Source: Escherichia phage HF4s. From it: a DNA stretch of 39,390 nucleotides. A program made the position numbers and the translations under genes. The stretch lies in sequence record MT833387.1. One strand, given 5' to 3'. The notes beneath the pieces are model-generated. The model was given only the letters and a program-made list of their open reading frames with translations. It was not told the origin of the DNA and made no database searches. Below are positions 1 through 39,390 of this stretch, one piece after another. Within the stretch, counting starts at the first letter, position 1; every line of letters begins with the position of its first letter.

Positions 1-13
1 AAGTGAGATAAAT

Positions 14-436
14 ATGGCGACTGAACCAAAAGCTGGTCGCCCCTCTGATTATATGCCGGAGGTGGCTGACGATATCTGCTCGTTGCTTTCTTCTGGCGAA
101 AGTTTGCTGAAAGTATGTAAGCGTCCTGGTATGCCGGATAAGTCCACTGTTTTCCGCTGGTTGGCAAAGCATGAGGATTTTCGCGACAAGTACGCGAAGG
201 CAACTGAGGCACGAGCTGATTCTATTTTCGAAGAGATATTCGAAATTGCTGACAATGCGATTCCAGATGCTGCTGAGGTGGCAAAGGCAAGACTTCGCGT
301 TGATACCCGCAAATGGGCGCTGGCCCGAATGAATCCCCGTAAGTATGGCGACAAGGTAACTAACGAGCTTGTCGGTAAGGACGGCGGCGCAATCCAGATT
401 GAAACATCACCGATGAGCACTCTATTCGGAAAATGA
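14..436 (+). CDS. terminase small subunit (Sf6 gp1 / P22 gp3 type)
   Basis: 140-aa ORF opening the morphogenesis block, 4-nt overlap with the large terminase; size and position match Sf6-type TerS. Confidence 0.85.
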   Translation: MATEPKAGRPSDYMPEVADDICSLLSSGESLLKVCKRPGMPDKSTVFRWLAKHEDFRDKYAKATEARADSIFEEIFEIADNAIPDAAEVAKARLRVDTRKWALARMNPRKYGDKVTNELVGKDGGAIQIETSPMSTLFGK

Positions 437-1845
437 CCTCGATTAATCCTATCTTTGAACCGTTCATTAAGGCGCATCGCTACAAAGTCGCCAAAGGCGG
501 TCGAGGTAGCGGTAAATCATGGGCAATTGCGAGGCTGCTTGTTGAAGCGGCGCGTCGGCAGCCGGTGCGTATTCTCTGCGCTCGTGAACTGCAAAACAGT
601 ATCAGCGATTCGGTAATCCGGTTGCTTGAAGACACCATAGAGCGGGAAGGGTATTCGGCCGAGTTTGAAATTCAGCGTTCCATGATTCGTCATCTCGGAA
701 CTAATGCTGAGTTCATGTTCTACGGCATCAAAAACAACCCGACAAAGATTAAATCGCTCGAAGGTATTGATATCTGCTGGGTGGAGGAAGCGGAAGCGGT
801 AACGAAGGAATCGTGGGATATTCTGATACCAACCATCCGTAAGCCGTTCTCTGAAATATGGGTAAGCTTCAACCCGAAAAACATCCTCGACGATACCTAT
901 CAGCGATTCGTCGTAAACCCTCCTGATGATATTTGTCTGCTGACGGTGAACTACACCGACAACCCGCACTTTCCTGAAGTTCTCCGTCTGGAGATGGAAG
1001 AGTGTAAACGCAGAAATCCGACACTGTATCGTCACATCTGGCTTGGTGAGCCAGTAAGCGCAAGTGATATGGCAATCATCAAACGTGAATGGCTTGAAGC
1101 CGCAACCGATGCGCACAAGAAACTCGGATGGAAAGCGAAAGGCGCTGTTGTCTCTGCGCATGACCCATCAGATACAGGGCCAGATGCTAAAGGTTATGCA
1201 TCGCGTCACGGTTCGGTAGTTAAGCGCATTGCCGAAGGTCTGCTGATGGACATCAATGAAGGTGCTGACTGGGCTACTTCGCTGGCAATTGAAGACGGCG
1301 CTGACCATTACCTGTGGGATGGTGATGGCGTCGGTGCGGGCCTACGCCGACAGACAACGGAAGCGTTCTCCGGCAAGAAAATCACCGCCACGATGTTCAA
1401 GGGTAGCGAATCGCCATTCGATGAAGATGCATCGTACCAGGCCGGAGCATGGGCTGATGAAGTCGTACAGGGTGACAACGTTCGCACTATTGGCGATGTG
1501 TTCCGCAATAAGCGAGCGCAATTCTATTACGCGCTGGCTGACAGGCTGTATCTGACATATCGGTCGGTTGTCCACGGTGAGTATGCAGACCCCGACGACA
1601 TGCTGAGTTTCGACAAAGAAGCGATAGGCGAGAAGATGCTGGAGAAGCTGTTTGCAGAACTGACGCAGATTCAGCGCAAATTCAATAACAACGGGAAGCT
1701 GGAGCTAATGACTAAGGTCGAAATGAAGCAGAAGCTCGGTATTCCATCTCCTAACCTGGCTGATGCGCTGATGATGTGTATGCATTGCCCGGCATTGGTC
1801 CGCGAAGAAACAGAAATATACGTTCCCTCATCCTCCGGTTGGTAA
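433..1845 (+). CDS. terminase large subunit
   Basis: 470 aa; N-terminal Walker A (GGRGSGKS) ATPase followed by nuclease-like C-terminal half; position after TerS. Confidence 0.93.
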   Translation: MTSINPIFEPFIKAHRYKVAKGGRGSGKSWAIARLLVEAARRQPVRILCARELQNSISDSVIRLLEDTIEREGYSAEFEIQRSMIRHLGTNAEFMFYGIKNNPTKIKSLEGIDICWVEEAEAVTKESWDILIPTIRKPFSEIWVSFNPKNILDDTYQRFVVNPPDDICLLTVNYTDNPHFPEVLRLEMEECKRRNPTLYRHIWLGEPVSASDMAIIKREWLEAATDAHKKLGWKAKGAVVSAHDPSDTGPDAKGYASRHGSVVKRIAEGLLMDINEGADWATSLAIEDGADHYLWDGDGVGAGLRRQTTEAFSGKKITATMFKGSESPFDEDASYQAGAWADEVVQGDNVRTIGDVFRNKRAQFYYALADRLYLTYRSVVHGEYADPDDMLSFDKEAIGEKMLEKLFAELTQIQRKFNNNGKLELMTKVEMKQKLGIPSPNLADALMMCMHCPALVREETEIYVPSSSGW

Positions 1846-1847
1846 AC

Positions 1848-3973
1848 ATGGCAGAGACATTAGAGAAAAACATGAGCGGATCATGCTCAGGTTTGACCGC
1901 GCCTATTCTCCACAGAAGGAAGTGCGCGAAAAGTGCATTGAAGCTACGAGGTTTGCTCGTGTCCCCGGAGGTCAATGGGAAGGAGCAACGGCGGCTGGAA
2001 CTAAGCTTGATGAGCAGTTAGAGAAGTATCCTAAGTTTGAAATCAATAAGGTAGCAACTGAACTTAACCGCATCATTGCAGAATACCGCAATAACAGAAT
2101 CACTGTTAAGTTTCGTCCTGGTGACAGAGAGGCAAGCGAAGAGTTAGCCAATAAATTAAATGGTCTGTTCCGTGCTGACTACGAAGAAACTGATGGCGGT
2201 GAGGCTTGTGATAATGCATTTGACGACGCTGCTACTGGTGGTTTCGGTTGCTTCCGTTTGACGTCGATGCTGGTCAATGAATACGACCCCATGGACGATC
2301 GTCAGCGTATTGCTATTGAACCAATATACGACCCGTCGCGCTCTGTGTGGTTTGACCCTGACGCTAAGAAGTACGACAAATCTGACGCGTTGTGGGCGTT
2401 CTGCATGTATTCGTTGTCACCTGAAAAATATGAGGCTGAATACGGAAAGAAACCTCCTGCTTCTCTGGATGTAACGTCTATGACCAGTTGGGAATATGAC
2501 TGGTTTGATGAAGATGTTATTTACATAGCGAAGTATTACGAAGTTCGTAAAGAGTCTGTTGACGTCATCAGTTATCGACATCCAATCACTGGAGAGATTG
2601 CAACATACGACAGTGATCAGGTTGAAGATATTGAAGATGAACTGGCAATAGCTGGATTTCATGAAGTGGCAAGGCGCTCAGTGAAGCGCCGTCGTGTGTA
2701 TGTATCCGTAGTGGATGGTGATGGTTTCCTTGAGAAACCTCGACGTATTCCTGGTGAACATATCCCCCTCATCCCGGTTTATGGAAAACGCTGGTTCATT
2801 GATGACATTGAGCGTGTCGAAGGGCACATTGCAAAAGCAATGGATCCACAACGTTTGTACAACCTTCAGGTTTCAATGCTGGCTGATACTGCAGCGCAAG
2901 ACCCCGGTCAGATCCCTATAGTTGGCATGGAGCAAATTCGTGGACTTGAGAAGCACTGGGAGGCTCGCAACAAGAAACGCCCAGCGTTCTTGCCGTTGCG
3001 CGAAGTGAGAGATAAATCTGGCAACATTATCGCTGGAGCTACCCCTGCAGGATATACACAGCCTGCGGTTATGAATCAGGCATTGGCTGCATTACTACAG
3101 CAAACCAGTGCAGATATTCAGGAGGTTACAGGCGGCAGTCAGGCCATGCAGCAGATGCCAAGTAATATTGCTCAGGAAACGGTTAACAACTTGATGAACA
3201 GAGCAGATATGGCTTCGTTTATCTATCTGGACAATATGGCGAAAAGTCTTAAACGCGCTGGTGAAGTATGGCTGTCAATGGCGCGTGAAGTGTACGGTTC
3301 AGAACGTGAAGTGCGCATCGTTAACGAAGATGGAAGTGATGATATCGCTGTCCTGAGCGCACAGGTTGTTGACAGGCAAACAGGGGCTGTTGTTGCGTTA
3401 AATGACCTTTCTGTCGGTCGATACGATGTGACGGTTGATGTTGGACCAAGCTACACAGCACGACGTGATGCAACGGTTTCTGTACTGACAAATGTCCTTA
3501 GCTCTATGCTTCCAACAGACCCAATGCGCCCGGCAATTCAGGGTATTATTCTGGACAATATCGATGGCGAAGGCCTTGATGACTTCAAAGAGTACAACCG
3601 AAACCAACTGCTGATATCTGGTATTGCAAAACCACGCAATGAGAAAGAGAAGCAGATTGTTCAACAGGCGCAAATGGCAGCACAAAGCCAGCCAAATCCT
3701 GAAATGGTTCTCGCTCAGGCGCAAATGGTAGCAGCGCAGGCAGAAGCGCAAAAAGCAACTAACGAAACTGCTCAAACTCAAATCAAAGCATTTACTGCCC
3801 AGCAGGATGCGATGGAGAGTCAGGCAAACACTGTCTATAAACTGGCTCAAGCCAGAAACATCGATGACAAAGCAGTGATGGAGGCAATACGCCTTCTGAA
3901 AGATGTCGCCGAGTCACAACAACAGCAATTCCAGTCACCACCACAGTCACCGGCAGACTTAATGCCGAGTTAA
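1848..3973 (+). CDS. portal protein (P22 gp1 / Sf6 gp3 type), N-terminus disrupted by apparent frameshift
   Basis: Longest intact ORF is 1883..3973 (696 aa), with an N-terminal region aligning to P22 portal. An ATG at 1848 with MAETLEKN lies 3 nt after the terL stop in another frame; restoring one A in the A5 run 1866-1870 gives MAETLEKKHERIMLRFD, co-linear with the P22 portal N-terminus. Confidence 0.85.
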
Positions 3974-3986
3974 CCAGGAGTAATCA

Positions 3987-4870
3987 ATGGAAAACGAACT
4001 GATCATCGACGGTCAGGTTATTGACCTGTCTGAAACACAGGAAAATGCAGAAGAAACCATCATCCAAACAGAGTCACAGCCTGAGAATGAAAGCCAGGAT
4101 GACAACGGAAAAGAGATGGCAACTGATCCTGAAAAACCGAAGAGACACCAGAAGATTACGCCTTGCGTATTGGTGATGAAGAAATTCAGCTTAACGCTGA
4201 CGATGATGATCACATTGACGGGCAACCTGCACCGCAATGGGTGAAAGATCTTCGCAAAGGCTTCAAAGAAACACAGAAAGAAAACCGTGAGTTGCGCCGC
4301 CAGCTTGAGGAAGCATTAGCCAAGCCTGCGGAACATCAGCAACCACAACCAGACGCTATTCCACCAAAACCGACTCTTGAGTCGTGTGATTATGACGAAC
4401 AGGCGTTTGAACAGGCATTGACTGATTGGCATGAGAAAAAAGGCCGTGTCGAACAGCAGCAGCAACAAAAACTACGTCAGCAACAGGAATACCAACAGCG
4501 TTTCCAGCAAAGGGTAGAAGCGCATAAACAACGGGCAGCCAAACTTCCTGTGAAAGATTATCAGGAAATGGAGGCCATTGTTCTTAGTGAGCTACCACCA
4601 ATTCAGCAGGAAATCATCATTCACTGTGCAGACGAAGGCTCTGAACTACTCGCCTATGGCTTAGGTAAGAGCCAGCAATTACGCCAGCGTGTAGCCGCTG
4701 AGACAGATCCAATTCGCGCAGCATTCCTCTTGGGGCAGATTAGCAAACAGGTAAGCCTTGCTCCAAAACCAAAGAAAGCCATCAAGCCAGAGCCGGAAGT
4801 ACGTGGTGGCGGTGCTGATGCGAAACAAGACGAATTCAACAAATTATGCCCCGGCGCAAAAATCGAATAA
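3987..4870 (+). CDS. scaffolding protein (P22 gp8-like), split by apparent frameshift
   Basis: Two overlapping ORFs (3987..4244 and 4163..4870 with a TTG start) between portal and coat; acidic N-terminus and charged helical C-terminus typical of scaffold; frame change at the A5 run 4132-4136. Confidence 0.7.
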
Positions 4871-4881
4871 GGAAAAGATAA

Positions 4882-6153
4882 ATGCCTAACAATCTCGACA
4901 GTAACGTCAGTCAAATCGTTCTGAAAAAATTCCTTCCGGGTTTTATGTCAGATTTAGTTCTGGCGAAAACCGTAGACCGTCAGTTGCTGGCAGGTGAAAT
5001 CAACTCCAGCACTGGCGATAGCGTTAGCTTTAAACGTCCGCATCAATTCTCATCCCTCCGTACTCCCACTGGTGATATTTCAGGGCAAAATAAAAACAAC
5101 CTGATCTCAGGTAAAGCTACGGGGCGTGTAGGTAACTACATCACTGTTGCTGTTGAATATCAGCAACTGGAGGAAGCGATCAAGCTTAACCAACTGGAAG
5201 AAATTCTCGCGCCGGTTCGCCAGCGAATCGTTACCGACCTTGAAACAGAGCTTGCTCACTTCATGATGAATAACGGTGCGTTGTCACTTGGTAGCCCCAA
5301 TACTCCAATCACCAAATGGTCTGATGTTGCGCAGACGGCATCTTTCCTGAAAGACCTCGGCGTTAATGAAGGTGAAAACTATGCTGTAATGGATCCATGG
5401 TCTGCACAGCGACTTGCTGATGCGCAGACTGGTTTGCACGCTTCAGATCAATTGGTTCGTACTGCATGGGAGAATGCGCAGATTCCAACCAATTTTGGCG
5501 GCATTCGCGCACTGATGTCTAATGGGCTTGCCTCTCGTACGCAGGGGGCATTTGGCGGAACACTGACAGTCAAAACACAGCCAACTGTTACCTATAACGC
5601 AGTTAAAGACTCATACCAGTTCACTGTAACATTGACCGGAGCGACAGCCAGCATTACAGGTTTTCTGAGAGCTGGTGATCAGGTTAAATTCACCAATACC
5701 TACTGGCTGCAACAGCAGACCAAACAGGCGTTGTATAACGGAGCCACACCAATTAGCTTCACTGCAACGGTTACTGCTGATGCTAATTCAGACAGCAGTG
5801 GCGATGTGACGGTTACGCTTTCTGGTGTTCCGATTTATGACACGACAAACCCGCAGTACAACTCTGTAAGTCGTCAGGTAGCGGCAGGCGATGCCGTATC
5901 TGTAGTAGGCACTGCTAGCCAGACAATGAAGCCAAACCTGTTCTATAACAAGTTCTTCTGTGGACTTGGCTCTATCCCACTGCCGAAACTGCACAGTATT
6001 GATTCTGCTGTTGCAACATATGAAGGTTTCTCCATCCGCGTACATAAATACGCAGATGGCGATGCCAACGTGCAAAAAATGCGCTTTGACTTACTGCCTG
6101 CATATGTGTGCTTTAACCCTCACATGGGCGGTCAGTTCTTCGGTAATCCGTAA
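4882..6153 (+). CDS. major capsid (coat) protein, P22 gp5 / Sf6 gp5 type
   Basis: 423 aa, directly after scaffold with a strong RBS; length and position match the P22-like coat. Confidence 0.9.
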   Translation: MPNNLDSNVSQIVLKKFLPGFMSDLVLAKTVDRQLLAGEINSSTGDSVSFKRPHQFSSLRTPTGDISGQNKNNLISGKATGRVGNYITVAVEYQQLEEAIKLNQLEEILAPVRQRIVTDLETELAHFMMNNGALSLGSPNTPITKWSDVAQTASFLKDLGVNEGENYAVMDPWSAQRLADAQTGLHASDQLVRTAWENAQIPTNFGGIRALMSNGLASRTQGAFGGTLTVKTQPTVTYNAVKDSYQFTVTLTGATASITGFLRAGDQVKFTNTYWLQQQTKQALYNGATPISFTATVTADANSDSSGDVTVTLSGVPIYDTTNPQYNSVSRQVAAGDAVSVVGTASQTMKPNLFYNKFFCGLGSIPLPKLHSIDSAVATYEGFSIRVHKYADGDANVQKMRFDLLPAYVCFNPHMGGQFFGNP

Positions 6154-6159
6154 TAACAA

Positions 6160-6177
6160 GGGGCTTCCGCCCCTTTT
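6160..6177 (+). terminator. intrinsic terminator-like hairpin after the coat gene
   Basis: GGGGC-ttcc-GCCCC stem-loop followed by TTTT, 7 nt after the coat stop. Confidence 0.5.
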
Positions 6178-6195
6178 ATGTTTTAAGGAAACAAT

Positions 6196-6381
6196 ATGGA
6201 TCGCATGAGTGTATTCCTTGCCGCAGATAACGAATCCGGACATGTACAGGCCGTTATCGCAGAAAAAGACTTCCAGTTTTTCGAAAAGTTGGGCTTTGTT
6301 GCCTCAGTTGATGAATTGAAACCGACCAGTAAGCGAGGTCGTAAGGCGGCAGACAATGGCAACAGTACTGACAAAGGGTGA
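6196..6381 (+). CDS. small hypothetical protein (Sf6 gene 6 position)
   Basis: 61-aa ORF between coat and the gp4-like gene, with RBS; overlaps the next gene by 26 nt. Confidence 0.5.
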   Translation: MDRMSVFLAADNESGHVQAVIAEKDFQFFEKLGFVASVDELKPTSKRGRKAADNGNSTDKG

Positions 6382-6838
6382 GATCGTCCTTTTTGCGCTT
6401 CGTAAGTTTGCTATTGCTTCTAATGCATCGCTGACTGATGTTGAGCCGCAATCAATTGAAGATGGTGTAAATGATCTGGAAGATATGATGTCCGAGTGGA
6501 TGATTAACCCCGGCGACATTGGTTACGCTTTCGCAACTGGAGATGAGCAGCCATTACCAGATGATGAGTCAGGTCTTCCAAGAAAATACAAACACGCAGT
6601 AGGCTATCAGTTATTGCTGAGAATGCTATCTGATTACAGCCTTGAACCAACTCCGCAAGTTCTCAGTAACGCCCAACGCTCATATGATGCCTTGATGACC
6701 GACACTCTGGTTGTTCCTTCAATGCGACGACGTGGAGATTTTCCTGTATGGCAGGGTAATAAATATGACGTGTTCACATCTGACCGATATTATCCAGGCG
6801 ATCTCCCTCTGATTGATGGCGATATCCCAAACGCATAG
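6356..6838 (+). CDS. tail accessory / head completion protein (P22 gp4-like)
   Basis: 160 aa; N-terminus aligns with P22 gp4 (conserved ASxASLTDVEPQS motif). Confidence 0.8.
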   Translation: MATVLTKGEIVLFALRKFAIASNASLTDVEPQSIEDGVNDLEDMMSEWMINPGDIGYAFATGDEQPLPDDESGLPRKYKHAVGYQLLLRMLSDYSLEPTPQVLSNAQRSYDALMTDTLVVPSMRRRGDFPVWQGNKYDVFTSDRYYPGDLPLIDGDIPNA

Positions 6839-6846
6839 GTGAATAA

Positions 6847-8265
6847 ATGCCTATTCAGCAACTTCCGCTTATGAAAGGTGTCGGCAAAGACTTCCGAAAC
6901 GCTGACTATATCGACTATCTGCCAGTGAATATGCTGGCTACACCCAAAGAAATCCTGAACAGCAGCGGATATCTTCGCTCATTCCCTGGCATTGCCAAAC
7001 GCTCTGATGTGAACGGTGTATCTCGCGGCGTCGAGTACAACATGGCACAAAATGCTGTTTATCGCGTGTGTGGTGGCAAGCTGTACAAAGGCGAAAGTGA
7101 AGTCGGTGACGTTGCCGGAAGTGGTCGCGTATCAATGGCGCATGGTCGAACATCACAGGCAGTAGGCGTTAATGGTCAACTGGTCGAGTATCGCTATGAT
7201 GGCACGGTTAAAACCGTCTCAAACTGGCCTACTGATAGCGGGTTCACTCAGTATGAGTTAGGCTCGGTCCGCGACATTACGCGCTTACGTGGGCGTTATG
7301 CGTGGTCAAAAGACGGAACTGATTCATGGTTTATCACTGACCTTGAAGACGAATCGCATCCTGACCGCTACAGCGCACAATATCGCGCAGAATCTCAGCC
7401 GGACGGCATCATCGGCATCGGAACATGGCGAGACTTCATCGTATGCTTTGGTTCATCAACGATTGAATATTTCTCCCTGACTGGGGCAACCACCGTTGGT
7501 GCCGCTTTGTATGTCGCACAGCCATCACTGATGGTGCAGAAAGGCATTGCCGGAACTTACTGCAAAACGCCATTCGCTGATTCTTATGCGTTCATCAGCA
7601 ATCCGGCAACAGGTGCGCCGTCTGTATATATCATCGGCTCCGGTCAGGTATCACCAATCGCCAGCGCGAGCATTGAGAAAATACTGCGCTCCTACACTGC
7701 TGATGAACTGGCTGATGGCGTGATGGAATCGTTGCGGTTTGATGCTCATGAGTTGCTGATTATTCACCTGCCGCGCCATGTTCTGGTGTACGACGCATCT
7801 TCAAGCGCCAATGGTCCGCAATGGTGTGTGCTGAAAACAGGCCTGTATGACGATGTGTACCGCGCTATCGACTTCATTTACGAAGGCAATCAGATAACAT
7901 GCGGCGATAAACTGGAATCCGTGACCGGGAAATTGCAGTTCGATATCAGCAGCCAGTATGGGCTACAGCAAGAACACCTGTTGTTTACACCACTCTTCAA
8001 AGCTGAGAACGCCAGATGTTTTGATCTGGAAGTTGAATCATCGACTGGTGTCGCTCAGTACGCTGACCGCCTGTTCCTCTCTGCAACCACTGACGGCATA
8101 AATTACGGACGTGAGCAGATGATTGAGCAGAATGAACCGTTCGTTTACGACAAACGCGTTTTGTGGAAGCGTGTCGGGCGAATCAGGAAAAATGTCGGCT
8201 TCAAACTTCGCGTTATCACGAAGTCACCTGTAACTCTGTCTGGCGCTCAGATAAGGATTGAGTAA
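6847..8265 (+). CDS. tail hub protein (P22 gp10-like)
   Basis: 472 aa, same length and position as P22 gp10. Confidence 0.8.
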
Positions 8266-8966
8266 TGGCGGATTCATCACTGAATAATCCTGTCGCGATT
8301 CAGGCTACGCGCCTTGATGCTTCAATTTTGCCACGCAATATATTCAGCCAGTCTTATCTGCTGTATGTCATAAATCAGGGAGCTGATGTCGGTGCAATTG
8401 CTGGGAAGGCAAATCAGGCTGGCCAGGGCGCTTACGATGCCCAGGTAAAAAACGATGAACAGGACGTAGAACTGGCTGATCACGACGCAAGAATCACCGC
8501 AAACACAAAAGCGATAAATCTCCTTGAGGTCAGGTTAACAACCGCCGAAGGGAAGATAGTCGTACTGCGTAGCGATGTTGATTACTTGCTGGATGAGGTT
8601 ATCGATATTCAGGCGCATCTGGTCACTGTTGACCAAAGACTGGATGGCGTAGAAAGCGATGTATCTGACATTAAGAGTGATTACGTATCGAAAACCGTAA
8701 CAGAATCGCAGTCTCTTGCGTCACCGCTGGATGTAAAAACATCATATTCAGTTGATGGAATTCAGGTAGTTGGAGCAAGGCAGACTGGATGGACTGCAGC
8801 CACAGGTACGCCACTTCTTGGCTCATTCAACGCTAACCAGTCATACACGGTCGGCACTACGTACACGCAATCCGAAGTCGCAGCTCTCGCAACAGGTTTG
8901 CAGCAGGCGCGGCAGCGTATTCTGGCGCTTGAAACAGCACTTAGATTACATGGGCTGATTGACTGA
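8265..8966 (+). CDS. tail needle protein (P22 gp26-like)
   Basis: 233 aa, same length as P22 gp26; heptad-rich central region consistent with a trimeric coiled-coil needle. Confidence 0.8.
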
Positions 8967-9421
8967 TGATTACATTCAAACCAACGCGAAACATCGACCT
9001 GATCGAAGCAGTCGGAAATCACCCTGACATTATCGCCGGTAGCAACAACGGCGATGGATACGACTACAAACCTGAATGCCGTTACTTTGAGGTGAACGTG
9101 CACGGGCAGTTCGGCGGAATTGTTTACTATCAGGAGATTCAGCCGCTGACCTTTGATTGCCACGCCATGTACCTGCCAGAGATTCGCGGATTCAGCAAGG
9201 AAATCGGGCTGGCTTTCTGGCGATACATTCTGACGAACACCACCGTTCAGTGCGTCACATCGTTCGCTGCACGCAAATTCCGCCACGGGCAGATGTACTG
9301 CGCAATGATTGGCCTTAAGCGTGTAGGAACCATCAAGAAATACTTCAAAGGCGTGGATGACGTGACGTTTTACAGCGCCACACGCGAAGAACTAATCGAC
9401 TTCCTGAATCACGGGAGATAG
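8966..9421 (+). CDS. P22 gp14-like virion protein
   Basis: 151-aa ORF in the gp14 position between needle and ejection genes. Confidence 0.6.
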   Translation: MITFKPTRNIDLIEAVGNHPDIIAGSNNGDGYDYKPECRYFEVNVHGQFGGIVYYQEIQPLTFDCHAMYLPEIRGFSKEIGLAFWRYILTNTTVQCVTSFAARKFRHGQMYCAMIGLKRVGTIKKYFKGVDDVTFYSATREELIDFLNHGR

Positions 9422-9423
9422 CC

Positions 9424-10116
9424 ATGTTATATGCATTTAAGCTGGGCAGAAAACTGCGCGGCGAGGAACCTTATTGCCCTGAAAAAGGCGGGAAAGGTGG
9501 CAGCTCTGATAAAAGCGCAAAGTATGCAGCAGAAGCTCAGAAGTATGCCGCAGACATGCAAAATCAGCAGTGGCAGACGATCATGAAAAACCTTGCTCCG
9601 TTCACGCCGCTTGCGGAGCAGTATGTTAACCAGCTTCAGAATCTTTCCAGTTTAGAAGGACAGGGGCAGGCACTTAATCAGTATTACAACTCTCAGCAGT
9701 ATAAAGACCTTGCAGGTCAGGCTCGCTACCAGAATCTTGCTGCTGCGGAGGCGACGGGGGGACTTGGTTCGACAGCCACAAGCAATCAACTGGCTACGAT
9801 CGCGCCGACACTCGGTCAGTCTTGGTTATCAAACCAGATGAGCAATTACAACAATCTGGCAAACGTTGGGCTTGGTGCTCTGCAAGGTCAGGCAAACGCC
9901 GGGCAGACGTACGCCAACAACATGAGCAGCATTGCACAGCAAAGCGCAGCTCTTGCCGCTGCTAATGCCAACAAACCATCAAGTCTTCAGACAGCAATTA
10001 GTAGCGGAACGTCTGGTGCGATTGCCGGTGCAGGTCTTGCCAGCCTTTTGGGAACATCAACACCTTGGGGCGCTGGCATTGGTGCTGGTATCGGATTGCT
10101 TGGTTCGTTGTTTTAA
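9424..10116 (+). CDS. ejection (internal virion) protein, P22 gp7-like
   Basis: 230 aa; Q/N/A-rich with Gly-rich hydrophobic C-terminus; position and size match gp7. Confidence 0.75.
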   Translation: MLYAFKLGRKLRGEEPYCPEKGGKGGSSDKSAKYAAEAQKYAADMQNQQWQTIMKNLAPFTPLAEQYVNQLQNLSSLEGQGQALNQYYNSQQYKDLAGQARYQNLAAAEATGGLGSTATSNQLATIAPTLGQSWLSNQMSNYNNLANVGLGALQGQANAGQTYANNMSSIAQQSAALAAANANKPSSLQTAISSGTSGAIAGAGLASLLGTSTPWGAGIGAGIGLLGSLF

Positions 10117-10125
10117 GGGGTAATC

Positions 10126-11514
10126 ATGGCTACTTGGCAAGGATCAAATGGCGGATTGTTGGCTGGTATCGGCGGCGTCAACTCAAACGCTCCGAGCGTA
10201 AATGACATCGGCAATACGCTTCAGCTTATCAGGCAGAACAATGATATTGAGCGTTCAGGCGCTAACAATGTTGGGCTGACTGCTTTGCAAGGCCTTTCAG
10301 GTATTGCGGGGGTGTTTCAGCAGGAAAAGCAGGCTCAGCGGCAGAAAGAATTTCAGCAGGCATACGCTAATGCTTATGCGTCTGGTGATCGCGGTGCTTT
10401 GCGTCAGTTGGCTACTCAATATCCAGACCAGATTGAATCCGTTCGTAAAGGCATGGGATTCATTGATGAAGAGCAGCGTAATTCTATCGGCACCTTAGCA
10501 GCTGGCGCACGCCTTGCGGCCTCGTCTCCAGAAGCAATGCAATCATGGCTGCAAAACAACGCCAAGGAACTGGCGCGCGTCGGCGTTGACCCTAACAACG
10601 TTGCTCAGATGTATCAGCAGAATCCTTCAGGATTTGGTGAGTTTGTTGATCACCTCGGAATGGCTGCTCTTGGTCCGATTGATTACTTCAATGTTCAGGA
10701 CAAGATGGCTGGTCGTGAGATTGACAGAGGCAGACTGGCAGAGACAATCCGCAGCAATCAGGCCGGAGAGGCGCTAACAGCACGAGGTCAAAACATCACG
10801 ATGCGCGGTCAGGATTTATCTGCTTCTACTGCGCGACGCGGTCAGGATTTGGCAATGCAGCGAGCGTCAACAAGAGGAACCGCTGGGAATGACGAGCGTA
10901 CAGTTCAGTTATCAGATGGCAGAACTGTAACGGTAGGCGGGAAGCTTCACGGCGCTGGGGCTAATGCGTTCTACGAAGGCATCGACAACGAGGGGAATAT
11001 GGTTCGCGTTCCTGCCAGTTCAATCGCAGCGCCTGCAACATCGTCTGCATCAGCACAAAACTATGCCATGAAGAAGGATATCGACGCGATCGCAAATGCA
11101 GACGCTTCTGCTCTCGATTTCATGACAGGAATGACCGGCGGTGCAGGTAACCCGGCAATTGGTGCTGATGTTCGCAGCCGATTAACAGGAAAAGAGCAGC
11201 GCCAGTTATATAACTCAGCACAACGTATTCAGGGAAGAATGCAGAATCAGGGCGTGGCGGCAGCAAGGGACATGGGTGCCAGTGGTATTAACACCGTTGC
11301 AGAAGCGAAGATGTATTTTCAGGGGATGCCGCAGGTTGACTATTCAAGCCCGGAGGCTATGCAGCAGTCGATTCGTGAAATTCAGGAATACACCAACAAT
11401 TACAACCAACAATATAACGTTAATGTTGGCAAATCTCAGCGGAAGCAATCTCAACCTGCACAGGTATCACAGCCAGCAGCCAGCAGTAACTTTTCTTCAC
11501 TATGGGGTGATTAA
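10126..11514 (+). CDS. ejection protein, P22 gp20-like
   Basis: 462 aa in the gp20 position. Confidence 0.75.
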
Positions 11515-13511
11515 TGGCTAAAGCATGGAAAGATGTTATCGCCTCTCCACAGTATCAGGCGTTAGCACCAGAACAAAAAGCGCAGGCTCAGGAGCAATAC
11601 TTCAATGAAGTCGTTGCTCCGCAAGCCGGAGAAAATGCAGAGCAGGCTAAGCAAGCTTTCTATGCTGCCTATCCATTGCCATCTGTGCAGCCAGTGGAGA
11701 CACAGCAACCAGTAGCACAGCAACAACCACAGCAAAGTGGATTCATGTCTGATCTTGGCGAAGCAGTAAAAGAGACTGGTCGCGGAATGGTGCAGGCTGG
11801 CGTGAACGTGGCAAACATACCTGCATCAGTTGCCGATGCTGTAATAAGCGCGGCGGCTTGGGCTGGCGGTAAACTCGGCATTGGCGATGGTACATATCAC
11901 CCAGCGCCACGAGTAACAACGCAGGGATTAGAGCAGGACTTTGGCCTTCAGCAAGGCGCGCTGACTCCACAAACGACAGAGGGCAGGGTGTTTGCTGAAG
12001 CATTGCCTTACCTCACTCCTGCTGGCGTTGAGAGAGCGGCAGCACAGGCACCAACACTTGCTGGTCGAATTGCTCAGGGGGCAACTCGCCTTCTAGCAGA
12101 AAACGCAGTTGGATCACTTGCTGCAAATAGTGCGAAAGATGATGCGGAAGCACTCGCCACCGATTTAGGCGTTGGTGTGCTGGCTGGCGGTGCTATTAAC
12201 GCTGCCGGACGTGGATTAGGTGCTGCTTATCGTGGCGTTCGTGGTGCTATTGCGCCAGAAGCGCAGCAGGCTATCAGATTTGCAGAGCGTGAAGGAGTTC
12301 CTCTGCACACCACAGACCTGTTACAGCCTACTTCCCGGGTCGGAAAAATGGCGCAGACTACAGCAGAAAATATCCCTCTGGCTGGCACAAGCGGAATGAG
12401 AGCAACGCAACAGGAAGCGAGAAGCCAGTTGGTGCAGAGATTTGCTGATAAATTCGGCGAGTACGATCCGGCAGTTGTTATTGACAGCCTTAAAGCGAAA
12501 ACATCAGGAATTCGTCGTGCTGCAGGGAGCCGTCTTGAGCAGGTTCAGAATGCAATGGCGGGAGTCAATATACAGCCTGCGCGAGCAATTCAGCAGATTG
12601 ATACTGAGATATCTAATCTGCAGAAGCTTGGTAAGGTAGCTGATAACGAGACAATTTCAAAACTTCAGTCATATCGTGATGAGCTTGTTCGTAATGCTGG
12701 CCCTGATGGTCCGGTAAATCTGGATTTGAAGCAATTAAGCGACCTGCGCAGCCAGTTCAGAATGGACGTGAAGGGTGAGCGACCAGTGTTACCAAACCGT
12801 TCCGATGCCGCCATTCAGCGCGTTTACAAGGCAATGACTGACGATATCAATGGTGCCATTGGTCAGAATCTTGGCAACGATACTCTCCGTAAATATCAGC
12901 AGGCCAATGCCGTCTACGCTGACGAAGCGGCGAAACTAAAGAATACCAGGCTGAAGAATGTTCTCATGAAAGGCGACCTGACGCCTGAGGTCGTAAACAA
13001 CATGCTTTTCAGTAAGAACAAGTCTGAGGTGCAGAACCTCTACAACTCTGTCGGCCAAGTAGGTCGGTCTCAGATGCGTAACGGCATTATCGGCAAGGCG
13101 ATGGAAAAATCAGGTGGCTCACCTGACCAGTTCCTGCGACAGGTTAACCTGATGTCTAACCAGACTGGAATCGCGTTTAAAGGTCGTGATGCTGCTTATC
13201 TGAAAGGGCTGAAGAACTACCTGGAGTCAACGAAGCGAGCAGGACAAGCAGGAGTAACAACGCCAACCGGCCAGCAGGCTATCCCGTTCATTATGGGAAT
13301 TGGCACTGTAACTAACCCAGCATTATTAGGGGTTGGAGGTGGATATGGCTTACTTGCAAGAATGTATGAGAGCGAACCAGCACGTAATGCGATGCTTCGC
13401 CTGGCAAATACCCCTAGAGGGTCTACCGTCTTCGAGAAAGCGTTATCTGACGTCGAGCGCATTGTTAATTCATTCGCTCAGGGCGCGAAGTCTGAGGCAT
13501 TAAGTGAATAG
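11514..13511 (+). CDS. ejection protein, P22 gp16-like
   Basis: 665 aa in the gp16 position; Gly/Ala-rich segments. Confidence 0.75.
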   Translation: MAKAWKDVIASPQYQALAPEQKAQAQEQYFNEVVAPQAGENAEQAKQAFYAAYPLPSVQPVETQQPVAQQQPQQSGFMSDLGEAVKETGRGMVQAGVNVANIPASVADAVISAAAWAGGKLGIGDGTYHPAPRVTTQGLEQDFGLQQGALTPQTTEGRVFAEALPYLTPAGVERAAAQAPTLAGRIAQGATRLLAENAVGSLAANSAKDDAEALATDLGVGVLAGGAINAAGRGLGAAYRGVRGAIAPEAQQAIRFAEREGVPLHTTDLLQPTSRVGKMAQTTAENIPLAGTSGMRATQQEARSQLVQRFADKFGEYDPAVVIDSLKAKTSGIRRAAGSRLEQVQNAMAGVNIQPARAIQQIDTEISNLQKLGKVADNETISKLQSYRDELVRNAGPDGPVNLDLKQLSDLRSQFRMDVKGERPVLPNRSDAAIQRVYKAMTDDINGAIGQNLGNDTLRKYQQANAVYADEAAKLKNTRLKNVLMKGDLTPEVVNNMLFSKNKSEVQNLYNSVGQVGRSQMRNGIIGKAMEKSGGSPDQFLRQVNLMSNQTGIAFKGRDAAYLKGLKNYLESTKRAGQAGVTTPTGQQAIPFIMGIGTVTNPALLGVGGGYGLLARMYESEPARNAMLRLANTPRGSTVFEKALSDVERIVNSFAQGAKSEALSE

Positions 13512-13620
13512 GGCGACGCCAACACATATTCCGAAAATTAAGAAAGCAAAGTTCAACAAGTTTCGTTCCATAAACCCTCCACTCTTTTAACCAATTATAA
13601 CCGACCTTAACGCAACGCTG

Positions 13621-13646
13621 CGCAAGTTTTAGCTTGTGCGGTTTTG
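13621..13646 (+). terminator. imperfect hairpin plus U-tract upstream of tailspike
   Basis: CGCAAG-ttttag-CTTGTGCG followed by GTTTTG in the 155-bp gap between gp16 and tailspike. Confidence 0.3.
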
Positions 13647-13666
13647 CTGCGCCAGGAGCACAGTAA

Positions 13667-16042
13667 ATGTCAGATATCACAACAAATGCTGTTGTCGTAA
13701 ACCCACGCCCTATTTTCACCGACTCAAGAACGTTCCGAGCAGTTGCTAATGGTAAAATCTACGTAGGGAAAATAGACACCGACCCAACCATTCCATCAAA
13801 CCAGATCCCGGTCTACCTTGAAAATGAGAATGGTGACAAGGTTCAAATCCCTCAACCACTCATCGTAAATAACGCTGGCAAGATTGTTTACAACGGACAG
13901 TTAGCAAAGGTCGTAACGGTAAACGGTTATAGCATTGCCGTATATGACGCCTACGGTTCTCAAGTTGACTATATCCCAAACGTCCTTGGGTACGATCCAG
14001 ATAGCTTCAAAGACCAATTAGCTGGCCCAGACGGAGCATCGTTAATTGGTTATGGCAATGGAACGGTTGCAGATAAGCTTGATGAGCTTAAGACGCCATT
14101 TGACTTCGGCGCTAAAGGGGATGGAGTAACTGACGACACGCTGGCATTACAAGCATACATTGATGGTGTAGATGGCGACATTGACTTATACGGAAAAACT
14201 TATCTAGTTAGCAAAAACCCAGCACTTGCAACTACCTATCCAACGGAACCTGATTTAGCCAACAATGGATACAACTTCTGCCCGTGTCTCGCTATAGTTA
14301 ATAAAACCAATAAGAGAATCTTTAACGGCACACTCGTCAGCAAGGTATTTGGTCAGTCTGTTCTGTCTATCATCAACAGCACAGGAATAGAAGTTAACCT
14401 TAAAATTGTTGGGTTTGGTAAGTTTCCTGCCATTGACCACCCTAGTGGATATGCGGAAAAAGGATATTCAACTGGGGGCTACAATACGATTGATGGAGGC
14501 CTTCTTCTTGGCCCAAACAATTCAATCCCCACCTCCAGCTATACGCTAGGAAAGTACAATGGGGTATCAGGTCAGTTCCCAATATACGATGCCTCATGTA
14601 ACCCTACAGGTGGATATCAGTCTACTTGGGGTGCATTTGGAGGGGGTTACATTGGTAGCTATGCATGTGCTGTAACTATTCAGCGGGCATGCAAAAATAT
14701 AACACTACGCGGCTGTGAGATATACGGATTCAATGAAGCTGCTGTCGGCATTGGCATAAGATTTATTGTCAGCTCCACTGGATACACCGACTATACAACC
14801 GATGCTGATGTTCCTCGTGGGGTTAACGTCCTGGATTGCTATCTGCATGACTGCTACACAGCAGGAGTGCACGTATGCTCAGGGTACAATATTGTTTATG
14901 ACTCGTTAAGAGTGGAGAACATTGGTCATCCCAATGCAGATGACGCAACAGACACAGACATTAACCCAGGATACGGAGTAACAACATCAAGATTTAGAAA
15001 CATCCGAAACATAACTTGCGTGAATAGTTTCTTCCTAAATTGCAAACGCAAATCTATCGATTTCCATGCAGGCGGGCAATTGATAGTTGATGGAAACTAT
15101 TGCATGAGAACAGGTGTCAATGGCATATATTTTGAGGCGGGATTTGGTTGGGATAATGGATACGAGCCATATAACGTCATTGTTACTAACAATTACATTG
15201 TTACAAGAGCACTAGGCGTGGTTGGCACTGGTGGGATTTCCATGGTAGGAAATGGCTCCGCCCTAGCAGAGTCATACCCGTATCCTTTTTTGAAGTGTAA
15301 CAACAACTATATTGAGGTAAGGGCTGCCAACGGGGTGGGTATTAATAATGGTTACAACAATAACGATTACCACTATGAGGACATAAACATATGTGATAAT
15401 ACGGTTGTATACAAATCTGACACCTACACCCCGGGTCAGTTTGTTGCTATTCGTTGCAACCTAAATACTCCTTCATCTACTACTCTTCCGAAGCAAAACA
15501 TCAAGCTCTGTCGTAACAGCATAAAAATCCTGACAACGCTTGGTAATTACGCATTCGGAACTCCAATAACCATCGGTGGAACTCCTGCTGTTCTTATTGC
15601 AACCGATAATACAGTGGATATGGGGAACGTAGCTAATGGATCAAGTGCATGGTATGCGACAATTACCCCCAACCCAATAACTGACTATTACTTCTCAGGT
15701 AATAAAATACTTAACTACATTAAACCAGCCACTTTAAGACAAGCGGAAGTTATGTTCTATGACAACATAGGATTTACTGCCACAGGAACTTATGTTTCGA
15801 TAGCTATGCAGTGGTTTAGAGGGATATGGACGGTTGATGCAGCTGGTCTCGATTCACTTGCTGGCGCTAAGTCAGTTACCCTTGCATCTGACGGGGTCGG
15901 GATCACTCAGGGAACCCCGATACAACATGGGTCAATATCAGCTGCAATGACAATAAGTTCATCTAATATTGGGTTTACTACCACCGCCGGAACGACATGC
16001 TACGTTGGCGTAAAAATGAAACCTGTTGGTATTAAAGCATAA
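13667..16042 (+). CDS. tailspike protein: P22-type head-binding domain fused to a pectate-lyase-like beta-helix depolymerase domain
   Basis: 791 aa; first ~115 aa closely match the P22 gp9 head-binding domain (NPRPIFT...[16 protein letters not shown]...YDPD); remainder is unrelated to the P22 endorhamnosidase and carries the [13 protein letters not shown] motif of pectate-lyase-fold depolymerases. Confidence 0.9.
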
Positions 16043-16046
16043 ATAT

Positions 16047-16070
16047 GGCGGGGATACCCCCGCCTATTTT
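16047..16070. terminator. bidirectional intrinsic terminator between convergent tailspike and gtrC
   Basis: GGCGGGG-ata-CCCCGCC hairpin flanked by A/T runs on both sides. Confidence 0.6.
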
Positions 16071-17301
16071 ATTTCTGGTATATGTAATCGATACCGTAAT
16101 ATTCTCCAGCAGCTTTAGGGTTATGGAACTTATCAAGGCGATCCCCTAACCTGAAAGTGTTCTTCTCATTATATTTTGGCACTGTAATCACCTTTTCTCC
16201 AGAATGAATGCCTTTCTCTATCATTGCCACTCTGTCCAAGTATTGATTGTTTATATCTATGTAATATGATGACAACATGAAATAATCAACAAGAAATACA
16301 GGCAATAAAGTTAAAAGTAATACTGGCGTATAAAATTTTGAGATTTTCCCCTCAAATGAAGAAATTATCAGCGACAGACTTGCGAGAAGCAAAATAAAAC
16401 CAGTGGTCATAGCCCTTTGCGGATAGTAAGGTGCTGCAAACATAATTACATTCGAGCCGATTGCAAGGGCAAAGAATATAAAGGAGTATTGCATTTTTGT
16501 TTTATCATGCAGCATTGACAATGACGACAAAATAAACATTGATGTCATGATTACGATTATTAGTGCCCCATACTGCACAAGCATTTCAGGCATCCGGTCA
16601 AGCATGTGAAAGTAGATTCTTTCAGTTAAATCTTTTGAATACCATGAACTGAATGAAGGGCCGGAAGCCCTTGCTGCATTCCCAGGTGCCAAAAGCATGG
16701 AGGCAGAACCAACAAGTACAAATGGCAATAGAGCCAAATCTTTTACAGCGAAACGCTTGTTTATGAATGCCAATATACTATGACAAACGATAAATCCCAC
16801 AGAAAGCACCGCCACTGACTCATTCGATGCGCCAGCTAAAAATCCTAACGCAGCTTGTGGTATGGTAAATTTTACACCTTTCATTAAATTATTGCACAAG
16901 AGCATTAGAAGTAATGAAGGTATTAGATAATTAACAAACCCTACAACCCAAAAGGTATTTTGGCCTATGGAAGGGTTAAAAATAAAGAATGAAACCGCTA
17001 TTAAGCAGAATATAGCAGCCCCACCCTGAGCCATTCTCCTAATAACATGCATCAGAAGTATGCTAACTGTCGCGGTAACAGTTGCACTCATCGCATTAGA
17101 TTTAGCAAAAAGGATCATCGGACTAATAAAGTCTACTATGTATCTGCCGCTCCACCCCATATACATTGCAATATGCTTGTCAATGCTAAATCCAAGATTG
17201 CAGAATGCATAATCATCAGATTGCATTGGTGAAAGATAGCTTATTGCCCAAACCATCCCAAAGAAGGCAATATATGCGATAGGGTCTAAATACTTTTTCA
17301 T
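16069..17301 (-). CDS. gtrC: serotype-specific O-antigen glucosyltransferase, GtrC-type polytopic membrane protein
   Basis: 410-aa multi-pass membrane protein immediately downstream of gtrA-gtrB in the same orientation; visibly AT-rich relative to neighbours. Confidence 0.7.
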
Positions 17302-18214
17302 TTTCTTCCCTTCAGCACGTAACGAGGCCTATTCTTAACTTCTACGTAAATCCTGCCAATGTACTCACCGAGCACACCAATTCCTATTAGCTGAATACCG
17401 CCAAGAAAAAGAATAGAAACAAGGAGGGATGGATACCCACGAACCGCATTACCAAAGGCCAGGGTGTCTATAATCATCCACGCGCCGTACATAAACGCAG
17501 CACCGGCAACGAACAGGCCAATATAAGTCCACATGCGCAGTGGGAATGTTGAGAAGCTTGTGATCCCCTCAAGCGCCAGGTTCCATAGCTTCCAGCCGTT
17601 GAATTTGGTGCTTCCAGCCACTCGTTCTGCTCTGGCATACTCCACAACATCGGTACGGCCGCCAACCCAACTCAATACGCCTTTCATGAACAGGTTGCGC
17701 TCAGGCATGAGCTTAATGTTTTCTACCACCTCGCGAGACATTAGCCTGAAATCTCCAACATTTTCCTCGATCTGCGGGTTGCTGATTTTGTTATGCAGCT
17801 TATAGAACCACTCGGCGGTTTTCCTCTTCAGTCTGCCATCAGTTGAGCGGTCAGATCGTTTAGCAAGCACCATGTCAGCACCTGCTAGCCACTTTTCAAT
17901 CAGATGAGGAATGACCTCAATCGGGTCTTGCAGGTCAACATCAATAGGAATAACGGCATCACCTGTTGCATGGTCTAACCCTGCAAACAATGCTGGTTCT
18001 TTACCAAAGTTTCGTGTAAATGACAGCGGAACAACTAGAGGATCTGAAACGGACAGAGCGTTAATGATTGACTCCGTAGCGTCTTTGCTACCATCATTTA
18101 TAAAAACAATTTCCACTTCATATGGCTTCAACTCTTCGAATTCACGTACCGTTTTATAAAAATAGGTATCGCTTCCTCTTCGTTGAAGACAGGAACGACC
18201 AGAGATATCTTCAT
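17298..18214 (-). pseudogene. gtrB: bactoprenol glucosyltransferase GtrB, frameshifted after codon ~19
   Basis: ATG overlapping the gtrA stop encodes the canonical [19 protein letters not shown] and then terminates; the rest of GtrB ([10 protein letters not shown]...) continues in another frame; break at the T5 run (plus-strand A5, 18158-18162). Confidence 0.85.
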
Positions 18215-18573
18215 TTCGCATCCCTAAAGACAATGAACTTTGAATAGACGAAACCGCACACTAGGCTGATGGCGGAGAAGGTGACAAGAGTGACAATTGG
18301 AGGAAGTGCACATTTATCGGCAGCCCATCCAACAGTAGCACTCAGTGTTCCCATGAATCCTACATATAACATGTAGCGCATCGTTGTAGTCGAAGCTTTG
18401 AATGTGAATTTTGCATTCGCGAAGAAGCTAAAGCTCACAGCCACAACGAAACCTGCGAAGTTTGCAAGAGCCTGATTGGTGTGCGCGGCATAGATACATA
18501 CACCAAAAACCACCCAATGTATAAGTGTGTTCAGCACACCAATCGAGGTGTACTTTGCAAATAGCTTTAACAT
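18211..18573 (-). CDS. gtrA: GtrA flippase-like small membrane protein
   Basis: 120-aa hydrophobic protein with stop overlapping the gtrB start (ATGA); typical gtrA size and arrangement. Confidence 0.85.
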
Positions 18574-18706
18574 TTCTTCTATCAGCTAATAATCAAAGGC
18601 ATGAAGTCTATCATCCAAGCATCAATCGATCGATGACTTGCTGTGGTTGATGAGACAAAACTGAGATACACAAGGCTTTGTGACATTCGATAGTGGTTAA
18701 GGTCGA

Positions 18707-19900
18707 TCACTCCACCTTTTCATCAAGCCAGTCCGCCCACCACTGCATCATTTCTCTGCGCTTATCGAGATACTGAGCATGGTTGTAAATCCCACGCACA
18801 GATCCGCCGTTGGCATGTGCCAGTTGCACTTCAATAGCATCAGCAGGCCATTCGTGCTCGTTCATAATCGTGCTGAATTCATGCCTGAATCCGTGACCGC
18901 TTTCCAGACCCTCATAGCCGATTTGTTTGATCACAAGCAGTACCGCGTTCTCGCAGATTGGCTTCTTCTTATCGTTGCGCCCGGCAAAAACAAACTCTGA
19001 TACTGGTTTGGTGATTGAGCTTAGCGTAGTGAGAAGTTCAACCACCTGGTCTGACATAGGAACCACATGAATTTTGCGTCCTTTCATCACACTGGCGTCG
19101 ATGGTGATAATCCTGTTTTCAAAATCGACGTTCTTCCATAGCATGGAACGAAGCTCTTTCGTTCTTAGGGCTGTGTAGCGTAAAACTTTGGTCGCAATGA
19201 GCGATACGATACTTCCTGAAAATGTTGCCAGTGCTTTGTTGAATGCAGGGATCTGGTCTGCAGGAAGAAACGGGAAGTTCTTCTTGCGGTATCCCTTCAT
19301 GGCGTCAGCAAGGTCAGGTGCCGGGTTATATTTAGCCCTACCAGTGACAATAGCGTAACGGAAAACCTCGCCGCATCTTCTGCGGGCTTTGTTGGCTCGC
19401 TCCATTGCACCGCGATCTTCAAATCTGCGGATTACTTCCAACAGTTGCATCGGCTCAATATCCTGAATCTCAAGACCGCCGATGATGGGTAAAATGTCGT
19501 CATCAAACATTTTGGCAAGTTCAGTTGCATAGCCTACTGACCAGACTTGCTTCTTGTGCTCGTACCATTCCTTGTAAATCGCACTAAAGGAATTGTTGTT
19601 AGACGAAGCCTTTTTCGCCTTTACCGGATCGATGCCAACCGAGATGTCTTTCCTCGCAGTCCATGCTTTATCCCTTGCCTCTTGCAAAGTCATAAGCGGA
19701 TATTTTCCGACGGTCAGGATTTTCTCCTTACCGTCAATCTTGTAGCGAAGCTGCCATACCTTTTTCCCGGATACAGGGACATAAAGGTACAGGCCATTAC
19801 CATCGAGAAGGCGGTATGGTTTTTCTTTCGGCCTTGCTGCTTCAATCTGCTTAACGGTGAGCATGGGTAAAAATCCGGTGGGTAAAATTATTTTATCCAC
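18707..19900 (-). CDS. int: tyrosine integrase, P4-type (IntS-like)
   Basis: 397 aa with GTG start; N-terminal arm-binding-type domain and C-terminal catalytic domain with conserved R...H..R...Y region; attP-like sequence immediately upstream. Confidence 0.9.
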   Translation of the reverse strand: MDKIILPTGFLPMLTVKQIEAARPKEKPYRLLDGNGLYLYVPVSGKKVWQLRYKIDGKEKILTVGKYPLMTLQEARDKAWTARKDISVGIDPVKAKKASSNNNSFSAIYKEWYEHKKQVWSVGYATELAKMFDDDILPIIGGLEIQDIEPMQLLEVIRRFEDRGAMERANKARRRCGEVFRYAIVTGRAKYNPAPDLADAMKGYRKKNFPFLPADQIPAFNKALATFSGSIVSLIATKVLRYTALRTKELRSMLWKNVDFENRIITIDASVMKGRKIHVVPMSDQVVELLTTLSSITKPVSEFVFAGRNDKKKPICENAVLLVIKQIGYEGLESGHGFRHEFSTIMNEHEWPADAIEVQLAHANGGSVRGIYNHAQYLDKRREMMQWWADWLDEKVE

Positions 19901-20025
19901 TTTTTACCCGTCATGGAGTGCGGCTGTCAACGATCTGACGCGAACCATTACGAACTGTTAATCTACGGAAGGCTTGATATTCAGGGGATTTTGCGGACTG
20001 GTACGGATGGGAGCGAACTGATAAA

Positions 20026-20040
20026 TGGTGTCCCCTGCAG
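20026..20040. other. candidate attP core (reverse complement of the 3' end of an argW-type tRNA-Arg gene)
   Basis: TGGTGTCCCCTGCAG matches the complement of the tRNA acceptor 3' end, in the 213-bp gap between xis and int, as expected for P4-type integrases. Confidence 0.5.
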
Positions 20041-20113
20041 ACATCTACTTGAAGCGGCAGGGGATTGATTGGAATGGTGTTTTTTAGGTGTGAGAAATAT
20101 TTTACCCGCTATT

Positions 20114-20314
20114 TTACCCATTGGCGCGGCTTAAGAGCTTATTTTTGAATTCACAATGGTCACGATATAACCATCTTGCGCGTCCGTGGATAACTTTGGC
20201 TTTTGGCAGGTCGCCGGACTTAATCCGGTCATAGATGAAGGTTTTACCGAAGCCAGTATCGGCCATGATGAATTTCAAATCAACCAGGGAATCAGGCTGT
20301 AGTTCGTGTTGCAT
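20114..20314 (-). CDS. xis: excisionase / AlpA-family DNA-binding protein
   Basis: 66 aa with AlpA-like helix-turn-helix (IMADTGFGKTFIYDRIKSGDLP...GRARWLYRD); directly upstream of int. Confidence 0.7.
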   Translation of the reverse strand: MQHELQPDSLVDLKFIMADTGFGKTFIYDRIKSGDLPKAKVIHGRARWLYRDHCEFKNKLLSRANG

Positions 20315-20371
20315 GAGTGCTATCTCCGAATAGGGAATCGAACCTGCAAATCAGGCAATAAAAAACCGCCA

Positions 20372-20539
20372 TCAGGCGTTTTTGTGTTCTTTCAGTTCTT
20401 CAATTCGAATATTGGTTACGTCTGCATGTGCTATCTGCGCCCATATCATCCAGTGGTTATAGCAGTCGTTGATGTCCTCTGCTTCGATAACTCTGTTGAA
20501 TGGCTCTCCATTCCATTCACCTGTGACTCGGAAGTGCAT
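20372..20539 (-). CDS. small hypothetical protein (55 aa)
   Basis: ATG-initiated ORF below the track size cutoff (MHFRVTGEWNGEPFNRVIEAEDINDCYNHWMIWAQ...). Confidence 0.45.
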   Translation of the reverse strand: MHFRVTGEWNGEPFNRVIEAEDINDCYNHWMIWAQIAHADVTNIRIEELKEHKNA

Positions 20540-20610
20540 TTATCATCTCCATAAAACAAAACTCGCCGTAGCGAGTTCAGATAAAAGAAATCCCCGCGAG
20601 TGCGAGGATG

Positions 20611-20895
20611 TTATTCATTGCCGATATTCACCTTTATCGCGAACACCTTTACCGGTTTATCACCGAAGTGCGGATGTGTGATTGTCTTGATTTCATAGCC
20701 GCCATACGGAACGTCAATTCTGCGGCTGGAATCGTCACGCTTCGGATATCCCTTTGTGATAATCAGGCGGTCATACTCCCGGAACATAATTCGCTTATTC
20801 CAATAGTCATTACACAGGCGATACTCTTCCGTTTTCTCTCCTCGAATCATGGCATCGAAGTATTCACCTTTGACGGCAAGTTGTAGGTTAGCCAC
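20611..20895 (-). CDS. hypothetical ea-region protein
   Basis: 94-aa ORF, 8-nt overlap with the upstream gene. Confidence 0.5.
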   Translation of the reverse strand: MANLQLAVKGEYFDAMIRGEKTEEYRLCNDYWNKRIMFREYDRLIITKGYPKRDDSSRRIDVPYGGYEIKTITHPHFGDKPVKVFAIKVNIGNE

Positions 20896-21172
20896 GACCT
20901 TCCTCCTTTGGCTTGTGAATTTGTATCGTCATGCCGCTTTGAGTGGTGACTACAATGACAGAACCAGGCTGAAGGCTGTTAAGATTGAATGCTTCGTAAA
21001 ACGAATCCAAGGCCAGCGCTTTTTTATTCTTTCGGTTCCACCAACGCCATCCCTTGCTACAGGCTACACTGACAATCCACTGTCCACTCCTGTAAGCCAT
21101 ATAAAACCAGATGAGCAAAACCTGAAGGAAGGCTATCCAGTCAATAATCGTATATTTCGCGAAGGAGTCCAT
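20888..21172 (-). CDS. hypothetical single-pass membrane protein
   Basis: Internal ATG at 21172 preceded by GGAGGT RBS; one predicted TM helix (IIDWIAFLQVLLIWFYMAY). Confidence 0.5.
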   Translation of the reverse strand: MDSFAKYTIIDWIAFLQVLLIWFYMAYRSGQWIVSVACSKGWRWWNRKNKKALALDSFYEAFNLNSLQPGSVIVVTTQSGMTIQIHKPKEEGRG

Positions 21173-21379
21173 CACTTCACCTCCTGCGCCGTTTTGATGA
21201 TTGCTGCCAGACAATTCTTGCAAGGAACAAGCAGCGTTCCCTGCTCAATGCTCAATAGCGCATGCTGAGCATCCTGAAAAGCCATTCGAATGACCCTGGC
21301 CGATGACCGCACCATGTCTCAATCTCGTGCTTAGGGAGTTTAACTCCCTCTCGATAGTCATATTTGATGATGTGCTTTC

Positions 21380-21571
21380 TCACGACTTCACCTCCTGTTG
21401 AGCAGAAACCTGATTTTTGAGTGATTCAGAAATATTCCTGCAATACCTAGCGGATTCATCGTCGAAAATGCTTTCGAAATACTCAGCAATCCAGCCGAAC
21501 ACAACAACCTGCTCATTGCTTGGATTTGCACTTTGATTGAAGGCGGTTATTAGTGATGCACTCATACTCAC
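21380..21571 (-). CDS. hypothetical protein
   Basis: 63-aa ORF translationally coupled to the upstream gene. Confidence 0.4.
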   Translation of the reverse strand: MSMSASLITAFNQSANPSNEQVVVFGWIAEYFESIFDDESARYCRNISESLKNQVSAQQEVKS

Positions 21572-22389
21572 TTAACCTCCTGCGGCGGTTCAGGTAGTGG
21601 CATCCAGTGGGTTACATTGCTAATCAGACCATATTCATTAGTTTGAGGATGGTTGCCGCTATCATCTCCATATTTAAGACTCTCCATAAAACCATAATGC
21701 TTATTCCCATTAACTCTCACAAAACCGTAATAAGCTGGTATAACGCCGATCTCACACGTAACCAGTAAAGGAACACTAGTTCTCCAATTTATCTCGCCAA
21801 TTACAGGCATTCGCTCACTACAGCTTATCCAACCATCCGGAGTTACCGGATAGTTGCCAGCCAGTCTACGCAAAACAGCCTTAACAGCTTCAATACGGTC
21901 ATCATCAACTTTTTCTACAATATTGGAATTTAAATACTTCGAAGCGTTGCTATGCCAATCGCTGGTTTTAGGGTCTTGTCCATCCATCAAACGCCAAGCT
22001 TCAGCGATTAACTCATAGCCAGTGACAGTGGCTTCCTGCGCATCACCAATCAGTTGTGTGATCTCTCTTTCAAGCATGCTTAGAGGGTTAGGCATTGGTT
22101 TTTCTTCCGGTACTACTGGCGCTGGAGGGGCGGCGTAAATGCCCTCTATCACTAAATGTTTGCGCTCAAAATCATCTGGCTCTCGATGATATACGTAACT
22201 CCAATCACCAAGGTTATCATTGCGCCTGAAACGGAAACCTATCGGCTCTGCTTCCAGCGATGCCAGTGCGATACGCAGGGCAGCCAGGATATTCCCCTGG
22301 TAATCATCAAGCCCGAAAGGAAGCTCATCACGAACGCTTTCATAATCGTTGATAGCCTGCTGCAGCCATTCTCTTGTGATAGTGCTCAT
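21568..22389 (-). CDS. DUF551-type lambdoid prophage protein
   Basis: 273 aa; C-terminal W..PLPEPP region typical of DUF551 ea-region proteins. Confidence 0.6.
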   Translation of the reverse strand: MSTITREWLQQAINDYESVRDELPFGLDDYQGNILAALRIALASLEAEPIGFRFRRNDNLGDWSYVYHREPDDFERKHLVIEGIYAAPPAPVVPEEKPMPNPLSMLEREITQLIGDAQEATVTGYELIAEAWRLMDGQDPKTSDWHSNASKYLNSNIVEKVDDDRIEAVKAVLRRLAGNYPVTPDGWISCSERMPVIGEINWRTSVPLLVTCEIGVIPAYYGFVRVNGNKHYGFMESLKYGDDSGNHPQTNEYGLISNVTHWMPLPEPPQEVK

Positions 22390-23006
22390 GATGCCTCTCC
22401 TTTAACTGCTTCGGTGACGTTTATTCCAGCGTTGTGCAGTGCCTCAAGAACCTGATGCTGCCTGTAAACCATTTCAGTGTGGTAAGGCTCGTCAAAATCG
22501 ACGCGATGCAACATGCTATAGCATTGCGGAAGCACAACCTCCCGCAACTCCAGCTCAGCAATGCGCTTCTCTGCGGCTTCCAGCTTCTCGCGCATATCGT
22601 CAACGTACTCGACCAGAGATCCGCCAGCAGGAATTTCGCACTCCTCGACCAGTTGGAAGTAGATATCAGCTGCGGCCCGTGTGTTGCTATGCCTAGCGTC
22701 GCCCATCTCACCTTCACGAAGAGCATCGCGTTCGGCGGTAAGATTGGCTATTTTGCTGTCTTTGCCTTCCAGCTCAACTCGCAGCTTCCCTACCGTTAGC
22801 GCAATATCCTCGTTCTCCTGGTCGCGGTGTTTGATGTATTGCTGGTTTCTTTCCCGTTCATCCAGCAGGGCCAGCACAATGTGTGGCGTTATCAGGGACT
22901 CAAATTCGGCAACAGCTTGCTCGCCTCGCTTGTAATTCTTAATCCCACCTAAATCTTTCGCGTTCTGCGCCGCCTCACGCAGTGCCTGATAGTCAATCTT
23001 GCTCAC
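22386..23006 (-). CDS. Ea22/Ead-like coiled-coil protein
   Basis: GTG start at 23006 preceded by AAGGAGG, overlapping the Lar stop; coiled-coil rich. Confidence 0.55.
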   Translation of the reverse strand: MSKIDYQALREAAQNAKDLGGIKNYKRGEQAVAEFESLITPHIVLALLDERERNQQYIKHRDQENEDIALTVGKLRVELEGKDSKIANLTAERDALREGEMGDARHSNTRAAADIYFQLVEECEIPAGGSLVEYVDDMREKLEAAEKRIAELELREVVLPQCYSMLHRVDFDEPYHTEMVYRQHQVLEALHNAGINVTEAVKGEAS

Positions 23007-23226
23007 TGTTCGCCTCCTTTGCTCGCTGATTCCACTCTGCTCTAACCTCTGAATAAAAAATCGCGCAGTCATTTCCAGGCGCTGCATATTTGCTACCAGA
23101 TTGAGCGCGACACGTACCGCATCGAACGAAATAGAATCGACCGCCAGAGCCATATTCAGGGTGATCTGCTTCGCTGGCAACGTGCGCTGCACCGCCACAG
23201 AATGGACATGGTAGTAGGTTGCTCAT
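22993..23226 (-). CDS. Lar-family restriction alleviation protein
   Basis: [13 protein letters not shown]-terminus and second Cys pair (CGTC) characteristic of the Lar family. Confidence 0.65.
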   Translation of the reverse strand: MSNLLPCPFCGGAAHVASEADHPEYGSGGRFYFVRCGTCRAQSGSKYAAPGNDCAIFYSEVRAEWNQRAKEANSEQD

Positions 23227-23783
23227 GAATGCACTCCCTTGTGAAGCTGTTCCGCACAATGCAGCAGGGCGTCAGTCGCCTCTTTCACCGTAACGCAGTC
23301 GCCATCGTCCAGCCCGGACACCGACGCGTGCTTAACGAACGCCGCGCAAAGGTCATCAAACGCCTTAGCCCGGACTTCAGCCAGGAAAGCATCGGTGGCT
23401 GGGGTGTCAACACGGATGCTGTCGCGCAAGATGAAAAATGCATTGAGCATTCCAGTCTCTGGCACTTCATCCTGATGCTTCTCATACGCATCAAGAGCCT
23501 TCATCATCTCATGTCCGAATGGTTGAGGGTGCGCAGCCTTCAGCCCAGCATTCTCCGCCGCCAGCACTGAAAACTTCTCGTGTGCCAACTTAACAGCCGA
23601 ATCAGCCTGCTTAATTGACTCAATCGCTCTCTGTTGGTCTTCGGACAGAGCCGAAATCTTGGCCTCCGCTTCAGCAAATTTACGCACCAGATATTCAGCG
23701 TTTGTTTCGTTAACCTTTAAATCTCGTGGAATGCATTTACCTTTCAGAAATCCATCCATCTCAATTAGTGACATTTGTTTCAT
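23223..23783 (-). CDS. hypothetical ea-region protein
   Basis: 186-aa ORF coupled to flanking genes (ATGA overlaps). Confidence 0.5.
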
Positions 23784-23944
23784 TTCTTCCCACTCCGCAA
23801 CATCGCATTCAGATATTTGTTGTCATTAACAGAACCGAAACTCTTTCTCTTAAGCAATTCCTCTCTCGATGGCATTGGCTTTACGCGTTGGCGAATAATC
23901 ATTTCTGCCGGAAGAATGCCGGGATTGTATGCAAGTCCTCTCAT
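23780..23944 (-). CDS. small hypothetical protein
   Basis: Probable start at internal ATG 23944 with GAGGAA RBS, 8 nt after the upstream stop. Confidence 0.4.
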
Positions 23945-23954
23945 GGTAAATTCC

Positions 23955-24248
23955 TCAGTCATTACTGATAGCGCCATAGCGTGAGCGGTAATTACGCAGG
24001 CGCGGGTCAATTTCAGGGAAGTGGGTATATGTGGCTTTGCGGAATGGTCGGATTGATGTCTGGTAAATTCGCTCGCGTTCTTCTTTCTCTGCAAGCCATA
24101 TACAATGGCGAAATTCCTTTTCCTCTTTCGTTTCCTGCGGTAGCGACATTATCCGATCGTAGTTTTTTCTGAATTTATCCAGCACCTCCGATACGGAATT
24201 GCCGGAACAGCGGCGCGCGTCATCCGCACCATACAGAGGCGCTGGCAT
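23955..24248 (-). CDS. hypothetical protein (Abc-position, possible anti-RecBCD)
   Basis: 97-aa ORF downstream of the erf-ssb pair; function inferred from position only. Confidence 0.4.
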
Positions 24249-24271
24249 AATGGAATCCTTATTTTGCTAAT

Positions 24272-24654
24272 TTAGAAGGGAATTGAATCGTCGTATTCAG
24301 GATGATTTTGATGATTGCTACTTTGTTGCTGTTGGCTGTTTCCTGAAGTTGCAAATCCAATCTTTGCATTCAGTAATTCAAGAGTGATTGATTGACCATT
24401 TTGCCCCTGATAAACATCAACCCTGATGTTTTCTCCGGTAATTTCCACAATGCCACCTTCAACAAGAACACTACGGTAGTAATCCGCTTGCGCTCCTGGC
24501 TTGGCAAATACAACGGCGCTGTAGTTTGTCCATTCTTTCTTTTTGTCTGGCGATCGTAATACTGAACGCCAGCACGGATGTTGAATCCGATATTTTCCCC
24601 GGCCTGAAACTCTCTTGCGGGCTTGTTTAGTCTTACAGTAATCGAATGTGCCAT
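24272..24654 (-). pseudogene. ssb: single-stranded DNA-binding protein, frameshifted
   Basis: N-terminal ~40 codons in one frame; the other frame continues as an OB-fold-like sequence ending in the SSB acidic tail (EYDDSIPF-stop); break at the A5 run (plus-strand T5, 24540-24544). Confidence 0.75.
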
Positions 24655-25259
24655 TAAGCAGCCGCTCCTTCTAATTCGTCTCGTCTGATGTTGTAAACGC
24701 CCTGCGCTTTGTGCTGCTCCGGTGTGCCTTCGAGCATCTTCCACGCTTTGGCGAACGCCTGTTTAAGCTCTTCCACGGTGTTTTTCTGCAATGCTGCGTC
24801 AGTGAATGCTTTTAGAACCTGTTCAGGTGTAGGTGATGGTTTTGACTGCTTTGCTGCTGCGTTCTGCTGATGTTTATGCTCGTCTGTATCTGCATCTTTC
24901 GCATCATCAATGCCGAACAAACCATTGAGGCAATATTTGCGTGCATAAGAGCTTGTAGCTCCCGTAACTTGTGCAGAATCCATTCCTTTCTTGCTTTCTT
25001 CCTCTCGTGCAAGAGCGGTTGCCGTATGACTGTTTTCGCCATCGGTAATAGTTGCCGTGGCTTTCACGTAATACCGATCACCAATCAACACAACTTCATC
25101 GCTGATTGATAAAAACAGACCATTCAGTAACGGCTTAACGCCTTCAAGAATATCTTCGCAGCTTCTGTATTTATATTTACCGAATGAGTTGTACTGATTC
25201 TTTGGCGCGTTCAGATTCTCCTGAATAGCTGCCAGTCTTGCGTAAAATTCTTTGCTCAT
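24654..25259 (-). CDS. erf: Erf single-strand annealing recombinase
   Basis: N-terminal ~120 aa closely match P22 Erf (MSKEFYARLA.IQE.LNAPKNQYNSFGKYKYRSCEDILEGVKPLL...). Confidence 0.9.
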   Translation of the reverse strand: MSKEFYARLAAIQENLNAPKNQYNSFGKYKYRSCEDILEGVKPLLNGLFLSISDEVVLIGDRYYVKATATITDGENSHTATALAREEESKKGMDSAQVTGATSSYARKYCLNGLFGIDDAKDADTDEHKHQQNAAAKQSKPSPTPEQVLKAFTDAALQKNTVEELKQAFAKAWKMLEGTPEQHKAQGVYNIRRDELEGAAA

Positions 25260-25348
25260 ATGATTGTTCTCAGAATGGACATGGCCCAAGGAAATAACGC
25301 TGATTTAATACTTCAGTCTTTGCCGCATTTAAAAATACGCGAACACCT

Positions 25349-25534
25349 TCACGATCTCCCTTCTGGCGATACATTAACGCCTGCTGCGTGTACATGCGTC
25401 TCTGTAACTTGCTCTCCTTCACTGTGGTTGCAAGTGACATGAATATCTCCTTCGTTACCGATTAATTCTTTCATCTGACGAATGAATTCTTCGTCTGACC
25501 AGTTATCTGTAAAACTCATTTCCTGCGATACCAC
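25349..25534 (-). CDS. hypothetical small protein (arf position)
   Basis: 61-aa acidic ORF between kil and erf. Confidence 0.4.
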   Translation of the reverse strand: MVSQEMSFTDNWSDEEFIRQMKELIGNEGDIHVTCNHSEGEQVTETHVHAAGVNVSPEGRS

Positions 25535-25665
25535 GGAAGGTTGATAGCTGATTTCATCGCTTTATTTGCTTCAAGCCACATTTTGGAATCACCAATAAAT
25601 CGGGCTATTACTGCTTTGTTCTGTGCTGCACGAAGCATCTGGTGATTGATAGCTATTTCATTGCG
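25513..25665 (-). CDS. kil: Kil-like host-killing protein
   Basis: 50-aa ORF directly after cIII containing IARFIGDSKM, similar to the lambda Kil core (IATFIGDEKM). Confidence 0.6.
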
Positions 25666-25784
25666 CATAATAAGACCTCAACTCTTTTCCATCCGTCACG
25701 TAATTTACGGGTGATTCGTTCAAGTAAAGATTCATTTAGTTGGAAGGCACCCATGCGAGCGCCTCCCGCGATTGCGTAAATCAT
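25650..25784 (-). CDS. cIII: CIII-like protease inhibitor
   Basis: 44-aa ORF containing ESLLERITRKLRDGWKR, identical to the lambda CIII central helix. Confidence 0.8.
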
Positions 25785-25808
25785 GGGTGGTTCCTTATGT
25801 TGGTTTTA

Positions 25809-26777
25809 TTAGTAGGTTATTTTTGTTGCGAATACTTCGCCTTTTACGATGGCTGTTATGATATTTTTAGCAACATCTTCTGATGCGCCAACCTTGATAA
25901 GGTCAGCAAGTATTTTGTTATTTACTTCTTTCCGGTGAGCTTTATCCTTTGCTCTACGCTCTTCTTCGTCCTTGATTCTTTTTTCTTCTGCTATTCTGGC
26001 TTGCTCTTTTGCTTCAGCCTCGCGACGGATTCGTTCAGCCTCCTCCTGTGCTTTTCTGCGCTCTGCTTCAATTGCTGCCTGCTTTTCTCTTTCAGCTCGT
26101 TCTGCTGCCTCTTTTGCTTCGCGCTGTGCTCGTTGCTCGGCTTCAATGCGTTCACGCTCTGCACGTTCCGCTGCGGCCTTAGCTTCTGCTTCTCGCCTTG
26201 CTGCTGCTTCAATTTCGGCTTTTGCCTTTGCTTCGGCTTCTGCTCTGGCTTTCTCTTCAGCTTCTCTTTTTAATCGTTCTTCATGCTCTCGCTTTTCCTG
26301 CTCCGCTTTGAGTCTTGCCTCTTCTCTTTGGCGGTCAAATTCGCGATCCATCAAAATAGCTATTTCATGGTCAGACTCAATTTGCTTTGCGAGAGCTTCA
26401 GCTGCTGCCTTAGCTTCTTCTTCGGCTTTAATCCGCGCCTGTTCTTCCTCATAATCAGTAAGAGGCTGGCGCGCCTTGGCTTTCAGCTCATCAAGGCGAT
26501 CACGCACTGTCTTGCGGTTGGCATCAATTAGCTTTGGAATTTCCTTCAGTTCAGCAACAAGGTCTTTGCCAAGACCATCGAGATATGTTTTCGTCTGCGC
26601 AACTTTATACGCCAGAGAAGCGATCTCCTTTCTGCCCTTTGCCGTTGTGATATCAGGCACAAAGGACATAACTTCACGTTCAACCTTTTGAAGGATTTCT
26701 TCAATCTGGTCGGCAGACTGAAATACAGTCATTGCATTTGCTTTTTCAATAACAACTAAATCTGTTACTTCACTCAT
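25809..26777 (-). CDS. hypothetical protein with long charged coiled-coil (E/A/K/R repeat) region
   Basis: Start assigned to ATG 26777 (GGAGG RBS) downstream of the terminator; ~150 aa of EAKA/ERAER low-complexity repeats. Confidence 0.7.
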   Translation of the reverse strand: MSEVTDLVVIEKANAMTVFQSADQIEEILQKVEREVMSFVPDITTAKGRKEIASLAYKVAQTKTYLDGLGKDLVAELKEIPKLIDANRKTVRDRLDELKAKARQPLTDYEEEQARIKAEEEAKAAAEALAKQIESDHEIAILMDREFDRQREEARLKAEQEKREHEERLKREAEEKARAEAEAKAKAEIEAAARREAEAKAAAERAERERIEAEQRAQREAKEAAERAEREKQAAIEAERRKAQEEAERIRREAEAKEQARIAEEKRIKDEEERRAKDKAHRKEVNNKILADLIKVGASEDVAKNIITAIVKGEVFATKITY

Positions 26778-26789
26778 ATATCCTCCATC

Positions 26790-26818
26790 AAAAAAATTGC
26801 CCTCACATCGGAGGGCAA
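26790..26818 (-). terminator. intrinsic terminator (tL1-like)
   Basis: Minus-strand TTGCCCTC-cgatgt-GAGGGCAA hairpin followed by a T7 run. Confidence 0.7.
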
Positions 26819-26965
26819 AGAAGATTTCCAATAATCAGAACAAGTCGGCTCCTGTTTAGTTACGAGCGACATTGCTCCGTGTATTCACTCGTTGGAATGA
26901 ATACACAGTGCTATGTTTATTCTGTTGTTTATGCCAAAAATAAAGGACGGTTATGCGGCCTGAAA

Positions 26966-27415
26966 TTACTTAACCAATGATGCTGCATATTCGATAAGGT
27001 AAAGTTTTGGGGCCAGCCAAATTTTTAACCAAGTCATATTGGTTACTACACCAATAATAAAAATCCCCCACAGAGTCAAAACTCCAACCAATGGCATGAT
27101 AAGAAGGTTAATATCTCCTTTGCTATCCCAAACCATTGTCGGACTGTATTTGGTATTTCCCCTCTCCCATGAGTATCCTTCATCACCGATTTTACCTGTC
27201 TCAACTCTTTGGCACTGCTTCTTCATAAACCAGAAAACCAGTGGGATTGTTAGAATGGCTATTAATGTTTTAATCAGACTGTCAACCATATTCCATAGCA
27301 GCAACTGATGAACAACATCAGGAATCTGCGCTTGGCTGAATGAAACAGCCGCGTCTATTCCATTACTGGCTTTTTGCAGTAGTTCTACGAGAATCTTGTT
27401 TGCTTGTTCTTCCAT
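26966..27415 (-). CDS. membrane protein in SieB position (candidate superinfection exclusion protein)
   Basis: 149 aa, two strongly hydrophobic helices; first gene after N in the PL operon. Confidence 0.6.
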   Translation of the reverse strand: MEEQANKILVELLQKASNGIDAAVSFSQAQIPDVVHQLLLWNMVDSLIKTLIAILTIPLVFWFMKKQCQRVETGKIGDEGYSWERGNTKYSPTMVWDSKGDINLLIMPLVGVLTLWGIFIIGVVTNMTWLKIWLAPKLYLIEYAASLVK

Positions 27416-27423
27416 ATCTCACC

Positions 27424-27729
27424 TCAATCGTAATAAGCTGGAATTGATTTTCCGCGTTGCTTCTGGCGGCCTGAACAGGTCACACCCATTTCACTGCGTG
27501 GCTTGCGGTAGTAAATACGGTTCTGTTTAAGCTCGACTTCTTCTGCCTTCTTGCAGCGAAGGCTTCCGAGTGATGCTGCTTTATCTGCTCTGACGCAACC
27601 AGAGAGCTTTAGCGCAATTTTTCGCGCCAGTCGCTGCTCTTGCATTGCCTGTTCACGTTGAGCCTGTCTGCGTGCTCTGCGGCGATTTCTGGCGTTATCG
27701 TCAGCCAGATATGTAATGACTACTGTCAT
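27424..27729 (-). CDS. N: antitermination protein N
   Basis: 101 aa; arginine-rich motif near the N-terminus (NARNRRRARRQAQ); C-terminus (GVTCSGRQKQRGKSIP) matches lambda N. Confidence 0.85.
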   Translation of the reverse strand: MTVVITYLADDNARNRRRARRQAQREQAMQEQRLARKIALKLSGCVRADKAASLGSLRCKKAEEVELKQNRIYYRKPRSEMGVTCSGRQKQRGKSIPAYYD

Positions 27730-27836
27730 GTTGACCTCCGATGATTGACTTTGGCGGTGACGCGCCGGGTGCTTATCTTCCGGTTGCCGTCGTGCAGCTG
27801 CACTTCACGTCACCCCAAAGCCAACTACTCTTTGGT

Positions 27837-27878
27837 TCCCGCATTTCGGCGGGACAATCCCATCAATGTTAAAGAGCC
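27837..27878 (-). promoter_or_regulatory. nutL (boxA plus boxB)
   Basis: Minus-strand GGCTCTTTAACA (rrn-like boxA) followed ~12 nt later by the TCCCGC-CGAAAT-GCGGGA hairpin, identical to the nutR boxB. Confidence 0.7.
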
Positions 27879-27925
27879 TGCCAATCTGTTCCGTTTGGCT
27901 ACCAGCGTCCTGCTGATGGCTAAAG

Positions 27926-28010
27926 AATACTGTAGGTATTTTATTGTGTAAATACCCAAGGTATTTATTTTTGGTGAAATAATGATAAGCAAATGAATAC
28001 AAAGGATATT
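27926..28010. promoter_or_regulatory. OL operator region / PL promoter
   Basis: Three 15-bp sites of the form AATAC-N5-GTATT (AATACTGTAGGTATT, AATACCCAAGGTATT, AATACAAAGGATATT), same consensus as the OR sites. Confidence 0.65.
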
Positions 28011-28096
28011 TATTTTTTCGGTGTCTGCTTGTTCAGTGCTTTTTATGCGGGATATGTGAAGTGGATCCCGATAGCTATTGCTGCCGGGATTATGGG

Positions 28097-28464
28097 TTAG
28101 TCAGCGAAGGTTAAGACGAGAATTACCTTAATGATGTCTGCTACAACAGACACGGCCATAGATAAACCAAAGACAATCCAAGCCATAGAGATGTCTTCAC
28201 TACCATCGTATAGGGTTCCGTAATCACTGGTGTAAGGCGTAAATGTCGCGCCTTGATACAATAGGTATAAGCTTGATCCATAGAGGATAAATGCAGATAT
28301 CCCTTGTATTGCTATGATCACTAGAATCATGAAACGAGCTGATCTATGCGCCCAAGCCTGGCTTATTTTTCTGATAGAGATTTCGCAATAAAAGCATGCG
28401 CTAAGCCGTAAATTGTCGAGATTGCCAACATCCCAAAAAAGCTTGCTATAGCGGTTCCAACCAT
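28097..28464 (-). CDS. small multi-pass membrane protein in the rexAB position, split by apparent frameshift
   Basis: 33-aa hydrophobic ORF (AAGGGG RBS, 17 nt after the cI stop) and 77-aa two-TM ORF (28097..28330) are separated by an A5 run; adding one A fuses them into one ~122-aa protein with 3-4 predicted TM helices. Confidence 0.6.
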
Positions 28465-28481
28465 AATCGCCCCTTGCGTGA

Positions 28482-29198
28482 TCAAACCAGCCTCAGTTTT
28501 GTCTCAATTGCAACGCCTATAATCTTGCAGTTTCCATTGATTGGCACGAGAGGCCATGCAGGATTAAGTCCCTTGAGGTATTTATTTCCGCCGTCGATTA
28601 TCAGCTTCTTGAATGTTGCTTCGTTAGAGTCAGAAAGTTTTGCTATGACCAAGCTGCCGTTGATCGCCTCCCTTCCGGTATCGAAAAGAACGAATGTTCC
28701 CTCTGGAATGCTTAACCCAACCGGTGCCGTCATTGAATCACCTTCCACTTTAAGCCAGAACGCATTACCTTGAATATGCGCGTCAGACTCAAGCCAAACA
28801 TCTATGTCTTTAATGGTGTATGGTTCGCATGCTTCACACCACGAGCCAGCCTGGATACTGCTTAACACCGGATACCTCTTTCCTGCTCTGTATTCCCCTG
28901 CATACCTTACGTTGGCATCGCTCTTAAGGCTTTCTGCCTGTTCTGCAACCTTGGCAGCAATTGACTGGCTAAAATCAGCAATTGAGACTTGCAACAGTCG
29001 TGCAAAACCAGATGCAACCTCAACGTTTAGCGCGTTTCTGCCATTAAGATAATGCCCTACCGCTCCTTGGGTGATACCCAGTTCATCAGCGATTGAGTAT
29101 TGGGTTATTCCCAATTCTTTCTTTTTTGACTCATACAAAGCCTTAAGCCGCTTAGCGTCTTCCAGCTGTTCTGTCGTCAGTGATTTTTTATTTTCCAT
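28482..29198 (-). CDS. cI: CI-type repressor (HTH plus LexA-like S24 autoprotease domain)
   Basis: 238 aa; aligns along its length with lambda CI, including the Ala-Gly cleavage region and Ser/Lys dyad context. Confidence 0.92.
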   Translation of the reverse strand: MENKKSLTTEQLEDAKRLKALYESKKKELGITQYSIADELGITQGAVGHYLNGRNALNVEVASGFARLLQVSIADFSQSIAAKVAEQAESLKSDANVRYAGEYRAGKRYPVLSSIQAGSWCEACEPYTIKDIDVWLESDAHIQGNAFWLKVEGDSMTAPVGLSIPEGTFVLFDTGREAINGSLVIAKLSDSNEATFKKLIIDGGNKYLKGLNPAWPLVPINGNCKIIGVAIETKLRLV

Positions 29199-29204
29199 AG
29201 CTTA

Positions 29205-29275
29205 ATTCTAATAGCTAAGGTACTTAAACTAAAAATACCCTGAGTATTGATTGCTTTGAATACCTGTAGTATTCT
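29205..29275. promoter_or_regulatory. OR operator region with divergent PRM/PR
   Basis: AATACCCTGAGTATT and AATACCTGTAGTATT palindromes between divergent cI and cro. Confidence 0.7.
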
Positions 29276-29304
29276 TTGTTCATGGTTAATAACGGAGAGT
29301 GCAT

Positions 29305-29499
29305 ATGATTCGAATGACACTTGCCGATTACGCCAAAATCCATGGACAGGCTAAAGCAGCCAGTGACTTTGGTGTAATCCAGTGCGCTATCAGCAAGGCC
29401 ATTCTGGCAGGCCGTAACATCATGGTTACGGTAAAGCCTGATGGCAGTGTGATTGGAGAGGAAGTTCGTCCTTTCCCAAGCAACAAGAAAAACAAATAG
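29305..29499 (+). CDS. cro: Cro repressor
   Basis: ~64 aa, lambda Cro-like ([11 protein letters not shown]..., ending PFPSNKK); GGAGAG RBS before the ATG at 29305. Confidence 0.85.
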
Positions 29500-29505
29500 T
29501 AACAC

Positions 29506-29549
29506 CGCTCTTTAACAGTCATGGTCCTCATTCCCGCCGAAATGCGGGA
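29506..29549 (+). promoter_or_regulatory. nutR (boxA plus boxB)
   Basis: CGCTCTTTAACA boxA followed by the TCCCGC-CGAAAT-GCGGGA boxB hairpin between cro and cII. Confidence 0.75.
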
Positions 29550-29607
29550 ATACAACGCGCATAAGTTGATGCGCATAACTTCTTATTTGTTAAGGAAATA
29601 CTTACAT

Positions 29608-29904
29608 ATGGTTCGTGCAAACAAACGCAACGAGGCTCTAAGAATTGAGAGTGCGTTGCTTAACAAAATCGCGATGCTTGGAACTGAGAAGACAGCGGAA
29701 GCTGTGGGAGTTGATAAGTCGCAGATCAGCAGGTGGAAGAGGGACTGGATTCCAAAGTTCTCAATGCTGCTTGCTGTTCTTGAATGGGGTGTCGTCGACG
29801 ACGACATGGCTCGATTGGCACGACAAGTTGCTTCGATTCTCACCAATAAAAAACGCCCGGTGTGCAAGACCGAGCGTTCTTATCAAATACAAATGGAATT
29901 TTAA
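29608..29904 (+). CDS. cII: CII transcriptional activator
   Basis: Near-identical to lambda CII from MVRANKRNEALRIESALLNKIAMLGTEKTAEAVGVDKSQISRWKRDW...; the track N-terminal extension from 29521 is spurious because it covers nutR. Confidence 0.92.
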   Translation: MVRANKRNEALRIESALLNKIAMLGTEKTAEAVGVDKSQISRWKRDWIPKFSMLLAVLEWGVVDDDMARLARQVASILTNKKRPVCKTERSYQIQMEF

Positions 29905-29926
29905 CAACATCCAACGAGGTAATTAT

Positions 29927-30199
29927 ATGCGAAACAAAGGCTTTAATCCACCTGATACACACAAAGAAGCTAAGCGTTTGAGCTTCCTTCGTTCCATTGA
30001 TGAAAGAACTCAAATCTCTTTTGTGAAAGTTGCCAGAACTGAGCTTCTGAAGGCTGAGGCGAGGGCGTTGCTCCCGTCTCTACCAAAAGAGGATGGATAT
30101 ACGTTCATTCCAAACGCATTTCTGGAAAAGCTTCTCAAAGAAGACATATCCGTAAGTCAGTTTAACGATGTTCTTAAGGTCTTTCGTCAAGGCAGGTAG
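29927..30199 (+). CDS. hypothetical protein between cII and the replication initiator
   Basis: 90-aa ORF with GAGGT RBS, in a position that is empty in lambda. Confidence 0.5.
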   Translation: MRNKGFNPPDTHKEAKRLSFLRSIDERTQISFVKVARTELLKAEARALLPSLPKEDGYTFIPNAFLEKLLKEDISVSQFNDVLKVFRQGR

Positions 30200-30201
30200 T
30201 T

Positions 30202-31149
30202 ATGAGCAATACAGCAAAAATCTACGATTTCAGCGCCGCACACGAGCGCAGGAGCAACAGGATGGAGAACCAGAAAACTGGTTACATTCCGTTGTACCGG
30301 AGCATTCTGAAACAGTCATGGGCGAAAGATGTTTATCTTCGCACCCTGTGGGAAAACCTTCTCCTGAATGCCGCCAGAAAGCCATACAAAGCGAATTTCA
30401 AAGGTCATGAATGGCATCTGCAACCCGGTCAACTGGTTGTGACAGCAGCTGATTTAGGTCTTCAGTTATGCGACAGACATGGCAAGCCAGCAAGCCGTGA
30501 TCAGGTTGAGCGGATGCTTCAGGTTTTTGTGAAAGAGGGGATGATCTCCATTGATGGAGAGAAGCAAAAAGGTCGTGTGATCACCATCACAAATTACCAT
30601 GAATATGCTCAAAAAATGGACAATTTACCCGCACATGAAGCCGCACAAACAACCGCACATGATGCCGCACATGACGAAGCCAGTAATGGCGCGGATTTCA
30701 GCGCACATGCCGCACATGAAAGCGCACATGAAGCCGCACAAATAACCGCACATCATGAACAAGAAGGTATTAACAAGAATATAAATAATACCCCCCTACC
30801 CCCCAATGGGGGAGGCGATGGACAGGTTAAACCTGAACGTCGCAAGGCAGAACGAATCGACTACGAATCCTTCCTGAACGCCTACAACACCGAAGTCGGT
30901 GACAGACTGCCACACGCTGTTGCGGTCAACGAGAAACGCAAACGCCGCCTGAAGAAAATCATCCCGCAACTGAAAACGCCAAACGTGGACGGTTTCAGAG
31001 CGTATGTCAGGGCGTTTGTGCATCAAGCCAAGCCGTTTTACTTCGGAGACAACGACACGGGCTGGACGGCTGATTTTGATTACCTGCTGAGAGAAGACTC
31101 GTTAACGGGAGTTCGGGAAGGGAAGTTTGCAGACAGGGGGATTGCATGA
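30202..31149 (+). CDS. replication initiator (O-like) with internal origin iterons
   Basis: 315 aa; HTH-like N-terminal domain, central His/Ala-rich repeat encoded by DNA iterons, conserved C-terminal domain; coupled to the helicase gene. Confidence 0.8.
30627..30810 (+). repeat. origin of replication: ~7 iterons (GCACATGA core) plus A/T-rich segment
   Basis: Direct repeats CCGCACATGA(A/C/T) at 10-25 bp spacing inside the initiator gene, followed by an A/T-rich stretch and C6-tacc-C6-aat-G5. Confidence 0.7.
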
Positions 31150-32564
31150 GACAGGATATCGAAGCGAGCGTTATCGGTGGCCTGCTGATTGGTGGATTAA
31201 CTCCAACCGCCAGCGACGTTCTGGCAACGCTGGAGCCGGAAGCGTTTTCAATTCCGCTCTACCGGAAAGCCTTCGAGGTTATCCGCAAGCAGGCGAGAAA
31301 CAGAAACCTAATCGACGCGCTGATGGTTGCCGAGGCGTGCGGAGAGGAGCATTTCACGTCAATCCTGATGACCAGTAAGAACTGCCCGAGTGCCGCAAAC
31401 CTGAAGGGATATGCCGGAATGGTCGCGGATAACTATCACCGCCGTCTGGTGCTGGAAATCATGGATGAAATGCGTGAACCAATTCAGAGCGGAACCATCG
31501 ACGCATCGAGTCAGGCGATGGACGAGCTCGTAAAGCGTCTTTCAGCCATCAGAAAGCCCCGTGACGAGGTTAAACCTGTACGGTTAGGGGAAATCATCAC
31601 TGACTACACTGACACGCTTGACAGGCGTCTGAGGAACGGAGAGGAATCAGATACCCTGAAGACCGGAATCGAAGAACTTGACGCTATCACCGGAGGGATG
31701 AACGCAGAAGACCTGGTGATTATCGCCGCTCGTCCTGGTATGGGGAAAACCGAACTGGCTCTGAAGGTTGCCGAAGGCGTGGCAAGCCGCGTTATTCCTG
31801 GTTCTGACGTCCGGCGCGGGGTATTGATTTTCTCAATGGAAATGAGCGCATTGCAGATTGCAGAGCGAAGCATTGCCAACGCCGGGAGGATGTCGGTTAG
31901 CGTACTGCGAAATCCTGCATCGATGGATGACGAAGGCTGGGCGCGTGTTGCTAACGGCATGAGTCAGCTTGCGGATTTGGATGTATGGGTAGTCGATGCA
32001 TCGCGGTTATCGGTCGAAGAAATACGCTCAATCGCAGAACGGCACAAACAGGAAAATCCAAACCTGTCACTCATCATGGCGGATTATCTTGGCCTGATTG
32101 AGAAGCCGAAAGCAGACCGCAACGACCTCGCAATTGCTCACATCTCCGGAAGCCTGAAGGCGATGGCGAAAGACCTGAAAACGCCTGTTATCTCCCTGAG
32201 TCAGCTTTCGCGCGATGTTGAGAAGCGACCAAACAAACGCCCGACAAACGCAGATTTGCGTGATTCAGGAAGCATTGAACAGGACGCAGACTCAATCATC
32301 ATGCTCTATCGGGAAGCGGTATATGACGAGAACAGTAGCGCCGCGCCATTTGCTGAAATCATCGTGACGAAAAACCGTTTTGGCTCACTTGGTACGGTTT
32401 ACCAGCGGTTCTGTAACGGACACTTTGTTGCATGTGACCAGGATGAAGCCAGACAGATTGCACAGCATCAAATGCGCCTGCTGCGCGTGGCAGACGATAT
32501 GCACAAGGGGCGGACGTATGACCATCATACATCAGACGGGACGTATGACCATCTACATCACTGA
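31146..32564 (+). CDS. replicative DNA helicase, DnaB family (P22 gp12-like)
   Basis: 472 aa; Walker [10 protein letters not shown] and DnaB C-terminal motifs. Confidence 0.9.
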
Positions 32565-32574
32565 GCTAATAACA

Positions 32575-32601
32575 GGGGCTATTTACACAGTAGCCCTTTT
32601 T
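32575..32601 (+). terminator. intrinsic terminator (tR2-like)
   Basis: GGGCTA-9 nt loop-TAGCCC followed by TTTTT, directly after the helicase stop. Confidence 0.65.
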
Positions 32602-32628
32602 ATTGGATTAAGAACGAGGGGGATCCTG

Positions 32629-32841
32629 ATGGACACCGTTAACGGAATGTGTTCAGACGCACCGCGTGCCAAAAAATGTAAGTGCGGAAAATCACCGACA
32701 ATATTCGACATGGAGAACGGGTGCCAAATCTACTGCGCTAACCACGCTGTTGTGGCGGCCGCGAATTATCGCAGTGCGGTAACGGAGTGGAATAACCTGA
32801 AATCTGTTAGAGAGGGAAGTCATGAAAAAACTAACCTTTGA
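32629..32841 (+). CDS. small Cys-rich protein (NinA position)
   Basis: 70-aa ORF with CKCG...C..YC motif; overlaps the ninB start. Confidence 0.45.
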   Translation: MDTVNGMCSDAPRAKKCKCGKSPTIFDMENGCQIYCANHAVVAAANYRSAVTEWNNLKSVREGSHEKTNL

Positions 32842-33262
32842 AATTCGATCCCCAGCACATCAGCAAAACGCTATTCACGCAGTACAGCAAATTCTTCCAG
32901 ACCCAACCAAGCCAATCGTAGTGATCATTCAGGAGCGCAACCGCAGCTTAGACCAGAACAGGAAGCTATGGGCCTGCTTAGGTGACGTCTCTCGTCAGGT
33001 TGAATGGCATGGTCGCTGGCTGGATGCAGAAAGCTGGAAGTGTGTGTTTACCGCAGCATTAAAGCAGCAGGACGTTGTTCCTAACCTTGCCGGGAATGGC
33101 TTTGTGGTAATAGGCCAGTCAACCAGCAGGATGCGTGTAAGCGAATTTGCGGAGCTATTAGAGCTTATACAGGCATTCGGTACAGAGCGTGGCGTTAAGT
33201 GGTCAGACGAAGCTCGACTGGCTCTCGAATGGAAAGCGCGATGGGGAGATCGGGCAGCATGA
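32822..33262 (+). CDS. ninB: NinB recombination protein
   Basis: 146 aa, near-identical to lambda NinB. Confidence 0.92.
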   Translation: MKKLTFEIRSPAHQQNAIHAVQQILPDPTKPIVVIIQERNRSLDQNRKLWACLGDVSRQVEWHGRWLDAESWKCVFTAALKQQDVVPNLAGNGFVVIGQSTSRMRVSEFAELLELIQAFGTERGVKWSDEARLALEWKARWGDRAA

Positions 33263-33786
33263 CTATCAAATCAAATACGCCAGCACACGACAAGGACTGC
33301 TGGCAAACGCCGCTTTGGCTTTTTGATGCACTGGATATTGAGTTTGGATTCTGGCTGGATTCGGCAGCGAGCGACAAAAATGCTCTGTGTGCTCACTGGC
33401 TAACTGAGGCCGACGACGCGCTAAATTCTGAGTGGATAAGCCACGGTGCAATCTGGAATAACCCACCGTACAGCAATATCAGGCCGTGGGTGGAAAAAGC
33501 CGCTGAGCAGTGCATACAACAGCGACAGACGGTAGTTATGCTTGTGCCAGAGGATATGTCAGTCGGATGGTTCAGCAAGGCTCTGGAGAGTGTCGACGAA
33601 GTTCGCATTATCACTGATGGACGGATTAATTTTATCGAACCATCGACAGGGCTGGAGAAGAAGGGAAACAGCAAAGGCTCCATGCTGCTGATTTGGCGAC
33701 CGTTCATCAGTCCTCGACGGATGTTTACTACCGTATCCAAAGCGGCATTGATGGCGATCGGGCAGGGCGTCAGGAGGGCGGCATGA
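33259..33786 (+). CDS. phage DNA N6-adenine methyltransferase (Dam-type)
   Basis: ~175 aa with NPPY catalytic motif (IWNNPPYS); start overlaps the ninB stop. Confidence 0.75.
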
Positions 33787-33959
33787 GACGACAGCGACGA
33801 AGTTTCACCGACATCATCTGCGAAAACTGCAAATACCTTCCAACGAAGCGCTCCAGAAATAAACGCAAGCCAATCCCAAAAGAATCTGACGTAAAAACCT
33901 TCAATTACACGGCTCACCTGTGGGATATCCGGTGGCTAAGACATCGTGCGAGGAAATGA
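33783..33959 (+). CDS. ninE: NinE
   Basis: 58 aa, [23 protein letters not shown]... as in lambda NinE. Confidence 0.85.
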
Positions 33960-34345
33960 CAATGGATTATTCACAGTTAAGTGATTTTGAAATTAACGTG
34001 GCGGTATTCGAAGCCATTCATAACGGATCACCGGATTACAAAGAAGGTGAGAATGGCGATATGGTGTTTGTCTCATTTGAGGGAGACATTGTAAACGGAG
34101 ACGCAGTTGAAGTAGAAGTTGAGCGCGGATCATTTAACCCATGCGTAAACTCAGCAGACGCATGGCCGATTATCACTGAAAACAACATCAGCATAATTTT
34201 AGACAATCCCTCAATGCCGTGCGCCACAGACAACGCAAGGGACTTGTTTGATGATGCAGGACCGAATGTTGGTGTCGCATATGACAATCCACTCCGTGCC
34301 GCCATGATTGTCTTTCTCATGCTGCAGGACGCCAATAATGCTTAG
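33956..34345 (+). CDS. NinX-position protein
   Basis: 129-aa acidic ORF between ninE and ninF. Confidence 0.55.
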
Positions 34346-34514
34346 CCCATCCCAATCCATTCAATACCAGAAAGAAAGCGTCGAGCGAGCTTTAACGTGC
34401 GCTAACTGCGGTAAGAAGCTGCATGTGCTGGAAGTTCACGTGTGTGAGCACTGCTGCGCAGAACTGATGAGCGATCCGAATAGCTCAATGTACGAGGAAG
34501 AATACGATGGCTAA
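34338..34514 (+). CDS. ninF: NinF
   Basis: 58 aa, [25 protein letters not shown]... as in lambda NinF. Confidence 0.85.
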
Positions 34515-35118
34515 ACCAGCGCGAAGACGATGTAAAAACGAAGAATGTCGGGAATGGTTTCACCCTGCATTCGCTAATCAGTGGTGGTGCTCTCCAGAGT
34601 GTGGAACAAAGATAGCACTCGAACGACGAAGCAAAGAACGCGAAAAAGCGGAAAAAGCAGCAGAGAAGAAACGACGACGAGAGGAGCAGAAACAGAAAGA
34701 TAAACTGAAGATTCGAAAACTCGCCTTAAAGCCCCGCAGTTACTGGATTAAACAAGCCCAACAAGCCGTAAACGCCTTCATCAGAGAAAGAGACCGCGAC
34801 TTACCATGTATCTCGTGCGGAACGCTCACGTCTGCTCAGTGGGATGCCGGACATTACCGGACAACTGCTGCGGCACCTCAACTCAGATTTGATGAACGCA
34901 ATATTCACAAGCAATGCGTGGTGTGCAACCAGCATAAAAGCGGAAATCTCGTTCCGTATCGCGTCGAACTGATTAACCGAATCGGGCAGGAAGCAGTAGA
35001 CGAAATCGAATCAAACCATAAACGCCATCGCTGGACTATCGAAGAGTGCAAGGCGATCAAGGCGGAGTATCAGCAGAAACTCAAAGACCTGCGAAATAGC
35101 AGAAGTGAGGCCGCATGA
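34507..35118 (+). CDS. ninG: NinG (Rap) recombination-associated endonuclease
   Basis: 203 aa, lambda NinG-like with Cys clusters. Confidence 0.9.
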
Positions 35119-35321
35119 CGTTCTCAGTAAAAACCATTCCAGACATGCTCGTTGAAGCATACGGAAACCAGACAGAAGTAGCACGCAGACTGAAATGTAG
35201 TCGCGGCACGGTCAGAAAATACGTTGATGATAAAGACGGGAAAATGCACGCCATCGTCAACGACGTTCTTATGGTTCATCGCGGATGGAGTGAAAGAGAT
35301 GCGCTATTACGAAAGAATTGA
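35115..35321 (+). CDS. ninH: NinH
   Basis: 68 aa, lambda NinH-like ([36 protein letters not shown]...). Confidence 0.85.
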
Positions 35322-35970
35322 TGGCAGCAAATACCGAAATATTTGGGTAGTTGGCGATCTGCACGGATGCTACACGAACCTGATGAAAAAACTGGAGACG
35401 ATAGGATTCGACACCAAAAAAGACCTGCTTATCTCGGTTGGCGATTTGGTCGATCGCGGTACAGAGAACGTCGAATGCCTGGAATTAATCACATTCCCCT
35501 GGTTCAGAGCTGTACGTGGAAACCATGAGCAAATGATGATTGATGGCTTATCAGAGCGTGGAAACGTCAATCACTGGCTGCTTAATGGCGGTGGCTGGTT
35601 CTTTAATCTCGATTACGACAAAGAAATTCTGGCTAAAGCTCTTGCCCATAAAGCAGGTGAACTTCCGTTAATCATCGAACTGGTGAGCAAAGGTAAAAAA
35701 TATGTCATCTGCCACGCCGATTATCCTTGTGATAAATACGAGTTTGGAAAGCCAGTTGATCATCAGCAGGTAATCTGGAGCCGCGAACGAATCAGCAACT
35801 CACAAGACGGGATCGTGAAAGAAATCAAAGGCGCGGACACGTTCATCTTTGGTCATACGCCAGCAGTGAAACCACTCAAGTTTTCCAACCAGATGTATAT
35901 CGATACCGGCGCAGTGTTCTGCGGAAACCTCACATTGATTCAGGTACAGGGAGAAGGCGCGTGGGCATAA
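35299..35970 (+). CDS. ninI: Ser/Thr protein phosphatase NinI
   Basis: [24 protein letters not shown]... with GDLVDRG and GNHE metallophosphatase motifs, as in lambda PPase. Confidence 0.9.
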
Positions 35971-36479
35971 GAGAACTAAACCTCACCAAAGAGCAGCACG
36001 AGTGGCTGAATGGCTGGCTTGAACTGTGGGGCGCATGGGTTTATTCAGGTCGTCTGGAAAAGCGCATGAGCAGCGTAATAGCGAAGTTCATGGAGAGCGT
36101 AGAGCCGGGAAGAGTTATGACAAGGCCAATGTGCAATGATGATGATGGAATGTTGATTTCTCAGGTCGTCGATTCCGTCATGTACATCGACAAAAAAGCC
36201 TTTGGCATCCTCCTCAGCTACTACGCTCATGGTTCATCTAAGCGAGCAATTGCATCCTACTATCACGCGACTGCAAAGCCACGCAAGATGTGTGGACGTG
36301 GTGGCGAGGGATGGAGAAAACCTTCACTGGCAACCTGTAGAAACGAAATTGACGACATCCTGAAAGCGTCATTATTTGTTTTGTACCAACCAATGCAAAA
36401 TGCTTTCAAAATGCGTAAACGTGTTGAGAAAGTTAAGCATGTTGCTGTTAAAAACCTTGACATGCAATTAGCCATTTAG
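35961..36479 (+). CDS. Q: late-gene antiterminator Q (QuuD / phi21-Q type)
   Basis: 172 aa immediately upstream of the late leader and lysis cassette; shares LxxWGAW and PxCxDDD motifs with DLP12 QuuD-type Q proteins. Confidence 0.65.
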
Positions 36480-36496
36480 CCATAATTAGAGGGTAA

Positions 36497-36537
36497 GCTG
36501 CCGTTAGTGACTCTTAAGTTGCAACGGTGGCTTTTTT
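36497..36537 (+). terminator. tR'-like intrinsic terminator
   Basis: 9-bp stem with two G-U pairs followed by a T6 run, 18 nt after the Q stop. Confidence 0.55.
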
Positions 36538-36541
36538 ATTT

Positions 36542-36616
36542 GGGTCAGTCGTATAAAGGTCATTACGGAAGGCTGTTAACCTTCTTATCGTGGTTCGAGT
36601 CCACGCTGTCCCGCCA
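36542..36616 (+). tRNA. tRNA-Asn (anticodon GUU), phage-encoded
   Basis: Cloverleaf by hand: acceptor GGGTCAG/CTGTCCC (one mismatch), anticodon stem GAAGG/CCTTC with loop CTGTTAA, T-arm CGTGG-TTCGAGT-CCACG, encoded CCA. Confidence 0.55.
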
Positions 36617-36621
36617 AATAT

Positions 36622-36697
36622 GCTGGTTTAGCTCCAATGGTAGAGCAGTCGCCTTGTAAGCGAATGGGTAGCGGTTCAAGTCCGTTAACCAGCACCA
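36622..36697 (+). tRNA. tRNA-Thr (anticodon UGU), phage-encoded
   Basis: Perfect 7-bp acceptor GCTGGTT/AACCAGC, D-arm GCTC-CAATGGTA-GAGC, anticodon loop CTTGTAA, T-arm AGCGG-TTCAAGT-CCGTT, encoded CCA. Confidence 0.6.
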
Positions 36698-36939
36698 TAA
36701 CTGAGCCGTAGCCACTGGCTATCCTGAATTCATCAGTGATAGTTACGCTGCGGCCTTCTACACATGACCTTCGTGAAAGCGGGTGGCATGAGGTTGCGCT
36801 AACAACCTCCTGCCGTTTTGCCCGTGCATATCGGTCACGAACAAATCTGATTACTAAACACAGTAGCCTGGATTTGTTCTATCAGTAATCGACCTTATTC
36901 CTAATTAAATAGAGCAAATCCCCTTATTGGGGGTAAGAC

Positions 36940-37263
36940 ATGAAGATGCCAGAAAAACATGACCTGTTAGCCGCCATTCTCGCGGCAAAGGAACAAGGCA
37001 TCGGGGCAATCCTTGCGTTTGCAATGGCGTACCTTCGCGGCAGATATAATGGCGGTGCGTTTACAAAAACAGTAATCGACGCAACGATGTGCGCCATTAT
37101 CGCCTGGTTCATTCGTGACCTTCTCGACTTCGCCGGACTAAGTAGCAATCTCGCTTATATAACTAGCGTGTTCATCGGCTACATCGGTACTGACTCGATT
37201 GGTTCGCTTATCAAACGCTTCGCTGCTAAAAAAGCCGGAGTAGAAGATGGTGGAAATCAATAA
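36940..37263 (+). CDS. S: holin, lambda S type with dual start
   Basis: 107 aa, essentially identical to lambda S ([22 protein letters not shown]...); upstream stem-loop as in lambda. Confidence 0.95.
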
Positions 37264-37723
37264 TCAACGTAAGGCGTTCCTCGATATGCTGGCGTGGTCA
37301 GAGGGAACTGATAACGGACGTCAGAAAACCAGAAATCATGGTTATGACGTCATTGTAGGCGGAGAGCTATTCACTGATTACTCCGATCATCCTCGCAAAC
37401 TTGTCACGCTAAACCCAAAACTCAAATCAACAGCAGCCGGGCGCTATCAGCTTCTTTCCCGTTGGTGGGATGCCTACCGCAAGCAACTTGGCCTGAAAGA
37501 CTTCTCTCCGAAAAGCCAGGACGCTGTGGCATTGCAGCAGATTAAAGAGCGTGGCGCTCTACCGATGATTGATCGCGGTGATATTCGTCAGGCAATCGAC
37601 CGTTGCAGCAATATATGGGCTTCACTTCCGGGGGCTGGTTATGGTCAGTTCGAGCATAAGGCTGACAGCCTGATTGCAAAATTCAAAGAAGCTGGCGGAA
37701 CAGTCAGAGAGATTGAGGTATGA
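37247..37723 (+). CDS. R: endolysin, lambda R-type lytic transglycosylase
   Basis: 158 aa, near-identical to lambda R. Confidence 0.95.
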
Positions 37724-38157
37724 GCAGAGTAACCGCGATTATCTCCGCTCTGGTTATCTGCATCATCGTCTGTCTGTCATGGGCTGTTAATCACTACCGT
37801 GATAACGCCATCGCCTACAAAGAACAGCGTGATAAGGCCGCATCCATAATCGCTGATATGCAGAAGCGTCAACGTGATGTAGCAGAACTTGACGCCAGAT
37901 ACACAAAGGAGCTTGCTGATGCTAACGCGACTATCGAAAGTCTCCGTGCTGATGTTTCTGCTGGGCGTAAGCGCCTGCAAGTCGCCGCCACCTGTGCAAA
38001 GTCAACGACCGGAGCCAGCGGCATGGGCGATGGAGAAAGCCCAAGACTTACAGCAGATGCTGAACTCAATTATTACCGTCTCCGAAGTGGAATCGACAAG
38101 ATAACCGCGCAGGTTAACTACCTGCAGGAATACATCAGGACGCAATGCCTTCGATGA
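37720..38157 (+). CDS. Rz: spanin inner-membrane subunit Rz
   Basis: 145 aa; N-terminal TM helix identical to lambda Rz, divergent coiled-coil periplasmic part. Confidence 0.9.
37919..38104 (+). CDS. Rz1: spanin outer-membrane lipoprotein Rz1, embedded in Rz (+1 frame)
   Basis: Embedded ORF with signal peptide ending in lipobox-like VSAC followed by a Pro-rich segment. Confidence 0.75.
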
Positions 38158-38331
38158 TAGCGATAATTTTACTCATCATCCTTCACATCTGGCTCTGTAG
38201 ACAGGGTGATGATCACTTCTGGAGTGAATCCAGATTAAACATCTCATTGCTGATGCTTGATATTGAGCATCTTGCGCGCGGTAAGGGGCTGCGTTGAGAT
38301 AAGAGCCAGTCATTACAAATACCAGGATTTA

Positions 38332-38355
38332 GCCTCGCATTCGCGGGGCTTTTTA
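38332..38355 (+). terminator. intrinsic terminator-like hairpin
   Basis: 7-bp stem GCCTCGC/GCGGGGC with ATTC loop followed by TTTTT. Confidence 0.5.
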
Positions 38356-38375
38356 TTGCAACAAAGGTAAAGACG

Positions 38376-38663
38376 ATGGATGAAGAATATCGTAAAGACC
38401 TGCAACTGTGGTTTGGTCTTACGCATGCGCCGTTCTGCGTGATGCCGCGAGTATTCATGGAGGCTATGCCGCCAGAATGGCAAGAGAAGATGGCTCAGTT
38501 GCTTTTTGAGTATAGCGACACAATCAAAACGGATGTCTGCGGAGTTCACAGCTGTTTTGTTACTGCCAAAGACAGCAACAACCGCTTTATGAGGATGCCA
38601 GAAGATATTCTGAACTATCGTCATCCCCGACGTGAATTCATCGAATCAGTTCTGAAGAAGTAG
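38376..38663 (+). CDS. hypothetical lambdoid protein downstream of the lysis cassette
   Basis: 95-aa ORF with upstream AAAGG RBS. Confidence 0.55.
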   Translation: MDEEYRKDLQLWFGLTHAPFCVMPRVFMEAMPPEWQEKMAQLLFEYSDTIKTDVCGVHSCFVTAKDSNNRFMRMPEDILNYRHPRREFIESVLKK

Positions 38664-38909
38664 CCATTACAAAGCCTATCTACTGGTGGGCTTGATAATG
38701 AAACCAGAATTTATTCTTGGCAACCAGTTACGGCAGTACAGCGAAACAACCCAAGCCAGTAAGTGGGGAAATAACACTGGCAGCCACTGAAAGATGAACC
38801 TCCTGCCTTATGGCAAAAAGATTCTTTGTGGTGGCGGACTGATGGAAAGACATCTGTTATTGCAGAGACCATTCAATGAGTGGTCTCGACAATGGCTTAT
38901 ACCCTGCAC

Positions 38910-38935
38910 GGGATATCTTAACTGATATCCCTTTT
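38910..38935 (+). terminator. intrinsic terminator-like hairpin
   Basis: Perfect 8-bp inverted repeat GGGATATC-ttaact-GATATCCC followed by TTTT. Confidence 0.5.
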
Positions 38936-38956
38936 AACGGATAAACGGAGCCAACA

Positions 38957-39199
38957 ATGGCAGAGATTATTCCCATGACTGAAGAACAGAAATTCCAGTT
39001 AGAGATTTACAAGCTGGTAATGAACCAGAACGCAGCCGCAGAGGAAGCATTTCAATTCATCGGCACTGACGAGCTGAAGCTTGAGTTATTCAAAATTCAC
39101 TTCCAGTCAGGCGGCGCTAATTCAGATATCACGACCCGCACAATCGAAGCGGTACGTAAATCGAAGGAAGCGTTAGACCTGTTCACTACCGGAGCATGA
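38957..39199 (+). CDS. hypothetical protein
   Basis: 80-aa ORF upstream of terS. Confidence 0.5.
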   Translation: MAEIIPMTEEQKFQLEIYKLVMNQNAAAEEAFQFIGTDELKLELFKIHFQSGGANSDITTRTIEAVRKSKEALDLFTTGA

Positions 39200-39200
39200 T

Positions 39201-39380
39201 GTGAGCCGCGTAATCAATTTGGGTAAGGAGAAGAAATTTCCAATTACTCAAGAGCTATACGAGCGGCTGGAAAGCGTCATTCATGATTACGATGGTGAAA
39301 TCAGTTTATGCGAGGCGATTGGCACACTCGAATTGCTGAAGCAGTCACTGATTGAAGGCGCGAAAGAGTCCTCAACCTGA
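39201..39380 (+). CDS. hypothetical small protein (GTG start)
   Basis: 59-aa ORF starting at a GTG preceded by GGAG, 1 nt after the previous stop; last gene before terS on the circular map. Confidence 0.4.
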   Translation: MSRVINLGKEKKFPITQELYERLESVIHDYDGEISLCEAIGTLELLKQSLIEGAKESST

Positions 39381-39390
39381 AATGACAATT

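Follow-up and report, generated by a model that had tools for sequence, protein, structure and literature searches.

Single-base deletions at six-base A/T runs in the genome record of Escherichia phage HF4s and their probable technical origin

The frameshifts in the genome record of Escherichia phage HF4s (MT833387.1) are very probably a sequencing or assembly artefact, judging from the record and its relatives. The window, i.e., the whole stretch of 39,390 nt analysed here, would be a complete Sf6-like genome, that of a functional temperate phage (Lederbergvirus) with a gtrABC O-antigen glucosylation module, in which base-calling or consensus errors would have left about one-fifth of the six-base A/T runs one base short. 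In the true genome, all seven runs concerned are most likely A6 or T6, and the portal, scaffold, gtrB, ssb-like, cI-adjacent membrane-protein, and ninA genes are most likely intact.

Shortened runs and the affected genes

The five frameshifts reported in the first-pass annotation are present, and each is a six-base A/T run cut to five. That annotation had proposed a comparison with relatives at these sites, and all fetched relatives have six-base runs there. Four of its positions hold, but the fifth site is at 28366–28370, approximately 31 nt from the position given (28335). Five is an undercount; the record has at least eight deletions of a single base, with sites at 32597–32601, 38815–38819, and 32458 in addition.

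The portal run (A5, 1866–1870, plus strand) covers codons 7 and 8 of the corrected gene at 1848–3973. It is A6 in all six fetched relatives, in 107 of 110 IMG/VR stretches (A5 in the other three), and in 224 complete Escherichia coli genomes, with A5 in one (1/225). The scaffold run (A5, 4132–4136, plus strand) lies at codon 50 of 294 in the gene at 3987–4870; the six fetched relatives all have A6, and A5 occurs in none of 109 IMG/VR stretches and none of 232 complete E. coli genomes. The gtrB gene (17298–18214, minus strand) has A5 on the plus strand (T5 in the coding sense) at 18158–18162, around codon 19, where all relatives have six bases. A contig (L019) that is 99.9% identical to the window over 5.3 kb carries A6 in gtrB, so that a single indel sets the window apart, and the short allele is absent from 512 complete E. 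coli genomes.

The ssb-like gene (24272–24654, minus strand), directly downstream of erf, has T5 on the plus strand at 24540–24544, around codon 38, and T6 is found in five of five relatives. Among the matches listed, the run is T6 in all of at least 120 IMG/VR stretches and, with the loci fetched earlier included, at least 132 T6 and no T5 are counted; complete E. coli genomes give 577 T6 and 2 T5 (2/579). The membrane-protein gene directly downstream of cI (28097–28464, minus strand) has T5 on the plus strand (coding A5) at 28366–28370, at codon 33. Its run is T6 in five of five relatives, T6 in 103 and T5 in none of the IMG/VR stretches, and T5 in 0/144 complete E. coli genomes. Pooled over these five surveyed genes, 3 of the 1692 alleles observed in complete E. 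coli genomes are short. In IMG/VR, four sites are without short alleles among the matches listed, and the portal has 3/110.

Two further runs are affected. The 32-codon ninA gene (32545–32642, plus strand) has T5 at 32597–32601, where all relatives compared have T6 (16, and 23 in another comparison). A conserved unannotated spacer upstream of the DUF2560 gene has A5 at 38815–38819; in relatives, this run is A6 in 36, A7 in 5, and A5 in none. Apart from the rare short alleles given above and the draft assemblies discussed below, neither the close relatives nor the other assemblies compared carry the deletions.

The eighth deletion is in the helicase P gene (ORF 31146–32564, plus strand), where TT at 32458–32459 corresponds to TTT in all relatives (39/39 fetched relatives and 17/17 IMG/VR matches). 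This T3-to-T2 change replaces the last 21 residues of the helicase with a 35-residue out-of-frame tail. As a deletion in a three-base run, it is atypical for long-homopolymer error. The P/ninA junction also carries a private 27-nt imperfect tandem duplication (32518–32544, plus strand) that includes a private extra A at 32527; a search for the duplication junction in IMG/VR and the GTDB representative genomes gave no hits. Four private anomalies are thereby found within 144 nt (32458–32601). The region is probably a poorly resolved spot, in which both the T3-to-T2 deletion and the duplication would be spurious. A natural mosaic joint of two module types was considered for the 27-nt insert and rejected, since every relative with the junction runs on into ninA sequence.

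The distribution of the deletions over run lengths should be noted. Compared with approximately 390 related loci, and counting alignable runs only, 7 of the 32 A/T six-base runs are shortened and 25 are intact, while the corresponding figures for shorter A/T runs are 0/70 for five-base, 0/209 for four-base, and 1/827 for three-base runs. No lengthened runs and no altered G/C runs were found against the same loci. Thus, the private indels are confined to homopolymers and biased toward deletion and toward the longest runs, seven of the eight being A/T six-to-five changes and the eighth the T3-to-T2 change. The loss of bases at approximately one-fifth of the six-base A/T runs suggests a data-quality problem rather than biology. 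The first-pass annotation had spoken of systematic homopolymer under-calls; the under-calls are supported, but the 25 correct six-base runs indicate a stochastic error, and "systematic" is too strong. Private substitutions in the Dam and Dcm motifs (GATC and CCWGG) number 0/51 and show no excess, so that this additional nanopore signature is absent and gives no support either way. Indels at 13295, 20613, 26442, 26790, 34328, 38310, and 38730 were set aside as variation among relatives or as changes compensated at mosaic boundaries, not private frameshifts.

Corrected proteins, genome form, and use of the record

Adding one base per run gives full frames, as the first-pass annotation had claimed, and the resulting proteins match intact homologues at 99–100% identity over their whole length. 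The corrected portal is identical to those of loci L022 and L024 at 708 of 708 residues, and the corrected scaffold to those of L002 and L010 at 294 of 294. Corrected gtrB (305/305 identical) matches Pfam Glycos_transf_2, the ssb-like protein (127/127 identical) ends in DDSIPF, and the membrane protein is identical at 121 of 122 residues (99.2%). The sequence downstream of the lesions is likewise 99–100% identical to that of intact homologues, and neither drift nor the mixed lesions of a defective prophage are found. Nonsense mutations, IS elements, and large deletions were not seen in the real genes of the window, the frameshifts listed above being the only lesions.

The A5 frameshift in the portal gene is real in the record but milder than first described. 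The frame breaks at codon 8; farther on, at 1883 (codon 13), an ATG in the correct frame leaves intact the whole Pfam P22_portal domain, which begins at residue 14. Gene callers select this ATG even in intact (A6) genomes. A 696-aa portal in three Logan assemblies was considered as a set of independent A5 alleles and rejected; all three have A6, and the caller chose the internal ATG. If real, the deletion in the scaffold gene (codon 50 of 294) would be the lethal one. A phage without scaffolding protein is unable to make the particles from which such records normally derive.

The window is a full circle in the attP form, opened at the same point as the Sf6 record, 13 nt ahead of terS, and 25 relatives run without interruption across its end-to-start junction. 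The attP core (20025–20040) is contiguous: homologies of the attR and attL sides of prophages overlap there, phage Sf6 aligns across it without a break, and the attL/attR flanks of an integrated prophage are not found. The int and attP region is intact. The collinear P22/Sf6-type virion module, the Sf6-type terminase, attP and int, and Pfam matches to P22_portal and Phage-scaffold place the phage among the Sf6-like lederbergviruses. Shigella phage Sf6 (NC_005344) and Sf6-like E. coli prophages share with it the gene order, the record start point, the attP core, and the int type, with a DNA identity of approximately 96–97% in the virion genes. In contrast, Sf6 has oac where the window has gtrABC, and the window differs from Sf6 in its 791-aa tailspike, in its immunity region, and in the absence of IS911. 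Of the seven runs, Sf6 aligns only at those in the portal and scaffold genes, and both are A6 in Sf6.

In automatic annotation of this record, the portal, scaffold, gtrB, ssb-like, cI-adjacent membrane-protein, ninA, and helicase genes will come out split or truncated, and a viable serotype-converting phage may be labelled defective. At the listed runs, gene calls should be continued across the frameshift, and the record needs polishing or resequencing. The relevance of the deletions is limited to the use of the record, and no new biology is implied.

Origin of the deletions

We infer a technical cause for the deletions from their pattern, their restriction to this record, the form of the genome, and the identity of the repaired proteins to intact ones. 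In long-read-only assemblies, wrong homopolymer lengths remain more often than any other kind of error (PMC8812927), and in phage genomes they split genes, while artefactual short repeats arise in assembly (PMC10438801). The window resembles the errors of long-read-only or flow chemistries described there, in that 1-nt homopolymer deletions split intact genes that are mended by one base and that an apparently artefactual short repeat lies nearby; it is affected only at six-base A/T runs and one T3. Drafts of the E. coli O104:H4 outbreak clone provide a direct control. Over 20.3, 6.9, and 3.6 kb, respectively, drafts L405, L406, and L408 match the finished genome L415 without a single mismatch and differ from it only by 1-nt homopolymer deletions, among them those at the portal and scaffold runs in question. 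In L406, an Ion Torrent-like draft, four- and five-base runs are shortened as well, a difference from the window.

The first-pass annotation gave two readings, artefact or decay, without choosing between them. Its decaying, non-inducible prophage is not supported by the attP circle, the absence of other gene damage, the identity of the repaired proteins, and the private alleles. A reading in which the deletions are real, the phage having been recently inactivated, e.g., as a prophage passing through a mismatch-repair-deficient host, so that it excises and circularises but makes no heads, is unlikely. Replication slippage likewise prefers the longest runs, as in seven of the eight events here, the intact int and attP would allow a circular form to exist without particles, and rare short alleles do occur in finished genomes, as noted for the portal and ssb-like genes. 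However, all eight deletions are private to MT833387.1, neither run expansions nor other lesion types accompany them, and the broken genes are free of amino-acid drift. Moreover, coding and non-coding six-base runs are shortened at equal rate (6/27 and 1/5, respectively), though run-length variation among relatives is mainly in non-coding runs; essential and non-coding runs are affected alike while the repaired products match functional ones, suggesting that the deletions are blind to selection. The record is also laid out in virion-type fashion from terS, and the portal and scaffold deletions recur as clear artefacts in the O104:H4 drafts.

Truly decayed relatives look different. The prophage of E. 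coli BA22372 shares the portal A5 with the window and is the one finished-genome portal A5 case inspected; it is grossly deleted, with large deletions and several lesion types. Both this prophage and an IS1-carrying prophage of O104:H4 are integrated, are damaged by large deletions or by IS insertions, and contain several genes annotated as partial or frameshifted, whereas the window shows neither the integration nor the large deletions nor the IS insertions. A more specific form of real deletion is less probable still: a multiply frameshifted Sf6-like element in which a mutator host had caused a burst of slippage at A/T runs and which persists as an excised circle or a satellite-like passenger, with the portal A-run perhaps a tolerated slippage site backed by the internal start.

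It is quite improbable that most sites are artefacts and the portal A5 alone is real and tolerated, translation starting at ATG 1883 to give a portal without its 12 N-terminal residues. The domain boundary at residue 14 and the preference of gene callers for ATG 1883 in A6 genomes would fit such a start, and the portal is the only site with a recurring short allele in IMG/VR among the matches listed. Nevertheless, one of those A5 carriers (L094) also shows an unusual A7 at 38815, a sign that its own sequence contains homopolymer noise; in the O104:H4 drafts the portal A5 is itself artefactual, and A6 is found in 224 of the 225 finished genomes.

Programmed recoding, in which the A runs would let ribosomes shift by −1 or transcription slip and so restore the full-length proteins, is hardly credible: in principle, slipping by −1 on G AAA AAC would regenerate the wild-type portal sequence, and the sites share with dnaX-type frameshifting an A-rich run at the point of frame change, but none of them has the dnaX-type heptamer X XXY YYZ, conserved or otherwise, and the homologues have a single continuous frame with A6 or T6 at every site, so that no two-frame arrangement is conserved. 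Tracts known to support transcriptional slippage are far longer than five bases, and P22 assembly requires hundreds of scaffold protein molecules for each procapsid.

Frameshifted genes and their repaired products

All five single-base frameshifts claimed in the first-pass annotation are present in the sequence, each at a run of five bases where the relatives have six. The runs are A5 (A6 in relatives) in the portal (1866–1870), scaffold (4132–4136), and, read on the plus strand, gtrB (18158–18162) genes, and T5 (T6 in relatives) in the ssb-like gene downstream of erf (24540–24544) and the membrane gene downstream of cI (28366–28370). The last run had been placed near 28335, approximately 31 nt off. 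Addition of one base restores full-length, homologue-like frames, as had been proposed: the portal (708 aa), scaffold (294 aa), GtrB (305 aa), and ssb-like (127 aa) products are then 100% identical to intact homologues, and the membrane protein (122 aa) is 99.2% identical. The repaired portal, scaffold, and GtrB are matched by Pfam, and a Pfam search with the 127-aa protein (24272–24654, minus strand) gave no match. Its relatives are annotated as hypothetical, but the ssb label is supported by its C-terminal end, DDSIPF, which resembles the C-terminal tip of bacterial SSB.

The severity of the portal and scaffold lesions should be noted. The portal lesion, if real, would be the mildest of the frameshifts, as it lies in codon 8 and an in-frame ATG at codon 13 retains the entire Pfam domain. 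A 696-aa portal starting from this ATG is annotated even in loci with an intact A6 (L022, L023, L024, and L413, at window positions 1848–1885); the portal start is therefore annotated inconsistently in this phage group, with or without the frameshift. The scaffold lesion, in codon 50, would be lethal if real.

Run lengths in relatives and draft assemblies

The list of five is incomplete. Comparison of run lengths between the window and approximately 390 related loci revealed two further runs shortened from six to five bases, T6 to T5 in ninA (32 codons; 32597–32601) and one in a conserved unannotated stretch (38815–38819), as well as a private T3-to-T2 deletion in the gene of helicase P at 32458. 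Seven of the 32 alignable A/T runs that are six bases long in relatives are shortened, as against 0 of 70 five-base, 0 of 209 four-base, and 1 of 827 three-base runs. No alignable G/C run of any length is shortened, and no alignable run is lengthened. Coding (6/27) and non-coding (1/5) six-base runs are shortened at the same rate; among relatives, run-length variation occurs mainly in non-coding runs. Against a larger set of relatives, the private changes amount to eight 1-nt deletions versus about 51 substitutions in 37 kb.

The A/T runs (6–7 bases) at 20360, 28013, 36532, and 38815, all non-coding, and at 26790, near a gene start, vary naturally from 6 to 9 bases among relatives, and differences there should not be taken for errors.

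Comparison with database relatives, which had been recommended, showed the short alleles to be nearly absent elsewhere. Among complete E. coli genomes they occur in 0/232 (scaffold), 1/225 (portal), 0/512 (gtrB), 2/579 (ssb-like), and 0/144 (membrane gene); in IMG/VR and the loci fetched earlier, the long and short counts are 117 and 0, 116 and 3, 7 and 0, at least 132 and 0 among the matches listed, and 108 and 0, respectively. The sole finished genome with a portal A5 is E. coli BA22372 (L416, NZ_CP040397.1), whose prophage is grossly deleted from portal to needle and has several genes flagged as frameshifted, representing either real decay or another error-prone assembly.

Gene calls in seven other assemblies include exactly the 85-aa scaffold fragment that the window encodes. 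Of these, we compared three drafts of the O104:H4 outbreak clone, L405 (GCA_000220805.2), L406 (SRR254209), and L408 (SRR389194), with the P22-like prophage of the finished E. coli O104:H4 FDAARGOS_349 (L415). No substitutions were found over 20.3, 6.9, and 3.6 kb, respectively, and the sole differences are two to seven 1-nt homopolymer deletions in each draft. The set of deletions differs per draft, and the scaffold and portal A6 runs that are shortened in the window are among those affected. Since these two runs are shortened with zero substitutions, they are recurrent under-call sites in error-prone data.

Origin of the deletions

As a result of the deletion at 32458, helicase P loses its 21 C-terminal residues and ends instead in a 35-residue out-of-frame tail. 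The deletion adjoins another private feature, an imperfect tandem duplication in which 27 nt of the P/ninA junction are repeated ('GACGTATGACCATC' twice) and within which an extra A at 32527 is also private. Together with the shortened ninA run, four private anomalies lie within 144 nt (32458–32601), and none of them, including the duplication, is found in the fetched relatives. In complete E. coli genomes, any full-length match to this stretch is interrupted by a gap of about 27 nt, and the junction sequence was not found in IMG/VR or GTDB representatives. This cluster suggests a poorly resolved spot, which may be where the badly polished ends of the contig originally lay, prior to re-orientation of the genome.

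Systematic under-calls and a decaying, non-inducible prophage had been offered as explanations; under-calls are supported, and a decaying prophage is not, as a protein-level scan with the ORFs of relatives detected neither nonsense mutations nor IS elements nor large deletions in real genes and the record has a virion-type layout. A technical cause fits all of these observations, namely eight private deletion-only events that are biased toward the longest runs and insensitive to selection, the absence of other damage, and the layout. Most probably, the frameshifts do not reflect genuine biology. Among the residual errors of long-read-only assemblies, those in homopolymer length are the most frequent (PMC8812927); in phage genomes they split genes, and assembly also yields artefactual short repeats (PMC10438801). 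A technical cause matches these documented patterns. The Phage Annotation Guide places sequencing or assembly error first in its list of frameshift causes (PMC8785237). That an element still able to circularise underwent a burst of genuine slippage, such as might occur in a mutator host, is improbable, given the otherwise undamaged genome and its virion-type record. Programmed recoding at the runs is not supported, because homologues encode each protein in a single frame. Genes should be read through these sites, and the record should be polished or resequenced.

Phage form and the gtr module

The gene order of the 39,390-nt window is collinear with that of Shigella phage Sf6 and of Sf6-like phages and prophages from E. 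coli; the virion half shares approximately 96–97% DNA identity with them, and the early regions are mosaic. The Sf6 record and the window both begin 13 nt before the small-terminase gene. The last and first 150 nt of the window are directly contiguous in 25 relatives; the window thus represents a complete circle. Prophage homology stops at 20040 for the right end and starts at 20024/20026 for the left end, whereas the Sf6 alignment runs across unbroken. Because the two prophage homologies end where Sf6 aligns across, the window contains attP and is the phage form, not a prophage.

Genes for tRNA-Asn and tRNA-Thr are present. Where Sf6 has oac, the window has gtrA, gtrB, gtrC, and a 791-aa tailspike. 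In the 16069–18573 region, the 410-aa gtrC product is identical to that of E. coli prophages (L012–L017 and L411–L414) that lie at ybhB/bioA and lack an int adjacent to gtrA; the gtrABC-tailspike module therefore occurs in phages with different integration modules. A Logan contig (L019, ERR10376585) is 99.9% identical to 12956–18239.

Follow-up and report, generated by a model that had tools for sequence, protein, structure and literature searches.

HF4s is, with a probability of roughly 85%, the entire genome, mapped as a circle, of a temperate short-tailed P22-like phage that belongs to the Sf6/HK620/CUS-3 subgroup of Lederbergvirus and carries the usual lambdoid mosaic. Its host would be E. 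coli or Shigella, and the phage is presumably inducible. We compared the window, the whole 39,390-nt HF4s sequence, by blastn with Sf6, CUS-3, HK620, P22 and lambda, which cover 59%, 50%, 46%, 30% and 12% of it, respectively. Aligned segments are 82–95% identical to these five reference phages, similarity is either high or absent from segment to segment, and the switches between partners are abrupt and lie mostly at gene borders. Partner junctions fall near 8485, 10812, 18680, 20423, 21194, 23670, 27538, 29610, 33262 and 35963. The module-level mosaicism claimed in a preliminary description of this DNA holds: the search for uniform similarity to a single known phage over the full length found none, the best single phage (Sf6) stops at 59%, and no match covering more than 80% of either half of HF4s was found among 50,697 phage records or complete E. 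coli genomes. Modules common to Sf6, HK620, CUS-3, P22 and lambda are the normal, long-documented state of this phage group, P22-like phages being mosaically related lambdoid phages (PMC2629481). Because its lysis and nin modules resemble Sf6 or CUS-3 (97–98% nucleotide identity) no less than lambda (92–97%), HF4s is a phage of the Sf6/HK620/CUS-3 group with reshuffled modules rather than a set of lambda parts newly joined to Sf6 heads.

End closure and full gene content support the earlier view of the window as a complete, self-contained genome. HF4s 38720–39390 aligns with HK620 18995–19667 and HF4s 1–10286 with HK620 19668–29961, making the two ends contiguous, and the 15-nt end junction is found again at the point where the Sf6 circle closes. 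The record opens just 5′ of the small-terminase gene, as the Sf6 record does, and HF4s position 14 corresponds to Sf6 nt 1. Circular permutation is a property of virion DNA and is not legible from sequence. The set of P22-type assembly genes is complete and in order, and no member of the lambdoid regulatory set is missing. That the record might instead be an assembly chimera of several co-resident lambdoid prophages, joined through shared high-identity segments, is highly improbable: such prophages do share long stretches of >95% identity able to mislead assemblers, and most HF4s junctions adjoin segments of this kind, yet each lambdoid or P22 function occurs in exactly one copy and in canonical order, the size (39.4 kb) is normal, the ends close on themselves and several junctions are seen again in independent assemblies.

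The structural genes, all on the plus strand, follow the order of Sf6 genes 1–14, as had been proposed; a uniformly Sf6 type of morphogenesis did not stand, as needle, gp12, gp13 and tailspike depart from it. At the amino-acid level, the small terminase (14–436) is 100% and the large terminase (433–1845) 99% identical to Sf6 and HK620; for the coat (4882–6153), gp6 (6196–6381) and the homologues of P22 gp4 (6356–6838) and gp10 (6847–8265), identity to these two phages is 99–100%. The portal (1848–3973) is 99% identical to the Sf6 and HK620 portals, and the scaffolding gene (3987–4870) has counterparts in Sf6, HK620 and the E. coli prophage L007. An exact-protein look-up of TerL gave no match. 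In the tail needle (P22 gp26 homologue, 8265–8966), an N-terminal part shared with Sf6 meets an HK620/CUS-3-type C-terminal part near 8485; identity is 94–97% to HK620/CUS-3 and only 53%, over 64% of the length, to Sf6. The P22 gp14 homologue (8966–9421) is followed by the ejection proteins gp7 (9424–10116), gp20 (10126–11514), a hybrid with an Sf6-like N-terminal and a P22-like C-terminal half, and gp16 (11514–13511). The C-terminal half of gp12 is P22-like, not Sf6-like, and gp13, at 92% identity, adds to the non-uniformity of the module. The block at 8685–18680 is 98.6–99% identical to E. coli prophages L016 and L019, and the tail-to-gtrA block recurs in L007, L008, L016 and L019 at 98.6–99.3%.

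The tailspike (13667–16042, plus strand) combines a P22-type head-binding domain (amino acids 1–115), recognized by a PF09008 match and by matches to head-binding domains in the PDB, with a β-helix receptor-binding domain; the former is the only part shared with the Sf6 tailspike. No nucleotide match to 14003–17339 was found in the phage collection, searches of phages and of complete E. coli genomes did not recover the receptor domain, and an exact-protein look-up of the tailspike found no match. A protein (P0001) ~100% identical to the tailspike was found in E. coli assemblies, proteins of Enterobacter hormaechei carry the receptor domain at 85% identity, and an AF2 model (pLDDT 79) matches the HK620, Sf6 and P22 tailspike folds. 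Between tailspike and gtrC lies a GC-rich hairpin with seven G–C pairs (16047–16064), a bidirectional terminator identified on both strands. The gtrABC O-antigen glucosylation cassette (16069–18573, minus strand) consists of a gtrC-like gene (16069–17301; DUF6056/GT_STM0557_N), a frameshifted gtrB (17298–18214) and gtrA (18211–18573). The exact GtrC sequence occurs in at least 20 E. coli contigs, and the C-terminal part of the tailspike, gtrCBA, intS and argW are contiguous at 94.6% in E. coli GCA_004172365.1 (L017), where int stands beside gtrA-gtrB-gtrC at the argW locus. Neither gtrABC nor the new tailspike domain nor the frameshifts had been noticed in the initial sequence-only reading.

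Next to gtrA, an IntS-type tyrosine integrase (18707–19864, minus strand) carries the Arm-DNA-bind_3, Phage_int_M and Phage_integrase domains. Its assignment to the P4 family, and that of int/attP to the P4 type, proved correct: it is 35% identical to P4 Int (E = 4e-77) with the same domains and a core at a tRNA 3′ end, and it has no significant similarity to lambda Int or P22 Int. With 98–100% identity to the Sf6, HK620 and CUS-3 integrases, this ‘P4-type’ int/attP is the standard IntS–TorI–argW module known from Sf6, HK620, CUS-3 and KplE1, in which the IntS/TorI module is conserved (PMC2951348). The attP core (20026–20041, minus strand), ~150–160 bp upstream of int, corresponds, in reverse complement, to the final ~15 nt of the tRNA-Arg(CCU) gene argW, and the core sequence CTGCAGGGGACACCAT has been reported for KplE1 (PMC2951348). 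Homology to L017 and to two IMG/VR contigs (L013 and L014) ends at 20039/20040, within the tRNA-Arg(cct) gene, and both contigs repeat the gtrB-gtrA-int-attP arrangement. The TorI/HkaC-type excisionase, a recombination directionality factor (20114–20314, minus strand), is 100% identical in amino acids to Sf6 gp18 and HK620 HkaC, whose genes are annotated as TorI.

The early-left accessory (‘ea’) genes (20372–24248, minus strand) encode lambda orf-55-like, phrog_625, phrog_667, o63, DUF551, Ead/Ea22, o186 and abc2 products and form the most reshuffled part of the genome: 21195–23669 is largely without match in the five reference phages, and several junctions, especially there, were not found in any independent contig. 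An exact look-up of the DUF551 protein gave no match. Also on the minus strand are the CUS-3-type SSB-like gene (24272–24744) and erf recombinase (24654–25259), kil (25516–25668), cIII (25653–25784), a gene for an Sf6 gp33-like coiled-coil protein (25809–26777) and one for a membrane protein related to Sf6 gp34 (26966–27415); PADLOC found no match for the genes at 25809–27415. Kil and cIII are 100% identical in amino acids to Sf6 and CUS-3. The preliminary description erred in calling cIII lambda-like, for its identity to lambda is no more than 69% over 35 amino acids (the central helix), and it fully matches the 43-aa Sf6/CUS-3 protein.

Antiterminator N (27424–27729, minus strand) was rightly set apart from the lambda type, only its C-terminal ~35 amino acids matching lambda N (57%). 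In alignment it is a three-way chimera, with amino acids 1–63 of HK620/CUS-3 type, a CUS-3-type middle and the last ~20 amino acids of Sf6 type; four independent metagenome contigs encode exactly this chimeric protein, and the junction between N and HK620-type cI recurs in L010. The HK620-type immunity region (27837–29557), with site coordinates transferred from the HK620 annotation, comprises nutL (~27837–27878), PL/OL1-3 (~27917–27988), an hkaS homologue (28097–28464), cI (28482–29198), OR3-1/PR (~29209–29282), cro (29305–29499) and nutR/tR1 (~29506–29557). Both cI and cro are 100% identical to HK620 at the amino-acid level, and HF4s 27538–29610 matches HK620 7454–9527 at 99.1% identity with a single indel.

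The partner switches from HK620 to CUS-3 at the start codon of cII (29608–29904; lambda/CUS-3 type), which, like the genes described next, is on the plus strand. O (30202–31149) contains 12-bp ori iterons at 30629–30771 and had no match in an exact-protein look-up; it is followed by a DnaB-type P (31146–32564). The nin region (32822–35970) encodes ninB, a dam methyltransferase (33259–33786), ninE, ninX, ninF, ninG, ninH and ninI, and its ninG is intact, without the IS911 found in Sf6 ninG. The likeness to lambda first described is borne out at the protein level for S (99%), R (99%), NinB (99%), NinG (98%), NinH (100%), NinI (95%), cII (95%), NinE (93%) and NinF (85%). Q (35961–36479; PF06530) is indeed of a different type, lacking a lambda match and sharing 99% identity with its Sf6 and 98% with its CUS-3 counterpart, a type that the Sf6 annotation calls phage 21-like. 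Then come PR′/qut/tR′ (~36457–36540, transferred from the Sf6 annotation), tRNA-Asn (36542–36616), tRNA-Thr (36622–36697) and the lysis cassette (36940–38157), with an S holin with an MKM dual start, an R transglycosylase and an Rz in which Rz1 (~37919–38104) is embedded. For S and R, identity is 99% with lambda and 98–100% with Sf6, HK620 and CUS-3; Rz is of Sf6/CUS-3/P22 type and 59% identical to lambda Rz. Small genes between lysis and terS (38145–39380) include o50, a 95-aa remnant of a ~233-aa PHROG family (38376–38663), hkbM (38957–39199) and hkbN (39201–39380).

Coding integrity as written is where the picture of an intact genome fails, as portal, scaffold, gtrB, SSB-like, hkaS-like and P genes are all frameshifted. 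HF4s has nine single-base deletions relative to close relatives. An A6 to A5 change at ~1865 shifts the portal frame, so that the long ORF restarts at ATG 1883 (696 versus 708 aa), and another at ~4131 splits the scaffold gene, intact at 294 aa in Sf6, HK620 and L007, into 3987–4244 and 4163–4870. A one-base homopolymer deletion at ~18157 disrupts gtrB (305 aa and intact in prophages L007 and L008, which are 99.3% identical), T6 to T5 changes split the SSB-like gene at ~24539 and shift the hkaS homologue at ~28365, and a one-base deletion at ~32457 alters the last ~20 codons of P. With these six genes disrupted, the literal sequence would therefore not give a viable phage. Seven of the nine deletions fall in homopolymer runs of ≥6 nt; of 30 such runs in the references, 7 are one base shorter in HF4s and none longer, whereas none of 72 5-mer runs is shortened. 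Among isolated single-base changes, deletions outnumber insertions 11 to 4. Length-dependent, one-directional loss is typical of base-calling error, and the six frameshifts are most likely homopolymer sequencing errors rather than biology. The interrupted genes could alternatively be real inactivating mutations (in portal, scaffold, P and gtrB) in an accurate sequence of a decaying, defective prophage cut from a bacterial genome, and cryptic remnants of the same module do exist, as with tailspike-C/gtrCBA/intS at argW in L017. We consider this unlikely given the restriction of the losses to single bases in long runs, and also because the record closes into a circle at the terminase junction and does not end at att sites, the essential genes lack larger deletions, IS elements and nonsense mutations, and the sole truncated ORF (38376–38663) sits in the variable lysis–terS region.

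Taken as a complete phage, HF4s probably took shape as co-infecting phages and resident prophages recombined. Such events would have brought together head genes from Sf6/HK620; a tail, ejection-protein, tailspike and gtrABC block common to uncharacterised E. coli prophages; the IntS–attP(argW)–TorI recombination module; recombination, cII, O, P and ninB genes of CUS-3 type; the HK620 immunity region; and nin, Q and lysis genes as in Sf6, partly near-identical to lambda. By homology to studied phages, cI, cro, cII and cIII would govern the lysis–lysogeny decision, N and Q would antiterminate early and late transcription, and IntS would integrate the phage at the 3′ end of argW. Prophage gtrABC would glucosylate the O-antigen that the tailspike recognises. 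Packaging is probably by the headful mechanism, as is known for Sf6.

Among known phages, Shigella phage Sf6 (Lederbergvirus Sf6, NC_005344) shares the layout and record start of HF4s, with 59% aligned at 95% nucleotide identity and 97–100% protein identity for genes 1–8, 10 and 11, int/attP/xis, kil/cIII/gp33, dam, ninG–ninI, Q, the two tRNAs and S/R/Rz. It differs in the tailspike receptor domain, needle knob, C-terminal part of gp12, ea genes, erf/ssb, N N-terminus, immunity region, cII, O and P, has its ninG interrupted by IS911 where that of HF4s is intact, and carries oac (O-acetyltransferase) in place of gtrABC. Coliphage HK620 (NC_002730) has head genes of 95% nucleotide identity, the same IntS/attP/HkaC module and a 99.1% identical immunity region (N N-terminus, hkaS, cI, cro, operators and nut sites), but differs in tailspike, ejection gp20 and gp16, replication genes, nin content (roi, rusA), lambda-type Q and Rz, and lacks gtrABC. 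Coliphage CUS-3 (CP000711) is 97% identical in nucleotides over abc2-erf-kil-cIII-gp33 and cII-O-P-ninB and shares Q, lysis genes and int, whereas its coat, scaffold and portal are of other types its tailspike is an endosialidase, its immunity is of P22 type and it contains an ant/mnt region. Lambda resembles HF4s in S, R, NinB/E/F/G/H/I and cII (85–100% protein identity; 11.7% aligned at 94% nucleotide identity) but shows no similarity in virion genes, int, Q, O or P, nor in N beyond the C-terminal ~35 amino acids; its cI is only 43% identical and its cIII only 69%, over the central helix. The P4 integrase is 35% identical over its full length, with the same three Pfam domains and the catalytic R..HxxR..H..Y conserved in alignment, and P4 attP likewise places a core ~150 bp upstream of int with a tRNA 3′ end as target. 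The target tRNA of P4 is leuX rather than argW, the relation is distant and the rest of HF4s is unlike P4. KplE1/CPS-53 of E. coli K-12 (IntS, TorI, argW) shares with HF4s the integrase architecture and a 16-bp core at the argW 3′ end (PMC2951348), and in both, int and the excisionase gene flank attP on opposite sides and int adjoins gtrA-gtrB-gtrC; KplE1 is a remnant of 10 kb that lacks both immunity and head genes, whereas HF4s is a full-length genome.

We compared the window by blastn with phages Sf6, lambda, P22, HK620 and CUS-3, as proposed in a preliminary description that had read it as a module-level mosaic and had named uniform similarity to a single known phage as the finding that would speak against this. 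Sf6 covered 59% of the window at a mean identity of 95%, CUS-3 50% at 93%, HK620 46% at 95%, P22 30% at 82.5% and lambda 11.7% at 94%, and 15% of the window had no match in any of the five. Identity along the window followed a bimodal pattern, high in some segments and absent in others, with abrupt changes of best partner: Sf6/HK620 at 14-8485; HK620/CUS-3 type for the C-terminal part of the needle (8486-8965); Sf6 and then P22-like inside the single gene gp12; Sf6 at only 86% for gp13; none of the five phages at 14003-17339; P22 at 75% for gtrB and gtrA; Sf6/HK620/CUS-3 for int-attP-xis; CUS-3 at 20424-21194, 23928-27031 and 29507-33262; HK620 at 99.1% for 27538-29610; and Sf6, partly lambda, at 34372-38319. 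The protein-level comparison table gave the same picture. Uniform similarity to one known phage was not seen, even Sf6 being limited to its 59%, and segmental partner switching was thus confirmed. None of 50,697 phage records covered at least 80% of either half of the window, none of 5,426 complete E. coli genomes reached 80% coverage in a search with the 11000-30000 stretch, and exact-protein look-ups for the tailspike, the DUF551 protein, TerL and O found nothing on record. None of the phage records searched has at least 95% nucleotide identity over the whole genome, the threshold for assignment to an existing species, and by this rule the window is probably a new one.

The genome is laid out as a rightward block from the small terminase to the tailspike (14-16042, + strand), a leftward block running from gtrC through int and the early-left genes to N and cI (16069-29198, - strand), and a second rightward block comprising cro-cII-O-P-nin-Q, two tRNAs, S-R-Rz and small genes (29305-39380, + strand). 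By blastn, nucleotide 1 of the Sf6 record falls at window position 14, and HK620 18995-19667 and 19668-29961 correspond to window 38720-39390 and 1-10286, so that the two window ends adjoin in HK620; the stretch bridging them, 15 nt, is as long as the circular junction of Sf6. The contiguity in HK620 and the match to the Sf6 junction therefore indicate a map that closes into a circle and has been opened at the point customary for P22-like phages, which bears out the proposal of a self-contained, complete phage genome. The P22-type assembly cluster is syntenic (terS, terL, portal, scaffold, coat, gp4, gp10, gp26, gp14, gp7, gp20, gp16 and tailspike), with all 14 structural genes in the Sf6 order, as had been described. 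Near-identical genes of an E. coli prophage that shares the tail-to-gtrA block (L007) carry P22-specific Pfam families, and the lambdoid early-region order, int-xis ... cIII-N-cI-cro-cII-O-P-nin-Q-lysis, is kept. Judged by sequence, the window is very probably a P22-like phage of the genus Lederbergvirus, in the Sf6/HK620/CUS-3 subgroup. Identity to the Sf6 counterparts is 100% for TerS and 99% for TerL, from which we infer that packaging is by the headful mechanism, which would make the virion DNA circularly permuted and terminally redundant. All tested ORFs belong to existing PHROG or Pfam families, and an Rfam scan of the window returned no RNA family besides the two tRNAs.

Identity to the lambda proteins is 99% for S, R and NinB, 98% for NinG, 100% for NinH, 95% for NinI and cII, 93% for NinE and 85% for NinF. 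The earlier statement of near-identity to lambda is thus fair for most of S, R, the Nin proteins and cII (85-100%) but fails for cIII, which is only 69% identical over 35 residues; this is the 43-aa Sf6/CUS-3 form, and it has in common with lambda only the central ESLLERITRKLRDGWKR helix. N and Q are of other types than in lambda, as had been noted. N (27424-27729, - strand) shows no relation to lambda N outside the C-terminus and is a three-way chimera, with residues 1-63 of HK620/CUS-3 type, a CUS-3 middle and the last ~20 residues of Sf6 type; an identical chimeric N occurs on four independent metagenome contigs that differ in their neighbouring immunity regions. Q (family PF06530) is 99% identical to Sf6 Q and has no match in lambda, P22 or HK620. 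At the nucleotide level, the nin and lysis segments are 97-98% identical to Sf6 or CUS-3 and 92-97% identical to lambda. The window is thus more correctly described as a reshuffled member of the Sf6/HK620/CUS-3 group, a group that itself has these modules in common with lambda. The lysis cassette has the lambda-type features, namely a class I holin with dual start (MKM), an R transglycosylase and Rz with embedded Rz1; S and R are shared with lambda, whereas Rz/Rz1 is of Sf6/P22 type, with Rz only 59% identical to its lambda counterpart.

Two observations concern this part of the genome. The gene ninG is intact in the window (34507-35118, + strand), unlike in Sf6, where IS911 interrupts it, and the Sf6 alignment is split within ninG into two blocks with 3 bp in common (34605-34607), which may be the target duplication of IS911 in Sf6. 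A 95-aa ORF (38376-38663, + strand) matches only positions 139-230 of the 233-position phrog_3527 and is what remains of a truncated gene, in the variable stretch that separates the lysis genes from terS.

The integrase carries Arm-DNA-bind_3 (DUF4102; PF13356, E=5.5e-25), Phage_int_M (PF22022, E=6e-28) and Phage_integrase (PF00589, E=5e-39) domains and aligns end to end with P4 Int (35% identity, E=4e-77), including the catalytic R, HxxR, H and Y positions (LRT/VRS, HGFR, LAH/LSH and IYNH/AYIH). It has no significant similarity to lambda Int or P22 Int, which rules out an integrase of either type. The attP core (20026-20041) lies ~160 bp upstream of int and matches the 3' end of a tRNA gene, the same layout as in P4, where the core is just upstream of int. 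Homology of the window to an E. coli chromosomal argW locus (L017, GCA_004172365.1) and to two IMG/VR prophage contigs (L013 and L014) ends at 20039/20040, inside tRNA-Arg(CCU). Given the three domains, the full-length alignment and the attP layout, the designation of int/attP as P4-like is correct at the family level. More exactly, the region is an IntS-attP(argW)-TorI module, 98-100% identical to the modules of Sf6, HK620 and CUS-3 and of a kind studied experimentally in the K-12 remnant KplE1/CPS-53 (PMC2951348).

A second argW-derived 16-mer lies at 20334-20349 (reverse complement TTGCAGGTTCGATTCC), with the excisionase gene between it and the core; it is the tRNA segment immediately 5' of the true core and falls within the pI promoter region annotated in Sf6 and HK620. 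The same 16-mer is annotated as 'att core' in the CUS-3 record (1-16 and 40192-40207), and window 20041-20333 (xis) has no match in that record, which may therefore stop ~300 bp before the real attR.

The preliminary description missed the gtrABC genes, a new tailspike receptor domain and a set of single-base deletions. A putative O-antigen glucosylation cassette, comprising gtrA (predicted flippase), gtrB (predicted GT2 bactoprenol glucosyltransferase, frameshifted as written) and gtrC, sits between the tailspike and int and is separated from the tailspike by a strong bidirectional terminator. GtrC is of the DUF6056/GT_STM0557_N type and has no solved-structure relative by sequence. The tailspike has an N-terminal head-binding domain of P22 gp9 type (PF09008, E=1e-52; PDB head-binding domains, E=1e-46 to 1e-51), and AlphaFold models it as a parallel beta-helix (pLDDT 79), with structural matches to the tailspikes of HK620, Sf6 and P22 at 10-18% identity. 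Neither the phage collection nor the complete E. coli genomes contained a nucleotide match to the receptor domain and gtrC (14003-17339); draft E. coli assemblies carry a ~100% identical tailspike, and the exact GtrC is found on at least 20 of their contigs. Most such assemblies have the block 8685-18680, at 98.6-99.3% identity, at the end of a P22-like prophage adjoining ybhB-bioA, and in one genome (L017) the C-terminal part of the tailspike, gtrCBA and intS are contiguous at argW, at 94.6% identity, as a remnant. Phage tail proteins of Enterobacter hormaechei with different N-terminal anchors also share the receptor domain, at 85% identity. An exact 24-mer over the gtr/int junction had two matches in IMG/VR and none in one-genome-per-species contigs.

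These findings are standard tailspike modularity. We tentatively suggest, at somewhat less than even odds, that recognition and modification of the O-antigen are paired in the receptor domain and the DUF6056-type GtrC, the two moving as one cassette among E. coli prophages at no fewer than two sites (argW and ybhB-bioA). If so, the window would represent a new serotype-converting specificity that crosses genera. In practice, the tailspike and gtrC together may be the marker of an O-antigen specificity not yet characterised, useful for phage typing or for predicting host range.

One prophage at the ybhB-bio locus (L016, GCA_044739565.1) has ~110 bp more homology than its relatives, extending into the 3' end of intS (L016 8511-8623, window 18681-18790), perhaps the trace of a former arrangement in which the gtr cassette was linked to IntS. 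The gtr operons of Salmonella and P22 are phase-variable via Dam/OxyR. The region upstream of gtrA (18574-18706, - strand) contains two GATC sites ~75 bp apart, and a brief look for a Dam/OxyR-type signature there revealed no evident four-GATC arrangement.

Compared with relatives of 95-99% identity, the window has nine single-base deletions. Seven of them fall in A/T runs of 6 nt or longer, the other two in short runs of T. The former lie at ~1865 (portal), ~4131 (scaffold), ~18157 (gtrB), ~24539 (SSB-like gene), ~26789, ~28365 (the hkaS homologue beside cI) and ~32596, and the latter at ~32457 (T3 to T2, at the C-terminus of P) and ~38309 (TT to T). The portal, scaffold, gtrB, SSB-like, hkaS-like and P genes are frameshifted as a result; in relatives, portal (708 aa), scaffold (294 aa) and GtrB (305 aa) are intact. 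In the aligned blocks, 32.5 kb in all, the window was one base short in 7 of the 30 reference runs of 6 nt or longer, compared with 0 of 72 5-mers, and no run was lengthened. Because one-base losses depend on run length and the genes are intact in relatives, we consider the deletions to be sequencing errors caused by homopolymer under-calling, with a probability of about 0.85. Programmed or otherwise biologically meaningful frameshifts were rejected, since the changes are one-directional, run-length-dependent and absent from 99%-identical relatives. The sequence as written encodes no viable phage, and gene-level use of the record (MT833387.1) should wait until the homopolymer frameshifts have been checked. 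Separately, the Sf6 gp33-like gene (25809-26777) is a single ORF of 322 aa both in the window and in Sf6 but is annotated as a pair of ORFs in CUS-3 (35058-36027); CUS-3 and the window differ there by one base at each of two places (window ~26441 and ~26789), and the CUS-3 record may have a frameshift of its own in this gene.

Near-identity to studied genes suggests how the phage would function. Immunity would be set by an HK620-type cI/cro pair with its operators and nut sites, which were placed by reference to the annotation of HK620 (99.1% identical), and lysogeny would be established by a lambda-type cII together with an Sf6-type cIII. The genome would be replicated by O and a DnaB-type P. 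Gene O contains a 12-bp periodic repeat in two clusters (30629-30771, + strand; CCGCACATGANG-like, about nine copies) that look like the replication-origin iterons of a CUS-3/P22-type O protein. Driven by the Sf6-type Q, late transcription would run across both tRNAs to reach the lysis genes, of lambda type, and the head and tail genes. IntS and TorI are predicted to integrate and excise the phage at argW, and gtrABC, expressed from the prophage, would modify the O-antigen targeted by the tailspike. A hidden defence system was also considered and rejected, as PADLOC, run on ten accessory proteins including those encoded beside cI and N, gave only two chance-level coiled-coil matches.

That lambdoid and P22-like phages are mosaic has been in the textbooks since the genomes of HK97/HK022, HK620 and Sf6 were published. 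The mosaic observation is real and its interpretation right in essence, but ordinary: this is a new combination of a well-known type, and the window genome adds one module combination of little import beyond cataloguing. P22-like phages are mosaically related members of the lambdoid phages in which the assembly genes are conserved and the early and nin regions are mosaic, and 'genetic mosaicism' already appears in the title of the Sf6 genome paper cited in that work (PMC2629481).

Follow-up and report, generated by a model that had tools for sequence, protein, structure and literature searches.

A Probable Homopolymer Miscount Interrupts the Portal Gene in the Genome Record of a P22-Like Phage

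Results

Gene Order and the Portal Locus as Written

The window, by which we mean the whole 39,390-nucleotide stretch of DNA that was analysed, is a complete mosaic P22-like genome (Lederbergvirus, Sf6-type) laid out like that of Shigella phage Sf6. No phage record identical to it was found, the best overall matches being approximately 96–97% identical over parts. Looked up by exact protein sequence, its 696-aa portal product was matched only in other phages, and its tailspike had no match. The order terS-terL-portal-scaffold-coat is that of Sf6, and the portal gene sits where it does in Sf6, HK620, N7, and Gally, with terL ending just ahead of its ATG and with the scaffold and coat genes behind it (Table 1). 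Head-completion and ejection genes follow coat; farther along are the tailspike gene, a gtrA/gtrB/DUF6056 cassette and an integrase gene on the minus strand, and a lambdoid early region.

Table 1. Coordinates of the portal gene, its neighbours, and the other sites at which one base appears to have been lost
Feature	Coordinates	Strand	Basis or remark
terS	14..436
Large terminase gene terL, 470 aa	433..1845	+	ORF list; terminase large subunit annotated at the matching position in Sf6, HK620, N7, and Gally
Portal start codon ATG	1848..1850	+	Corresponds to where Sf6 gp3 and HK620 gp1 are annotated to begin; same in all relatives
Reconstructed full portal gene	1848..3973	+	2126 nt in the window versus 2127 nt in relatives; 708 aa after one A is restored
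Unrepaired frame from 1848 (MAETLEKN plus 49 out-of-frame residues, 57 aa)	1848..2021	+	Translation; ORF 1776..2021
A5 homopolymer (A6 in relatives), codons Lys7-Lys8	1866..1870	+	Alignment, indel listings, allele counts
Portal body ORF, 696 aa	1883..3973	+	Matches P22_portal PF16510; first codon is Met13 of the full-length protein
Scaffolding protein gene, split (85-aa ORF 3987..4244 and C-terminal ORF 4163..4870)	3987..4870	+	A6 to A5 at 4132–4136
coat	4882..6153
tailspike	13667..16042
HK97 gp40-like / CUS-3 ECRS218_0055-like gene	24272..24654	-	T6 to T5 at 24540–24544 (coding strand A6 to A5, Lys-Lys-Lys stretch)
Replicative helicase P gene	31146..32521	+	TTT to TT at 32458–32459
ninA-like small gene	32545..32642	+	T6 to T5 at 32597–32601
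Non-coding A5 run, no coding effect	38815..38819	+	Six relatives A6, one A7

Between the terL stop codon (TAA, 1843–1845) and the ATG of the portal gene lie two spacer bases (AC), so that the ATG begins 3 nt past the last base of the stop, as an earlier note on this DNA had it; the spacer is 2 nt long in Sf6 as well, and from this spacing we infer that the start at 1848 is probably coupled translationally to terL. That note had also described a frame that opens with MAETLEKN and then diverges, the body of the portal continuing in another frame from 1883, and the translations agree: the frame from 1848 runs to a stop at 2019–2021, and the long ORF is read in frame -1 (= +2) with respect to it. 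The break falls in the one-base contraction at 1866–1870, and a single inserted A yields MAETLEKKHERIMLRFD..., a 708-aa product. As written, then, the window holds no uninterrupted frame from the start codon of the family, an interruption most likely due to a base-calling error.

The suggestion that exactly one A is missing was confirmed by alignment of positions 1800–1960 with Sf6, N7, HK620, Gally, NM-3, and an E. coli prophage, all six of which carry A6. Over this interval the missing A is the sole difference between the window and Sf6, N7, or the E. coli prophage, too close a match to be coincidental, and HK620, Gally, and NM-3 show one or two further base differences; in all six, the portal gene is annotated from the equivalent ATG, with a length of 2127 nt (708 aa). 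Once repaired, the portal is identical to Sf6 gp3 (NP_958179.1; PDB 7SFS, 7SP4, 7SPU) at 702 of its 708 residues, aligning end to end (residues 1–708 of 7SFS chain M), with residues 1–57 all the same, so that the ORF from 1883 does, as proposed, fall 12 residues short at its N-terminus. The differences from Sf6 gp3 are thus the A5 in place of A6 at codons 7–8, which puts the N-terminal 12 residues out of frame, and six substitutions elsewhere.

The Native Start of the Portal

These comparisons support the ATG at 1848 as the native start and the gene as the orthologue of the 708-aa Sf6 gp3. The portal of Salmonella phage P22 (gp1; PDB 3LJ5, 5JJ3) is far more distant (phmmer E = 9e-95; 725 aa), but it belongs to the same PF16510 fold family, aligns from residue 5/6 to approximately residue 682/697, and is co-linear with the repaired portal in the N-terminal segment that precedes the RFD motif. 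The co-linearity anticipated in the earlier note is therefore real, P22 residues 5–16 (ENRLESILSRFD) pairing with repaired residues 6–17; P22 lacks a Met where the repaired portal has Met13, and it implies no A6 run.

One could suppose instead that ATG 1883 is the native start, that the upstream ATG, with the seven matching codons, is a leftover that is not translated, and that the length of the A run is irrelevant. Gene callers do choose the internal ATG: the 696-aa product of the window is also called in three Logan assemblies whose DNA has A6 and in which the frame from the upstream ATG is open. The Pfam P22_portal model, for its part, begins at about residue 13–14 and is indifferent to the choice; the portal scores 595.5 bits, above the gathering cut-off of 26.1 (model positions 2–594 of 594), and the full-length and truncated versions score equally (595.5 versus 595.6 bits). 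Since the shorter product is called on an intact A6 run and the model starts only at about residue 13, gene calling and domain searches are blind to the missing N-terminus.

The proteins themselves tell otherwise. In the dodecameric portal of the Sf6 virion, residues 1–671 were built de novo into a 2.7 Å map, and the N-termini, located in the wing domain, touch the packaged DNA (PMC9728967); in P22, mass spectrometry of the protease-resistant portal core detected residues 2–624 (PMC13386823). Relatives whose portal begins at the equivalent of 1883, which would have spoken against the earlier note, are thus not what these data describe, the Sf6 map starting at residue 1 and the P22 peptides at residue 2. 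P22, despite its co-linear N-terminus, has Leu rather than Met at the position of Met13, and the upstream frame is open in 224 of 225 E. coli prophages; among the 110 IMG/VR contigs containing the site, it is open in 107. We rejected the start at 1883 on the Sf6 cryo-EM and P22 mass spectrometry evidence, despite the preference of gene callers, and give it next to no credence.

Recurrent One-Base Contractions

The portal is one of five genes in the window that a single added base brings back to a conserved product. These contractions emerged from comparison with Sf6, vB_EcoP-683R2, CUS-3, HK544, and the E. coli O104:H4 prophage, each being seen against at least two relatives. The repaired scaffold is a protein of 294 aa, 292 of them identical to Sf6 gp4; the gp40-like gene regains a 127-aa product and the ninA-like gene one of 32 aa. 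In helicase P as written, the last 21 residues are replaced and the ORF is extended to 32564 (472 aa); with one base restored it encodes 458 aa and ends as in CUS-3/HK544. Portal, scaffold, and replicative helicase are required for lytic growth in the biology of P22 and lambda. A 26–27 nt duplication at 32518–32544 is not a homopolymer event, so not every difference in the window is of that type.

We then counted clean 1-nt indels, each flanked by eight identical bases on either side, between the window and 12 related sequences. They fall at 12 distinct sites; every one is a deletion in the window, and 11 of the 12 lie in homopolymers. The same audit applied to the finished O104:H4 prophage and to two Logan assemblies (L122 and L124) gave 0–2 events, in both directions. 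A global truncation of homopolymers was considered and rejected, for 28 six-base runs and one seven-base run survive in the window; with approximately 5 of 33 six-base runs contracted, any under-calling was sporadic rather than systematic. Three further sites were set aside because they do not distinguish the window: relatives vary among themselves both in the A8/A7 run (26790–26796) and at the TT/T site (38310), and the extra base at 26441 belongs to CUS-3.

Frequency of the A5 Alleles

Among complete E. coli genomes, the portal A5 occurs in 1 of 225 and the scaffold A5 in 0 of 232. The IMG/VR contigs give a similar picture (3 A5 versus 107 A6 for the portal, 0 A5 versus 108 A6 for the scaffold), and all three of the portal-A5 contigs carry A6 in the scaffold. 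In the sole E. coli carrier, BA22372, the portal and several neighbouring genes are flagged as frameshifted by PGAP. The A5 pattern was not found in JGI metagenome contigs; species-representative genomes contain neither the A5 nor the A6 pattern and so are uninformative. The four portal-A5 sequences are only 95–98% identical to the window and, because of this, we regard them as independent events; in three of them the A5 is the only coding indel within the stretch compared. Outside the window, contraction of portal and scaffold together occurs only in error-rich assemblies.

The Same Lesions in Assemblies of an Intact Prophage

When the 85-aa scaffold fragment was looked up by exact sequence, it matched only error-rich or draft assemblies, and some of these can be set against a finished sequence of the same prophage. 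The finished O104:H4 prophage (FDAARGOS_349) has A6 at both portal and scaffold. An NCBI draft, AFST01000001.2, equals it at 5915 of 5916 positions, and the sole difference is the contraction of the scaffold run from A6 to A5. The read-set assemblies SRR254209 and SRR389194 differ from the finished prophage by no substitution and by six and four homopolymer deletions, respectively, and in each the deletions include A6 to A5 at both the portal and the scaffold. Since assemblies free of substitutions report A5/A5 for a prophage that is A6/A6, this exact pair of lesions is reproducibly made, as an error, by inaccurate sequencing. A different phage, that of SRR11867857, shares 99.3% identity with the window and likewise shows both contractions, with further ones of its own. 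The draft assemblies resemble the window in the two sites affected and in the change found there. They could be compared with the finished version of the same prophage, whereas the window could be compared only with relatives 98–99% identical to it, the nearest being 98.0% (E. coli) and 99.1% (Logan) identical.

Discussion

We believe, with a probability of roughly 0.87, that the frameshift in the portal gene is an artefact of homopolymer under-calling, a run of six A residues having been read as five at 1866–1870 in sequencing or assembly. A technical miscount, as opposed to a real mutation of the DNA, is the most likely origin to judge from the homopolymer context, the near-absence of the allele in relatives, the effect of the repair, the single direction of the indels, and the O104:H4 control. 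The portal miscount would then be one member of a genome-wide set of contractions that also breaks the scaffold, gp40-like, helicase P, and ninA genes. It is because one-base losses recur across the genome that we favour an artefact, and the presence of the same A6-to-A5 lesion in the scaffold gene, 2.3 kb downstream, together with lesions in three more genes, is what decides between artefact and biology. The indels of the window run in one direction and nearly all (11 of 12) are in homopolymers; several genes that are otherwise intact, essential ones included, are each mended by one base; and the same allele turns up in low-accuracy assemblies of DNA in which the finished run is longer. The record, moreover, is in Sf6 phage order and opens just upstream of terS, which suggests the record of a phage genome rather than of an excised and decayed prophage.

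If so, this phage most probably has no frameshift in its portal gene, and that gene is an ordinary, well-characterised portal of the Sf6 type. The value of the observation is practical, not biological: for each of the five affected genes, annotation would best follow the conserved start and reading frame instead of presenting truncated or split ORFs. The segment lost from the portal, MAETLEKKHERI, is basic (K7, K8, H9, R11) and belongs to the portal N-termini, a region for which a part in headful sensing has been proposed (PMC9728967).

The main rival to an artefact is that the A5 is a genuine -1 deletion and the genome that of a prophage in decay, rendered defective by homopolymer slippage that knocked out portal, scaffold, helicase P, and small genes and left at most a portal 12 residues shorter that starts at ATG 1883. 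Slippage mutations in real DNA are concentrated in homopolymers and biased to deletions, so that decay shares both biases with the pattern seen here. Nor is the portal A5 confined to the window: it occurs in four independent prophage sequences, including the complete E. coli genome that PGAP marks as frameshifted, and for three of the four it is the only coding indel within the stretch compared; the portal A6 run could be a true hot spot for mutation in resident prophages. Yet beside the five frameshifts we noticed neither premature stops nor IS insertions nor large deletions, judging by ORF lengths and alignments to relatives; each repaired product is essentially wild type, and the genome is in phage order and otherwise complete. 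None of 232 complete E. coli genomes and none of 108 IMG/VR contigs has the scaffold A5, yet it does appear in draft and read-level assemblies of an A6 prophage, where the same two-site pattern has demonstrably been made as an artefact. We therefore consider decay unlikely. Were the lesion real, ribosomes starting at 1848 would pass ATG 1883 and stop at 2021 after 57 residues, the scaffold would be out of frame past residue 50, and any portal made from 1883 would lack MAETLEKKHERI, part of the N-termini that touch DNA in Sf6 (PMC9728967); the phage would then offer a natural N-terminal truncation of a DNA-contacting portal region.

Two further readings accept the A5 as real and give it a function. 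In one, the contraction is bypassed by recoding: tRNA-Lys slips by -1 (GAG AAA/AAC being read as GAG AAA AAA CAT), or RNA polymerase adds an A, and the low yield of wild-type portal, and likewise of scaffold at CCT GAA AAA CCG, would throttle or phase-switch virion production. A -1 slip at either A run would indeed regenerate the exact wild-type amino acid sequence, and tRNA-Lys on A runs is the classic slippery case of E. coli (dnaX); the run in the window is likewise decoded by tRNA-Lys, and a -1 slip there would restore the functional frame. Unlike the dnaX type of site, that of the window has no canonical heptamer (zero-frame G AAA AAC departs from X XXY YYZ, the first position being mismatched), no stimulatory structure 5–9 nt downstream, no conservation, and no second-product logic. 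The 80 nt that follow the run (1871–1950) fold no better than shuffled sequences (-21.5 kcal/mol, z = -0.85, 42 of 200 shuffles as good). The out-of-frame arrangement is not conserved, A6 being in frame in 224 of 225 E. coli prophages and 107 of 110 IMG/VR contigs. Appreciable transcriptional slippage needs a run of about 8–9 or more, and a run of five is far under that length. The TTT-to-TT change in P, the T6-to-T5 change in ninA, and the non-coding sites obey no such logic. Programmed frameshifting was rejected for want of a heptamer, a downstream structure, and conservation, and recoding in any form is very unlikely indeed. In the other reading, the A6 runs at portal codons 7–8 and scaffold codons 49–51 are reversible contingency switches, with slippage from A6 to A5 turning virion production off; we think this highly doubtful, and hold equally doubtful its companion proposal that production might be regained by reversion or by a leak of wild-type protein through -1 slippage of tRNA-Lys. 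The sole hint toward such switches is the recurrence of the portal A5 on four independent backgrounds.

Contracted Homopolymers beyond the Portal Gene

The scaffolding protein gene has undergone the same change as the portal gene, an A6-to-A5 contraction, which here divides it into an 85-amino-acid open reading frame and a C-terminal one; adding back one base yields a protein of 294 amino acids that is identical to the Sf6 scaffold, gp4, at 292 of 294 positions. The A5 allele of the scaffold gene was found in draft and read-level assemblies, and in none of 232 complete E. coli genomes and none of 108 IMG/VR contigs. Three further genes are affected in a similar manner. Contraction of TTT to TT in the gene for the replicative helicase P changes the last 21 residues and extends the reading frame to 472 amino acids, and the repaired protein, of 458 amino acids, has a C-terminal end that matches those of CUS-3 and HK544. 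The ninA-like gene is put out of frame by a T6-to-T5 contraction, and repair regains a conserved peptide. In the gp40-like gene the frameshift falls in a coding-strand A-run that encodes Lys-Lys-Lys, and a one-base repair is enough to regain a product of 127 amino acids. Two more contractions, both non-coding, lie within 38755-38830.

Coordinates of the features discussed (window positions unless another record is named)
Feature	Location	Strand	Remarks
Scaffolding protein gene	3987-4870		A5 at 4132-4136
Tailspike	13667-16042		791 aa
O-antigen glucosylation-type cassette, three genes	16069-18573	minus	between tailspike and integrase
GtrA	within 16069-18573	minus	PF04138, 120 aa
Family-2 glycosyltransferase, GtrB-like	within 16069-18573	minus	about 311 aa
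DUF6056 membrane protein	within 16069-18573	minus	410 aa
HK97 gp40-like / CUS-3 ECRS218_0055-like gene	24272-24654	minus	T5 at 24540-24544
Replicative helicase P gene	31146-32564		TT at 32458-32459
ninA-like gene	32545-32642		32 aa; T5 at 32597-32601
G5 to G4, non-coding	38765-38768		based on one relative
A6 to A5, non-coding	38815-38819		A6 in six relatives, A7 in one
Portal as called, Logan assembly L122	3001-5091
Portal as called, Logan assembly L123	1605-3695
Portal as called, Logan assembly L124	467-2557
E. coli BA22372 prophage	NZ_CP040397.1 3906696-3918764		portal A5

One difference does not involve a homopolymer: at 32518-32570 some 27 nt are imperfectly duplicated in tandem across the stop codon of P and the start of ninA, the copies reading ATGACCATCATACATCAGACGGGACGT and then ATGACCATCTACATCACTGAG. 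The duplication is absent from CUS-3 and HK544 and could be real or an artefact of assembly.

Portal Alleles and Start Calls

Among complete E. coli genomes, BA22372 is the only carrier of the portal A5. Its prophage, in which a deletion has fused the portal with the tail-needle region and several genes carry frameshift flags, is either truly decayed or the product of an error-prone assembly. In the three Logan assemblies the run is A6 and the portal frame is open from the upstream ATG, yet gene callers place the start at the internal Met13 codon. Because they do so, the 696-amino-acid portals of protein collections under-represent the true product of 708 amino acids.

Tailspike and Glucosylation Cassette

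Residues 1-112 of the tailspike form a P22-type head-binding domain. The Pfam matches of its receptor-binding body (endosialidase N-terminal extension, pectate-lyase-like) are all sub-threshold, and an exact-protein look-up in a large assembly collection identified no identical tailspike. Where the window carries the glucosylation-type cassette, Sf6 has an O-acetyltransferase; the DUF6056 membrane protein is likely to be a serotype-specific GtrC.

Follow-up and report, generated by a model that had tools for sequence, protein, structure and literature searches.

In phage P22, procapsids form by co-assembly of the coat protein with the scaffolding protein, which exits at DNA packaging. The scaffolding protein, gp8, is needed for procapsid building in P22-like phages, and forms with N-terminal deletions still assemble procapsids in vitro. 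In phage Sf6 the corresponding protein is the product of gene 4 (NP_958180.1), located between the portal and the coat gene. The scaffolding gene of Escherichia phage HF4s (sequence record MT833387.1) shares with Sf6 gene 4 this position, the length after repair and an AGGAG-ATG start, but differs from it and from the E. coli prophage protein WP_000426729.1 at codons 49-51, where the HF4s record has a run of five A residues (A5) instead of six (A6), which breaks the reading frame. The more distant P22 gp8 (303 amino acids; PDB 8i1v, chain H) is homologous and stands in the same gene order, and its role in procapsid assembly is presumably shared, although the acidic N-terminal 85 residues of the HF4s protein have no match in P22 gp8 and the function of the Sf6-type protein is itself deduced from that of P22.

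The window analysed here is the whole stretch of 39,390 bases. It comprises the entire genome of a podovirus that resembles P22 and belongs to the Sf6/HK620 group (Lederbergvirus). Its genes are arranged as follows.

14..436, small terminase gene
433..1845, large terminase gene
1848..3973, portal gene (ATG at 1848)
3987..4870, plus strand, scaffolding gene of the Sf6 gp4 / P22 gp8 type between portal and coat, broken by a contraction of one nucleotide
4882..6153, coat gene
between coat and tailspike, head-completion and ejection genes
13667..16042, tailspike gene, 791 amino acids
after the tailspike, minus strand, gtr cluster for O-antigen glucosylation and integrase gene
16069..17301, minus strand, type-specific gtr gene
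17298..18233, minus strand, gtrB
18211..18573, minus strand, gtrA
after the integrase, early, replication, nin, Q and lysis genes

In its lysogenic-conversion module HF4s departs from Sf6, as the gtr cluster takes the place that oac holds in Sf6 beside the integrase gene. The public gene-position index contained no exact copy of the tailspike gene. The highest identity that any phage record or E. coli genome reached over long stretches was 96-97%, short of near-identity. According to the list of open reading frames, all structural genes are of full length apart from the portal and the scaffolding genes.

The scaffolding gene as recorded comprises the following features.

3976..3980, plus strand, Shine-Dalgarno sequence AGGAG, 7-11 nucleotides upstream of the ATG at 3987 and the sole ribosome-binding site of the gene
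3987..4244, plus strand, ORF1, 85 amino acids from an ATG start
4132..4136, plus strand, A5 run (tgAAAAAcc) at codons 49-51, the point of the frame change; A6 in all reliable relatives
4163..4870, plus strand, ORF2, 235 amino acids from a TTG start, native scaffolding residues 60-294

The two ORFs, which an earlier note on this DNA had described from the sequence, including the TTG start of the second, overlap by 82 nucleotides, and ORF2 is read in the -1 frame of ORF1. The first 50 residues of ORF1 are the native N-terminus, and the remaining 35 are out of frame (PKRHQKITPCVLVMKKFSLTLTMMITLTGNLHRNG). The frame of ORF2 is closed by a TGA at 4130-4132 directly before the A5 run and the frame of ORF1 by its stop at 4242-4244, so that the change of frame that yields one protein must fall within 4133-4241. 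Within this interval, only a change at the A run restores the sequence of the relatives, PEK followed by TEETPEDY; the intact reading frame gives the junction peptide ATDPEKTEETPEDYALR, where the frameshifted ORF1 instead reads ...PEKPKRHQK... The placement of the frame change at 4132-4136 in the earlier note was likewise confirmed by a multiple alignment with five phages (Sf6, HK620, N7, 611R6 and Gally), in which a single gap at the A run was the sole difference in length. With one A added, the gene measures 885 nucleotides and encodes 294 amino acids, the size that had been predicted for it, and the predicted acidic N-terminus is evident from 28 D/E versus 3 K/R among the first 85 residues. 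A single uninterrupted ORF of about 294-303 amino acids, as expected for this family, is obtained from the HF4s record only after this addition.

The repaired protein is identical to Sf6 gp4 at 292 of 294 positions in an ungapped alignment, and its C-terminal 244 residues, which would carry the coat-binding helix-turn-helix domain expected of this family, are 100% identical. Each half also matches WP_000426729.1, the scaffolding protein of an E. coli prophage, with 100% identity, and the halves align with residues 1-51 and 51-295 of one relative's reading frame. Since both halves match a single 294-residue protein of the relatives at 100%, their juxtaposition is not a matter of chance. The Pfam family PF09306, with a curated cut-off of 25 bits, was matched by the repaired protein with 37.6 bits and by ORF2 alone with 40.5 bits, and the P22 scaffolding protein (chain 8i1v_H, 303 amino acids) was matched over residues 90-284 with an E value of 2.8e-9. 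These alignments with the Sf6 and P22 proteins, which the earlier note had proposed as a check, point to one gene. Sf6, HK620 and prophages of E. coli share the order of portal (ending at 3973), scaffold (3987-4870) and coat (4882-6153). By sequence and synteny, the gene is a member of the Sf6 gp4 / P22 gp8 scaffolding family. ORF1 as written lacks the whole Pfam-matched region and would amount to a null allele of a protein on which P22-like phages depend.

A comparison of positions 3900-4950 with phage records by megablast retrieved eight records at 99.2-99.5% identity, representing Sf6 and HK620 (two records each), N7, Gally, 611R6 and 683R2. In all eight, the 1051 bases of HF4s aligned to 1052 bases of the record, the A run had a length of six, and a single coding sequence of 885 nucleotides was annotated between portal and coat in the aligned records. 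The scaffolding gene was present in 237 finished E. coli genomes, and in the best 60 of these 237 its length was always 885 nucleotides. In 15 E. coli genomes the gene differed from that of HF4s by the one gap alone, with no substitution. A query of 101 nucleotides across the run found A5 in none of 232 finished E. coli genomes, the best match reaching 99.0% over 102 bases of the record. A6 was likewise found in 99 of 99 IMG/VR contigs with a pattern scan that accepted either length. Altogether, 108 of the 114 related sequences compared had A6; the six with A5 were contigs that had been fetched for carrying the frameshift product. In these sequences, A6 is universal wherever the data are reliable, and A5 occurs only in error-prone assemblies plus a few read or metagenome assemblies. 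The missing A is very probably an error in homopolymer length that arose during sequencing or assembly, and the real phage most likely has A6.

A different outcome for the phage would follow if A5 were real and tolerated, either by a -1 slip of tRNA-Lys or of the RNA polymerase that restores the protein or by a truncated scaffold, re-initiated at the GTGA where the two ORFs meet, that suffices for assembly. We consider this highly improbable. In its favour, the exact wild-type sequence PEK-TEET would result if the tRNA decoding AAA slipped from 4134-4136 to 4133-4135, the stop of ORF1 overlaps a GTG in the frame of ORF2, ORF2 retains the whole Pfam-matched region, and the N-terminal deletions of P22 gp8 mentioned above are compatible with a shortened protein. 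Set against these points are the lack of a canonical heptamer, of a significant downstream structure and of a Shine-Dalgarno sequence or early ATG for ORF2, the absence of the two-frame arrangement from every relative and the frameshifts in other genes of the record, which tolerance at this site leaves unexplained. Moreover, a run of only five A residues is too short for efficient transcriptional slippage.

The individual observations on recoding are as follows. No heptamer of the type X XXY YYZ lies in the frame of ORF1 at the run, where the 0-frame codons are CCU GAA AAA CCG and re-pairing of the P-site tRNA-Glu with UGA would be required. The predicted fold of positions 4125-4230 gave a z score of -1.34, and 21 of 200 shuffled sequences folded at least as well, which provides no indication of a stimulatory RNA downstream. 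All reliable relatives encode a single ORF, and in none of them was an arrangement in two frames found. Overlapping ORFs in the 0 and -1 frames and an A-rich junction are shared with the programmed sites of dnaX (A AAA AAG), of the tail chaperone genes G/GT and of IS911 orfAB; in contrast to these, HF4s has no in-frame heptamer, no stimulatory structure and no conserved arrangement, and programmed -1 frameshifting was rejected on these grounds. The production of two separate polypeptides as the designed state was rejected as well, given that ORF2 starts without a Shine-Dalgarno sequence and has no early ATG: no such sequence precedes the TTG at 4163 or the GTG at 4241, and the first in-frame ATG of ORF2 is located at about its residue 145. 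The earlier note, which left the cause of the split open, had named two polypeptides and a programmed mechanism as the readings that would speak against one broken gene; the evidence points to neither of them but to a homopolymer-length error. With the same frameshift, public gene callers begin the second ORF at the GTG at 4241, which overlaps the TGA of ORF1 as GTGA (4241-4244) and yields 'proteins' of 85 and 209 amino acids in the databases. This GTGA overlap mimics translational coupling by accident.

The homopolymer error favoured here would be expected to leave traces elsewhere in the record. Blastn comparisons of the whole genome with full relatives, followed by filtering against all compared loci, revealed about eight further one-base contractions private to HF4s, seven of them in A or T runs of six or seven, which makes about nine with the scaffolding gene.

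1866..1870, plus strand, A5 for A6 at codons 7-8 of the portal gene, placing the conserved N-terminus MAETLEKKHERI out of frame
18158..18162, minus strand, A5 for A6 about 20 codons from the start of gtrB (bactoprenol glucosyltransferase), which is frameshifted
24540..24544, minus strand, T5 for T6 (plus-strand letters) in a small gene adjoining erf, causing a frameshift
28013..28018, T6 for T7 near or in a gene for 122 amino acids beside the repressor gene
28366..28370, minus strand, T5 for T6 in the same gene for 122 amino acids
32458..32460 (around 32459), plus strand, TT for TTT (GATT-GCA versus GATTTGCA) at the C-terminus of the replicative helicase, longer in 3 of 3 relatives
32597..32601, T5 for T6 downstream of the helicase site
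38815..38819, plus strand, A5 for A6, probably intergenic, with A6 in 46 of 46 relatives

Private expansions or insertions were found nowhere in the HF4s record. In the portal gene the longest ORF starts at the ATG at 1883 and encodes 696 amino acids versus 708. The portal run was A6 in 69 of 73 relatives and A5 in three error-prone assemblies and one IMG/VR contig; among 225 finished E. coli genomes, a single one had A5 (NZ_CP040397.1). For gtrB, the closest match among 542 E. coli genomes was NZ_CP110978.1, in which the extra A was the sole difference within a query of 141 nucleotides. The T5 near erf is shared by at least one finished E. coli genome, that of strain 81, where a copy of the same length is annotated as 'frameshifted'. 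Positions 32400-32660 gave fragmented matches when compared with E. coli genomes.

In an alignment of five genomes over positions 1800-6200, HF4s had two private indels and each of the other four none, while private substitutions numbered 9 in HF4s versus 2-12 in the others. Compared with its closest relatives, HF4s has far more indels per substitution than is usual for coding sequence, with 1 indel to 0 substitutions in the scaffolding gene and 2 to 3 over 1031 nucleotides around 28000-28900. A test on the homopolymer spectrum did not discriminate, as the ratio of runs of at least six to runs of five was 0.30 in HF4s and 0.29 in Sf6. Runs of six still occur 28 times in the record, and a run of seven once; any undercalling was therefore partial.

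Several other candidate sites were discarded. The differences at 26442 and 26797 are not private to HF4s, which agrees there with Sf6 and 683R2, CUS-3 being the odd one out. Those at 38311 and 38730 are natural polymorphisms, those at 13295 and 20613 represent alignment edges or divergent sequence, and three gaps at 24009-24012 sum to an in-frame difference of three nucleotides. The CUS-3 record (CP000711) has one extra base each opposite HF4s positions 26442 and 26797, and it annotates the overlapping genes ECRS218_0048 and ECRS218_0049 where Sf6 has the single gene 33 for 322 amino acids. The CUS-3 record may itself be frameshifted at that gene.

The exact frameshift product of 85 amino acids was present in seven public contigs, three of which belong to E. 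coli O104:H4. The longest contig carrying it is AFST01000001.2, from a draft genome of E. coli O104:H4 C227-11 (PMC7781526). The run SRR254209 comes from Ion Torrent sequencing of LB226692, a strain of the O104:H4 outbreak (PMC4393072, PMC4393859). In the finished O104:H4 genome FDAARGOS_349 the run is A6 and the gene intact. Compared with this genome, AFST01000001.2 showed no mismatch over 20,258 nucleotides and two gaps, the scaffold A6->A5 and a G8->G7. The latter, at position 16468 of the C227-11 draft, lies in a phage DNA-ejection gene and shortens the called gene from 488 to 379 amino acids. The assemblies of SRR254209 and SRR389194 likewise had no mismatches to FDAARGOS_349, with seven and four one-base homopolymer deletions, respectively, and both carry the scaffold A6->A5 as well as the portal A6->A5 seen in HF4s. 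The comparisons of the three O104:H4 assemblies with the finished genome extended over 3.6-20 kb, with no substitution. The absence of substitutions, together with the exclusive presence of homopolymer deletions relative to a finished genome, demonstrates that the scaffold contraction is an artefact for this strain. Two other read assemblies had the scaffold A5 plus several further homopolymer deletions, and in one short metagenome contig the scaffold A5 was the only such deletion.

The contraction in HF4s is identical to the under-calls in SRR254209 and AFST01000001.2, which exemplify the homopolymer under-calling of flow-based or early long-read assemblies, being an A6->A5 in the same gene and one among several one-base homopolymer deletions. 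Whereas the O104:H4 cases can be held against a finished genome, the error in HF4s is deduced by analogy with them and from the pattern of contractions in its own record. A contraction located in an A run, relatives that are longer by one base, sister contractions in the same direction and the artefact in O104:H4 data together bear the marks of a homopolymer error. The reads behind the HF4s record were most probably miscalled. The record would then be one base short in some A or T runs of six or seven, with the split of the scaffolding gene as one instance of this under-calling. The real phage most likely makes one protein of 294 amino acids from the ATG at 3987.

Slippage mutations also arise naturally at homopolymer runs, which are hot spots for frameshifts, and A5 could be real in the sense that a recent -1 slippage inactivated the scaffolding gene. 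The phage or prophage would then be defective and unable to build procapsids on its own, and its host may have been prone to slippage. We regard this as unlikely, though less so than a tolerated A5. The occurrence of the scaffold A5 in a few other assemblies is in line with such a mutation, as are the contractions at sister sites in finished E. coli genomes (the portal A5 and the T5 near erf in strain 81) and the joint damage to several genes, as expected once selection is lost. The scaffold A5 itself, however, was absent from all finished E. coli genomes and IMG/VR contigs compared, and the portal and scaffold sites are proven artefacts in the O104:H4 data. All nine private length changes are contractions, and a mutational origin would need several independent events of the same sign, two of which would happen to fall on the sites of proven artefacts. 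A mismatch-repair mutator is not supported either, since transitions account for only four of the nine private substitutions within 1800-6200, unlike the spectrum of such a mutator.

Inactivation in a decaying prophage would also be expected to show in the remainder of the genome. The structural genes contain no nonsense mutation, IS element or large deletion, and one-base contractions are their sole lesions. The attP core of Sf6/HK620, ATGGTGTCCCCTGCAG, is intact at 20025-20040 within an unbroken alignment of int, attP and xis, and the end of HF4s joined to its start aligns across the circular junction of Sf6. The intact attP core and the Sf6-like junction of end and start indicate that the sequence is in phage (circular) order rather than in prophage order. 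Neither an integrated context nor other marks of decay, by which a pseudogene of a decaying prophage would be recognised, were found. Although the contractions strike several genes, the essential portal and scaffolding genes among them, the sequence is that of a whole genome in circular order.

The split is most probably not a real feature, and the underlying gene is most probably an ordinary scaffolding gene of the well-known Sf6/P22 type. If A5 were nevertheless genuine and the phage viable, HF4s would provide a natural example of recoding that keeps a head-assembly gene functional. As the gene is of a well-known type, the biological importance of the homopolymer error is small, and its practical value lies in the quality of annotation. 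The record should carry a single scaffolding coding sequence of 294 amino acids, repaired or flagged as 'frameshifted; sequencing error?', instead of two ORFs, and the same correction is needed for the portal start, gtrB, the C-terminus of the helicase and a few small genes. Two A6 runs of Sf6-like phages, one in the portal gene and one in the scaffolding gene, are repeatedly under-called in data from Ion Torrent and in draft long-read data, and knowing them helps to avoid false pseudogene calls in the prophages of E. coli and Shigella.

Follow-up and report, generated by a model that had tools for sequence, protein, structure and literature searches.

The tailspike of phage Hf4s joins a P22-type anchor to a beta-helix body that appears to be exchanged together with an O-antigen-modifying gtr operon

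Mosaic P22-like tailspikes with swapped bodies are a classic, textbook theme, and the Sf6 gp14 and HK620 gp9 tailspikes are the textbook case of a kept anchor joined to a replaced body. The tailspike locus of Escherichia phage Hf4s raises the question of where precisely the swap lies in this phage, what the acquired body recognises, and how far the exchanged DNA extends. The window, by which we mean the whole stretch of 39,390 nucleotides that was analysed, corresponds to the genome published as a single 39,390-bp contig with its left end set as in Sf6 (Kulikov et al. 2021; bioRxiv 10.1101/2021.06.09.447823; AEM 87:e01124-21; GenBank MT833387); position 14 of the window aligns to Sf6 position 1. 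Hf4s was described there as a temperate Lederbergvirus, seen in electron microscopy as a podovirus with tail spikes, with HK620, Sf6 and N7 as its closest relatives (Kulikov et al. 2021), and the same three phages were recovered as closest in our nucleotide comparison. The genome was divided by these authors into parts spanning 0-16042, 16043-29499 and 29500-39390, with 11514-34507 also mentioned (Kulikov et al. 2021); we noted that 16042 is the tailspike stop, and that 11514 and 34507 are ORF starts. The tail spike, gp15, was itself described in that work, and the following elements delimit its gene and its N-terminal domain:

13654..13658, plus strand: Shine-Dalgarno sequence AGGAG, 8 nt 5' of the ATG, read directly from the sequence
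13667..16042, plus strand: tailspike gene (Hf4s g15), ATG start, 791 aa; the database protein P0001 is 100% identical
13667..14002, plus strand: P22-type head-binding (particle-anchor) domain, residues 1-112, with YDPD (109-112) at its end

The identical database entry carries the title 'phage tailspike protein [E. coli]', and the ORF order makes this the final gene of a P22-type late operon, following three ejection-protein genes. Pfam searches with the products of the genes lying 5' of it recovered the families P22_portal, P22_CoatProtein, P22_Tail-4, Phage_stabilise, P22_gp7, Inj_translocase and Phage_P22_gp16. In gp15 itself residues 1-112 are covered by PF09008 Head_binding with a score of 177.3 bits against a cutoff of 24, and a gapless alignment of residues 1-115 with the same residues of P22 gp9 has 84 identical positions out of 115 (73%). 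The close match to the particle-binding domain of P22 that an initial annotation had proposed from the sequence is thus borne out, and the N-terminal domain of P22 gp9 is also found among the PDB sequence matches to gp15 (E ~1e-50). Past this domain, sequence searches returned no significant similarity beyond residue 115 against P22 or beyond residue 187 against Sf6 gp14 (623 aa), the BLASTP comparison with the latter giving a single significant segment at query residues 1-187; this agrees with the earlier statement that the body is unrelated to the P22/Sf6 endorhamnosidase. Thus gp15 shares with P22 gp9 the anchor, the YDPD hinge and the general plan of anchor, beta-helix and C-terminal domain, but its body is without sequence similarity to that of gp9, resembles it only as a generic beta-helix fold, and contributes to a protein that is 125 aa longer. 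The excess of 168 aa over the Sf6 tailspike had been calculated correctly. The Sf6 backbone is 96% identical at the nucleotide level over 58% of the first 25 kb, which was the stretch queried, and has the same anchor domain; in contrast, its anchor DNA is only ~77% identical to that of Hf4s, with the homology ending early, its spike body is unrelated, and it carries oac (O-acetylase) downstream where Hf4s has gtrCBA. These comparisons confirm gp15 as a mosaic tailspike, in which a P22-type anchor is followed by an unrelated beta-helix body.

The transition between the two parts could be narrowed to a few codons and is followed by a conserved segment with a boundary of its own:

14003..14047, plus strand: recombination junction or hinge, residues 113-127 ([15 protein letters not shown]), the gap between the anchor and body-cassette homologies
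14087..14293, plus strand: conserved N-terminal beta-helix cap, residues 141-209 ([17 protein letters not shown]...CPCLA), a second, nested recombination boundary

More than 20 P22-like phages (BTP1, MG40, ST160, SE1 and others) are homologous to Hf4s at the nucleotide level as far as 14002-14010, and position 14002 is the third base of the D112 codon in Y109-D-P-D112. The blastn homology to phages that share the body starts at 14033 in the contig L005 and at 14045 in L006, which correspond to residues 123 and 127. Given that the anchor homology ends at 14002 and the body homology starts at 14033/14045, the swap must lie within residues 113-127, immediately after YDPD, in agreement with the domain swap at this hinge that had been anticipated. 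Further downstream, the cap-coding segment 14088-14292 is 93% identical at the nucleotide level to a more distant locus, L008, and the rest of the L008 spike shows no blastn homology; the only other stretch that the two loci share is gtrB/gtrA (78% nt). As the 5' homology to L008 is confined to the cap, a nested left boundary is indicated at about residue 209. The cap segment is also the peak of conservation within the body family. We considered purifying selection alone as the cause of this conservation and rejected it, since 93% nucleotide identity to L008 beside undetectable homology argues for recombination.

It is to this cap that the pectate-lyase-type signature of the initial annotation belongs. 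The motif ([13 protein letters not shown]) is indeed present, at residues 146-158, but it represents the cap motif only and the corresponding Pfam matches are sub-threshold: PF12708 scores 19.5 bits against a cutoff of 27 and covers residues 146-166 only, PF12218 scores 21.5 against 26.3, and PF13229 was not reported for gp15, though it is precomputed for several of its homologues. The match between gp15 and Sf6 gp14 after residue 115 is similarly weak and gapped, and is limited to the linker and the cap, with the motif pattern DFG.xDGxTD.

The remainder of the spike was delineated with an AlphaFold2 monomer model derived from a 52-sequence alignment (mean pLDDT 82, pTM 0.78):

14294..15739, plus strand: right-handed parallel beta-helix body, ~residues 210-691, predicted to bind and cleave the O-antigen
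15740..16039, plus strand: C-terminal beta-sandwich, ~residues 692-791, pLDDT 83-93, conservation 0.28-0.42

In this model the anchor has low confidence values, as would be predicted for a domain whose folding requires trimerisation, the neck consists of short helices at residues 111-147, and a regular right-handed parallel beta-helix extends over ~residues 152-682. The structure prediction that had been suggested as a check on the beta-helix claim accordingly favors a right-handed beta-helix. Foldseek searches with the model against PDB and BFVD gave only generic tailspike or beta-helix matches, at 10-20% identity; the TM scores were low, probably in part because the full-length model includes the flexible anchor. 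A PDB profile search with the family alignment matched other spikes in the neck and cap alone, PHROGs matched the cap and not the body, NCBIfam returned nothing for either the spike or GtrC, and no solved structure for the body family was found in the PDB searches. The family is also small. When the distal body (residues 210-791) was searched against a library of 1.84 billion cluster representatives, 122 of them were recovered at E <= 1e-3, and only about four other 50%-identity clusters in that library match over most of the body length. A megablast search of the tailspike gene against 5,426 complete E. coli genomes detected a 195-nt 5' fragment only, and scans of species-representative genome contigs and IMG/VR gave almost exclusively matches to the cap motif or the head-binding domain, along with a single body homologue (L047, 44%).

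Among the family members a strong set of constraints is nonetheless apparent. About 138 positions of gp15 are identical in at least 29 of the 30 aligned homologues, although overall identity falls to ~40%. The invariant residues of the body include E264, D375, D381, H421, D426, R461, K462, D465, H467, E500, E550 and D572, and a dense charged cluster of conserved residues is formed by H421, D426, R442, R447, R461, K462, D465, H467 and E500. The pattern of conservation suggests that this cluster at 421-500 is the candidate active site. The most variable part of the family is the final 200 residues, including the C-terminal beta-sandwich.

The body had been called novel in the initial annotation. 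This description does not hold, as gp15 was already presented as a P22-type spike that shares, in its C-terminal part, 45% identity with the spike of the T7-like phage Peacock (Kulikov et al. 2021), isolated on the same strain, E. coli 4s; we measured 44.8%. Bodies 42-48% identical over ~600-650 residues are likewise found in the spikes of the T7-like phages Peacock and LS2, in those of the Enterobacter phages vB_Ecl_MII_003 and BUCT554, and in the Agtrevirus TSP1-type spikes of P46FS4 and ChubbyThor. Unlike Hf4s, these are virulent phages without gtr genes, and their spikes carry anchors of the PF18668 or T7 gp17 type. In the literature searched we found no assigned specificity for the Agtrevirus or other body homologues, and no report of depolymerase activity for gp15 or its homologues.

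What the spike recognises is best constrained by the published biology of the phage. Loss of the O-antigen backbone makes mutants of E. coli 4s completely resistant to Hf4s, a non-O-acetylated mutant strongly reduces its growth, the host's own side-chain glucose is not needed, and lysogens lose phage adsorption (Kulikov et al. 2021 and companion study). The O-unit, a hexasaccharide, contains Glc, GlcA, GalNAc3Ac, Gal and GalNAc, with a further Glc as side chain (Kulikov et al. 2021 and companion study), and NMR revealed that a second side-chain Glc is attached by the prophage gtr cluster to O-4 of the GalNAc residue E (Kulikov et al. 2021). The O22-like O-antigen of E. coli 4s has in this way been shown to be the essential primary receptor of Hf4s, and we infer that gp15 is the protein that recognises it. 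This supports the earlier prediction of a receptor distinct from those of P22, which uses Salmonella O:4/O:9, and of Sf6. It also means that the body belongs in large part to an already characterised tailspike of known specificity, in the sense that the receptor is published for Hf4s at the phage level. Both the mosaic tailspike of Hf4s and its receptor are therefore already known, the junction and the structure model being our additions; the published account (Kulikov et al. 2021) does not report where the junction lies, and contains neither a structure model nor the relatives in Enterobacter nor the cassette described below. A target other than the O-antigen that is common to Enterobacteriaceae, such as colanic acid or ECA, was suggested by the occurrence of homologues in phages of four genera, but was rejected on the strength of the published mutants and of the gtr linkage.

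With regard to the activity of gp15, the published account gives only an HHpred similarity to glycosidases (Kulikov et al. 2021). The body could alternatively be a polysaccharide lyase, acting by beta-elimination at GlcA, rather than a glycoside hydrolase of the kind found in P22, Sf6 and HK620. We entertain this as a tentative possibility, one that is suggested by the presence of GlcA in the O-unit and by the fact that the top structural neighbours of the model are lyases; hydrolases, however, score nearly as well in the same structural comparison. As judged from the predicted structure, hydrolase and lyase mechanisms stand level.

The question of how far the exchanged DNA extends leads past the end of the tailspike gene. 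The initial annotation was right that the body had been swapped, but it missed the continuation of the transferred unit into the adjacent gtr operon:

14033..18575, no strand assigned: shared cassette of spike body and gtrCBA, aligning co-linearly and without gaps to a T7-like prophage of E. hormaechei and, over part of its length, to a third type of prophage
16047..16064, no strand assigned: bidirectional intrinsic terminator GGCGGGG-ATAC-CCCCGCC, common to the convergent tailspike and gtrC genes
16069..17301, minus strand: gtrC, serotype-specific O-antigen glucosyltransferase, 410 aa, PF19528 (DUF6056 / GT_STM0557_N)
17298..18214, minus strand: gtrB, bactoprenol glucosyltransferase (GT2), frameshifted, with a T missing in a T-run near 18157
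18211..18573, minus strand: gtrA, flippase, 120 aa

The three gtr genes are co-oriented and overlapping, and encode GtrA (PF04138), GtrB (GT2, PF00535) and a polytopic GtrC, with E-values of 2e-13, 3e-25 and 2e-49. The linkage specificity of the added Glc would reside in GtrC, to judge from its family. Across 13500-17000 the GC content falls from ~0.50 to 0.38-0.44.

Our comparison of this region covers seven temperate loci. The segment 14045-18575 aligns by blastn as one unbroken block, at 81.3% nucleotide identity, to the Enterobacter hormaechei prophage L006, and 14033-17557 aligns at 77.6% to L005, whose contig stops there. A sliding-window alignment of the cassette showed no gaps, and the block runs across the terminator. 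The spike of the E. hormaechei prophage (P0006, 891 aa) has a body 85% identical to that of gp15, and its GtrC and GtrB are 89% and 94% identical to those of Hf4s, over 4.5 kb of co-linear DNA with gtrCB(A). It differs from Hf4s in its host genus, in its T7-like temperate backbone (T7_gp14, SLT core proteins), and in its anchor of ~215 aa with a T7-fibre-like N-terminus. Two further spikes, P0004 and P0005, carry bodies that are also 85% identical to gp15, placed on a PF18668 Tail_spike_N anchor. In the contigs of both of these alternative-anchor types the spike is followed by a convergent gene for a 410-aa GtrC of the PF19528 family (78% identical to that of Hf4s in L005) and then by gtrB, and near-identical E. 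coli prophages at ybhB/bioA show the same order of tailspike, gtrC and gtrB. Bodies 85% identical and a PF19528 GtrC (89%, 78%) hence recur together in three different backbones.

A second kind of pairing is seen in the loci L009, L008, L127 and L128, which encode the spikes P0007, P0010, P0021 and P0008 with bodies 63%, 49%, 44% and 47% identical to that of Hf4s, respectively. In each of them GtrC is a 482-485 aa protein of the PF14264 Glucos_trans_II family, and GtrB and GtrA are 94% and ~84% identical to their Hf4s counterparts. L006 and L127 share one T7-like temperate backbone, with 98% nucleotide identity as far as nt 718 of the spike gene and 91% in gtrB and beyond, and homology between them is absent across exactly the spike body and gtrC. 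Conversely, L008 and L127 differ in their anchors, yet are 89% identical over 4.55 kb comprising the body along with gtrC, gtrB and gtrA. L128, which has the same arrangement, belongs to a myovirus, as seen from its genes for Baseplate_J, wedge and Collar proteins. The pairing of body and GtrC across several backbones, together with the unbroken block, suggests that the body and the O-antigen modifier are exchanged as a unit, such that a receptor-binding body and its cognate GtrC appear to be transferred together by recombination between conserved flanks. We found no description of a co-exchange of spike body and gtrC across phage morphotypes in the literature searched.

The neighborhood of the two genes is not in itself informative. 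P22-like genomes generally have a gtr operon beside the tailspike, so adjacency alone carries no weight for co-transfer. In P22, epsilon34 and BTP1 convergent gtrC-gtrB-gtrA genes directly follow the tailspike, and the Gtr modification blocks the phage's own spike, but the GtrC family differs from the PF19528 of Hf4s. Such habitual placement of gtr between the tailspike and the att/int or lysis genes of temperate enterobacterial phages could by itself create an apparent linkage between a body and gtr genes that had been acquired independently. The recurrence of the tailspike-gtrCBA order in P22 and epsilon34 would fit this explanation, as would the uneven identity to L006, which is ~65-86% at the nucleotide level in the spike body (~78% as a whole) and 89-95% in gtrC (~91%), such that body and gtrC could differ in history or constraint; moreover gtrB/gtrA, being 84-94% identical everywhere, could recombine separately. 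Against this, the homology passes without gap or break through the gene boundary and the terminator common to both genes, the same body/GtrC pair occurs in three backbones with a second allele pair in others (L008/L127), and the non-homologous stretch between L006 and L127 coincides with body plus gtrC and nothing else. We hold independent acquisition to be the less likely explanation. For the broader proposal we see the chances as evenly balanced: namely, that the distal beta-helix forms with the convergent gtrC, and optionally with gtrB/gtrA, a host-range exchange unit that passes among phages with P22-like, T7-like temperate, PF18668-anchored or myovirus backbones and crosses between E. coli and Enterobacter, and that the body family may be a GlcA-directed lyase.

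Taking the evidence on spike and operon together, we regard it as very probable that Hf4s combines a P22-type anchor with a foreign module for an O22-like O-antigen, carried in a body-gtrCBA cassette. Under this explanation the head-binding domain (112 residues) would attach the spike, presumably a trimer, to the P22-type tail hub, whose genes lie upstream, and after YDPD the foreign module would follow, comprising the short helical neck, the conserved cap, a beta-helix of ~480 residues and the beta-sandwich. The module would recognise the O22-like O-antigen of E. coli 4s, a recognition that is published at the level of the phage and here ascribed to the protein, with the O-acetyl group as part of the preferred epitope. 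Most probably the spike cleaves the polysaccharide and thereby allows the virion to descend to the outer membrane, the candidate active-site residues being H421/D426, R461/K462/D465/H467 and E500. It is improbable that the spike does no more than bind the O-antigen, or that it alters the O-antigen and leaves the chain intact as the deacetylating spike of G7C does, for although infection depends on an O-acetyl group as with the G7C esterase spike, searches of Pfam, PHROGs and NCBIfam detected no SGNH or other esterase domain, the predicted fold is a long beta-helix as in enzymatic tailspikes, and the tight charged cluster at 421-500 among the ~138 conserved positions is typical of an active site.

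In the cassette explanation that we favor, the body would be the left part of a segment of ~4.5 kb that runs through the shared terminator into the convergent gtrC-gtrB-gtrA genes. The gtr cluster glucosylates O-4 of GalNAc in the same O-unit and thereby abolishes Hf4s adsorption, as published, and the added glucose might act by sterically blocking the binding groove. Because the body would arrive with gtrCBA in one cassette, a single recombination would hand the phage the key to an O-antigen along with the enzyme by which the lock is changed once lysogeny is established. Plausible sites for homologous recombination are the hinge or the cap-coding DNA (~200 bp) on the left and gtrB/gtrA on the right, with the distal helix and gtrC as the variable core that is swapped.

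If this is true, one recombination event would give a phage both the ability to attack an O-antigen and a lysogen immune to the same spike. The O-antigen key and its lock-changer, apparently co-inherited across phage architectures and two host genera, would explain how the self-exclusion of temperate phages stays matched to their own receptor specificity, and would provide a simple rule for predicting the O-antigen modification by which a given spike is blocked. For spike engineering, natural splice points suggest themselves at the YDPD hinge and at ~residue 209, where the cap ends. Furthermore, a body family with a well-defined receptor and a defined inhibitory modification would be a convenient system in which to study how one side-chain glucose blocks a spike. 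Relative to the published work on Hf4s, the value of the present analysis would lie in the cassette observation, drawn from sequence comparison, and in a body family without a solved structure.

Two minor features of the gtr operon may be added. Near 18157 gtrB lacks one T of a T6 run that is complete in the 99.4% identical prophage L001, and the resulting frameshift may be an Ion Proton homopolymer error. The region upstream of gtrA, inspected for phase-variation signals of the Dam/OxyR type, contains only two GATC sites in 133 bp.

An identical tailspike protein was found in the prophages of two E. coli assemblies (L001 and L002; GCA_049817165.1 and GCA_958323355.1), which show only 2 nucleotide differences from the window across positions 12501-18300. 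The site of integration of these prophages adjoins ybhB-bioA, and their head genes are slightly different between the two assemblies. A set of 5,426 complete E. coli genomes contained no copy of the spike body. The same ybhB/bioA site is occupied by a further prophage, which retains a remnant of the tailspike gene:

NZ_CP092500.1, 2999103-3007297: prophage locus L003 of E. coli A30, from a horse in Canada

In this locus the Hf4s-type tailspike gene is represented by its first 195 nt alone, which are 100% identical and annotated as a pseudogene, with an IS66 element lying a few hundred bases upstream. Approximately 400 nt downstream of the remnant we observed a complete and different tailspike of 745 aa, which is P22-anchored and has an unrelated body, while the gtr genes are absent from the locus. 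This arrangement looks like a spike replacement caught mid-process, in another equine isolate.

Across positions 13001-18000 of the window, the head and ejection genes have a GC content of 0.50-0.53, which drops to 0.38-0.44 over the spike body and gtrC and rises again at gtrB, a compositional dip that is consistent with a foreign origin of the spike-body/gtrC core. The convergent stop codons of the tailspike and gtrC are separated by a gap of 26 bp, containing a perfect 7 bp GC stem (16047-16064; GGCGGGG-ATAC-CCCCGCC) with T-runs on both strands, which acts as a bidirectional terminator for the two genes. This element falls within the block common to other phages.

Within the spike body, residues 249-300 (window 14411-14566) are of low confidence and almost without regular secondary structure in the AlphaFold2 monomer model. 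Despite this poor modelling, they are among the most conserved of the family, with conservation seen at F253, P254, A255, I256, D257, G261, Y262, A263, E264, K265, G266, G271, Y272, N284 and N285. This stretch may represent a functional loop insertion on the modeled β-helix, perhaps as a wall of the groove or a site of contact between subunits.

The T6 run near 18157, in the 5' end of gtrB (18150-18165, minus strand), has one T fewer than its counterpart in L001, an E. coli prophage of 99.4% identity and the reference for this frameshift call. As a result the canonical ATG at 18214 is out of frame, and the sole remaining gtrB ORF is 17298..18233, with a TTG start. Given that seroconversion works, a homopolymer error of the Ion Proton sequencing is the probable cause of the missing T; alternatively, the frameshift may be real and complemented by the host's own gtrA/B. 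The gtr operons of Salmonella and P22 are phase-variable. In the window, the region upstream of the gtr operon, between the gtrA start and the int stop (18574-18706, 133 bp), has just two GATC sites, one of them within a palindrome-like CATCGATCGATTGATG stretch.

A 944-aa spike of the same body family, followed by convergent gtrC-gtrB, was also encountered in a Logan contig (L128, ERR10101439) after a myovirus-type tail module with Sheath_initiator, Baseplate_J, wedge and Collar fibre, placing a tailspike with adjoining seroconversion genes in a contractile-tail phage.

Follow-up and report, generated by a model that had tools for sequence, protein, structure and literature searches.

What is the three-gene block beside the integrase gene of Escherichia phage Hf4s, is it intact, and where in the prophage does it come to lie? 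The window analyzed here, MT833387.1 (39,390 bp), is the complete genome of this Sf6-like Lederbergvirus. We are confident that the block is a gtrABC lysogenic-conversion operon, whose genes are presumably transcribed in the prophage and whose activity attaches a single side-chain glucose to the O22-like O-antigen of the host, and that the frameshift in its deposited gtrB is a homopolymer under-call. The operon is an ordinary member of the well-known Gtr system.

Glucosylation and phage exclusion by Hf4s gtrABC are already known from the literature. The O-seroconversion cluster was published by Kulikov et al. 2021 (bioRxiv 10.1101/2021.06.09.447823; AEM 87:e0112421; MT833387), whose preprint describes it as composed of GtrC, GtrB and a flippase, with GtrC being a distant relative of that of epsilon34. 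According to the same preprint, NMR of E. coli 4s(Hf4s) lysogens revealed an extra side-chain Glcp on O-4 of GalNAc residue E, adsorption or infection by Hf4s and DT57C was lost in the lysogens, and their LPS ladder was unshifted despite the unambiguous NMR. The NMR result is not proof of functional phage gtrA and gtrB, because strain 4s, the host, already possesses gtrA, gtrB and gtrO22 of its own. The text of the preprint contains no mention of the gtrB frameshift or of attP, and no statement was found there on how argW and attP are arranged, on the structure of the leader, on a GT-C fold of GtrC or on the Enterobacter gtrABC-tailspike block.

The broader consequences of such a module, namely an altered O-antigen, a block to superinfection and a change in how susceptible gut E. 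coli are to other phages, have all been published for Hf4s. Added here are the following points: gtrB as well as the scaffolding and portal genes are disrupted in the deposited genome by probable homopolymer under-calls; function was proven, in the published work, in a host that itself possesses gtrAB; int and the operon remain joined at the argW end, which is not the case in P22 and epsilon34; and gtrC appears to travel with a matching tailspike body.

Position of the operon and its leader

The three minus-strand ORFs share one orientation and lie downstream of an IntS-type integrase gene (Table 1). Exactly 133 bp separate the int stop codon, located at 18707, from the ATG of gtrA (18573); the initial annotation had described a co-oriented three-gene cassette directly past int with this very gap, and its description holds. 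Both the gtrA/gtrB and the gtrB/gtrC junctions are ATGA overlaps, the latter at 17301/17298, and gtrC, the third gene, is translationally coupled. The first gene, gtrA, encodes a small GtrA-family flippase with 78-100% identity to known GtrA proteins, the upper value being that of E. coli prophage L004. At the far end of the operon, gtrC is convergent with the tailspike gene, and the hairpin of their common terminator has a stem of seven G-C pairs, a 4-nt loop and T-rich tails on both strands. The tailspike itself consists of a P22-type head-binding N-domain followed by an O-antigen-specific receptor-binding body.

Table 1. Features of the gtr region of phage Hf4s (coordinates in MT833387.1).
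Feature	Coordinates	Strand	Evidence or remark
Tailspike, 791 aa	13667..16042	+	PF09008, E 1.2e-52; protein identical to QOI58119.1 of Escherichia phage HF4s
Bidirectional intrinsic terminator hairpin, common to tailspike and gtrC	16047..16064	.	
gtrC, serotype-specific GT-C glucosyltransferase, 410 aa, AT-rich	16069..17301	-	
gtrB, GT2 bactoprenol-phosphate glucosyltransferase, frameshifted as deposited	17298..18214	-	PF00535
T5 run (A5 on + strand), gtrB frameshift site	18158..18162	-	T6 in relatives
gtrA, Und-P-glucose flippase, 120 aa	18211..18573	-	PF04138, E 2.2e-13
gtr leader, 133 bp, with P22-homologous gtr core promoter	18574..18706	-	Offset alignment with P22
Integrase, IntS/argW type	18707..19900	-	PF13356, PF22022, PF00589
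attP core, identical to tRNA-Arg(CCT) argW 3' end	20026..20040	.	HK620 'attP core' annotation maps here
TorI/HkaC-like excisionase	20114..20314	-	Homologues: HK620 hkaC, Sf6 gene 18 (annotated as excisionase / TorI)

The int gene of Hf4s is 96-97% identical at the nucleotide level to those of HK620, Sf6 and N7; its program-called ORF opens at GTG 19900, and homologues (385 aa, the annotated intS length) start at Met 19864. The attP core matches the corresponding annotation not only of HK620 but also of Sf6. In the E. coli prophage remnant L005, homology to Hf4s starts at 20040, within argW (7181-7255), and Hf4s positions 20026-20040 equal remnant positions 7241-7255 within tRNA-Arg(CCT). Likewise, in the 470 out of 5,426 complete E. 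coli genomes that carry an argW-intS-gtrAB block, the match stops at 20040, adjoining tRNA-Arg. The excisionase gene is located across attP from int. Since attP lies upstream of int, int and gtrABC stay linked at the attL end after integration (in the order argW-attL-int-gtrABC), with the operon about 1.5 kb from attL, beside argW, and the earlier placement of the operon at the prophage end is thereby supported. An arrangement as in P22, where attP separates int from gtrA, was also considered and rejected, because both the HK620 annotation and L005 place attP upstream of int.

The promoter in the leader was assigned through positional homology to P22. It comprises a -35 element TCGATC (18633-18628) that includes the GATC-4 site, a 17-nt spacer and a -10 element TAGACT (18610-18605); relative to gtrA, the GATC at -58 and the -10 hexamer at -37 to -32 occupy the same offsets in Hf4s and P22. 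A generic sigma-70 consensus scan gave no leader site above threshold and no excess of promoter-like sites. The initial count of two GATC sites in the leader is acceptable: the one at 18628-18631 is wholly inside, and that at 18705-18708 straddles the int stop codon. These correspond to -58 and -135, the only GATC positions in this region of Hf4s, as compared to -135, -122, -71 and -58 in P22. A search of the 220 bp upstream of gtrA for OxyR half-sites with at least 8/10 matches to ATAGnTnnnAnCTAT returned none, and the same search in P22 returned three (-134, -102 and -70). Of the elements defined by Broadbent 2010, Hf4s has the core promoter with GATC-4 inside the -35 element, and lacks both the four GATCs arranged in two pairs (13 bp within a pair) and the three OxyR half-sites spaced by ~32 bp over the GATC pairs.

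Because the leader amounts to a -35 (GATC-4)/-10 core without OxyR half-sites, no Dam/OxyR phase switch is evident, as had been suspected from the GATC count, and GATC-4 alone has been kept. The -35/GATC-4 and -10 elements alone do not confer phase variation (Davies 2013). Operons with only these elements are without the phase-variation signature, as is the epsilon34 operon, and S. Choleraesuis SCB67_I displays no phase variation (Broadbent 2010; Davies 2013). The Hf4s leader has the appearance of a simple gtr promoter of the constitutive type, and expression of the operon is probably constitutive. The GATC at -135, which has the offset of P22 GATC-1, was evaluated as a possible switch remnant and rejected, since it belongs to the int stop codon and is accompanied neither by a second GATC to pair with nor by an OxyR half-site. 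In L005, the argW relative, the same GATC is at -155, the difference being due to a 20-bp deletion in Hf4s. Just after int, the leader also contains a degraded hairpin, which folds at -6.9 kcal/mol (z 0.0).

The gtrB frameshift

As deposited, gtrB is not intact and does not encode a full-length enzyme. One nucleotide is missing from a T6 run, which produces a -1 frameshift after codon 19, so that the frame from ATG 18214, which overlaps the gtrA stop, ends after 28 codons, and the program-called 311-aa ORF opens at an out-of-frame TTG (18233). Insertion of a single T yields a 305-aa protein that is 100% identical to the intact GtrB of L004 and 87-95% identical to GtrB of epsilon34, P22 and E. 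hormaechei. The run reads T6 in all six related E. coli loci listed (L003-L008), no other indel separates Hf4s from L004 over 10.1 kb, and an exact search of IMG/VR for the frameshifted T5 sequence gave no match. Compared to Sf6, lesions of the same A6-to-A5 type are found at ~1865 (portal), ~4131 (scaffold) and ~38814, and the first two truncate the portal gene and split the scaffolding gene, respectively, of this plaque-forming phage. Homopolymer under-calling is an error mode of IonProton chemistry. Since Hf4s is viable and was sequenced by IonProton, yet shows the identical lesion in its scaffold and portal genes, the gtrB break is very probably a sequencing artefact rather than biology. 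The genome was obtained as a single 39,390-bp contig (MT833387) by IonProton sequencing at 45x, according to the preprint (Kulikov et al. 2021, bioRxiv 10.1101/2021.06.09.447823).

If the frameshift were real, only gtrC and perhaps gtrA would be functional, and seroconversion would proceed via interchangeable host GtrA and GtrB. We regard this as improbable, even though the deposited sequence does read T5, the run is the sole indel in 10.1 kb relative to L004 and strain 4s could draw on its own gtr genes: the damaged scaffolding and portal genes of a phage that forms plaques, the tendency of the platform to under-call homopolymers, the absence of any further change in the repaired GtrB relative to its intact homologue and the T6 in all six loci listed argue against it. 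Such an arrangement has a precedent in Salmonella family II gtr operons, in which a conserved gtrB deletion is always accompanied by a second gtr operon (Davies 2013). The preferred reading nevertheless remains an under-called T6 run. Practically no weight can be given to the T-run as a slipped-strand contingency locus, an ON/OFF switch replacing the missing Dam/OxyR switch. The frameshift does fall in a homopolymer near the gtrB 5' end and downstream of a leader without an epigenetic switch, but six bases are short for an efficient contingency tract, the listed relatives all have T6, and a sequencing artefact is indicated by the occurrence of this lesion in essential genes.

GtrC and the linked tailspike

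With a GC content of 0.380, where the genome averages 0.475 (sd 0.031, 1,233-bp windows), gtrC is the single lowest 1,233-bp window of the genome, and only 0.03% of windows are as low. The initial annotation had considered gtrC more AT-rich than its flanks and horizontally acquired. The first point is confirmed by the windowed GC, and the second is supported by the same low GC together with the distribution of the gene: megablast finds no Hf4s gtrC in any of the 5,426 complete E. coli genomes, and a 96%-identical gtrC is present in an Enterobacter hormaechei prophage. A GtrC profile run against GTDB species-representative genomes was uninformative on host range, since it found no Enterobacteriaceae and its matches were all distant (22-29%) and confined to uncultured MAGs. 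The 33 relatives in IMG/VR are all ~30% identical, none of them representing the Hf4s subtype.

The family of GtrC, for which a profile search had been proposed as a check, could be assigned. The protein matches Pfam PF19528 (DUF6056 / GT_STM0557_N) with 168.6 bits against a gathering threshold of 27, its residues 3-408 covering profile positions 5-438 of 442. This is also the family of phage epsilon34 GtrC; NCBIfam has no model matching GtrC or GtrA. The predicted GtrC structure is nearly all-helical, as expected for a polytopic membrane protein. Fold comparison assigned to it a GT-C glycosyltransferase fold and was alone in giving a match, a sequence-profile search of the PDB having returned nothing. 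Two residues, D29 and D30, located just past helix 1, are invariant across 33 homologues (18-96% identity) and would be a candidate catalytic pair, presumably placed in the first periplasmic loop by the usual GT-C topology. The idea that the protein in the GtrC position is some other O-antigen modifier, such as an acyltransferase as in Salmonella family II / BTP1 GtrC, is already refuted in practice: acetyltransferases do occupy the gtrC position in some operons (BTP1 GtrC has an acyltransferase domain) and PF19528 was long labelled DUF6056, but Hf4s GtrC has no acyltransferase domain, its model has the GT-C fold, it is homologous to epsilon34 GtrC, and NMR of the lysogen O-antigen, as described in the preprint, showed added glucose and an unchanged O-acetyl pattern (Kulikov et al. 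2021).

For GtrC as a glucosyltransferase, the order of biochemical steps would follow the established Gtr pathway. GtrB, a GT2 enzyme at the cytoplasmic face, would convert UDP-glucose to undecaprenyl-phosphate-glucose, GtrA would flip the latter to the periplasmic face, and the 410-aa GtrC of the DUF6056/GT_STM0557 family would transfer glucose to O-4 of one GalNAc per O-unit, with the operon presumably being expressed from the prophage by its constitutive-type promoter. Glucosylation of the O-antigen prevents Hf4s, and likewise phage DT57C, from adsorbing.

The Enterobacter hormaechei prophage carries the same gtrABC (GtrC 96% identical) along with a tailspike that is 83% identical over residues 115-791; its tailspike N-domain is different and its tail genes are non-P22. 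In an E. coli P22-like podovirus, the gtrABC-tailspike block occurs in two different integration contexts. We tentatively suggest that the 4.5-kb unit of gtrABC and tailspike body may be a 'receptor-reader plus receptor-masker' cassette mobile across unrelated phages and genera, and that the DUF6056/GT_STM0557 family might specify O-4 of galacto-configured residues. The acceptor residue of epsilon34 is Gal. If such a specificity is true, the modification would be predictable from sequence.

Comparison with known gtr systems

The gtrABC operon of epsilon34 (GtrC family VIII) encodes a GtrC that is 30% identical to that of Hf4s over ~400 aa, both belonging to PF19528, and has 30-40% identity to S. 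Typhimurium STM0557 (STM0557-0559, family III). Like Hf4s, epsilon34 is a P22-like phage, in which gtrC is convergent with the tailspike gene across a terminator and the leader has a lone GATC (-57) without OxyR sites. However, epsilon34 GtrC is longer (551 aa) owing to a ~140-aa C-terminal extension missing in Hf4s, and attP of epsilon34 lies between int and gtrA, which places int and gtr at opposite prophage ends. The STM0557 operon is Dam/OxyR phase-variable (Broadbent 2010; Davies 2013). Its product adds Glc 1-4 to Gal (Davies 2013); similarly, in Hf4s glucose is added to O-4 of GalNAc, as reported in the preprint (Kulikov et al. 2021).

P22 GtrA and GtrB are 78% and 88% identical to the respective Hf4s proteins, and the core promoter geometry is identical. 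In contrast, P22 GtrC (486 aa) has no significant similarity to Hf4s GtrC (E 0.13), its attP is between int and gtrA, and its operon, with four GATCs and three OxyR half-sites, is phase-variable (Broadbent 2010).

The int-proximal part of the Hf4s operon has its counterpart in the argW-intS-yfdG-yfdH-gtrC prophage ends of E. coli (CPS-53/KpLE1 type), which have the Hf4s attP core, the contiguous int-gtrA-gtrB order and a similarly short int-gtrA spacer (133 bp in the closest, XYEH3934). Nucleotide identity of their integrase genes is ~97% in the best matches and 94-97% in the E. coli genome matches. In the 470 E. coli genomes with this block, the gtrC genes are of other types, one example being that for a 477-aa 'glucosyltransferase domain-containing protein'. 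Finally, Sf6 carries oac in the int-tailspike 'moron' slot of its integration module, where Hf4s carries gtrABC.

The gtrABC operon and the deposited sequence

Reading frames and Pfam matches (table) bear out the initial annotation of a three-gene gtr cassette co-oriented with the integrase gene (int) and lying 133 bp downstream of it. This is a standard GtrABC serotype-conversion operon, which was experimentally characterised earlier for Hf4s. The tailspike is an exact protein match to QOI58119.1 of 'Escherichia phage HF4s'. The sequence is Sf6-like, with the same start base as Sf6 and 96% identity to it across 58% of the first 25 kb. According to Kulikov et al. (2021; preprint, then AEM), Hf4s was isolated on horse-gut E. 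coli 4s with an O22-like O-antigen and was sequenced by IonProton (45x, single 39,390-bp contig, MT833387), and the authors already remarked on the Gtr cluster and the distant kinship of its GtrC to that of epsilon34. They also report that Hf4s lysogens lose Hf4s adsorption and resist phage DT57C, and 2D NMR proved that GalNAc residue E of the lysogen O-unit bears one extra Glcp at O-4 while O-acetylation stays unaltered. The LPS structural analysis initially suggested as a check is therefore already published, and it supports the proposed glucosylation.

Features of the int–gtr–tailspike region
Feature	Coordinates or length	Strand	Basis
Integrase ORF	19900..18707	minus	ORF listing and direct strand reading
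Spacer int–gtrA	133 bp	minus	ORF listing and direct strand reading
gtrA	18573..18211	minus	ORF listing and direct strand reading; PF04138
gtrB	ATG 18214 to 17298	minus	ATGA overlap with gtrA stop; PF00535 (GT2)
gtrC	17301..16069	minus	ATGA overlap with gtrB; PF19528
Terminator hairpin, perfect 7 G-C pairs	16047-16064	both	scored as terminator on each strand
Tailspike gene, convergent with gtrC	13667..16042	plus	ORF listing

The integrase has Arm-DNA-bind_3, Phage_int_M and Phage_integrase domains (Pfam). Its mechanically called ORF opens at a GTG, 12 codons ahead of the Met at 19864 used by 385-aa IntS homologues, and this N-terminal extension (19865-19900) is probably untranslated. Elsewhere, tRNA-Asn(GTT) and tRNA-Thr(TGT) genes lie 3′ of the late promoter region (36542-36697), likewise in Sf6 and phage 21.

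As deposited, gtrB reads in frame for 19 residues, shifts, and stops after 28 codons. The lesion lies in a run of five Ts, six in all 6 related E. coli loci inspected, and is the sole indel across a 10.1-kb alignment to prophage L004, which is 99% identical. With a single T restored, gtrB encodes a 305-aa protein 100% identical to GtrB of L004. On the plus strand this is an A6 to A5 change, and the same change, uncompensated, is found relative to Sf6 at ~1865, ~4131 and ~38814. The first puts the portal gene out of frame past codon 7 (MAETLEK), the ORF resuming at ATG 1883, and the second breaks the scaffolding gene in two (ORFs 3987..4244 and 4163..4870). Almost certainly, all three deletions are homopolymer errors of IonProton sequencing in the Hf4s genome as deposited. 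Because IonProton is prone to homopolymer under-calls, and loss of the scaffolding protein is implausible in a plaque-forming phage, the gtrB frameshift is itself very probably a sequencing artefact. A genuine frameshift complemented by the host is the residual alternative; it is compatible with published data because strain 4s bears its own gtrA, gtrB and gtrO22 (the strain with these deleted, 4sGTR, is Hf4s-sensitive), but the recurrence of the same change at three other sites, two of them breaking portal and scaffolding genes, makes it improbable. The assembly errors of the deposited genome may be worth reporting.

Family, composition and mobility of gtrC

The profile search placed GtrC not in a non-glycosyltransferase family but, over its full length, in PF19528 (DUF6056, GT_STM0557_N in the newer Pfam release; E 2.5e-49), and its nearest characterised relative is epsilon34 GtrC (30% identity across residues 11-407). 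The latter is 30-40% identical to STM0557 (Villafane et al.) and has 551 aa, whereas Hf4s GtrC (410 aa) lacks its ~140-aa C-terminal extension. Hf4s GtrC is rare: about five close relatives, at 70-96% identity, were found in a collection of 5.8 billion proteins, in E. coli and Enterobacter hormaechei; beyond them, identity falls to about 30% or below. D29 and D30, directly past the first helix, are invariant among homologues down to 18% identity. GT-C enzymes have a conserved acidic pair in the first extracytoplasmic loop, and by analogy D29-D30 would be a pair of this kind, similarly placed.

The reported AT-richness of gtrC is confirmed: its GC content is 38.0%, where the genome averages 47.5% (sd 3.1%, windows of equal size), and is the lowest for any window of its size in the entire sequence. 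The int-gtrAB backbone is common among E. coli genomes; megablast detected Hf4s gtrC in 0 of 5,426 complete ones. One complete genome with the int-gtrAB block has another gtrC (477 aa) and another tailspike at the same positions. At least 20 draft contigs encode exact Hf4s GtrC, a protein named as E. coli in the sources, in two contexts, namely, P22-like prophages adjoining ybhB/bioA and an argW prophage remnant (L005). The former have no integrase on the gtrA side, and in two of them (L004, L008) the gtr leader is still preceded by 84 bp left over from the IntS 3′ end. The leftover and the int-less ends suggest that a phage integrating by other means captured the cassette from a phage of the argW type.

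The E. coli drafts L003, L004, L006, L007 and L008 (about 8200-8730) hold near-identical P22-like prophages stopping at gtrA beside ybhB-bioA. The L005 remnant (7181-12585, GCA_004172365.1) is decayed and has intS, intact gtrA and gtrB, an Hf4s-identical gtrC and a tailspike reduced to its C-terminal 440 residues, with host genes directly after; here, the gtr operon survived longer than the remaining phage. In phage N7, homology to Hf4s (L002 5001-5192, corresponding to 18515-18706) spans the gtr leader and reaches ~59 bp into gtrA, and gtr genes are not annotated there; this stretch looks like the scar of a gtr cassette lost from the int-tailspike slot.

Prophages of E. hormaechei encode GtrC, GtrB and GtrA 96%, 95% and 86% identical to those of Hf4s. 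The body of their 791-aa tailspike (residues 111-791) is 83% identical to the Hf4s protein; its N-terminal domain, unlike that of Hf4s, is PF18668, and the adjacent tail genes are not P22-like. Judging from these sequences, the specificity gene gtrC is mobile and appears to move jointly with the matching tailspike body. Such co-transfer, linking a podovirus of E. coli to an Enterobacter prophage with another type of tail, may be worth reporting. The 96% identical copy, the lowest GC content and the megablast result also uphold the horizontal acquisition initially proposed for gtrC. In L009 (8728-13637, GCA_031509115.1) and L010-L014, the gtrABC-tailspike block lies among TMP, Dit-like and sheath-initiator-like tail genes.

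Leader elements and prophage geometry

The leader contains few GATC sites, as first noted: one at 18628 and a second at 18705-18708, straddling the int stop codon. Our script located P22 GATC sites at -135, -122, -71 and -58 from the gtrA ATG and three OxyR half-sites at -134, -102 and -70, that is, every one described, in agreement with Broadbent et al.; at the threshold of at least 8/10 consensus positions, it found no OxyR half-site in the Hf4s leader. Hf4s retains only the equivalent of the P22 core promoter, TCGATC (GATC-4 at -58) separated by 17 nt from TAGACT at -37..-32, where P22 has TACACT. According to Davies et al., the phase-variation signature is absent from the epsilon34 operon and from an operon keeping only the -35/GATC-4 and -10 elements, and the latter shows no phase variation. 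The initial view that no Dam/OxyR switch is evident is supported by these observations. The Hf4s GATC in the int stop codon owes its offset of -135 solely to a 20-bp deletion, and this deletion has degraded the post-int hairpin as well (-6.9 kcal/mol, z 0.0, versus -16 and -18 kcal/mol in relatives); some read-through of int transcripts is conceivable.

The hairpin element, CAAAGCCTTGCAA...TTTGT...TTTTGTC (18640-18706), is conserved upstream of the gtr promoter in P22, epsilon34, L003 and L005; the deletion shortens it in Hf4s and L004, and folding is no better than for shuffled sequence. The E. hormaechei leader (L009 type) keeps a P22-like GATC-3/GATC-4 pair (-71/-58) and TACACT -10, the upstream pair being gone.

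The integrase is of the IntS/argW type, with 96-97% nucleotide identity to those of HK620 and Sf6, whose annotated attP cores map to 20026-20041, upstream of int. In L005, homology starts at 20040, 15 nt within tRNA-Arg(CCT), and the tRNA-Arg-intS-yfdG(gtrA)-yfdH(gtrB) block, present in 470 of the 5,426 complete E. coli genomes, matches up to exactly 20040. With attP upstream of int, integration gives argW-attL-int-gtrA-gtrB-gtrC and then, on the opposite strand, the tailspike gene, and the operon does sit at the prophage end, as had been anticipated. This linkage of the gtr operon to int in the argW geometry may be worth reporting: P22 and epsilon34 have attP in the interval from int to gtrA, which places the two genes at opposite prophage ends. 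In Sf6, the O-acetylase gene oac fills the int-tailspike slot that holds gtrABC in Hf4s.

Follow-up and report, generated by a model that had tools for sequence, protein, structure and literature searches.

Prophage junctions point to an argW attachment site between intS and torI in Escherichia phage HF4s

The IntS/TorI recombination module has been characterised in the E. coli K-12 prophage KplE1 (also termed CPS-53) and in phage HK620, where integration depends on IntS and IHF and excision requires TorI (PMC2951348; PMC3509656). TorI, the KplE1 excisionase, is a recombination directionality factor (RDF) identical to HkaC of HK620 (PMC3509656). The intS promoter of KplE1, PintS, is situated in attL, is autoregulated and overlaps both attL and the P'1 site; the KplE1 core comprises 16 nt and the module is conserved in HK620, Sf6 and CUS-3 (PMC2951348). 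A location of attP between int and xis has been described for Kapi1, Sf6, HK620 and KplE1 (PMC8787464).

Here we describe the corresponding region of Escherichia phage HF4s, using the 39,390 nucleotides of sequence record MT833387.1 (hereafter the window), and draw on sequence identity, gene identities, junction positions, empty sites and repeat architecture. An IntS-type integrase, TorI on the opposite side, the core, repeats containing TAAA and junctions at argW were all found. We are highly confident that positions 19865-20120 constitute the attP of an IntS/TorI module of the KplE1/HK620/Sf6 type, carried by a mosaic P22-like phage that integrates at argW. The attachment site is already known, belonging as it does to a published and experimentally characterised module. 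With an experimental dissection of the same module already available from KplE1 and HK620, the locus offers no new biology; likewise, since the same arrangement is in print for Kapi1, Sf6, HK620 and KplE1 (PMC8787464; PMC2951348), our interpretation is correct rather than new.

The common core of attP was located at 20026-20040 (minus strand). On the plus strand these positions read TGGTGTCCCCTGCAG, which occurs only once in the window, and the reverse complement, CTGCAGGGGACACCA, is identical to nt 61 to 75 of the 75-nt tRNA-Arg(CCT) gene adjoining yfdC in the E. coli lysogen 980-2, which served as our argW reference. A blastn comparison of this gene with the window aligned tRNA nt 61-75 with 20040-20026 without a mismatch, in agreement with an earlier note on this DNA that had recognised the 15-mer as the reverse complement of the argW 3' end, CCA included. 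Besides the core and the T-arm piece considered below, the comparison yielded no other argW match of at least 12 nt in the window. The same note had judged a chance match improbable, and this assessment was upheld: with up to two mismatches allowed, shuffled sequences gave a mean of 0.07 matches to the 15-mer, and the expectation for an exact copy in 2 x 39 kb is about 7e-5. Given its single occurrence in the window and a shuffle mean of only 0.07, we conclude that the match to argW is real and not due to chance.

The extent of identity between attP and attB differs at its two edges. On the tRNA-internal side identity ends at exactly 20040, the next window base (20041) giving T against C60 of argW. 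On the other side it continues for 0 to 7 nt beyond the end of the tRNA, with the extension TTTATCA (20019-20025, minus strand) being shared only with some host flanks. Depending on the host, attP and attB thus have 15 to 22 nt in common: 15 nt where the flank is that of the commonest empty site and 21 to 22 nt with some other flanks, against published values of 16 nt in K-12/KplE1 (PMC2951348) and 17 nt in MP1/Kapi1 (PMC8787464). The 15-nt match of the earlier note is accordingly genuine, but 15 nt is not a universal length. The 16-nt core CTGCAGGGGACACCAT (window 20025-20040, minus strand) is common to the argW 3' end, and the 16-nt "attP core" of the HK620 and Sf6 GenBank records aligns to precisely these positions, representing the 15-mer and one further base. 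The block of identity encompasses argW nt 61-75 (the 3' acceptor strand and CCA) together with the 0 to 7 additional nt and excludes the T-loop, with the break at nt 60. Within the tRNA sublocation scheme for integrases summarised in bioRxiv 10.1101/2020.11.02.365908, this use of argW is an asymmetric 3'-end sublocation and not a T-loop one.

As had been proposed, the site resides between the two recombination genes, with the integrase gene to its left (intS, 18707-19864, minus strand) and torI to its right (20114-20314, minus strand). The interval originally suggested, 19901-20113, does contain attP; however, the non-coding interval is really 19865-20113, as the GTG at 19900 is merely the start of the longest open reading frame. 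Starting instead from the ATG at 19864, as in HK620 and RefSeq intS, the gene encodes a tyrosine recombinase of 385 aa with an N-terminal arm-binding domain. Its Pfam domains are Arm-DNA-bind_3 (PF13356, E = 5.5e-25), Phage_int_M (PF22022, E = 6.2e-28) and Phage_integrase (PF00589, E = 5.3e-39), a P4-like set that justifies the designation P4-type by domain content, as distinct from the sequence of P4 Int itself. IntS is identical to HK620 Int at 379 of 385 residues (98%), its central domain matches the CPS-53 integrase (PDB 2KJ8, E = 1e-70), and the N-terminal domains of CP4-like integrases in the PDB also match it. The catalytic-region motifs LRTKELR, HGFRHEF and IYNHAQY are present in the translation of the intact reading frame.

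The excisionase gene torI (hkaC) encodes a 66-aa RDF that is identical at 66/66 residues to TorI (PDB 1Z4H), and the gene is annotated under that name in lysogens; neither Pfam nor NCBIfam gave a family for TorI. An additional 46-aa open reading frame (19981-20121, minus strand), a homologue of HK620 hkaB and Sf6 gene 17, runs across the attP core, and integration would split it. Pfam and NCBIfam returned no match for this frame, which is probably not a gene.

Surrounding the core we found an array of short repeats. The sequence GGGTAAAA is present in six copies in the window against 0.89 expected, and five of these flank the core. Three are situated between the int ATG and the core and form the P' arm (19865-19909), namely 19865-19872 (plus strand), 19880-19887 (plus strand) and 19902-19909 (minus strand), accompanied by a degenerate copy, ATTTTATCCAC, at 19890-19900. 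Two direct repeats at the torI stop codon make up the P arm (20100-20119, minus strand), the first at 20100-20107 and the second, which overlaps the stop codon, at 20112-20119. The P' repeats coincide with the HK620 'attP' repeat features at 1207-1253 and the P repeats with that at 1441-1463; the sixth copy, within the int coding region (19487-19494, plus strand), coincides with the HK620 'attP' feature at 829-839. The GGGTAAAA copies contain TAAA, the motif of the IntS P' sites at which Panis et al. directed their mutations (PMC2951348). Furthermore, CGGGTAAAA in the P arm is invariant in eight divergent modules.

A promoter scan identified a sigma-70-like intS promoter (ATGACG-16-AATAAT; 19887-19914, minus strand) that overlaps the arm-type repeats and corresponds to the 'prophage excision' promoter feature of HK620 (1224-1273); it agrees with the PintS described in attL of KplE1 (PMC2951348). 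Matches to the IHF consensus in the attP region were weak, each having one mismatch. An inverted repeat, TCCCCTGC (20031-20038) and GCAGGGGA (20057-20064), extends over 20031-20064 with one arm inside the core, and is a candidate protein-binding feature on the P-arm side; the stretch CCCCTGC there is largely conserved in divergent modules and distant relatives. Two direct copies of CAGGGGATT were also observed, at 19982-19990 and at 20058, one to each side of the core. This inverted repeat and the CAGGGGATT copies may be core-type or RDF binding sites.

We examined the prophage junctions in E. coli using the interval 19901-20113, which was matched in 1900 of 5426 complete genomes, typically at two places per genome. 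Matches on the integrase side (attL) span 19901-20040 and end at exactly 20040, beneath a tRNA-Arg annotation, with yfdC as the next gene. Those on the excisionase side (attR) begin at 20019-20026, contain torI and are fused to host DNA. In strain 980-2, attL and attR are 39.4 kb apart; a three-way alignment of attP with attL and attR of this strain revealed a common sequence of 22 nt, TGATAAATGGTGTCCCCTGCAG, and ARAGORN identified an intact tRNA-Arg(CCT) at the attL junction of the lysogen. The attB rebuilt in silico from the 980-2 attL and attR is contiguous in 186 genomes, and in TCM3e1, which has an empty site, the genes flanking argW are those that surround the prophage in 980-2.

The commonest empty site, here called "G"-flank attB, is contiguous in 1415 genomes and has exactly 15 nt in common with attP. 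Strand exchange must consequently fall inside these 15 nt, since identity with a "G"-flank host consists of exactly those positions. Among 80 viral contigs encoding an identical TorI, the sequence after CCA was G... (the commonest), T followed by unrelated sequence, TTTATC, or the phage's own arm. The base next to the CCA of argW varies by E. coli lineage, and attP and attB therefore share 15, 16, 17, 21 or 22 nt.

In lysogens with the order yfdH(gtrB)-yfdG(gtrA)-intS-tRNA-Arg, the match to the window extends from gtrB as far as 20040. Thus, gtrCBA and intS are placed with the P' arm at attL beside argW/yfdC, and torI with the P arm at attR approximately 39 kb away. These junctions derive from prophages that share the recombination module; a search for a lysogen of the exact phage, including its gtrC and tailspike, returned none. 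The predictions of the earlier note, that the phage integrates at argW and that int and the gtr genes become separated from xis, are hence borne out by lysogens whose junctions fall at the edges of the 15-mer. Of the two observations that would have spoken against the site, a lack of a tRNA match and junctions located elsewhere, neither was made when the alignment and the attL and attR of host genomes were inspected.

Separately, an intact int-attP-torI junction was observed in 17 genomes, 12 times on a chromosome and five times on small non-chromosomal records. Most of the 12 chromosomal cases have three places matching the interval, and in one chromosome, NZ_CP082824.1 (positions 2501-2713 of our locus L031), the intact junction lies between a tailspike gene and early genes. 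We take this as a hint of either two prophages in tandem at argW or phage genomes assembled as circles.

By analogy with KplE1 and HK620, the N-terminal domain of IntS would bind the GGGTAAAA arm-type repeats and its catalytic domain the core-type sequences around 20026-20040, with IHF assisting, and strand exchange would join the 15-nt core to its exact counterpart at the 3' end of argW in the chromosome. Because the phage brings the last 15 nt of the gene, including CCA, argW is intact after insertion. As attP is positioned between the two recombination genes, integration separates intS from torI. Within the prophage, intS would be transcribed from its own promoter in attL, as in KplE1, and because this promoter overlaps arm-type sites it is likely to be repressed by IntS and TorI, to judge from the KplE1 work. 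Excision would begin upon expression of torI, with TorI directing the reaction. For protein binding, IHF dependence and promoter regulation this scheme follows published work (PMC2951348; PMC3509656). For annotation, the site fixes argW as the integration site, the ends of the prophage and the gene order of the lysogen; the position of attP explains why int and the gtr genes for O-antigen modification remain joined beside argW.

A second argW-derived piece, TTGCAGGTTCGATTCC, was found at 20334-20349 (minus strand), 20 to 35 nt upstream of the torI ATG. It is an exact 16-nt match (blastn) to argW nt 46-61 and comprises the 5' half of the T-stem, the T-loop and two further nt. The piece sits between a terminator-like hairpin, read by eye and uncalled by a consensus scan, and the torI ribosome-binding site, and it is also present in HK620, Sf6 and the 980-2 prophage. 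We compared 16 distinct TorI modules drawn from species-representative Enterobacterales genomes: ten possess the motif and six do not. One motif-less module (L015) has the appearance of its relative L011 with some 35 nt, the motif among them, taken out. In eight distinct and divergent motif-bearing modules from several Enterobacterales genera the central 9 nt, GGTTCGATT, are invariant and tie for the longest invariant run of the whole module, whereas only 1 of 19 positions in the neighbouring leader and none of 71 in the upstream DNA are invariant in the same eight sequences. The sequence TTCGAT recurs in the attP of relatives, immediately to the left of the core; the motif may for this reason reflect recognition by the core-binding domain of the integrase, which is speculation on our part.

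These observations raise the possibility that the T-arm piece is a selected element and not a neutral relic, perhaps a copy of a B-type half-site for the IntS catalytic domain that could link torI expression, or the geometry of the intasome, to occupancy by the integrase. The invariance of GGTTCGATT in eight divergent modules with variable flanks, together with the TTCGAT to the left of the core, counts in its favour; the six modules without the motif, the occasional SNPs in E. coli copies and the lack of a conserved RNA fold count against it, and on balance we consider it unlikely. RNAalifold detected no conserved fold in the torI leader (-0.02 kcal/mol) and no covariation, and no Rfam family scored above threshold at the motif or the leader. 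Below threshold, two enterobacterial sRNA families matched window 20264-20411, STnc130 on the plus strand (29 bits against a gathering score of 55) and STnc420 on the minus strand (24.6 bits against 70); both overlap the 5' end of torI and the terminator-like hairpin upstream. In the literature consulted on the IntS/TorI module we found no published explanation or mention of the T-arm motif and no characterisation of the torI promoter region.

Other explanations of the motif were rejected. A sigma-70 or sigma-54 promoter was dismissed, there being no acceptable -10 or -24/-12 spacing by eye and no promoter found by the scan, as was the cII box of HK620 (TTGC-N5-TTGC, window 20346-20358), whose second TTGC is not conserved in relatives. 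Since argW nt 46-61 (20349-20334) and nt 61-75 (20040-20026) tile the tRNA 3' end, we also considered whether torI and the P arm had entered a tRNA block of 30 nt that was formerly continuous. As a simple story this was rejected: in Serratia the two argW pieces overlap rather than abut. A degenerate T-loop, TTCGATGTaTGCAGGGG, is found directly left of the core in relatives, so that the upstream motif is a second copy.

We weighed three alternatives to the assignment of attP. Were the 15-mer a chance or vestigial match, with the real attachment site elsewhere in the genome, one might point to the five substitutions that distinguish the window from HK620 in the stretch from the int ATG to the torI stop. 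Neither the core nor any arm repeat departs from its HK620 counterpart, however, the number of matches expected by chance is negligible, no further argW match of at least 12 nt exists in the window except the T-arm piece, and in about 1900 E. coli genomes homology breaks off at the edges of the 15-mer. Additionally, HK620 att substrates served in recombination assays of the KplE1 module, in which excision needs TorI (PMC2951348, citing Panis 2007). We regard a chance or vestigial origin as having practically no likelihood. An equally negligible prospect is that exchange takes place in the T-loop of argW, the symmetric sublocation of many P4-like integrases, with 20334-20349 and not 20026-20040 as the phage partner. 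T-loop sublocations are common among tRNA-targeting integrases (bioRxiv 10.1101/2020.11.02.365908), and an exact 16-nt copy of argW nt 46-61 with the 7-nt T-loop does stand upstream of torI. Exchange at that position, however, would swap the last 14 nt of argW for unrelated sequence and destroy the tRNA, whereas lysogens keep it intact; moreover, attL ends at 20040 and attR starts at 20019-20026, and in all observed junctions the argW-distal end of the prophage contains torI and the 293 bp that separate the pieces. For the sampled lysogens, exchange in the T-loop is refuted.

The remaining alternative accepts the attP as true but holds that the module is inactive in phage HF4s, a relic of mosaic recombination. 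That the phage is mosaic, that no identical prophage was found and that its Int departs from HK620 Int at 6 residues would fit such a relic. Against this, the int reading frame is intact and retains LRTKELR, HGFRHEF and IYNHAQY, TorI is 100% identical to the characterised protein, and the core, the arm repeats and the promoter-like site are all intact; an inactive module thus appears very improbable, if somewhat less so than the other two alternatives. We retain the assignment of 19865-20120 as the attP of an IntS/TorI module that integrates at argW.

Downstream of int, and joined to it at the argW-proximal end of the prophage, are three genes for O-antigen glucosylation (16069-18573), all on the minus strand: gtrA (18211-18573; Pfam GtrA_DPMS_TM), gtrB (17298-18233; Glycos_transf_2) and a gtrC-like gene (16069-17301; DUF6056). 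By sequence comparison the phage is a new mosaic, no phage record covering more than 61% of its right half. Neither the tailspike nor the gtrC-like (DUF6056) product has a close match in the phage collection, whilst int, torI and the early region do; these host-range and serotype-conversion functions are therefore the novel part of the mosaic. Both are encoded within window 13667-17301, and the tailspike (791 aa) combines a P22-type head-binding domain with a divergent receptor-binding part. Two adjacent phage tRNA genes, Asn(GTT) and Thr(TGT), were noted at 36542-36697, and the same tRNA pair arrangement has been described before the lysis genes of Kapi1.

Comparison with known systems places the locus among the argW-integrating modules. 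Over int-attP-xis, DNA identity to HK620, Sf6, IME10, N7 and CUS-3 is 96-97%. The gene order int, attP, hkaC/torI is that of the Lederbergvirus phages HK620 (AF335538) and Sf6 (AF547987), and neither the core nor any of the five flanking repeats differs among the window, HK620 and Sf6, the few substitutions falling between the repeats; those relative to HK620 occupy alignment columns 137, 138, 172, 188 and 235. The cargo beside int does differ, being oac in Sf6, absent in HK620 and gtrABC in the window. Kapi1 and CUS-3, which are P22-like and integrate at argW, also have attP between int and xis but bear other O-antigen modification cargo and another tailspike. The 17-bp duplication of Kapi1, AATGGTGTCCCCTGCAG, corresponds to window 20024-20040 (PMC8787464), and CUS-3 has 61% of the early and late regions in common with the window at 97% identity.

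A related int-attP-xis module was noted in Klebsiella phage vB_Kpn_Chronis (2634-2882 of our locus L006), 77% identical and with the GGGTAAAA repeats kept. Its core is a related one (GTGTCCCCTGCA, also read as CAAGTGTCCCCTGCAT); the T-arm motif is absent. As this core lacks the CCA-complement, the module may target a different or variant site.

Phages lambda and P22 employ a heterobivalent tyrosine integrase that acts on arm- and core-type sites with its direction controlled by an RDF, as proposed for the window, and P22 too targets the 3' end of a tRNA gene (thrW). In both phages attP is outside int-xis, which keeps the two genes at the same end of the prophage, and transcription of int passes through xis. 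In the KplE1-type module, by contrast, attP splits int from xis and int has its own autoregulated promoter (PMC2951348). KplE1 itself encodes an identical TorI, has the core CTGCAGGGGACACCA(T) as in the window and likewise carries intS-gtrA-gtrB (yfdG, yfdH) beside argW (PMC2951348). Its experimentally characterised mechanism, involving IntS, TorI, IHF and the autoregulated PintS, is the model applied here; KplE1, however, is a 10.2-kb remnant possessing only attL and attR, whereas the window is a complete phage genome with a joined attP.

Follow-up and report, generated by a model that had tools for sequence, protein, structure and literature searches.

Phages and prophages that integrate at argW, a family that includes KplE1, HK620, Sf6, CUS-3 and Kapi1, express int constantly at a low level, and their recombination module, of the KplE1 type, was reportedly described by Panis, Mejean and Ansaldi in 2007. 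In KplE1 (CPS-53), HK620, Sf6 and Kapi1 this module has the order xis/torI, P arm, the core CTGCAGGGGACACCAT, P′ arm with the int promoter and five TorI sites, and int, with the core representing the experimentally supported crossover region (PMC3509656, PMC8787464), and on the attR side its published description reaches no farther than the end of torI at its 3′ terminus (PMC2951348, PMC3509656, PMC8787464). The torI promoter has been called 'non-characterized', and control of excision has been argued to rest on expression of the recombination directionality factor (RDF; PMC2951348).

The window analysed here, the whole 39,390-nucleotide stretch of Escherichia phage HF4s (MT833387.1), is a complete P22-like (Lederbergvirus) genome of the HK620/Sf6 type in its attP form, with phages Louie and N7 as the closest records (97%), followed by Sf6, HK620, Kapi1 and CUS-3. 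Its recombination module follows the KplE1-type order, with Xis 98–100% and Int about 98–99% identical to those of KplE1, HK620, Sf6 and Kapi1, and on the minus strand a lambda-orf55-like gene, xis, attP, int, and gtrA with gtrB follow one another. Beyond the point at which the published descriptions end lies a short stretch identical to part of argW, referred to here as the box, which is present in K-12 too. The features of the region are as follows:

20372–20539, minus strand: lambda-orf55-like gene, with a terminator-like hairpin at its end
20360–20380, minus strand: this hairpin with its T-run, matching an element annotated as the tL4 terminator in HK022
20346–20358, minus strand: TTGC-N5-TTGC, to which the HK620 cII site (1689–1701) maps; the second TTGC forms the first four bases of the 16-nt box
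20334–20349, minus strand: 16-nt argW-like box TTGCAGGTTCGATTCC (plus strand GGAATCGAACCTGCAA), corresponding to argW nt 46–61
20334–20346, minus strand: conserved 13-nt centre of the box, CAGGTTCGATTCC
20323–20327, minus strand: GGAGA, the xis Shine-Dalgarno (SD) sequence, 6 nt downstream of the box
20114–20314, minus strand: xis, encoding the RDF, 98–100% identical to TorI (KplE1), HkaC (HK620) and gp18 (Sf6)
20099–20119, minus strand: two GGGTAAAAT repeats over the xis stop codon, P-arm Int arm-type sites by analogy with KplE1 (PMC2951348)
20041–20048, minus strand: GTAGATGT, a degenerate tRNA T-loop copy adjoining the core on its 5′ side (TTCGATGT in relatives)
20025–20040, minus strand: attP core CTGCAGGGGACACCAT, the 3′ end of argW plus one base
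19930–20020, minus strand: P′ arm with five TorI sites, defined as in PMC2951348
20020–20013, minus strand: TorI site CAGTTCGC
20000–19993, minus strand: TorI site CAGTCCGC
19957–19950, minus strand: TorI site CAGTTCGT
19947–19940, minus strand: TorI site TGGTTCGC, of the I4 type
19937–19930, minus strand: TorI site CAGATCGT
19930–19925, minus strand: TTGACA, the −35 hexamer of the int promoter, adjoining the last TorI site
18707–19864, minus strand: int, a P4/IntS-type tyrosine integrase specific for argW

The hairpin at 20360–20380 was not listed by a simple terminator scan. Directly downstream of int, at 17298–18573 on the minus strand, a gtrB-like and a gtrA-like gene (bactoprenol glucosyltransferase and flippase) form a serotype-conversion cassette, with gtr genes placed after int in the same layout as yfdG/yfdH of KplE1. 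A 46-codon ORF at 19981–20121 (minus strand) runs across the attP core and is a homolog of HK620 hkaB and Sf6 gene 17; it is doubtful as a gene because integration would split it. Elsewhere in the window, two neighbouring phage-borne tRNA genes, tRNA-Asn (GTT) and tRNA-Thr (TGT), were found at 36542–36697 on the plus strand.

The original prediction had proposed, from the letters of the sequence, that a T-arm fragment stands directly before xis at about 20335–20350, some 295 bp from the attP core, and the position given for it proved accurate to within one base. TTGCAGGTTCGATTCC, the reverse complement of GGAATCGAACCTGCAA, is identical to nt 46–61 of E. coli K-12 argW at 16/16 positions and covers the end of the variable loop, the 5′ strand of the T-stem, the T-loop and the first two bases of the 3′ T-stem, while the attP core match, CTGCAGGGGACACCA(T) at 20040–20025 of the minus strand, corresponds to argW nt 61–75. 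The two segments thus adjoin in argW with one shared base, and in the phage an interval of 293 nt that contains xis separates them. No other exact match between argW and the window is as long as either, the next being 11-mers at chance level. GGAATCGAACCTGCAA occurs once in the window even when two mismatches are permitted (expected 0.05), and when the 1.4-kb att region was shuffled 2000 times, no argW match longer than 13 nt arose. When the box was compared with the 34 E. coli tRNA 3′-side probes tabulated in PMC1851638, Arg5 (argW) matched over 16 nt, followed by Gly1 (13 nt), Gly2 (12 nt) and Phe (11 nt). A chance match is ruled out by the uniqueness, the shuffles and the comparison with 34 tRNAs. 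Likewise, the suggestion that the fragment might be a generic T-loop lacking extended identity to the same tRNA fails, since the argW match of 16 nt compares with 13 nt for the next-best of the 34 tRNAs.

On either side of the 16 nt the similarity to argW stops sharply and falls to chance level. Neither ARAGORN nor Rfam reported a tRNA or tRNA fragment at the box, with sub-threshold hits only in Rfam, and while its identity to one particular tRNA goes beyond the T-loop, it shows no cloverleaf or extended homology of the kind that marks a tRNA gene fragment or pseudogene. One such sub-threshold Rfam match, to the enterobacterial sRNA STnc130 (20264–20391, plus strand; 29 bits, gathering score 55, E = 0.036), runs antisense to the box and the start of xis as far as the hairpin, a structure that could act as a terminator in either direction; the plus strand showed no promoter-like site for it. 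The box was also considered as coding sequence and rejected, as in this window an in-frame TGA stands just upstream with no later start codon, and the upstream starts annotated or called in other lineages are not conserved. In the Salmonella phages Emek (locus L113) and g341c (locus L114), at 1935–2198 in each, the xis-like CDS is annotated from a GTG placed 60 nt before the conserved SD and ATG (ggagataaaacctATG) and takes in the box; this start is probably misassigned.

A T-arm piece separated from its core by xis had been taken to suggest a rearranged or composite attachment region, and this is not supported. The attP site has a T-loop copy of its own, reading TTCGAT-GTN-TGCAGGGG in relatives and GTAGAT-GTC-TGCAGGGG in this phage. 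For 18 lineages we compared the stretch of attP or attR immediately left of TGCAGGGG over 16 nt, where the six T-loop positions (TTCGAT) match argW in 50–94% of the lineages, the next three positions read GTN where argW has TCC, and the sequence farther left is random. Since attP therefore has a T-loop remnant contiguous with its core, the box is a second copy and not a piece split off by xis, and an insertion of xis into a 31-nt attP is ruled out on the same ground. Furthermore, comparison of the att regions of related elements, which the original prediction had put forward as a check, revealed the same arrangement in HK620, Sf6, Kapi1, KplE1, UTI89, further E. coli prophages and far more distant phages, and to judge from these sequences the box is not the product of a recent rearrangement.

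The working att site does without the box. In-vitro excision succeeds with a 135-bp attR for which the phage-side primer lies at the 3′ end of torI, so that the box is absent (PMC3509656, from the Ansaldi laboratory), and in Kapi1 precise deletion of the 17-bp 3′ attB abolishes integration at argW (0/24 colonies compared with 19/20; PMC8787464). The GGGTAAAAT repeats at 20099–20119 and the TorI sites at 19930–20020 surround the 3′ core, with none of them around the box. The two 16-mers in UTI89 and K-12 enclose a segment that leaves out torI and the P arm, and the prophage is bounded by the 3′ core. The box is thus not part of the functional att site: it does not bound the prophage, it is not flanked by Int, IHF or RDF sites, and it is not required for recombination, the last point resting on the published experiments (PMC3509656, PMC8787464).

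One public record labels the 16-mer otherwise. The att core annotation of phage CUS-3 is said to be that of King et al. (2007). In this record (CP000711) the same 16-mer, TTGCAGGTTCGATTCC, stands at both ends and is labelled 'attL core' and 'attR core', and in lysogens it forms a direct repeat, which would suit an alternative attachment core at which Int recombines at the T-arm 16-mer. However, the prophage end of UTI89, which is 100% identical to that of CUS-3, runs on past the 16-mer through ctattcggagatag, torI, the P arm and the 3′ core to dsdC (locus L009, 2560–2900), which implies integration at the 3′ core. In addition, a search with a synthetic junction found an argW–torI fusion via the 16-mer in 0/5426 complete E. 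coli genomes, which also disposes of deletion between the two 16-mers in lysogens. Together with the Kapi1 deletion and the absence of arm-type sites around the box, this makes recombination at the 16-mer extremely unlikely. The UTI89 continuation indicates that the CUS-3 record (loci L007 and L008) appears to end ~300 bp short of the real attR and to omit torI/xis, the P arm and the true attR core, with the consequence that the record appears to have no excisionase gene. The UTI89 attR core (L009, 2882–2896) reads CTGCAGGGACACCAT (CTGCAGGG-ACACCAT), one G short of the canonical 16-nt core; the missing G could impair excision, and its loss may explain why the other repeat was chosen as the CUS-3 att core. 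Downstream of torI in Escherichia sp. E1V33 (locus L013), attR identity stops after CTGCAGGGGACA and unrelated sequence follows, which suggests a different host junction or a shortened core.

We collected relatives of Xis from genomes and phages and compared the regions upstream of their genes. CAGGTTCGATTCC or a one-base variant of it was found ~19–31 nt upstream of the xis ATG in at least 11 lineages. These comprise E. coli-type prophages and phages, including the cryptic prophage KplE1 of K-12 (upstream of torI), HK620, Sf6, Kapi1 and UTI89; loci of Enterobacter, Serratia, Citrobacter, two Pantoea and two Edwardsiella; the Erwinia phages Midgardsormr38 and phiEt88; and the Salmonella phages Emek and g341c. 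A single copy is present except in Midgardsormr38, where two tandem copies of CAGGTTCGATTCC stand 16 bp apart before xis (locus L110, 1956–1984). In an alignment of the 11 lineages GTTCGATT was invariant. Mean pairwise identity across these lineages reached 0.92 over the 13 nt of the box, compared with 0.32 over the preceding 13 nt, 0.42 from the box to the SD, and 0.68 over the first 30 coding nucleotides. In lineages whose Xis proteins share just 39–51% identity, no block between −60 and +30 is thus conserved as well as the box, and the 6-nt spacing between box and SD recurs in most box-bearing lineages. The meaningful part of the 16-mer is 12–13 nt, with the extra TTG partly common to Citrobacter-type loci and Serratia (TTcCAGG).

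Among 79 E. coli-type loci there were five rare variant calls in the box, none of them in more than two loci, while the flanks carried shared polymorphisms; when viral contigs were scanned with the Xis alignment, all loci obtained were of the E. coli type and 100% identical, and they were used solely for this polymorphism count. Upstream of the box the sequence changes from element to element. At least three unrelated upstream modules are found joined to the xis module of E. coli-type elements just past the T-run, ~14 nt before the box, and in the other lineages the upstream sequence is unrelated up to the edge of the box, which makes the box the 5′-most conserved element of the xis module. 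A mosaic joint with lambda inside the 16-mer was considered and dropped, as the three modules join ~14 nt farther upstream, at the T-run.

Klebsiella phage Chronis, Erwinia phage 49, and Dryocola and Tatumella loci, all of them close relatives, do not have the box, which is therefore dispensable. Nor was it present in any of the more distant relatives examined, among them those that target variant tRNA-Arg 3′ ends: the variant-core relatives (loci L117 and L122–L128) have no box of any kind, and no matching variant box was found in relatives using a clearly different tRNA T-arm. In Proteus hauseri (locus L027) ACAGGTTCGATTCCTGTAGGGA occurs at about 4017 (minus strand), 1.3 kb from a TorI-like gene and on the opposite strand, and probably represents the T-arm of a tRNA gene whose stem is ACAGG/CCTGT.

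This pattern bears on whether the box is a neutral relic, functionless and carried along with xis, of an attP once identical to the tRNA over a greater length or of an earlier integration. Its identity to the argW segment that abuts the core fits such an origin, as does its patchy presence, by which it can evidently be lost. In the Serratia relative the argW match extends to 17/18 positions over the box stretch, and in Serratia and one Pantoea locus TG continues 3′ of the box as it does in the tRNA, which favours descent from a longer tRNA-derived stretch of which the centre was retained. An origin in a tRNA or att site is thus plausible, and to this extent the proposal of an att remnant from an earlier integration stands. 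Its decay does not: conservation so far above that of the flanks is not what neutral decay gives, the box being the best-conserved block although the Xis proteins have diverged to 39–51% identity and the sequence upstream is at random level, and attP already has its contiguous T-loop remnant. We therefore regard a functionless relic as unlikely, if still to be reckoned with. On this comparative evidence the box is instead an old cis-element that borders the xis module on its 5′ side and appears to be under purifying selection across many phages and prophages that integrate at argW.

The role that we tentatively put first, without regarding it as probable outright, is that of a predicted double-stranded DNA site, most likely bound by Int, that limits transcription into xis. 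The box would act as double-stranded DNA, a protein-binding site controlling xis. Int is the likeliest binder because the box is identical to the left half-site of attB, including the TTCGAT found beside the attP core as well, and binding would be through its core-binding and catalytic domains. Retention of TTCGAT to the left of the attP core in relatives, with per-column matches of 0.5–0.94, marks it as a likely core-type contact of Int. Int on the box, perhaps with a bridge to the arm-type sites where the 201-bp xis gene ends, would limit xis transcription, and less Xis would favour integration and a stable prophage. There are points against this proposal. A lone core-type half-site usually binds Int weakly, and no convincing inverted partner half-site was found for the box. 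Conservation covers 12–13 nt, beyond the 6 nt (TTCGAT) kept at the core-type position of attP, the near-fixed distance to the SD would equally suit a role at the RNA level, and several close relatives do without the box.

Phage phiEt88 helps to separate Int from the other candidate binder, TorI/Xis itself, which might bind GTTCG inside the box and autoregulate xis. Published TorI sites are 8-mers around GTTCG, GATCG or GTCCG (PMC2951348), and the box contains GGTTCG, as does site I4 (TGGTTCGC); the box of Emek and g341c has AAGTTCG, and P′ arm sites of these two phages include AAGTTCT and CAGTTCT. However, both end positions of the site in the box differ from the 8-mer consensus and the five published sites, and the box is a single site without phased repeats, with two copies 16 bp apart in Midgardsormr38 alone. 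Conservation also extends over ATTCC, beyond the RDF motif. In phiEt88 the presumed RDF sites are of the form GTWAC (GATGTAAC and GCGTTAC), not GTTCG, and the arm-type sites read GGGCATA, with Xis 39% identical; none-the-less the box is unchanged (AGGTTCGATTCC). The phiEt88 Int is 74% identical overall and, as read from the pairwise alignment, ~85% identical beyond residue ~100, with lower identity in the arm-binding part at the N-terminus. Since the box is kept while Xis, the RDF sites and the arm-type sites differ, the common factor is recognition of the argW core by Int, or a host factor. A TorI operator is accordingly a reading to which we give little weight, and Int remains our preferred binder.

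The constant spacing before the SD raises the further possibility of an RNA leader, in which the pyrimidine-rich 3′ part of the box (UUCGA/AUUCC) pairs with the SD region and lowers translation of Xis. Part of the box does pair with UCGGA or GGAG in the minimum-free-energy folds of several lineages, the spacing between box and SD is mostly 6 nt, and the C-to-T variant in two lineages would preserve a G-U pair. Against this, RNAalifold found no consensus pairs in the 11-lineage alignment, and single-sequence folds had z-scores of −1.6 to +0.9, no more stable than shuffles; with no consensus pairs and z-scores within noise, a structured RNA element is not supported. The pairing partner varies by lineage, the SD sometimes pairs outside the box, and the invariant GTTCGATT is longer than any proposed helix. 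A weak pairing of UUCGA/AUUCC with the SD is possible, and a leader that controls Xis translation seems to us quite improbable as the reason for conservation.

The box has a second public label. HK620 annotates a 'phage integration' promoter at 1664–1702, corresponding to 20321–20359 of the window, together with a cII site, which would make the region a cII-dependent promoter (pI) whose TTGC repeats bind CII and which drives transcription toward xis and int when lysogeny is established. Lambda pI resembles this locus in following the orf55 terminator, in lying ahead of or inside xis, and in having TTGC repeats, TTGC-N6-TTGC standing at the equivalent position. In addition, a pRE-type box, TTGCGTTTGTTTGC, is present in this phage at 29617–29630 (minus strand), with N6 spacing; it matches the cII-binding box of lambda pRE exactly, and this phage probably has a lambda-type CII/pRE circuit. 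However, the repeats before xis are spaced by N5 and not N6, a pattern found at chance frequency, and while in lambda TTGC-N6-TTGC is followed directly by GGAGA and ATG, here 18 nt (AGGTTCGATTCCCTATTC) intervene before GGAGA. A promoter of the lambda pI type would have TTGC-N6-TTGC over its −35 and a −10 ~12 nt downstream; this arrangement is not present at the box, where no −10 or −35 promoter match was found. Furthermore, the first TTGC reads TTAC in K-12 and in 19/79 E. coli-type loci, the other box-bearing lineages are without TTGC repeats, and a promoter upstream of xis makes Xis together with Int, which is ill-suited to integration. Such a promoter is very unlikely to account for the box, and both public labels of the 16-mer, as att core in CUS-3 and as cII-dependent promoter in HK620, are doubtful.

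Within the proposal of an Int site, a more specific form can be formulated, in which the box, its variable spacer of ~6 nt and GGAGA together make a pseudo-attB that Int occupies to shut off xis. The arrangement box–6 nt–GGAGA is colinear with CAGGTTCGATTCC-TGCAGG-GGACA in argW and looks like a pair of half-sites with a variable spacer between them, a hint of weak statistical support (p about 0.02 at fixed register, with GGAGA being needed as SD anyway). We consider this specific form unlikely, to judge from the sequences compared; if true, the integrase would sense a copy of its own chromosomal target and set the direction of recombination by repressing the RDF. We know of no description of integrase control of RDF expression via an attB decoy. 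With either form, a conserved box copied from the integration target and placed before xis is a candidate for the missing control point of excision.

A full-text search for the box sequence gave tRNA-probe papers and one unrelated yeast paper, with no paper on the box in a phage context. The recombination module and the annotation of the repeat are already known; no description was found of the repeat as an argW-identical box that selection has kept in front of xis in distant phages. Among known systems, the box is comparable to the core-type half-sites (B, C) of heterobivalent tyrosine integrases such as lambda Int. It differs from these in standing alone, 293 nt from the core, outside the minimal att site and without an identical overlap region; it resembles them in matching the attB sequence to the left of the crossover, with TTCGAT as in attP.

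Follow-up and report, generated by a model that had tools for sequence, protein, structure and literature searches.

A divergent Lar-family gene in the leftward early operon of the P22-like Escherichia phage HF4s: a predicted zinc ribbon with a tentative role in restriction alleviation

Lar of the Rac prophage, also named RalR (E. coli K-12 b1348, 64 aa), is the founder of the protein family described by PF14354 and TIGR03655 and its sole characterised member. Its role is disputed. As cited in later work (PMC10286901, PMC6158711, PMC11482910), King & Murray (1995) reported that Rac Lar alleviates restriction by EcoKI and enhances modification. Guo et al. [quoted passage not shown] Since the host used in that study, BW25113, carries hsdR514 and EcoKI is mentioned nowhere in its text (PMC4041452), the restriction alleviation claimed in 1995 and the DNase toxin claimed in 2014 were never tested against each other. 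RefSeq names Rac RalR after the toxin description.

[quoted passage not shown] A Lar-like gene of phage Bas63 was found to be conditionally important in hosts without intact type I systems, and the authors of this preprint suggest a type IV target (PMC11482910). In addition, a Lar-like domain appended to the DnaE1 polymerase has been described (PMC3919608). A literature search for experimental work on the Lar subfamily studied here found none.

The stretch of DNA analysed in this work (record MT833387.1; 39,390 nucleotides, hereafter called the window) is an almost complete genome of a P22-like (Lederbergvirus-type) temperate phage. Its nearest relatives are CUS-3, IME10, HK544 and Sf6, each of which covers less than 50% of the query. 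The leftward early genes are arranged in the order N ... cIII, kil, erf (PF04404), abc2 (PF11043), DUF2737, an hkaH-like gene (186 aa), the Lar gene, ead/Ea22, DUF551, DUF4752, xis and int. The Lar gene is thus located between abc2/erf and xis/int and beside Ead/Ea22, in agreement with the original prediction, which had placed it in the ea region. A scan of positions 20000-28500 yielded two σ70 promoter-like sites compared to 11.7 ± 3.3 expected from shuffled sequences, and none of them was found near the Lar gene on either strand. Given this depletion, transcription from P_L is the natural inference; the Lar gene has no promoter of its own and lies inside the leftward early operon.

Other parts of the phage genome are described here for completeness. 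Genes for tRNA-Asn (gtt) and tRNA-Thr (tgt) are found at 36542-36697 on the plus strand, between the gene for the Q antiterminator and the lysis genes. Beside the integrase gene, an O-antigen modification cassette (16069-18573, minus strand) codes for a GtrA-like flippase (PF04138), a family-2 glycosyltransferase (GtrB-like) and a DUF6056 membrane protein which is probably the serotype-specific GtrC; the cassette is a lysogenic-conversion module. The tailspike gene (13667-16042, plus strand) encodes a P22 head-binding domain; a match to the N-terminal extension of endosialidase was weak and stayed under the threshold. Overall, no phage is closer to the window than CUS-3, which is K1-specific.

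The Lar gene occupies positions 22993..23226, exactly the interval originally predicted; its strand, which had been left unstated, is the minus strand, with the ATG start codon at 23226-23224 and the TGA stop codon at 22995-22993. Its translation has all the features first ascribed to it, namely a length of 77 aa, the Lar-signature N-terminus and a second cysteine pair. A CPFCGG motif is located near the N-terminus, the second pair is formed by C36 and C39 (C36-x2-C39), and C54 is a fifth cysteine. A Shine-Dalgarno sequence, GGGAG, was read from the sequence at 23234..23238 (minus strand), 7 nt 5' of the ATG. The start codon overlaps the stop codon of the upstream gene in an ATGA tetranucleotide (23223..23226, minus strand), and the same 4-nt overlap is present in eight of eight prophage contexts. 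This upstream hkaH-like gene (23223..23783, minus strand) encodes a 186-aa protein that is not assigned to any Pfam family. On the other side, the Lar gene overlaps an Ead/Ea22-like gene (22386..23006, minus strand; PF13935, 71.8 bits), whose AGGAGG Shine-Dalgarno sequence (23018-23013) and GTG start codon at 23006 are situated within the last codons of the Lar open reading frame. The last nine Lar codons are the ead Shine-Dalgarno and start region read in another frame, and the C-terminal tail of the protein is not conserved. Overlaps of start and stop signals thus appear to couple the gene to its neighbours on either side, with probable translational coupling at the ATGA. An alternative TTG start at 23259, which would give 88 aa, was rejected, as it falls within the upstream gene, homologues are conserved from MSNLL onwards, and PGAP takes the ATG.

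The Lar family assignment, the core of the original prediction, was borne out by profile searches. Residues 3-69 of the protein match model positions 2-58 of the 58 positions of PF14354 (Lar_restr_allev) with 38.5 bits, compared to a gathering cutoff of 28.6 bits, and PHROG 599 ('Lar-like restriction alleviation protein') is matched at 8e-13. The stricter NCBIfam model TIGR03655 (anti_R_Lar) scores 29.4 bits (E 7.1e-7), which is under its cutoff of 39.6 bits. In BLASTP, the protein shares 26% identity with Rac RalR/Lar of K-12 over 42 residues (E 7e-5), and Rac Lar scores 12.6 bits against a profile of the window subfamily. When the close homologues were aligned with the Rac RalR/Lar clade by hhalign, the match extended over 57 columns and took in CPFCG, CxxC and the helix with WNxR (97% probability, E 1.1e-10). 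Two 9-residue insertions distinguish the window subfamily from RalR in this alignment, the second of which carries Cys54. Both the two cysteine pairs (CPFCG ... CxxC) and the C-terminal W-N-x-R are present in the window protein, and the same motifs occur in RalR. The phages retrieved by tblastn with RalR as query did not overlap with those retrieved by the window protein. The window protein therefore truly belongs to the Lar superfamily, though as a divergent member. Neither the gene nor its family label is new: 'Lar family restriction alleviation protein' is the name that the RefSeq pipeline PGAP attaches to the identical protein in 47 complete E. coli genomes, and the same name is given by PHROG-based phage annotation.

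An AlphaFold2 model with a mean pLDDT of 81.5 predicts strands at residues 14-20, 30-36 and 42-48, followed by a C-terminal helix (55-75) which includes the W-N-x-R motif. This arrangement agrees with a zinc ribbon to which a helix is appended, and zinc would be bound by four cysteines. Among the predicted viral structures in BFVD, the best Foldseek matches were phage proteins labelled as Lar (E 7.5e-5, TM-score up to 0.81). A Foldseek search of the PDB returned nothing significant (best E 0.39), and the only match in a profile search against PDB sequences was a non-significant one to MsrB. The top PDB matches were small zinc-bearing beta folds such as the thalidomide-binding domain of cereblon and Mis18/Yippee; they had TM-scores of about 0.3 and were discarded.

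An exhaustive profile search identified 1739 cluster representatives at E≤1e-3, 169 of which were found at E≤1e-10. In an alignment of the best 150 of these 1739 representatives, C7, C10, C36, C39 and W65 are invariant, and P8, F9, G11, C54, R62, N66 and R68 are nearly so; Cys54 is conserved in 145 of the 150. All of these best 150 representatives match both PF14354 and PHROG 599. The relatives are mostly longer than the window protein, with a median length of 127 aa in a set of 162 homologues. Within the best 150 of 1739, the domain starts in the first 15 residues in 141 cases and is followed by more than 30 further C-terminal residues in 119, while only 23 proteins have a length of 90 aa or less. 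Scans of these 150 representatives showed that the C-terminal extensions are diverse and nearly all without a Pfam or PHROG assignment, apart from DUF551 in two. Such fused architectures would suit a general-purpose small binding module. In the window, a 273-aa protein of the ea region (21568-22389, minus strand), whose gene is the second one downstream from the Lar gene, has DUF551 as its C-terminal domain; in two distant relatives (P0026 and P0064), DUF551 is fused directly to a Lar-like N-terminal domain. This double occurrence hints at a functional link between the DUF551 and Lar-like modules.

Comparison of carriers revealed that the Lar gene is part of a recurrent mosaic unit of about 22975..23409 (minus strand), which is 86-99% identical among carriers while its flanks differ. 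Besides the Lar gene, the unit includes the final ~60 codons of the hkaH-like gene upstream, and these two parts always occur together. The length of the upstream protein varies among carriers (158, 186, 205 or 224 aa), whereas the ATGA junction is constant. At its 3' boundary, the unit ends in the conserved ribosome-binding and start sequence of ead. HK620 has kept only the junction pieces corresponding to 22975-23022 and 23368-23409; its hkaH gene abuts ead, and there is no Lar gene in between. The Lar gene is hence an optional mosaic module that is absent from some close relatives such as HK620. In the records of HK106 and several Salmonella phages the Lar region is labelled 'hypothetical'. 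In phage ST104 (NC_005841.1), neither the GenBank nor the RefSeq record contains a Lar gene at 2849-3082, and the start of the ead-like orf8 has been extended across this region in another frame; the omission is probably an annotation error.

What the Lar gene does for the phage is best explained by a role like that proposed in 1995 for Rac Lar, i.e. alleviation of type IA restriction-modification of the EcoKI kind by an early gene of the P_L operon. We hold this explanation tentatively and consider its chance of being correct somewhat short of even. It is drawn from the homology to Rac Lar together with an operon slot which is the same as that of lar in Rac. According to this scheme, the gene would be expressed from P_L under N antitermination, at an early stage following infection or induction. 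Its product, in analogy to Rac Lar, would act as a small protein-binding factor and shift the host type IA restriction-modification complex towards methylation of unmodified phage DNA, whereby restriction of the phage and of its recombination products would be alleviated. The zinc ribbon would serve as a scaffold, and the surface loops and the helix would provide the interaction surface. Several findings count against such a role: the identity of 26% to Rac Lar and the sub-cutoff TIGR03655 score; the two insertions and Cys54; the disjoint phage sets in tblastn; the occurrence of the domain as N-terminal module of longer proteins in 119 of the 150 best representatives; the disputed function of the founder; and the Bas63 phenotype in hosts that lack intact type I systems.

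Any function presupposes a functional gene, and the idea that the open reading frame is a chance or decaying product of the mosaic junction is scarcely credible. Its last nine codons being simply the ead Shine-Dalgarno and start sequence in another frame, and the missing call in the original ST104 annotation, are what speaks for it. Against it, the gene has its own Shine-Dalgarno sequence and the ATGA coupling; compared with the window, five alleles found in E. coli prophages and in P22-like phages of Salmonella together show nine synonymous and only two non-synonymous codon changes; 479 contigs list the identical protein, which is also indexed in 573 blocks of a public assembly collection; cysteines and a tryptophan are invariant in the 150 proteins aligned from a family of 1739 representatives; and the structure prediction is confident. 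These results effectively refute a non-functional gene already, and the Lar open reading frame is a genuine protein-coding gene. It is also very unlikely that the protein is a toxin of the RalR type, i.e. a non-specific DNase harmful to the host, be it within a type I toxin-antitoxin system or as a nuclease for host takeover. RalR is the closest characterised homologue by hhalign, and it was reported as a non-specific endonuclease neutralised by RalA (PMC4041452). Yet the Rfam model of the RalA sRNA (RF02694), which recovers the K-12 gene with 225 bits as positive control, detected no RalA in the window at the gathering threshold, nor at E≤10 in 19900-25500. The hallmark of RalR/RalA, an antisense stretch of about 16 nt that is complementary to the coding region of the toxin, was not found here either: inverted repeats of at least 12 nt able to supply antisense pairing are absent from 21500-24300. 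Further arguments against a toxin are the lack of an antisense promoter-like site near the Lar gene, the low identity to RalR (26%), fold searches of PDB and BFVD that returned no similarity to any nuclease, and the position of the gene in a coupled operon rather than in a stand-alone cassette. The toxin-antitoxin architecture of RalR/RalA is not conserved in the window.

A stronger competitor, which we regard as a substantial minority possibility, sees in the protein a general zinc-ribbon adaptor directed at another target in early phage development, with no effect on type I restriction-modification. It might, for example, counter another defence of the host (type IV restriction is one candidate) or have a role on DNA together with the coupled hkaH-like and Ead/Ea22 proteins. 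This would be consistent with the fusion of the domain, in 119 of the 150 best representatives, to diverse extensions, most of which have no family assignment and two of which contain DUF551, as well as with its fusion to the DnaE1 polymerase (PMC3919608). Cys54 and the two insertions, subfamily features missing from RalR, the invariable presence of the upstream gene's 3' end beside the Lar gene, and the phenotype of the Bas63 Lar-like gene in hosts that lack intact systems of type I (PMC11482910) point in the same direction. On the other hand, no result obtained here indicates an alternative target, and Lar-type restriction alleviation, favoured by homology to Rac Lar and by the matching slot in the operon, is still the single most specific hypothesis.

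The competing idea can be sharpened to the proposal, rather doubtful in our judgement, that the CPFCG ... C54 ... WNxR subfamily forms a distinct class of small early-phage effectors that act on another host target and are not type I modulators. Their targets could be type IV or other defence systems, as hinted for Bas63, or they could have a role with the overlapping hkaH-like and Ead/Ea22 proteins. If this were true, the label 'restriction alleviation' would be a misnomer across the subfamily (1739 representatives at E≤1e-3). Caution is warranted in any case: the label goes back to one experiment from 1995, performed with a protein of 26% identity which was later re-described as a DNase toxin, and the gene should therefore not be counted as an established anti-restriction function in the counter-defence repertoire of the phage. 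The original prediction had combined the Lar gene with a Dam methyltransferase of the nin region into two candidate anti-restriction functions. An open reading frame for a Dam DNA N6-adenine methyltransferase is indeed present in the nin region (33199..33786, plus strand; PF05869, 217.5 bits compared to a cutoff of 28.1), physically unlinked to the Lar gene. The two genes may therefore be kept as candidates, but the pair does not amount to a finding. With an allele as widespread as this one (479 contigs, 573 blocks), functional data would calibrate the annotation of a large family.

The known system closest to that of the window is Rac Lar, which is likewise a small CPFCG ... CxxC ... W-N-x-R protein. 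Both genes belong to the leftward early operon of an E. coli lambdoid phage, in which they lie between recombination genes and xis/int, the order being recE-recT-ralR-rcbA-xisR-intR in Rac and erf-abc2-...-Lar-...-xis-int in the window. The two proteins differ in sequence (26% identity over 42 residues, two 9-residue insertions, a fifth conserved cysteine and a TIGR03655 score under the cutoff), and unlike Rac RalR the window gene overlaps both of its neighbours and has no RalA sRNA partner. Lambda Ral (66 aa) resembles the window protein as a small, cysteine-containing early protein of the P_L operon. Its gene occupies a different slot just downstream of N, and Ral is not among the top 50 BFVD fold matches of the window protein. 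No similarity between the two proteins was detectable (E 6.1 in blastp; 4.7 bits for Ral against the subfamily profile), and the window contains no homologue of lambda Ral (best tblastn match E 0.87).

EaG of P22 and HK620 (59 aa) is another tiny cysteine-rich protein encoded in the ea region, with a PF14354 score of 23.1 bits, under the cutoff of 28.6. Its slot, beside DUF551 and xis, is different from that of the Lar gene, and no EaG counterpart is present in the window. Weak PF14354 matches of the EaG type were seen in hkaD/EaG of HK620 (locus L005, 1352-1531) and in two E. coli prophage loci (L009, 8960-9139; L011, 8262-8441), so that, judging from sequence, a second Lar-like zinc ribbon may be encoded in the ea region of some P22-like phages. 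The relatives within PHROG 599 and PF14354, such as those of Vibrio phages and metagenomic entries named 'restriction alleviation protein', share the fold and motifs of the window protein, to which the Vibrio phage proteins are 48-50% identical. They usually possess a C-terminal extension, whereas the window protein represents the minority, free-standing form of the domain.
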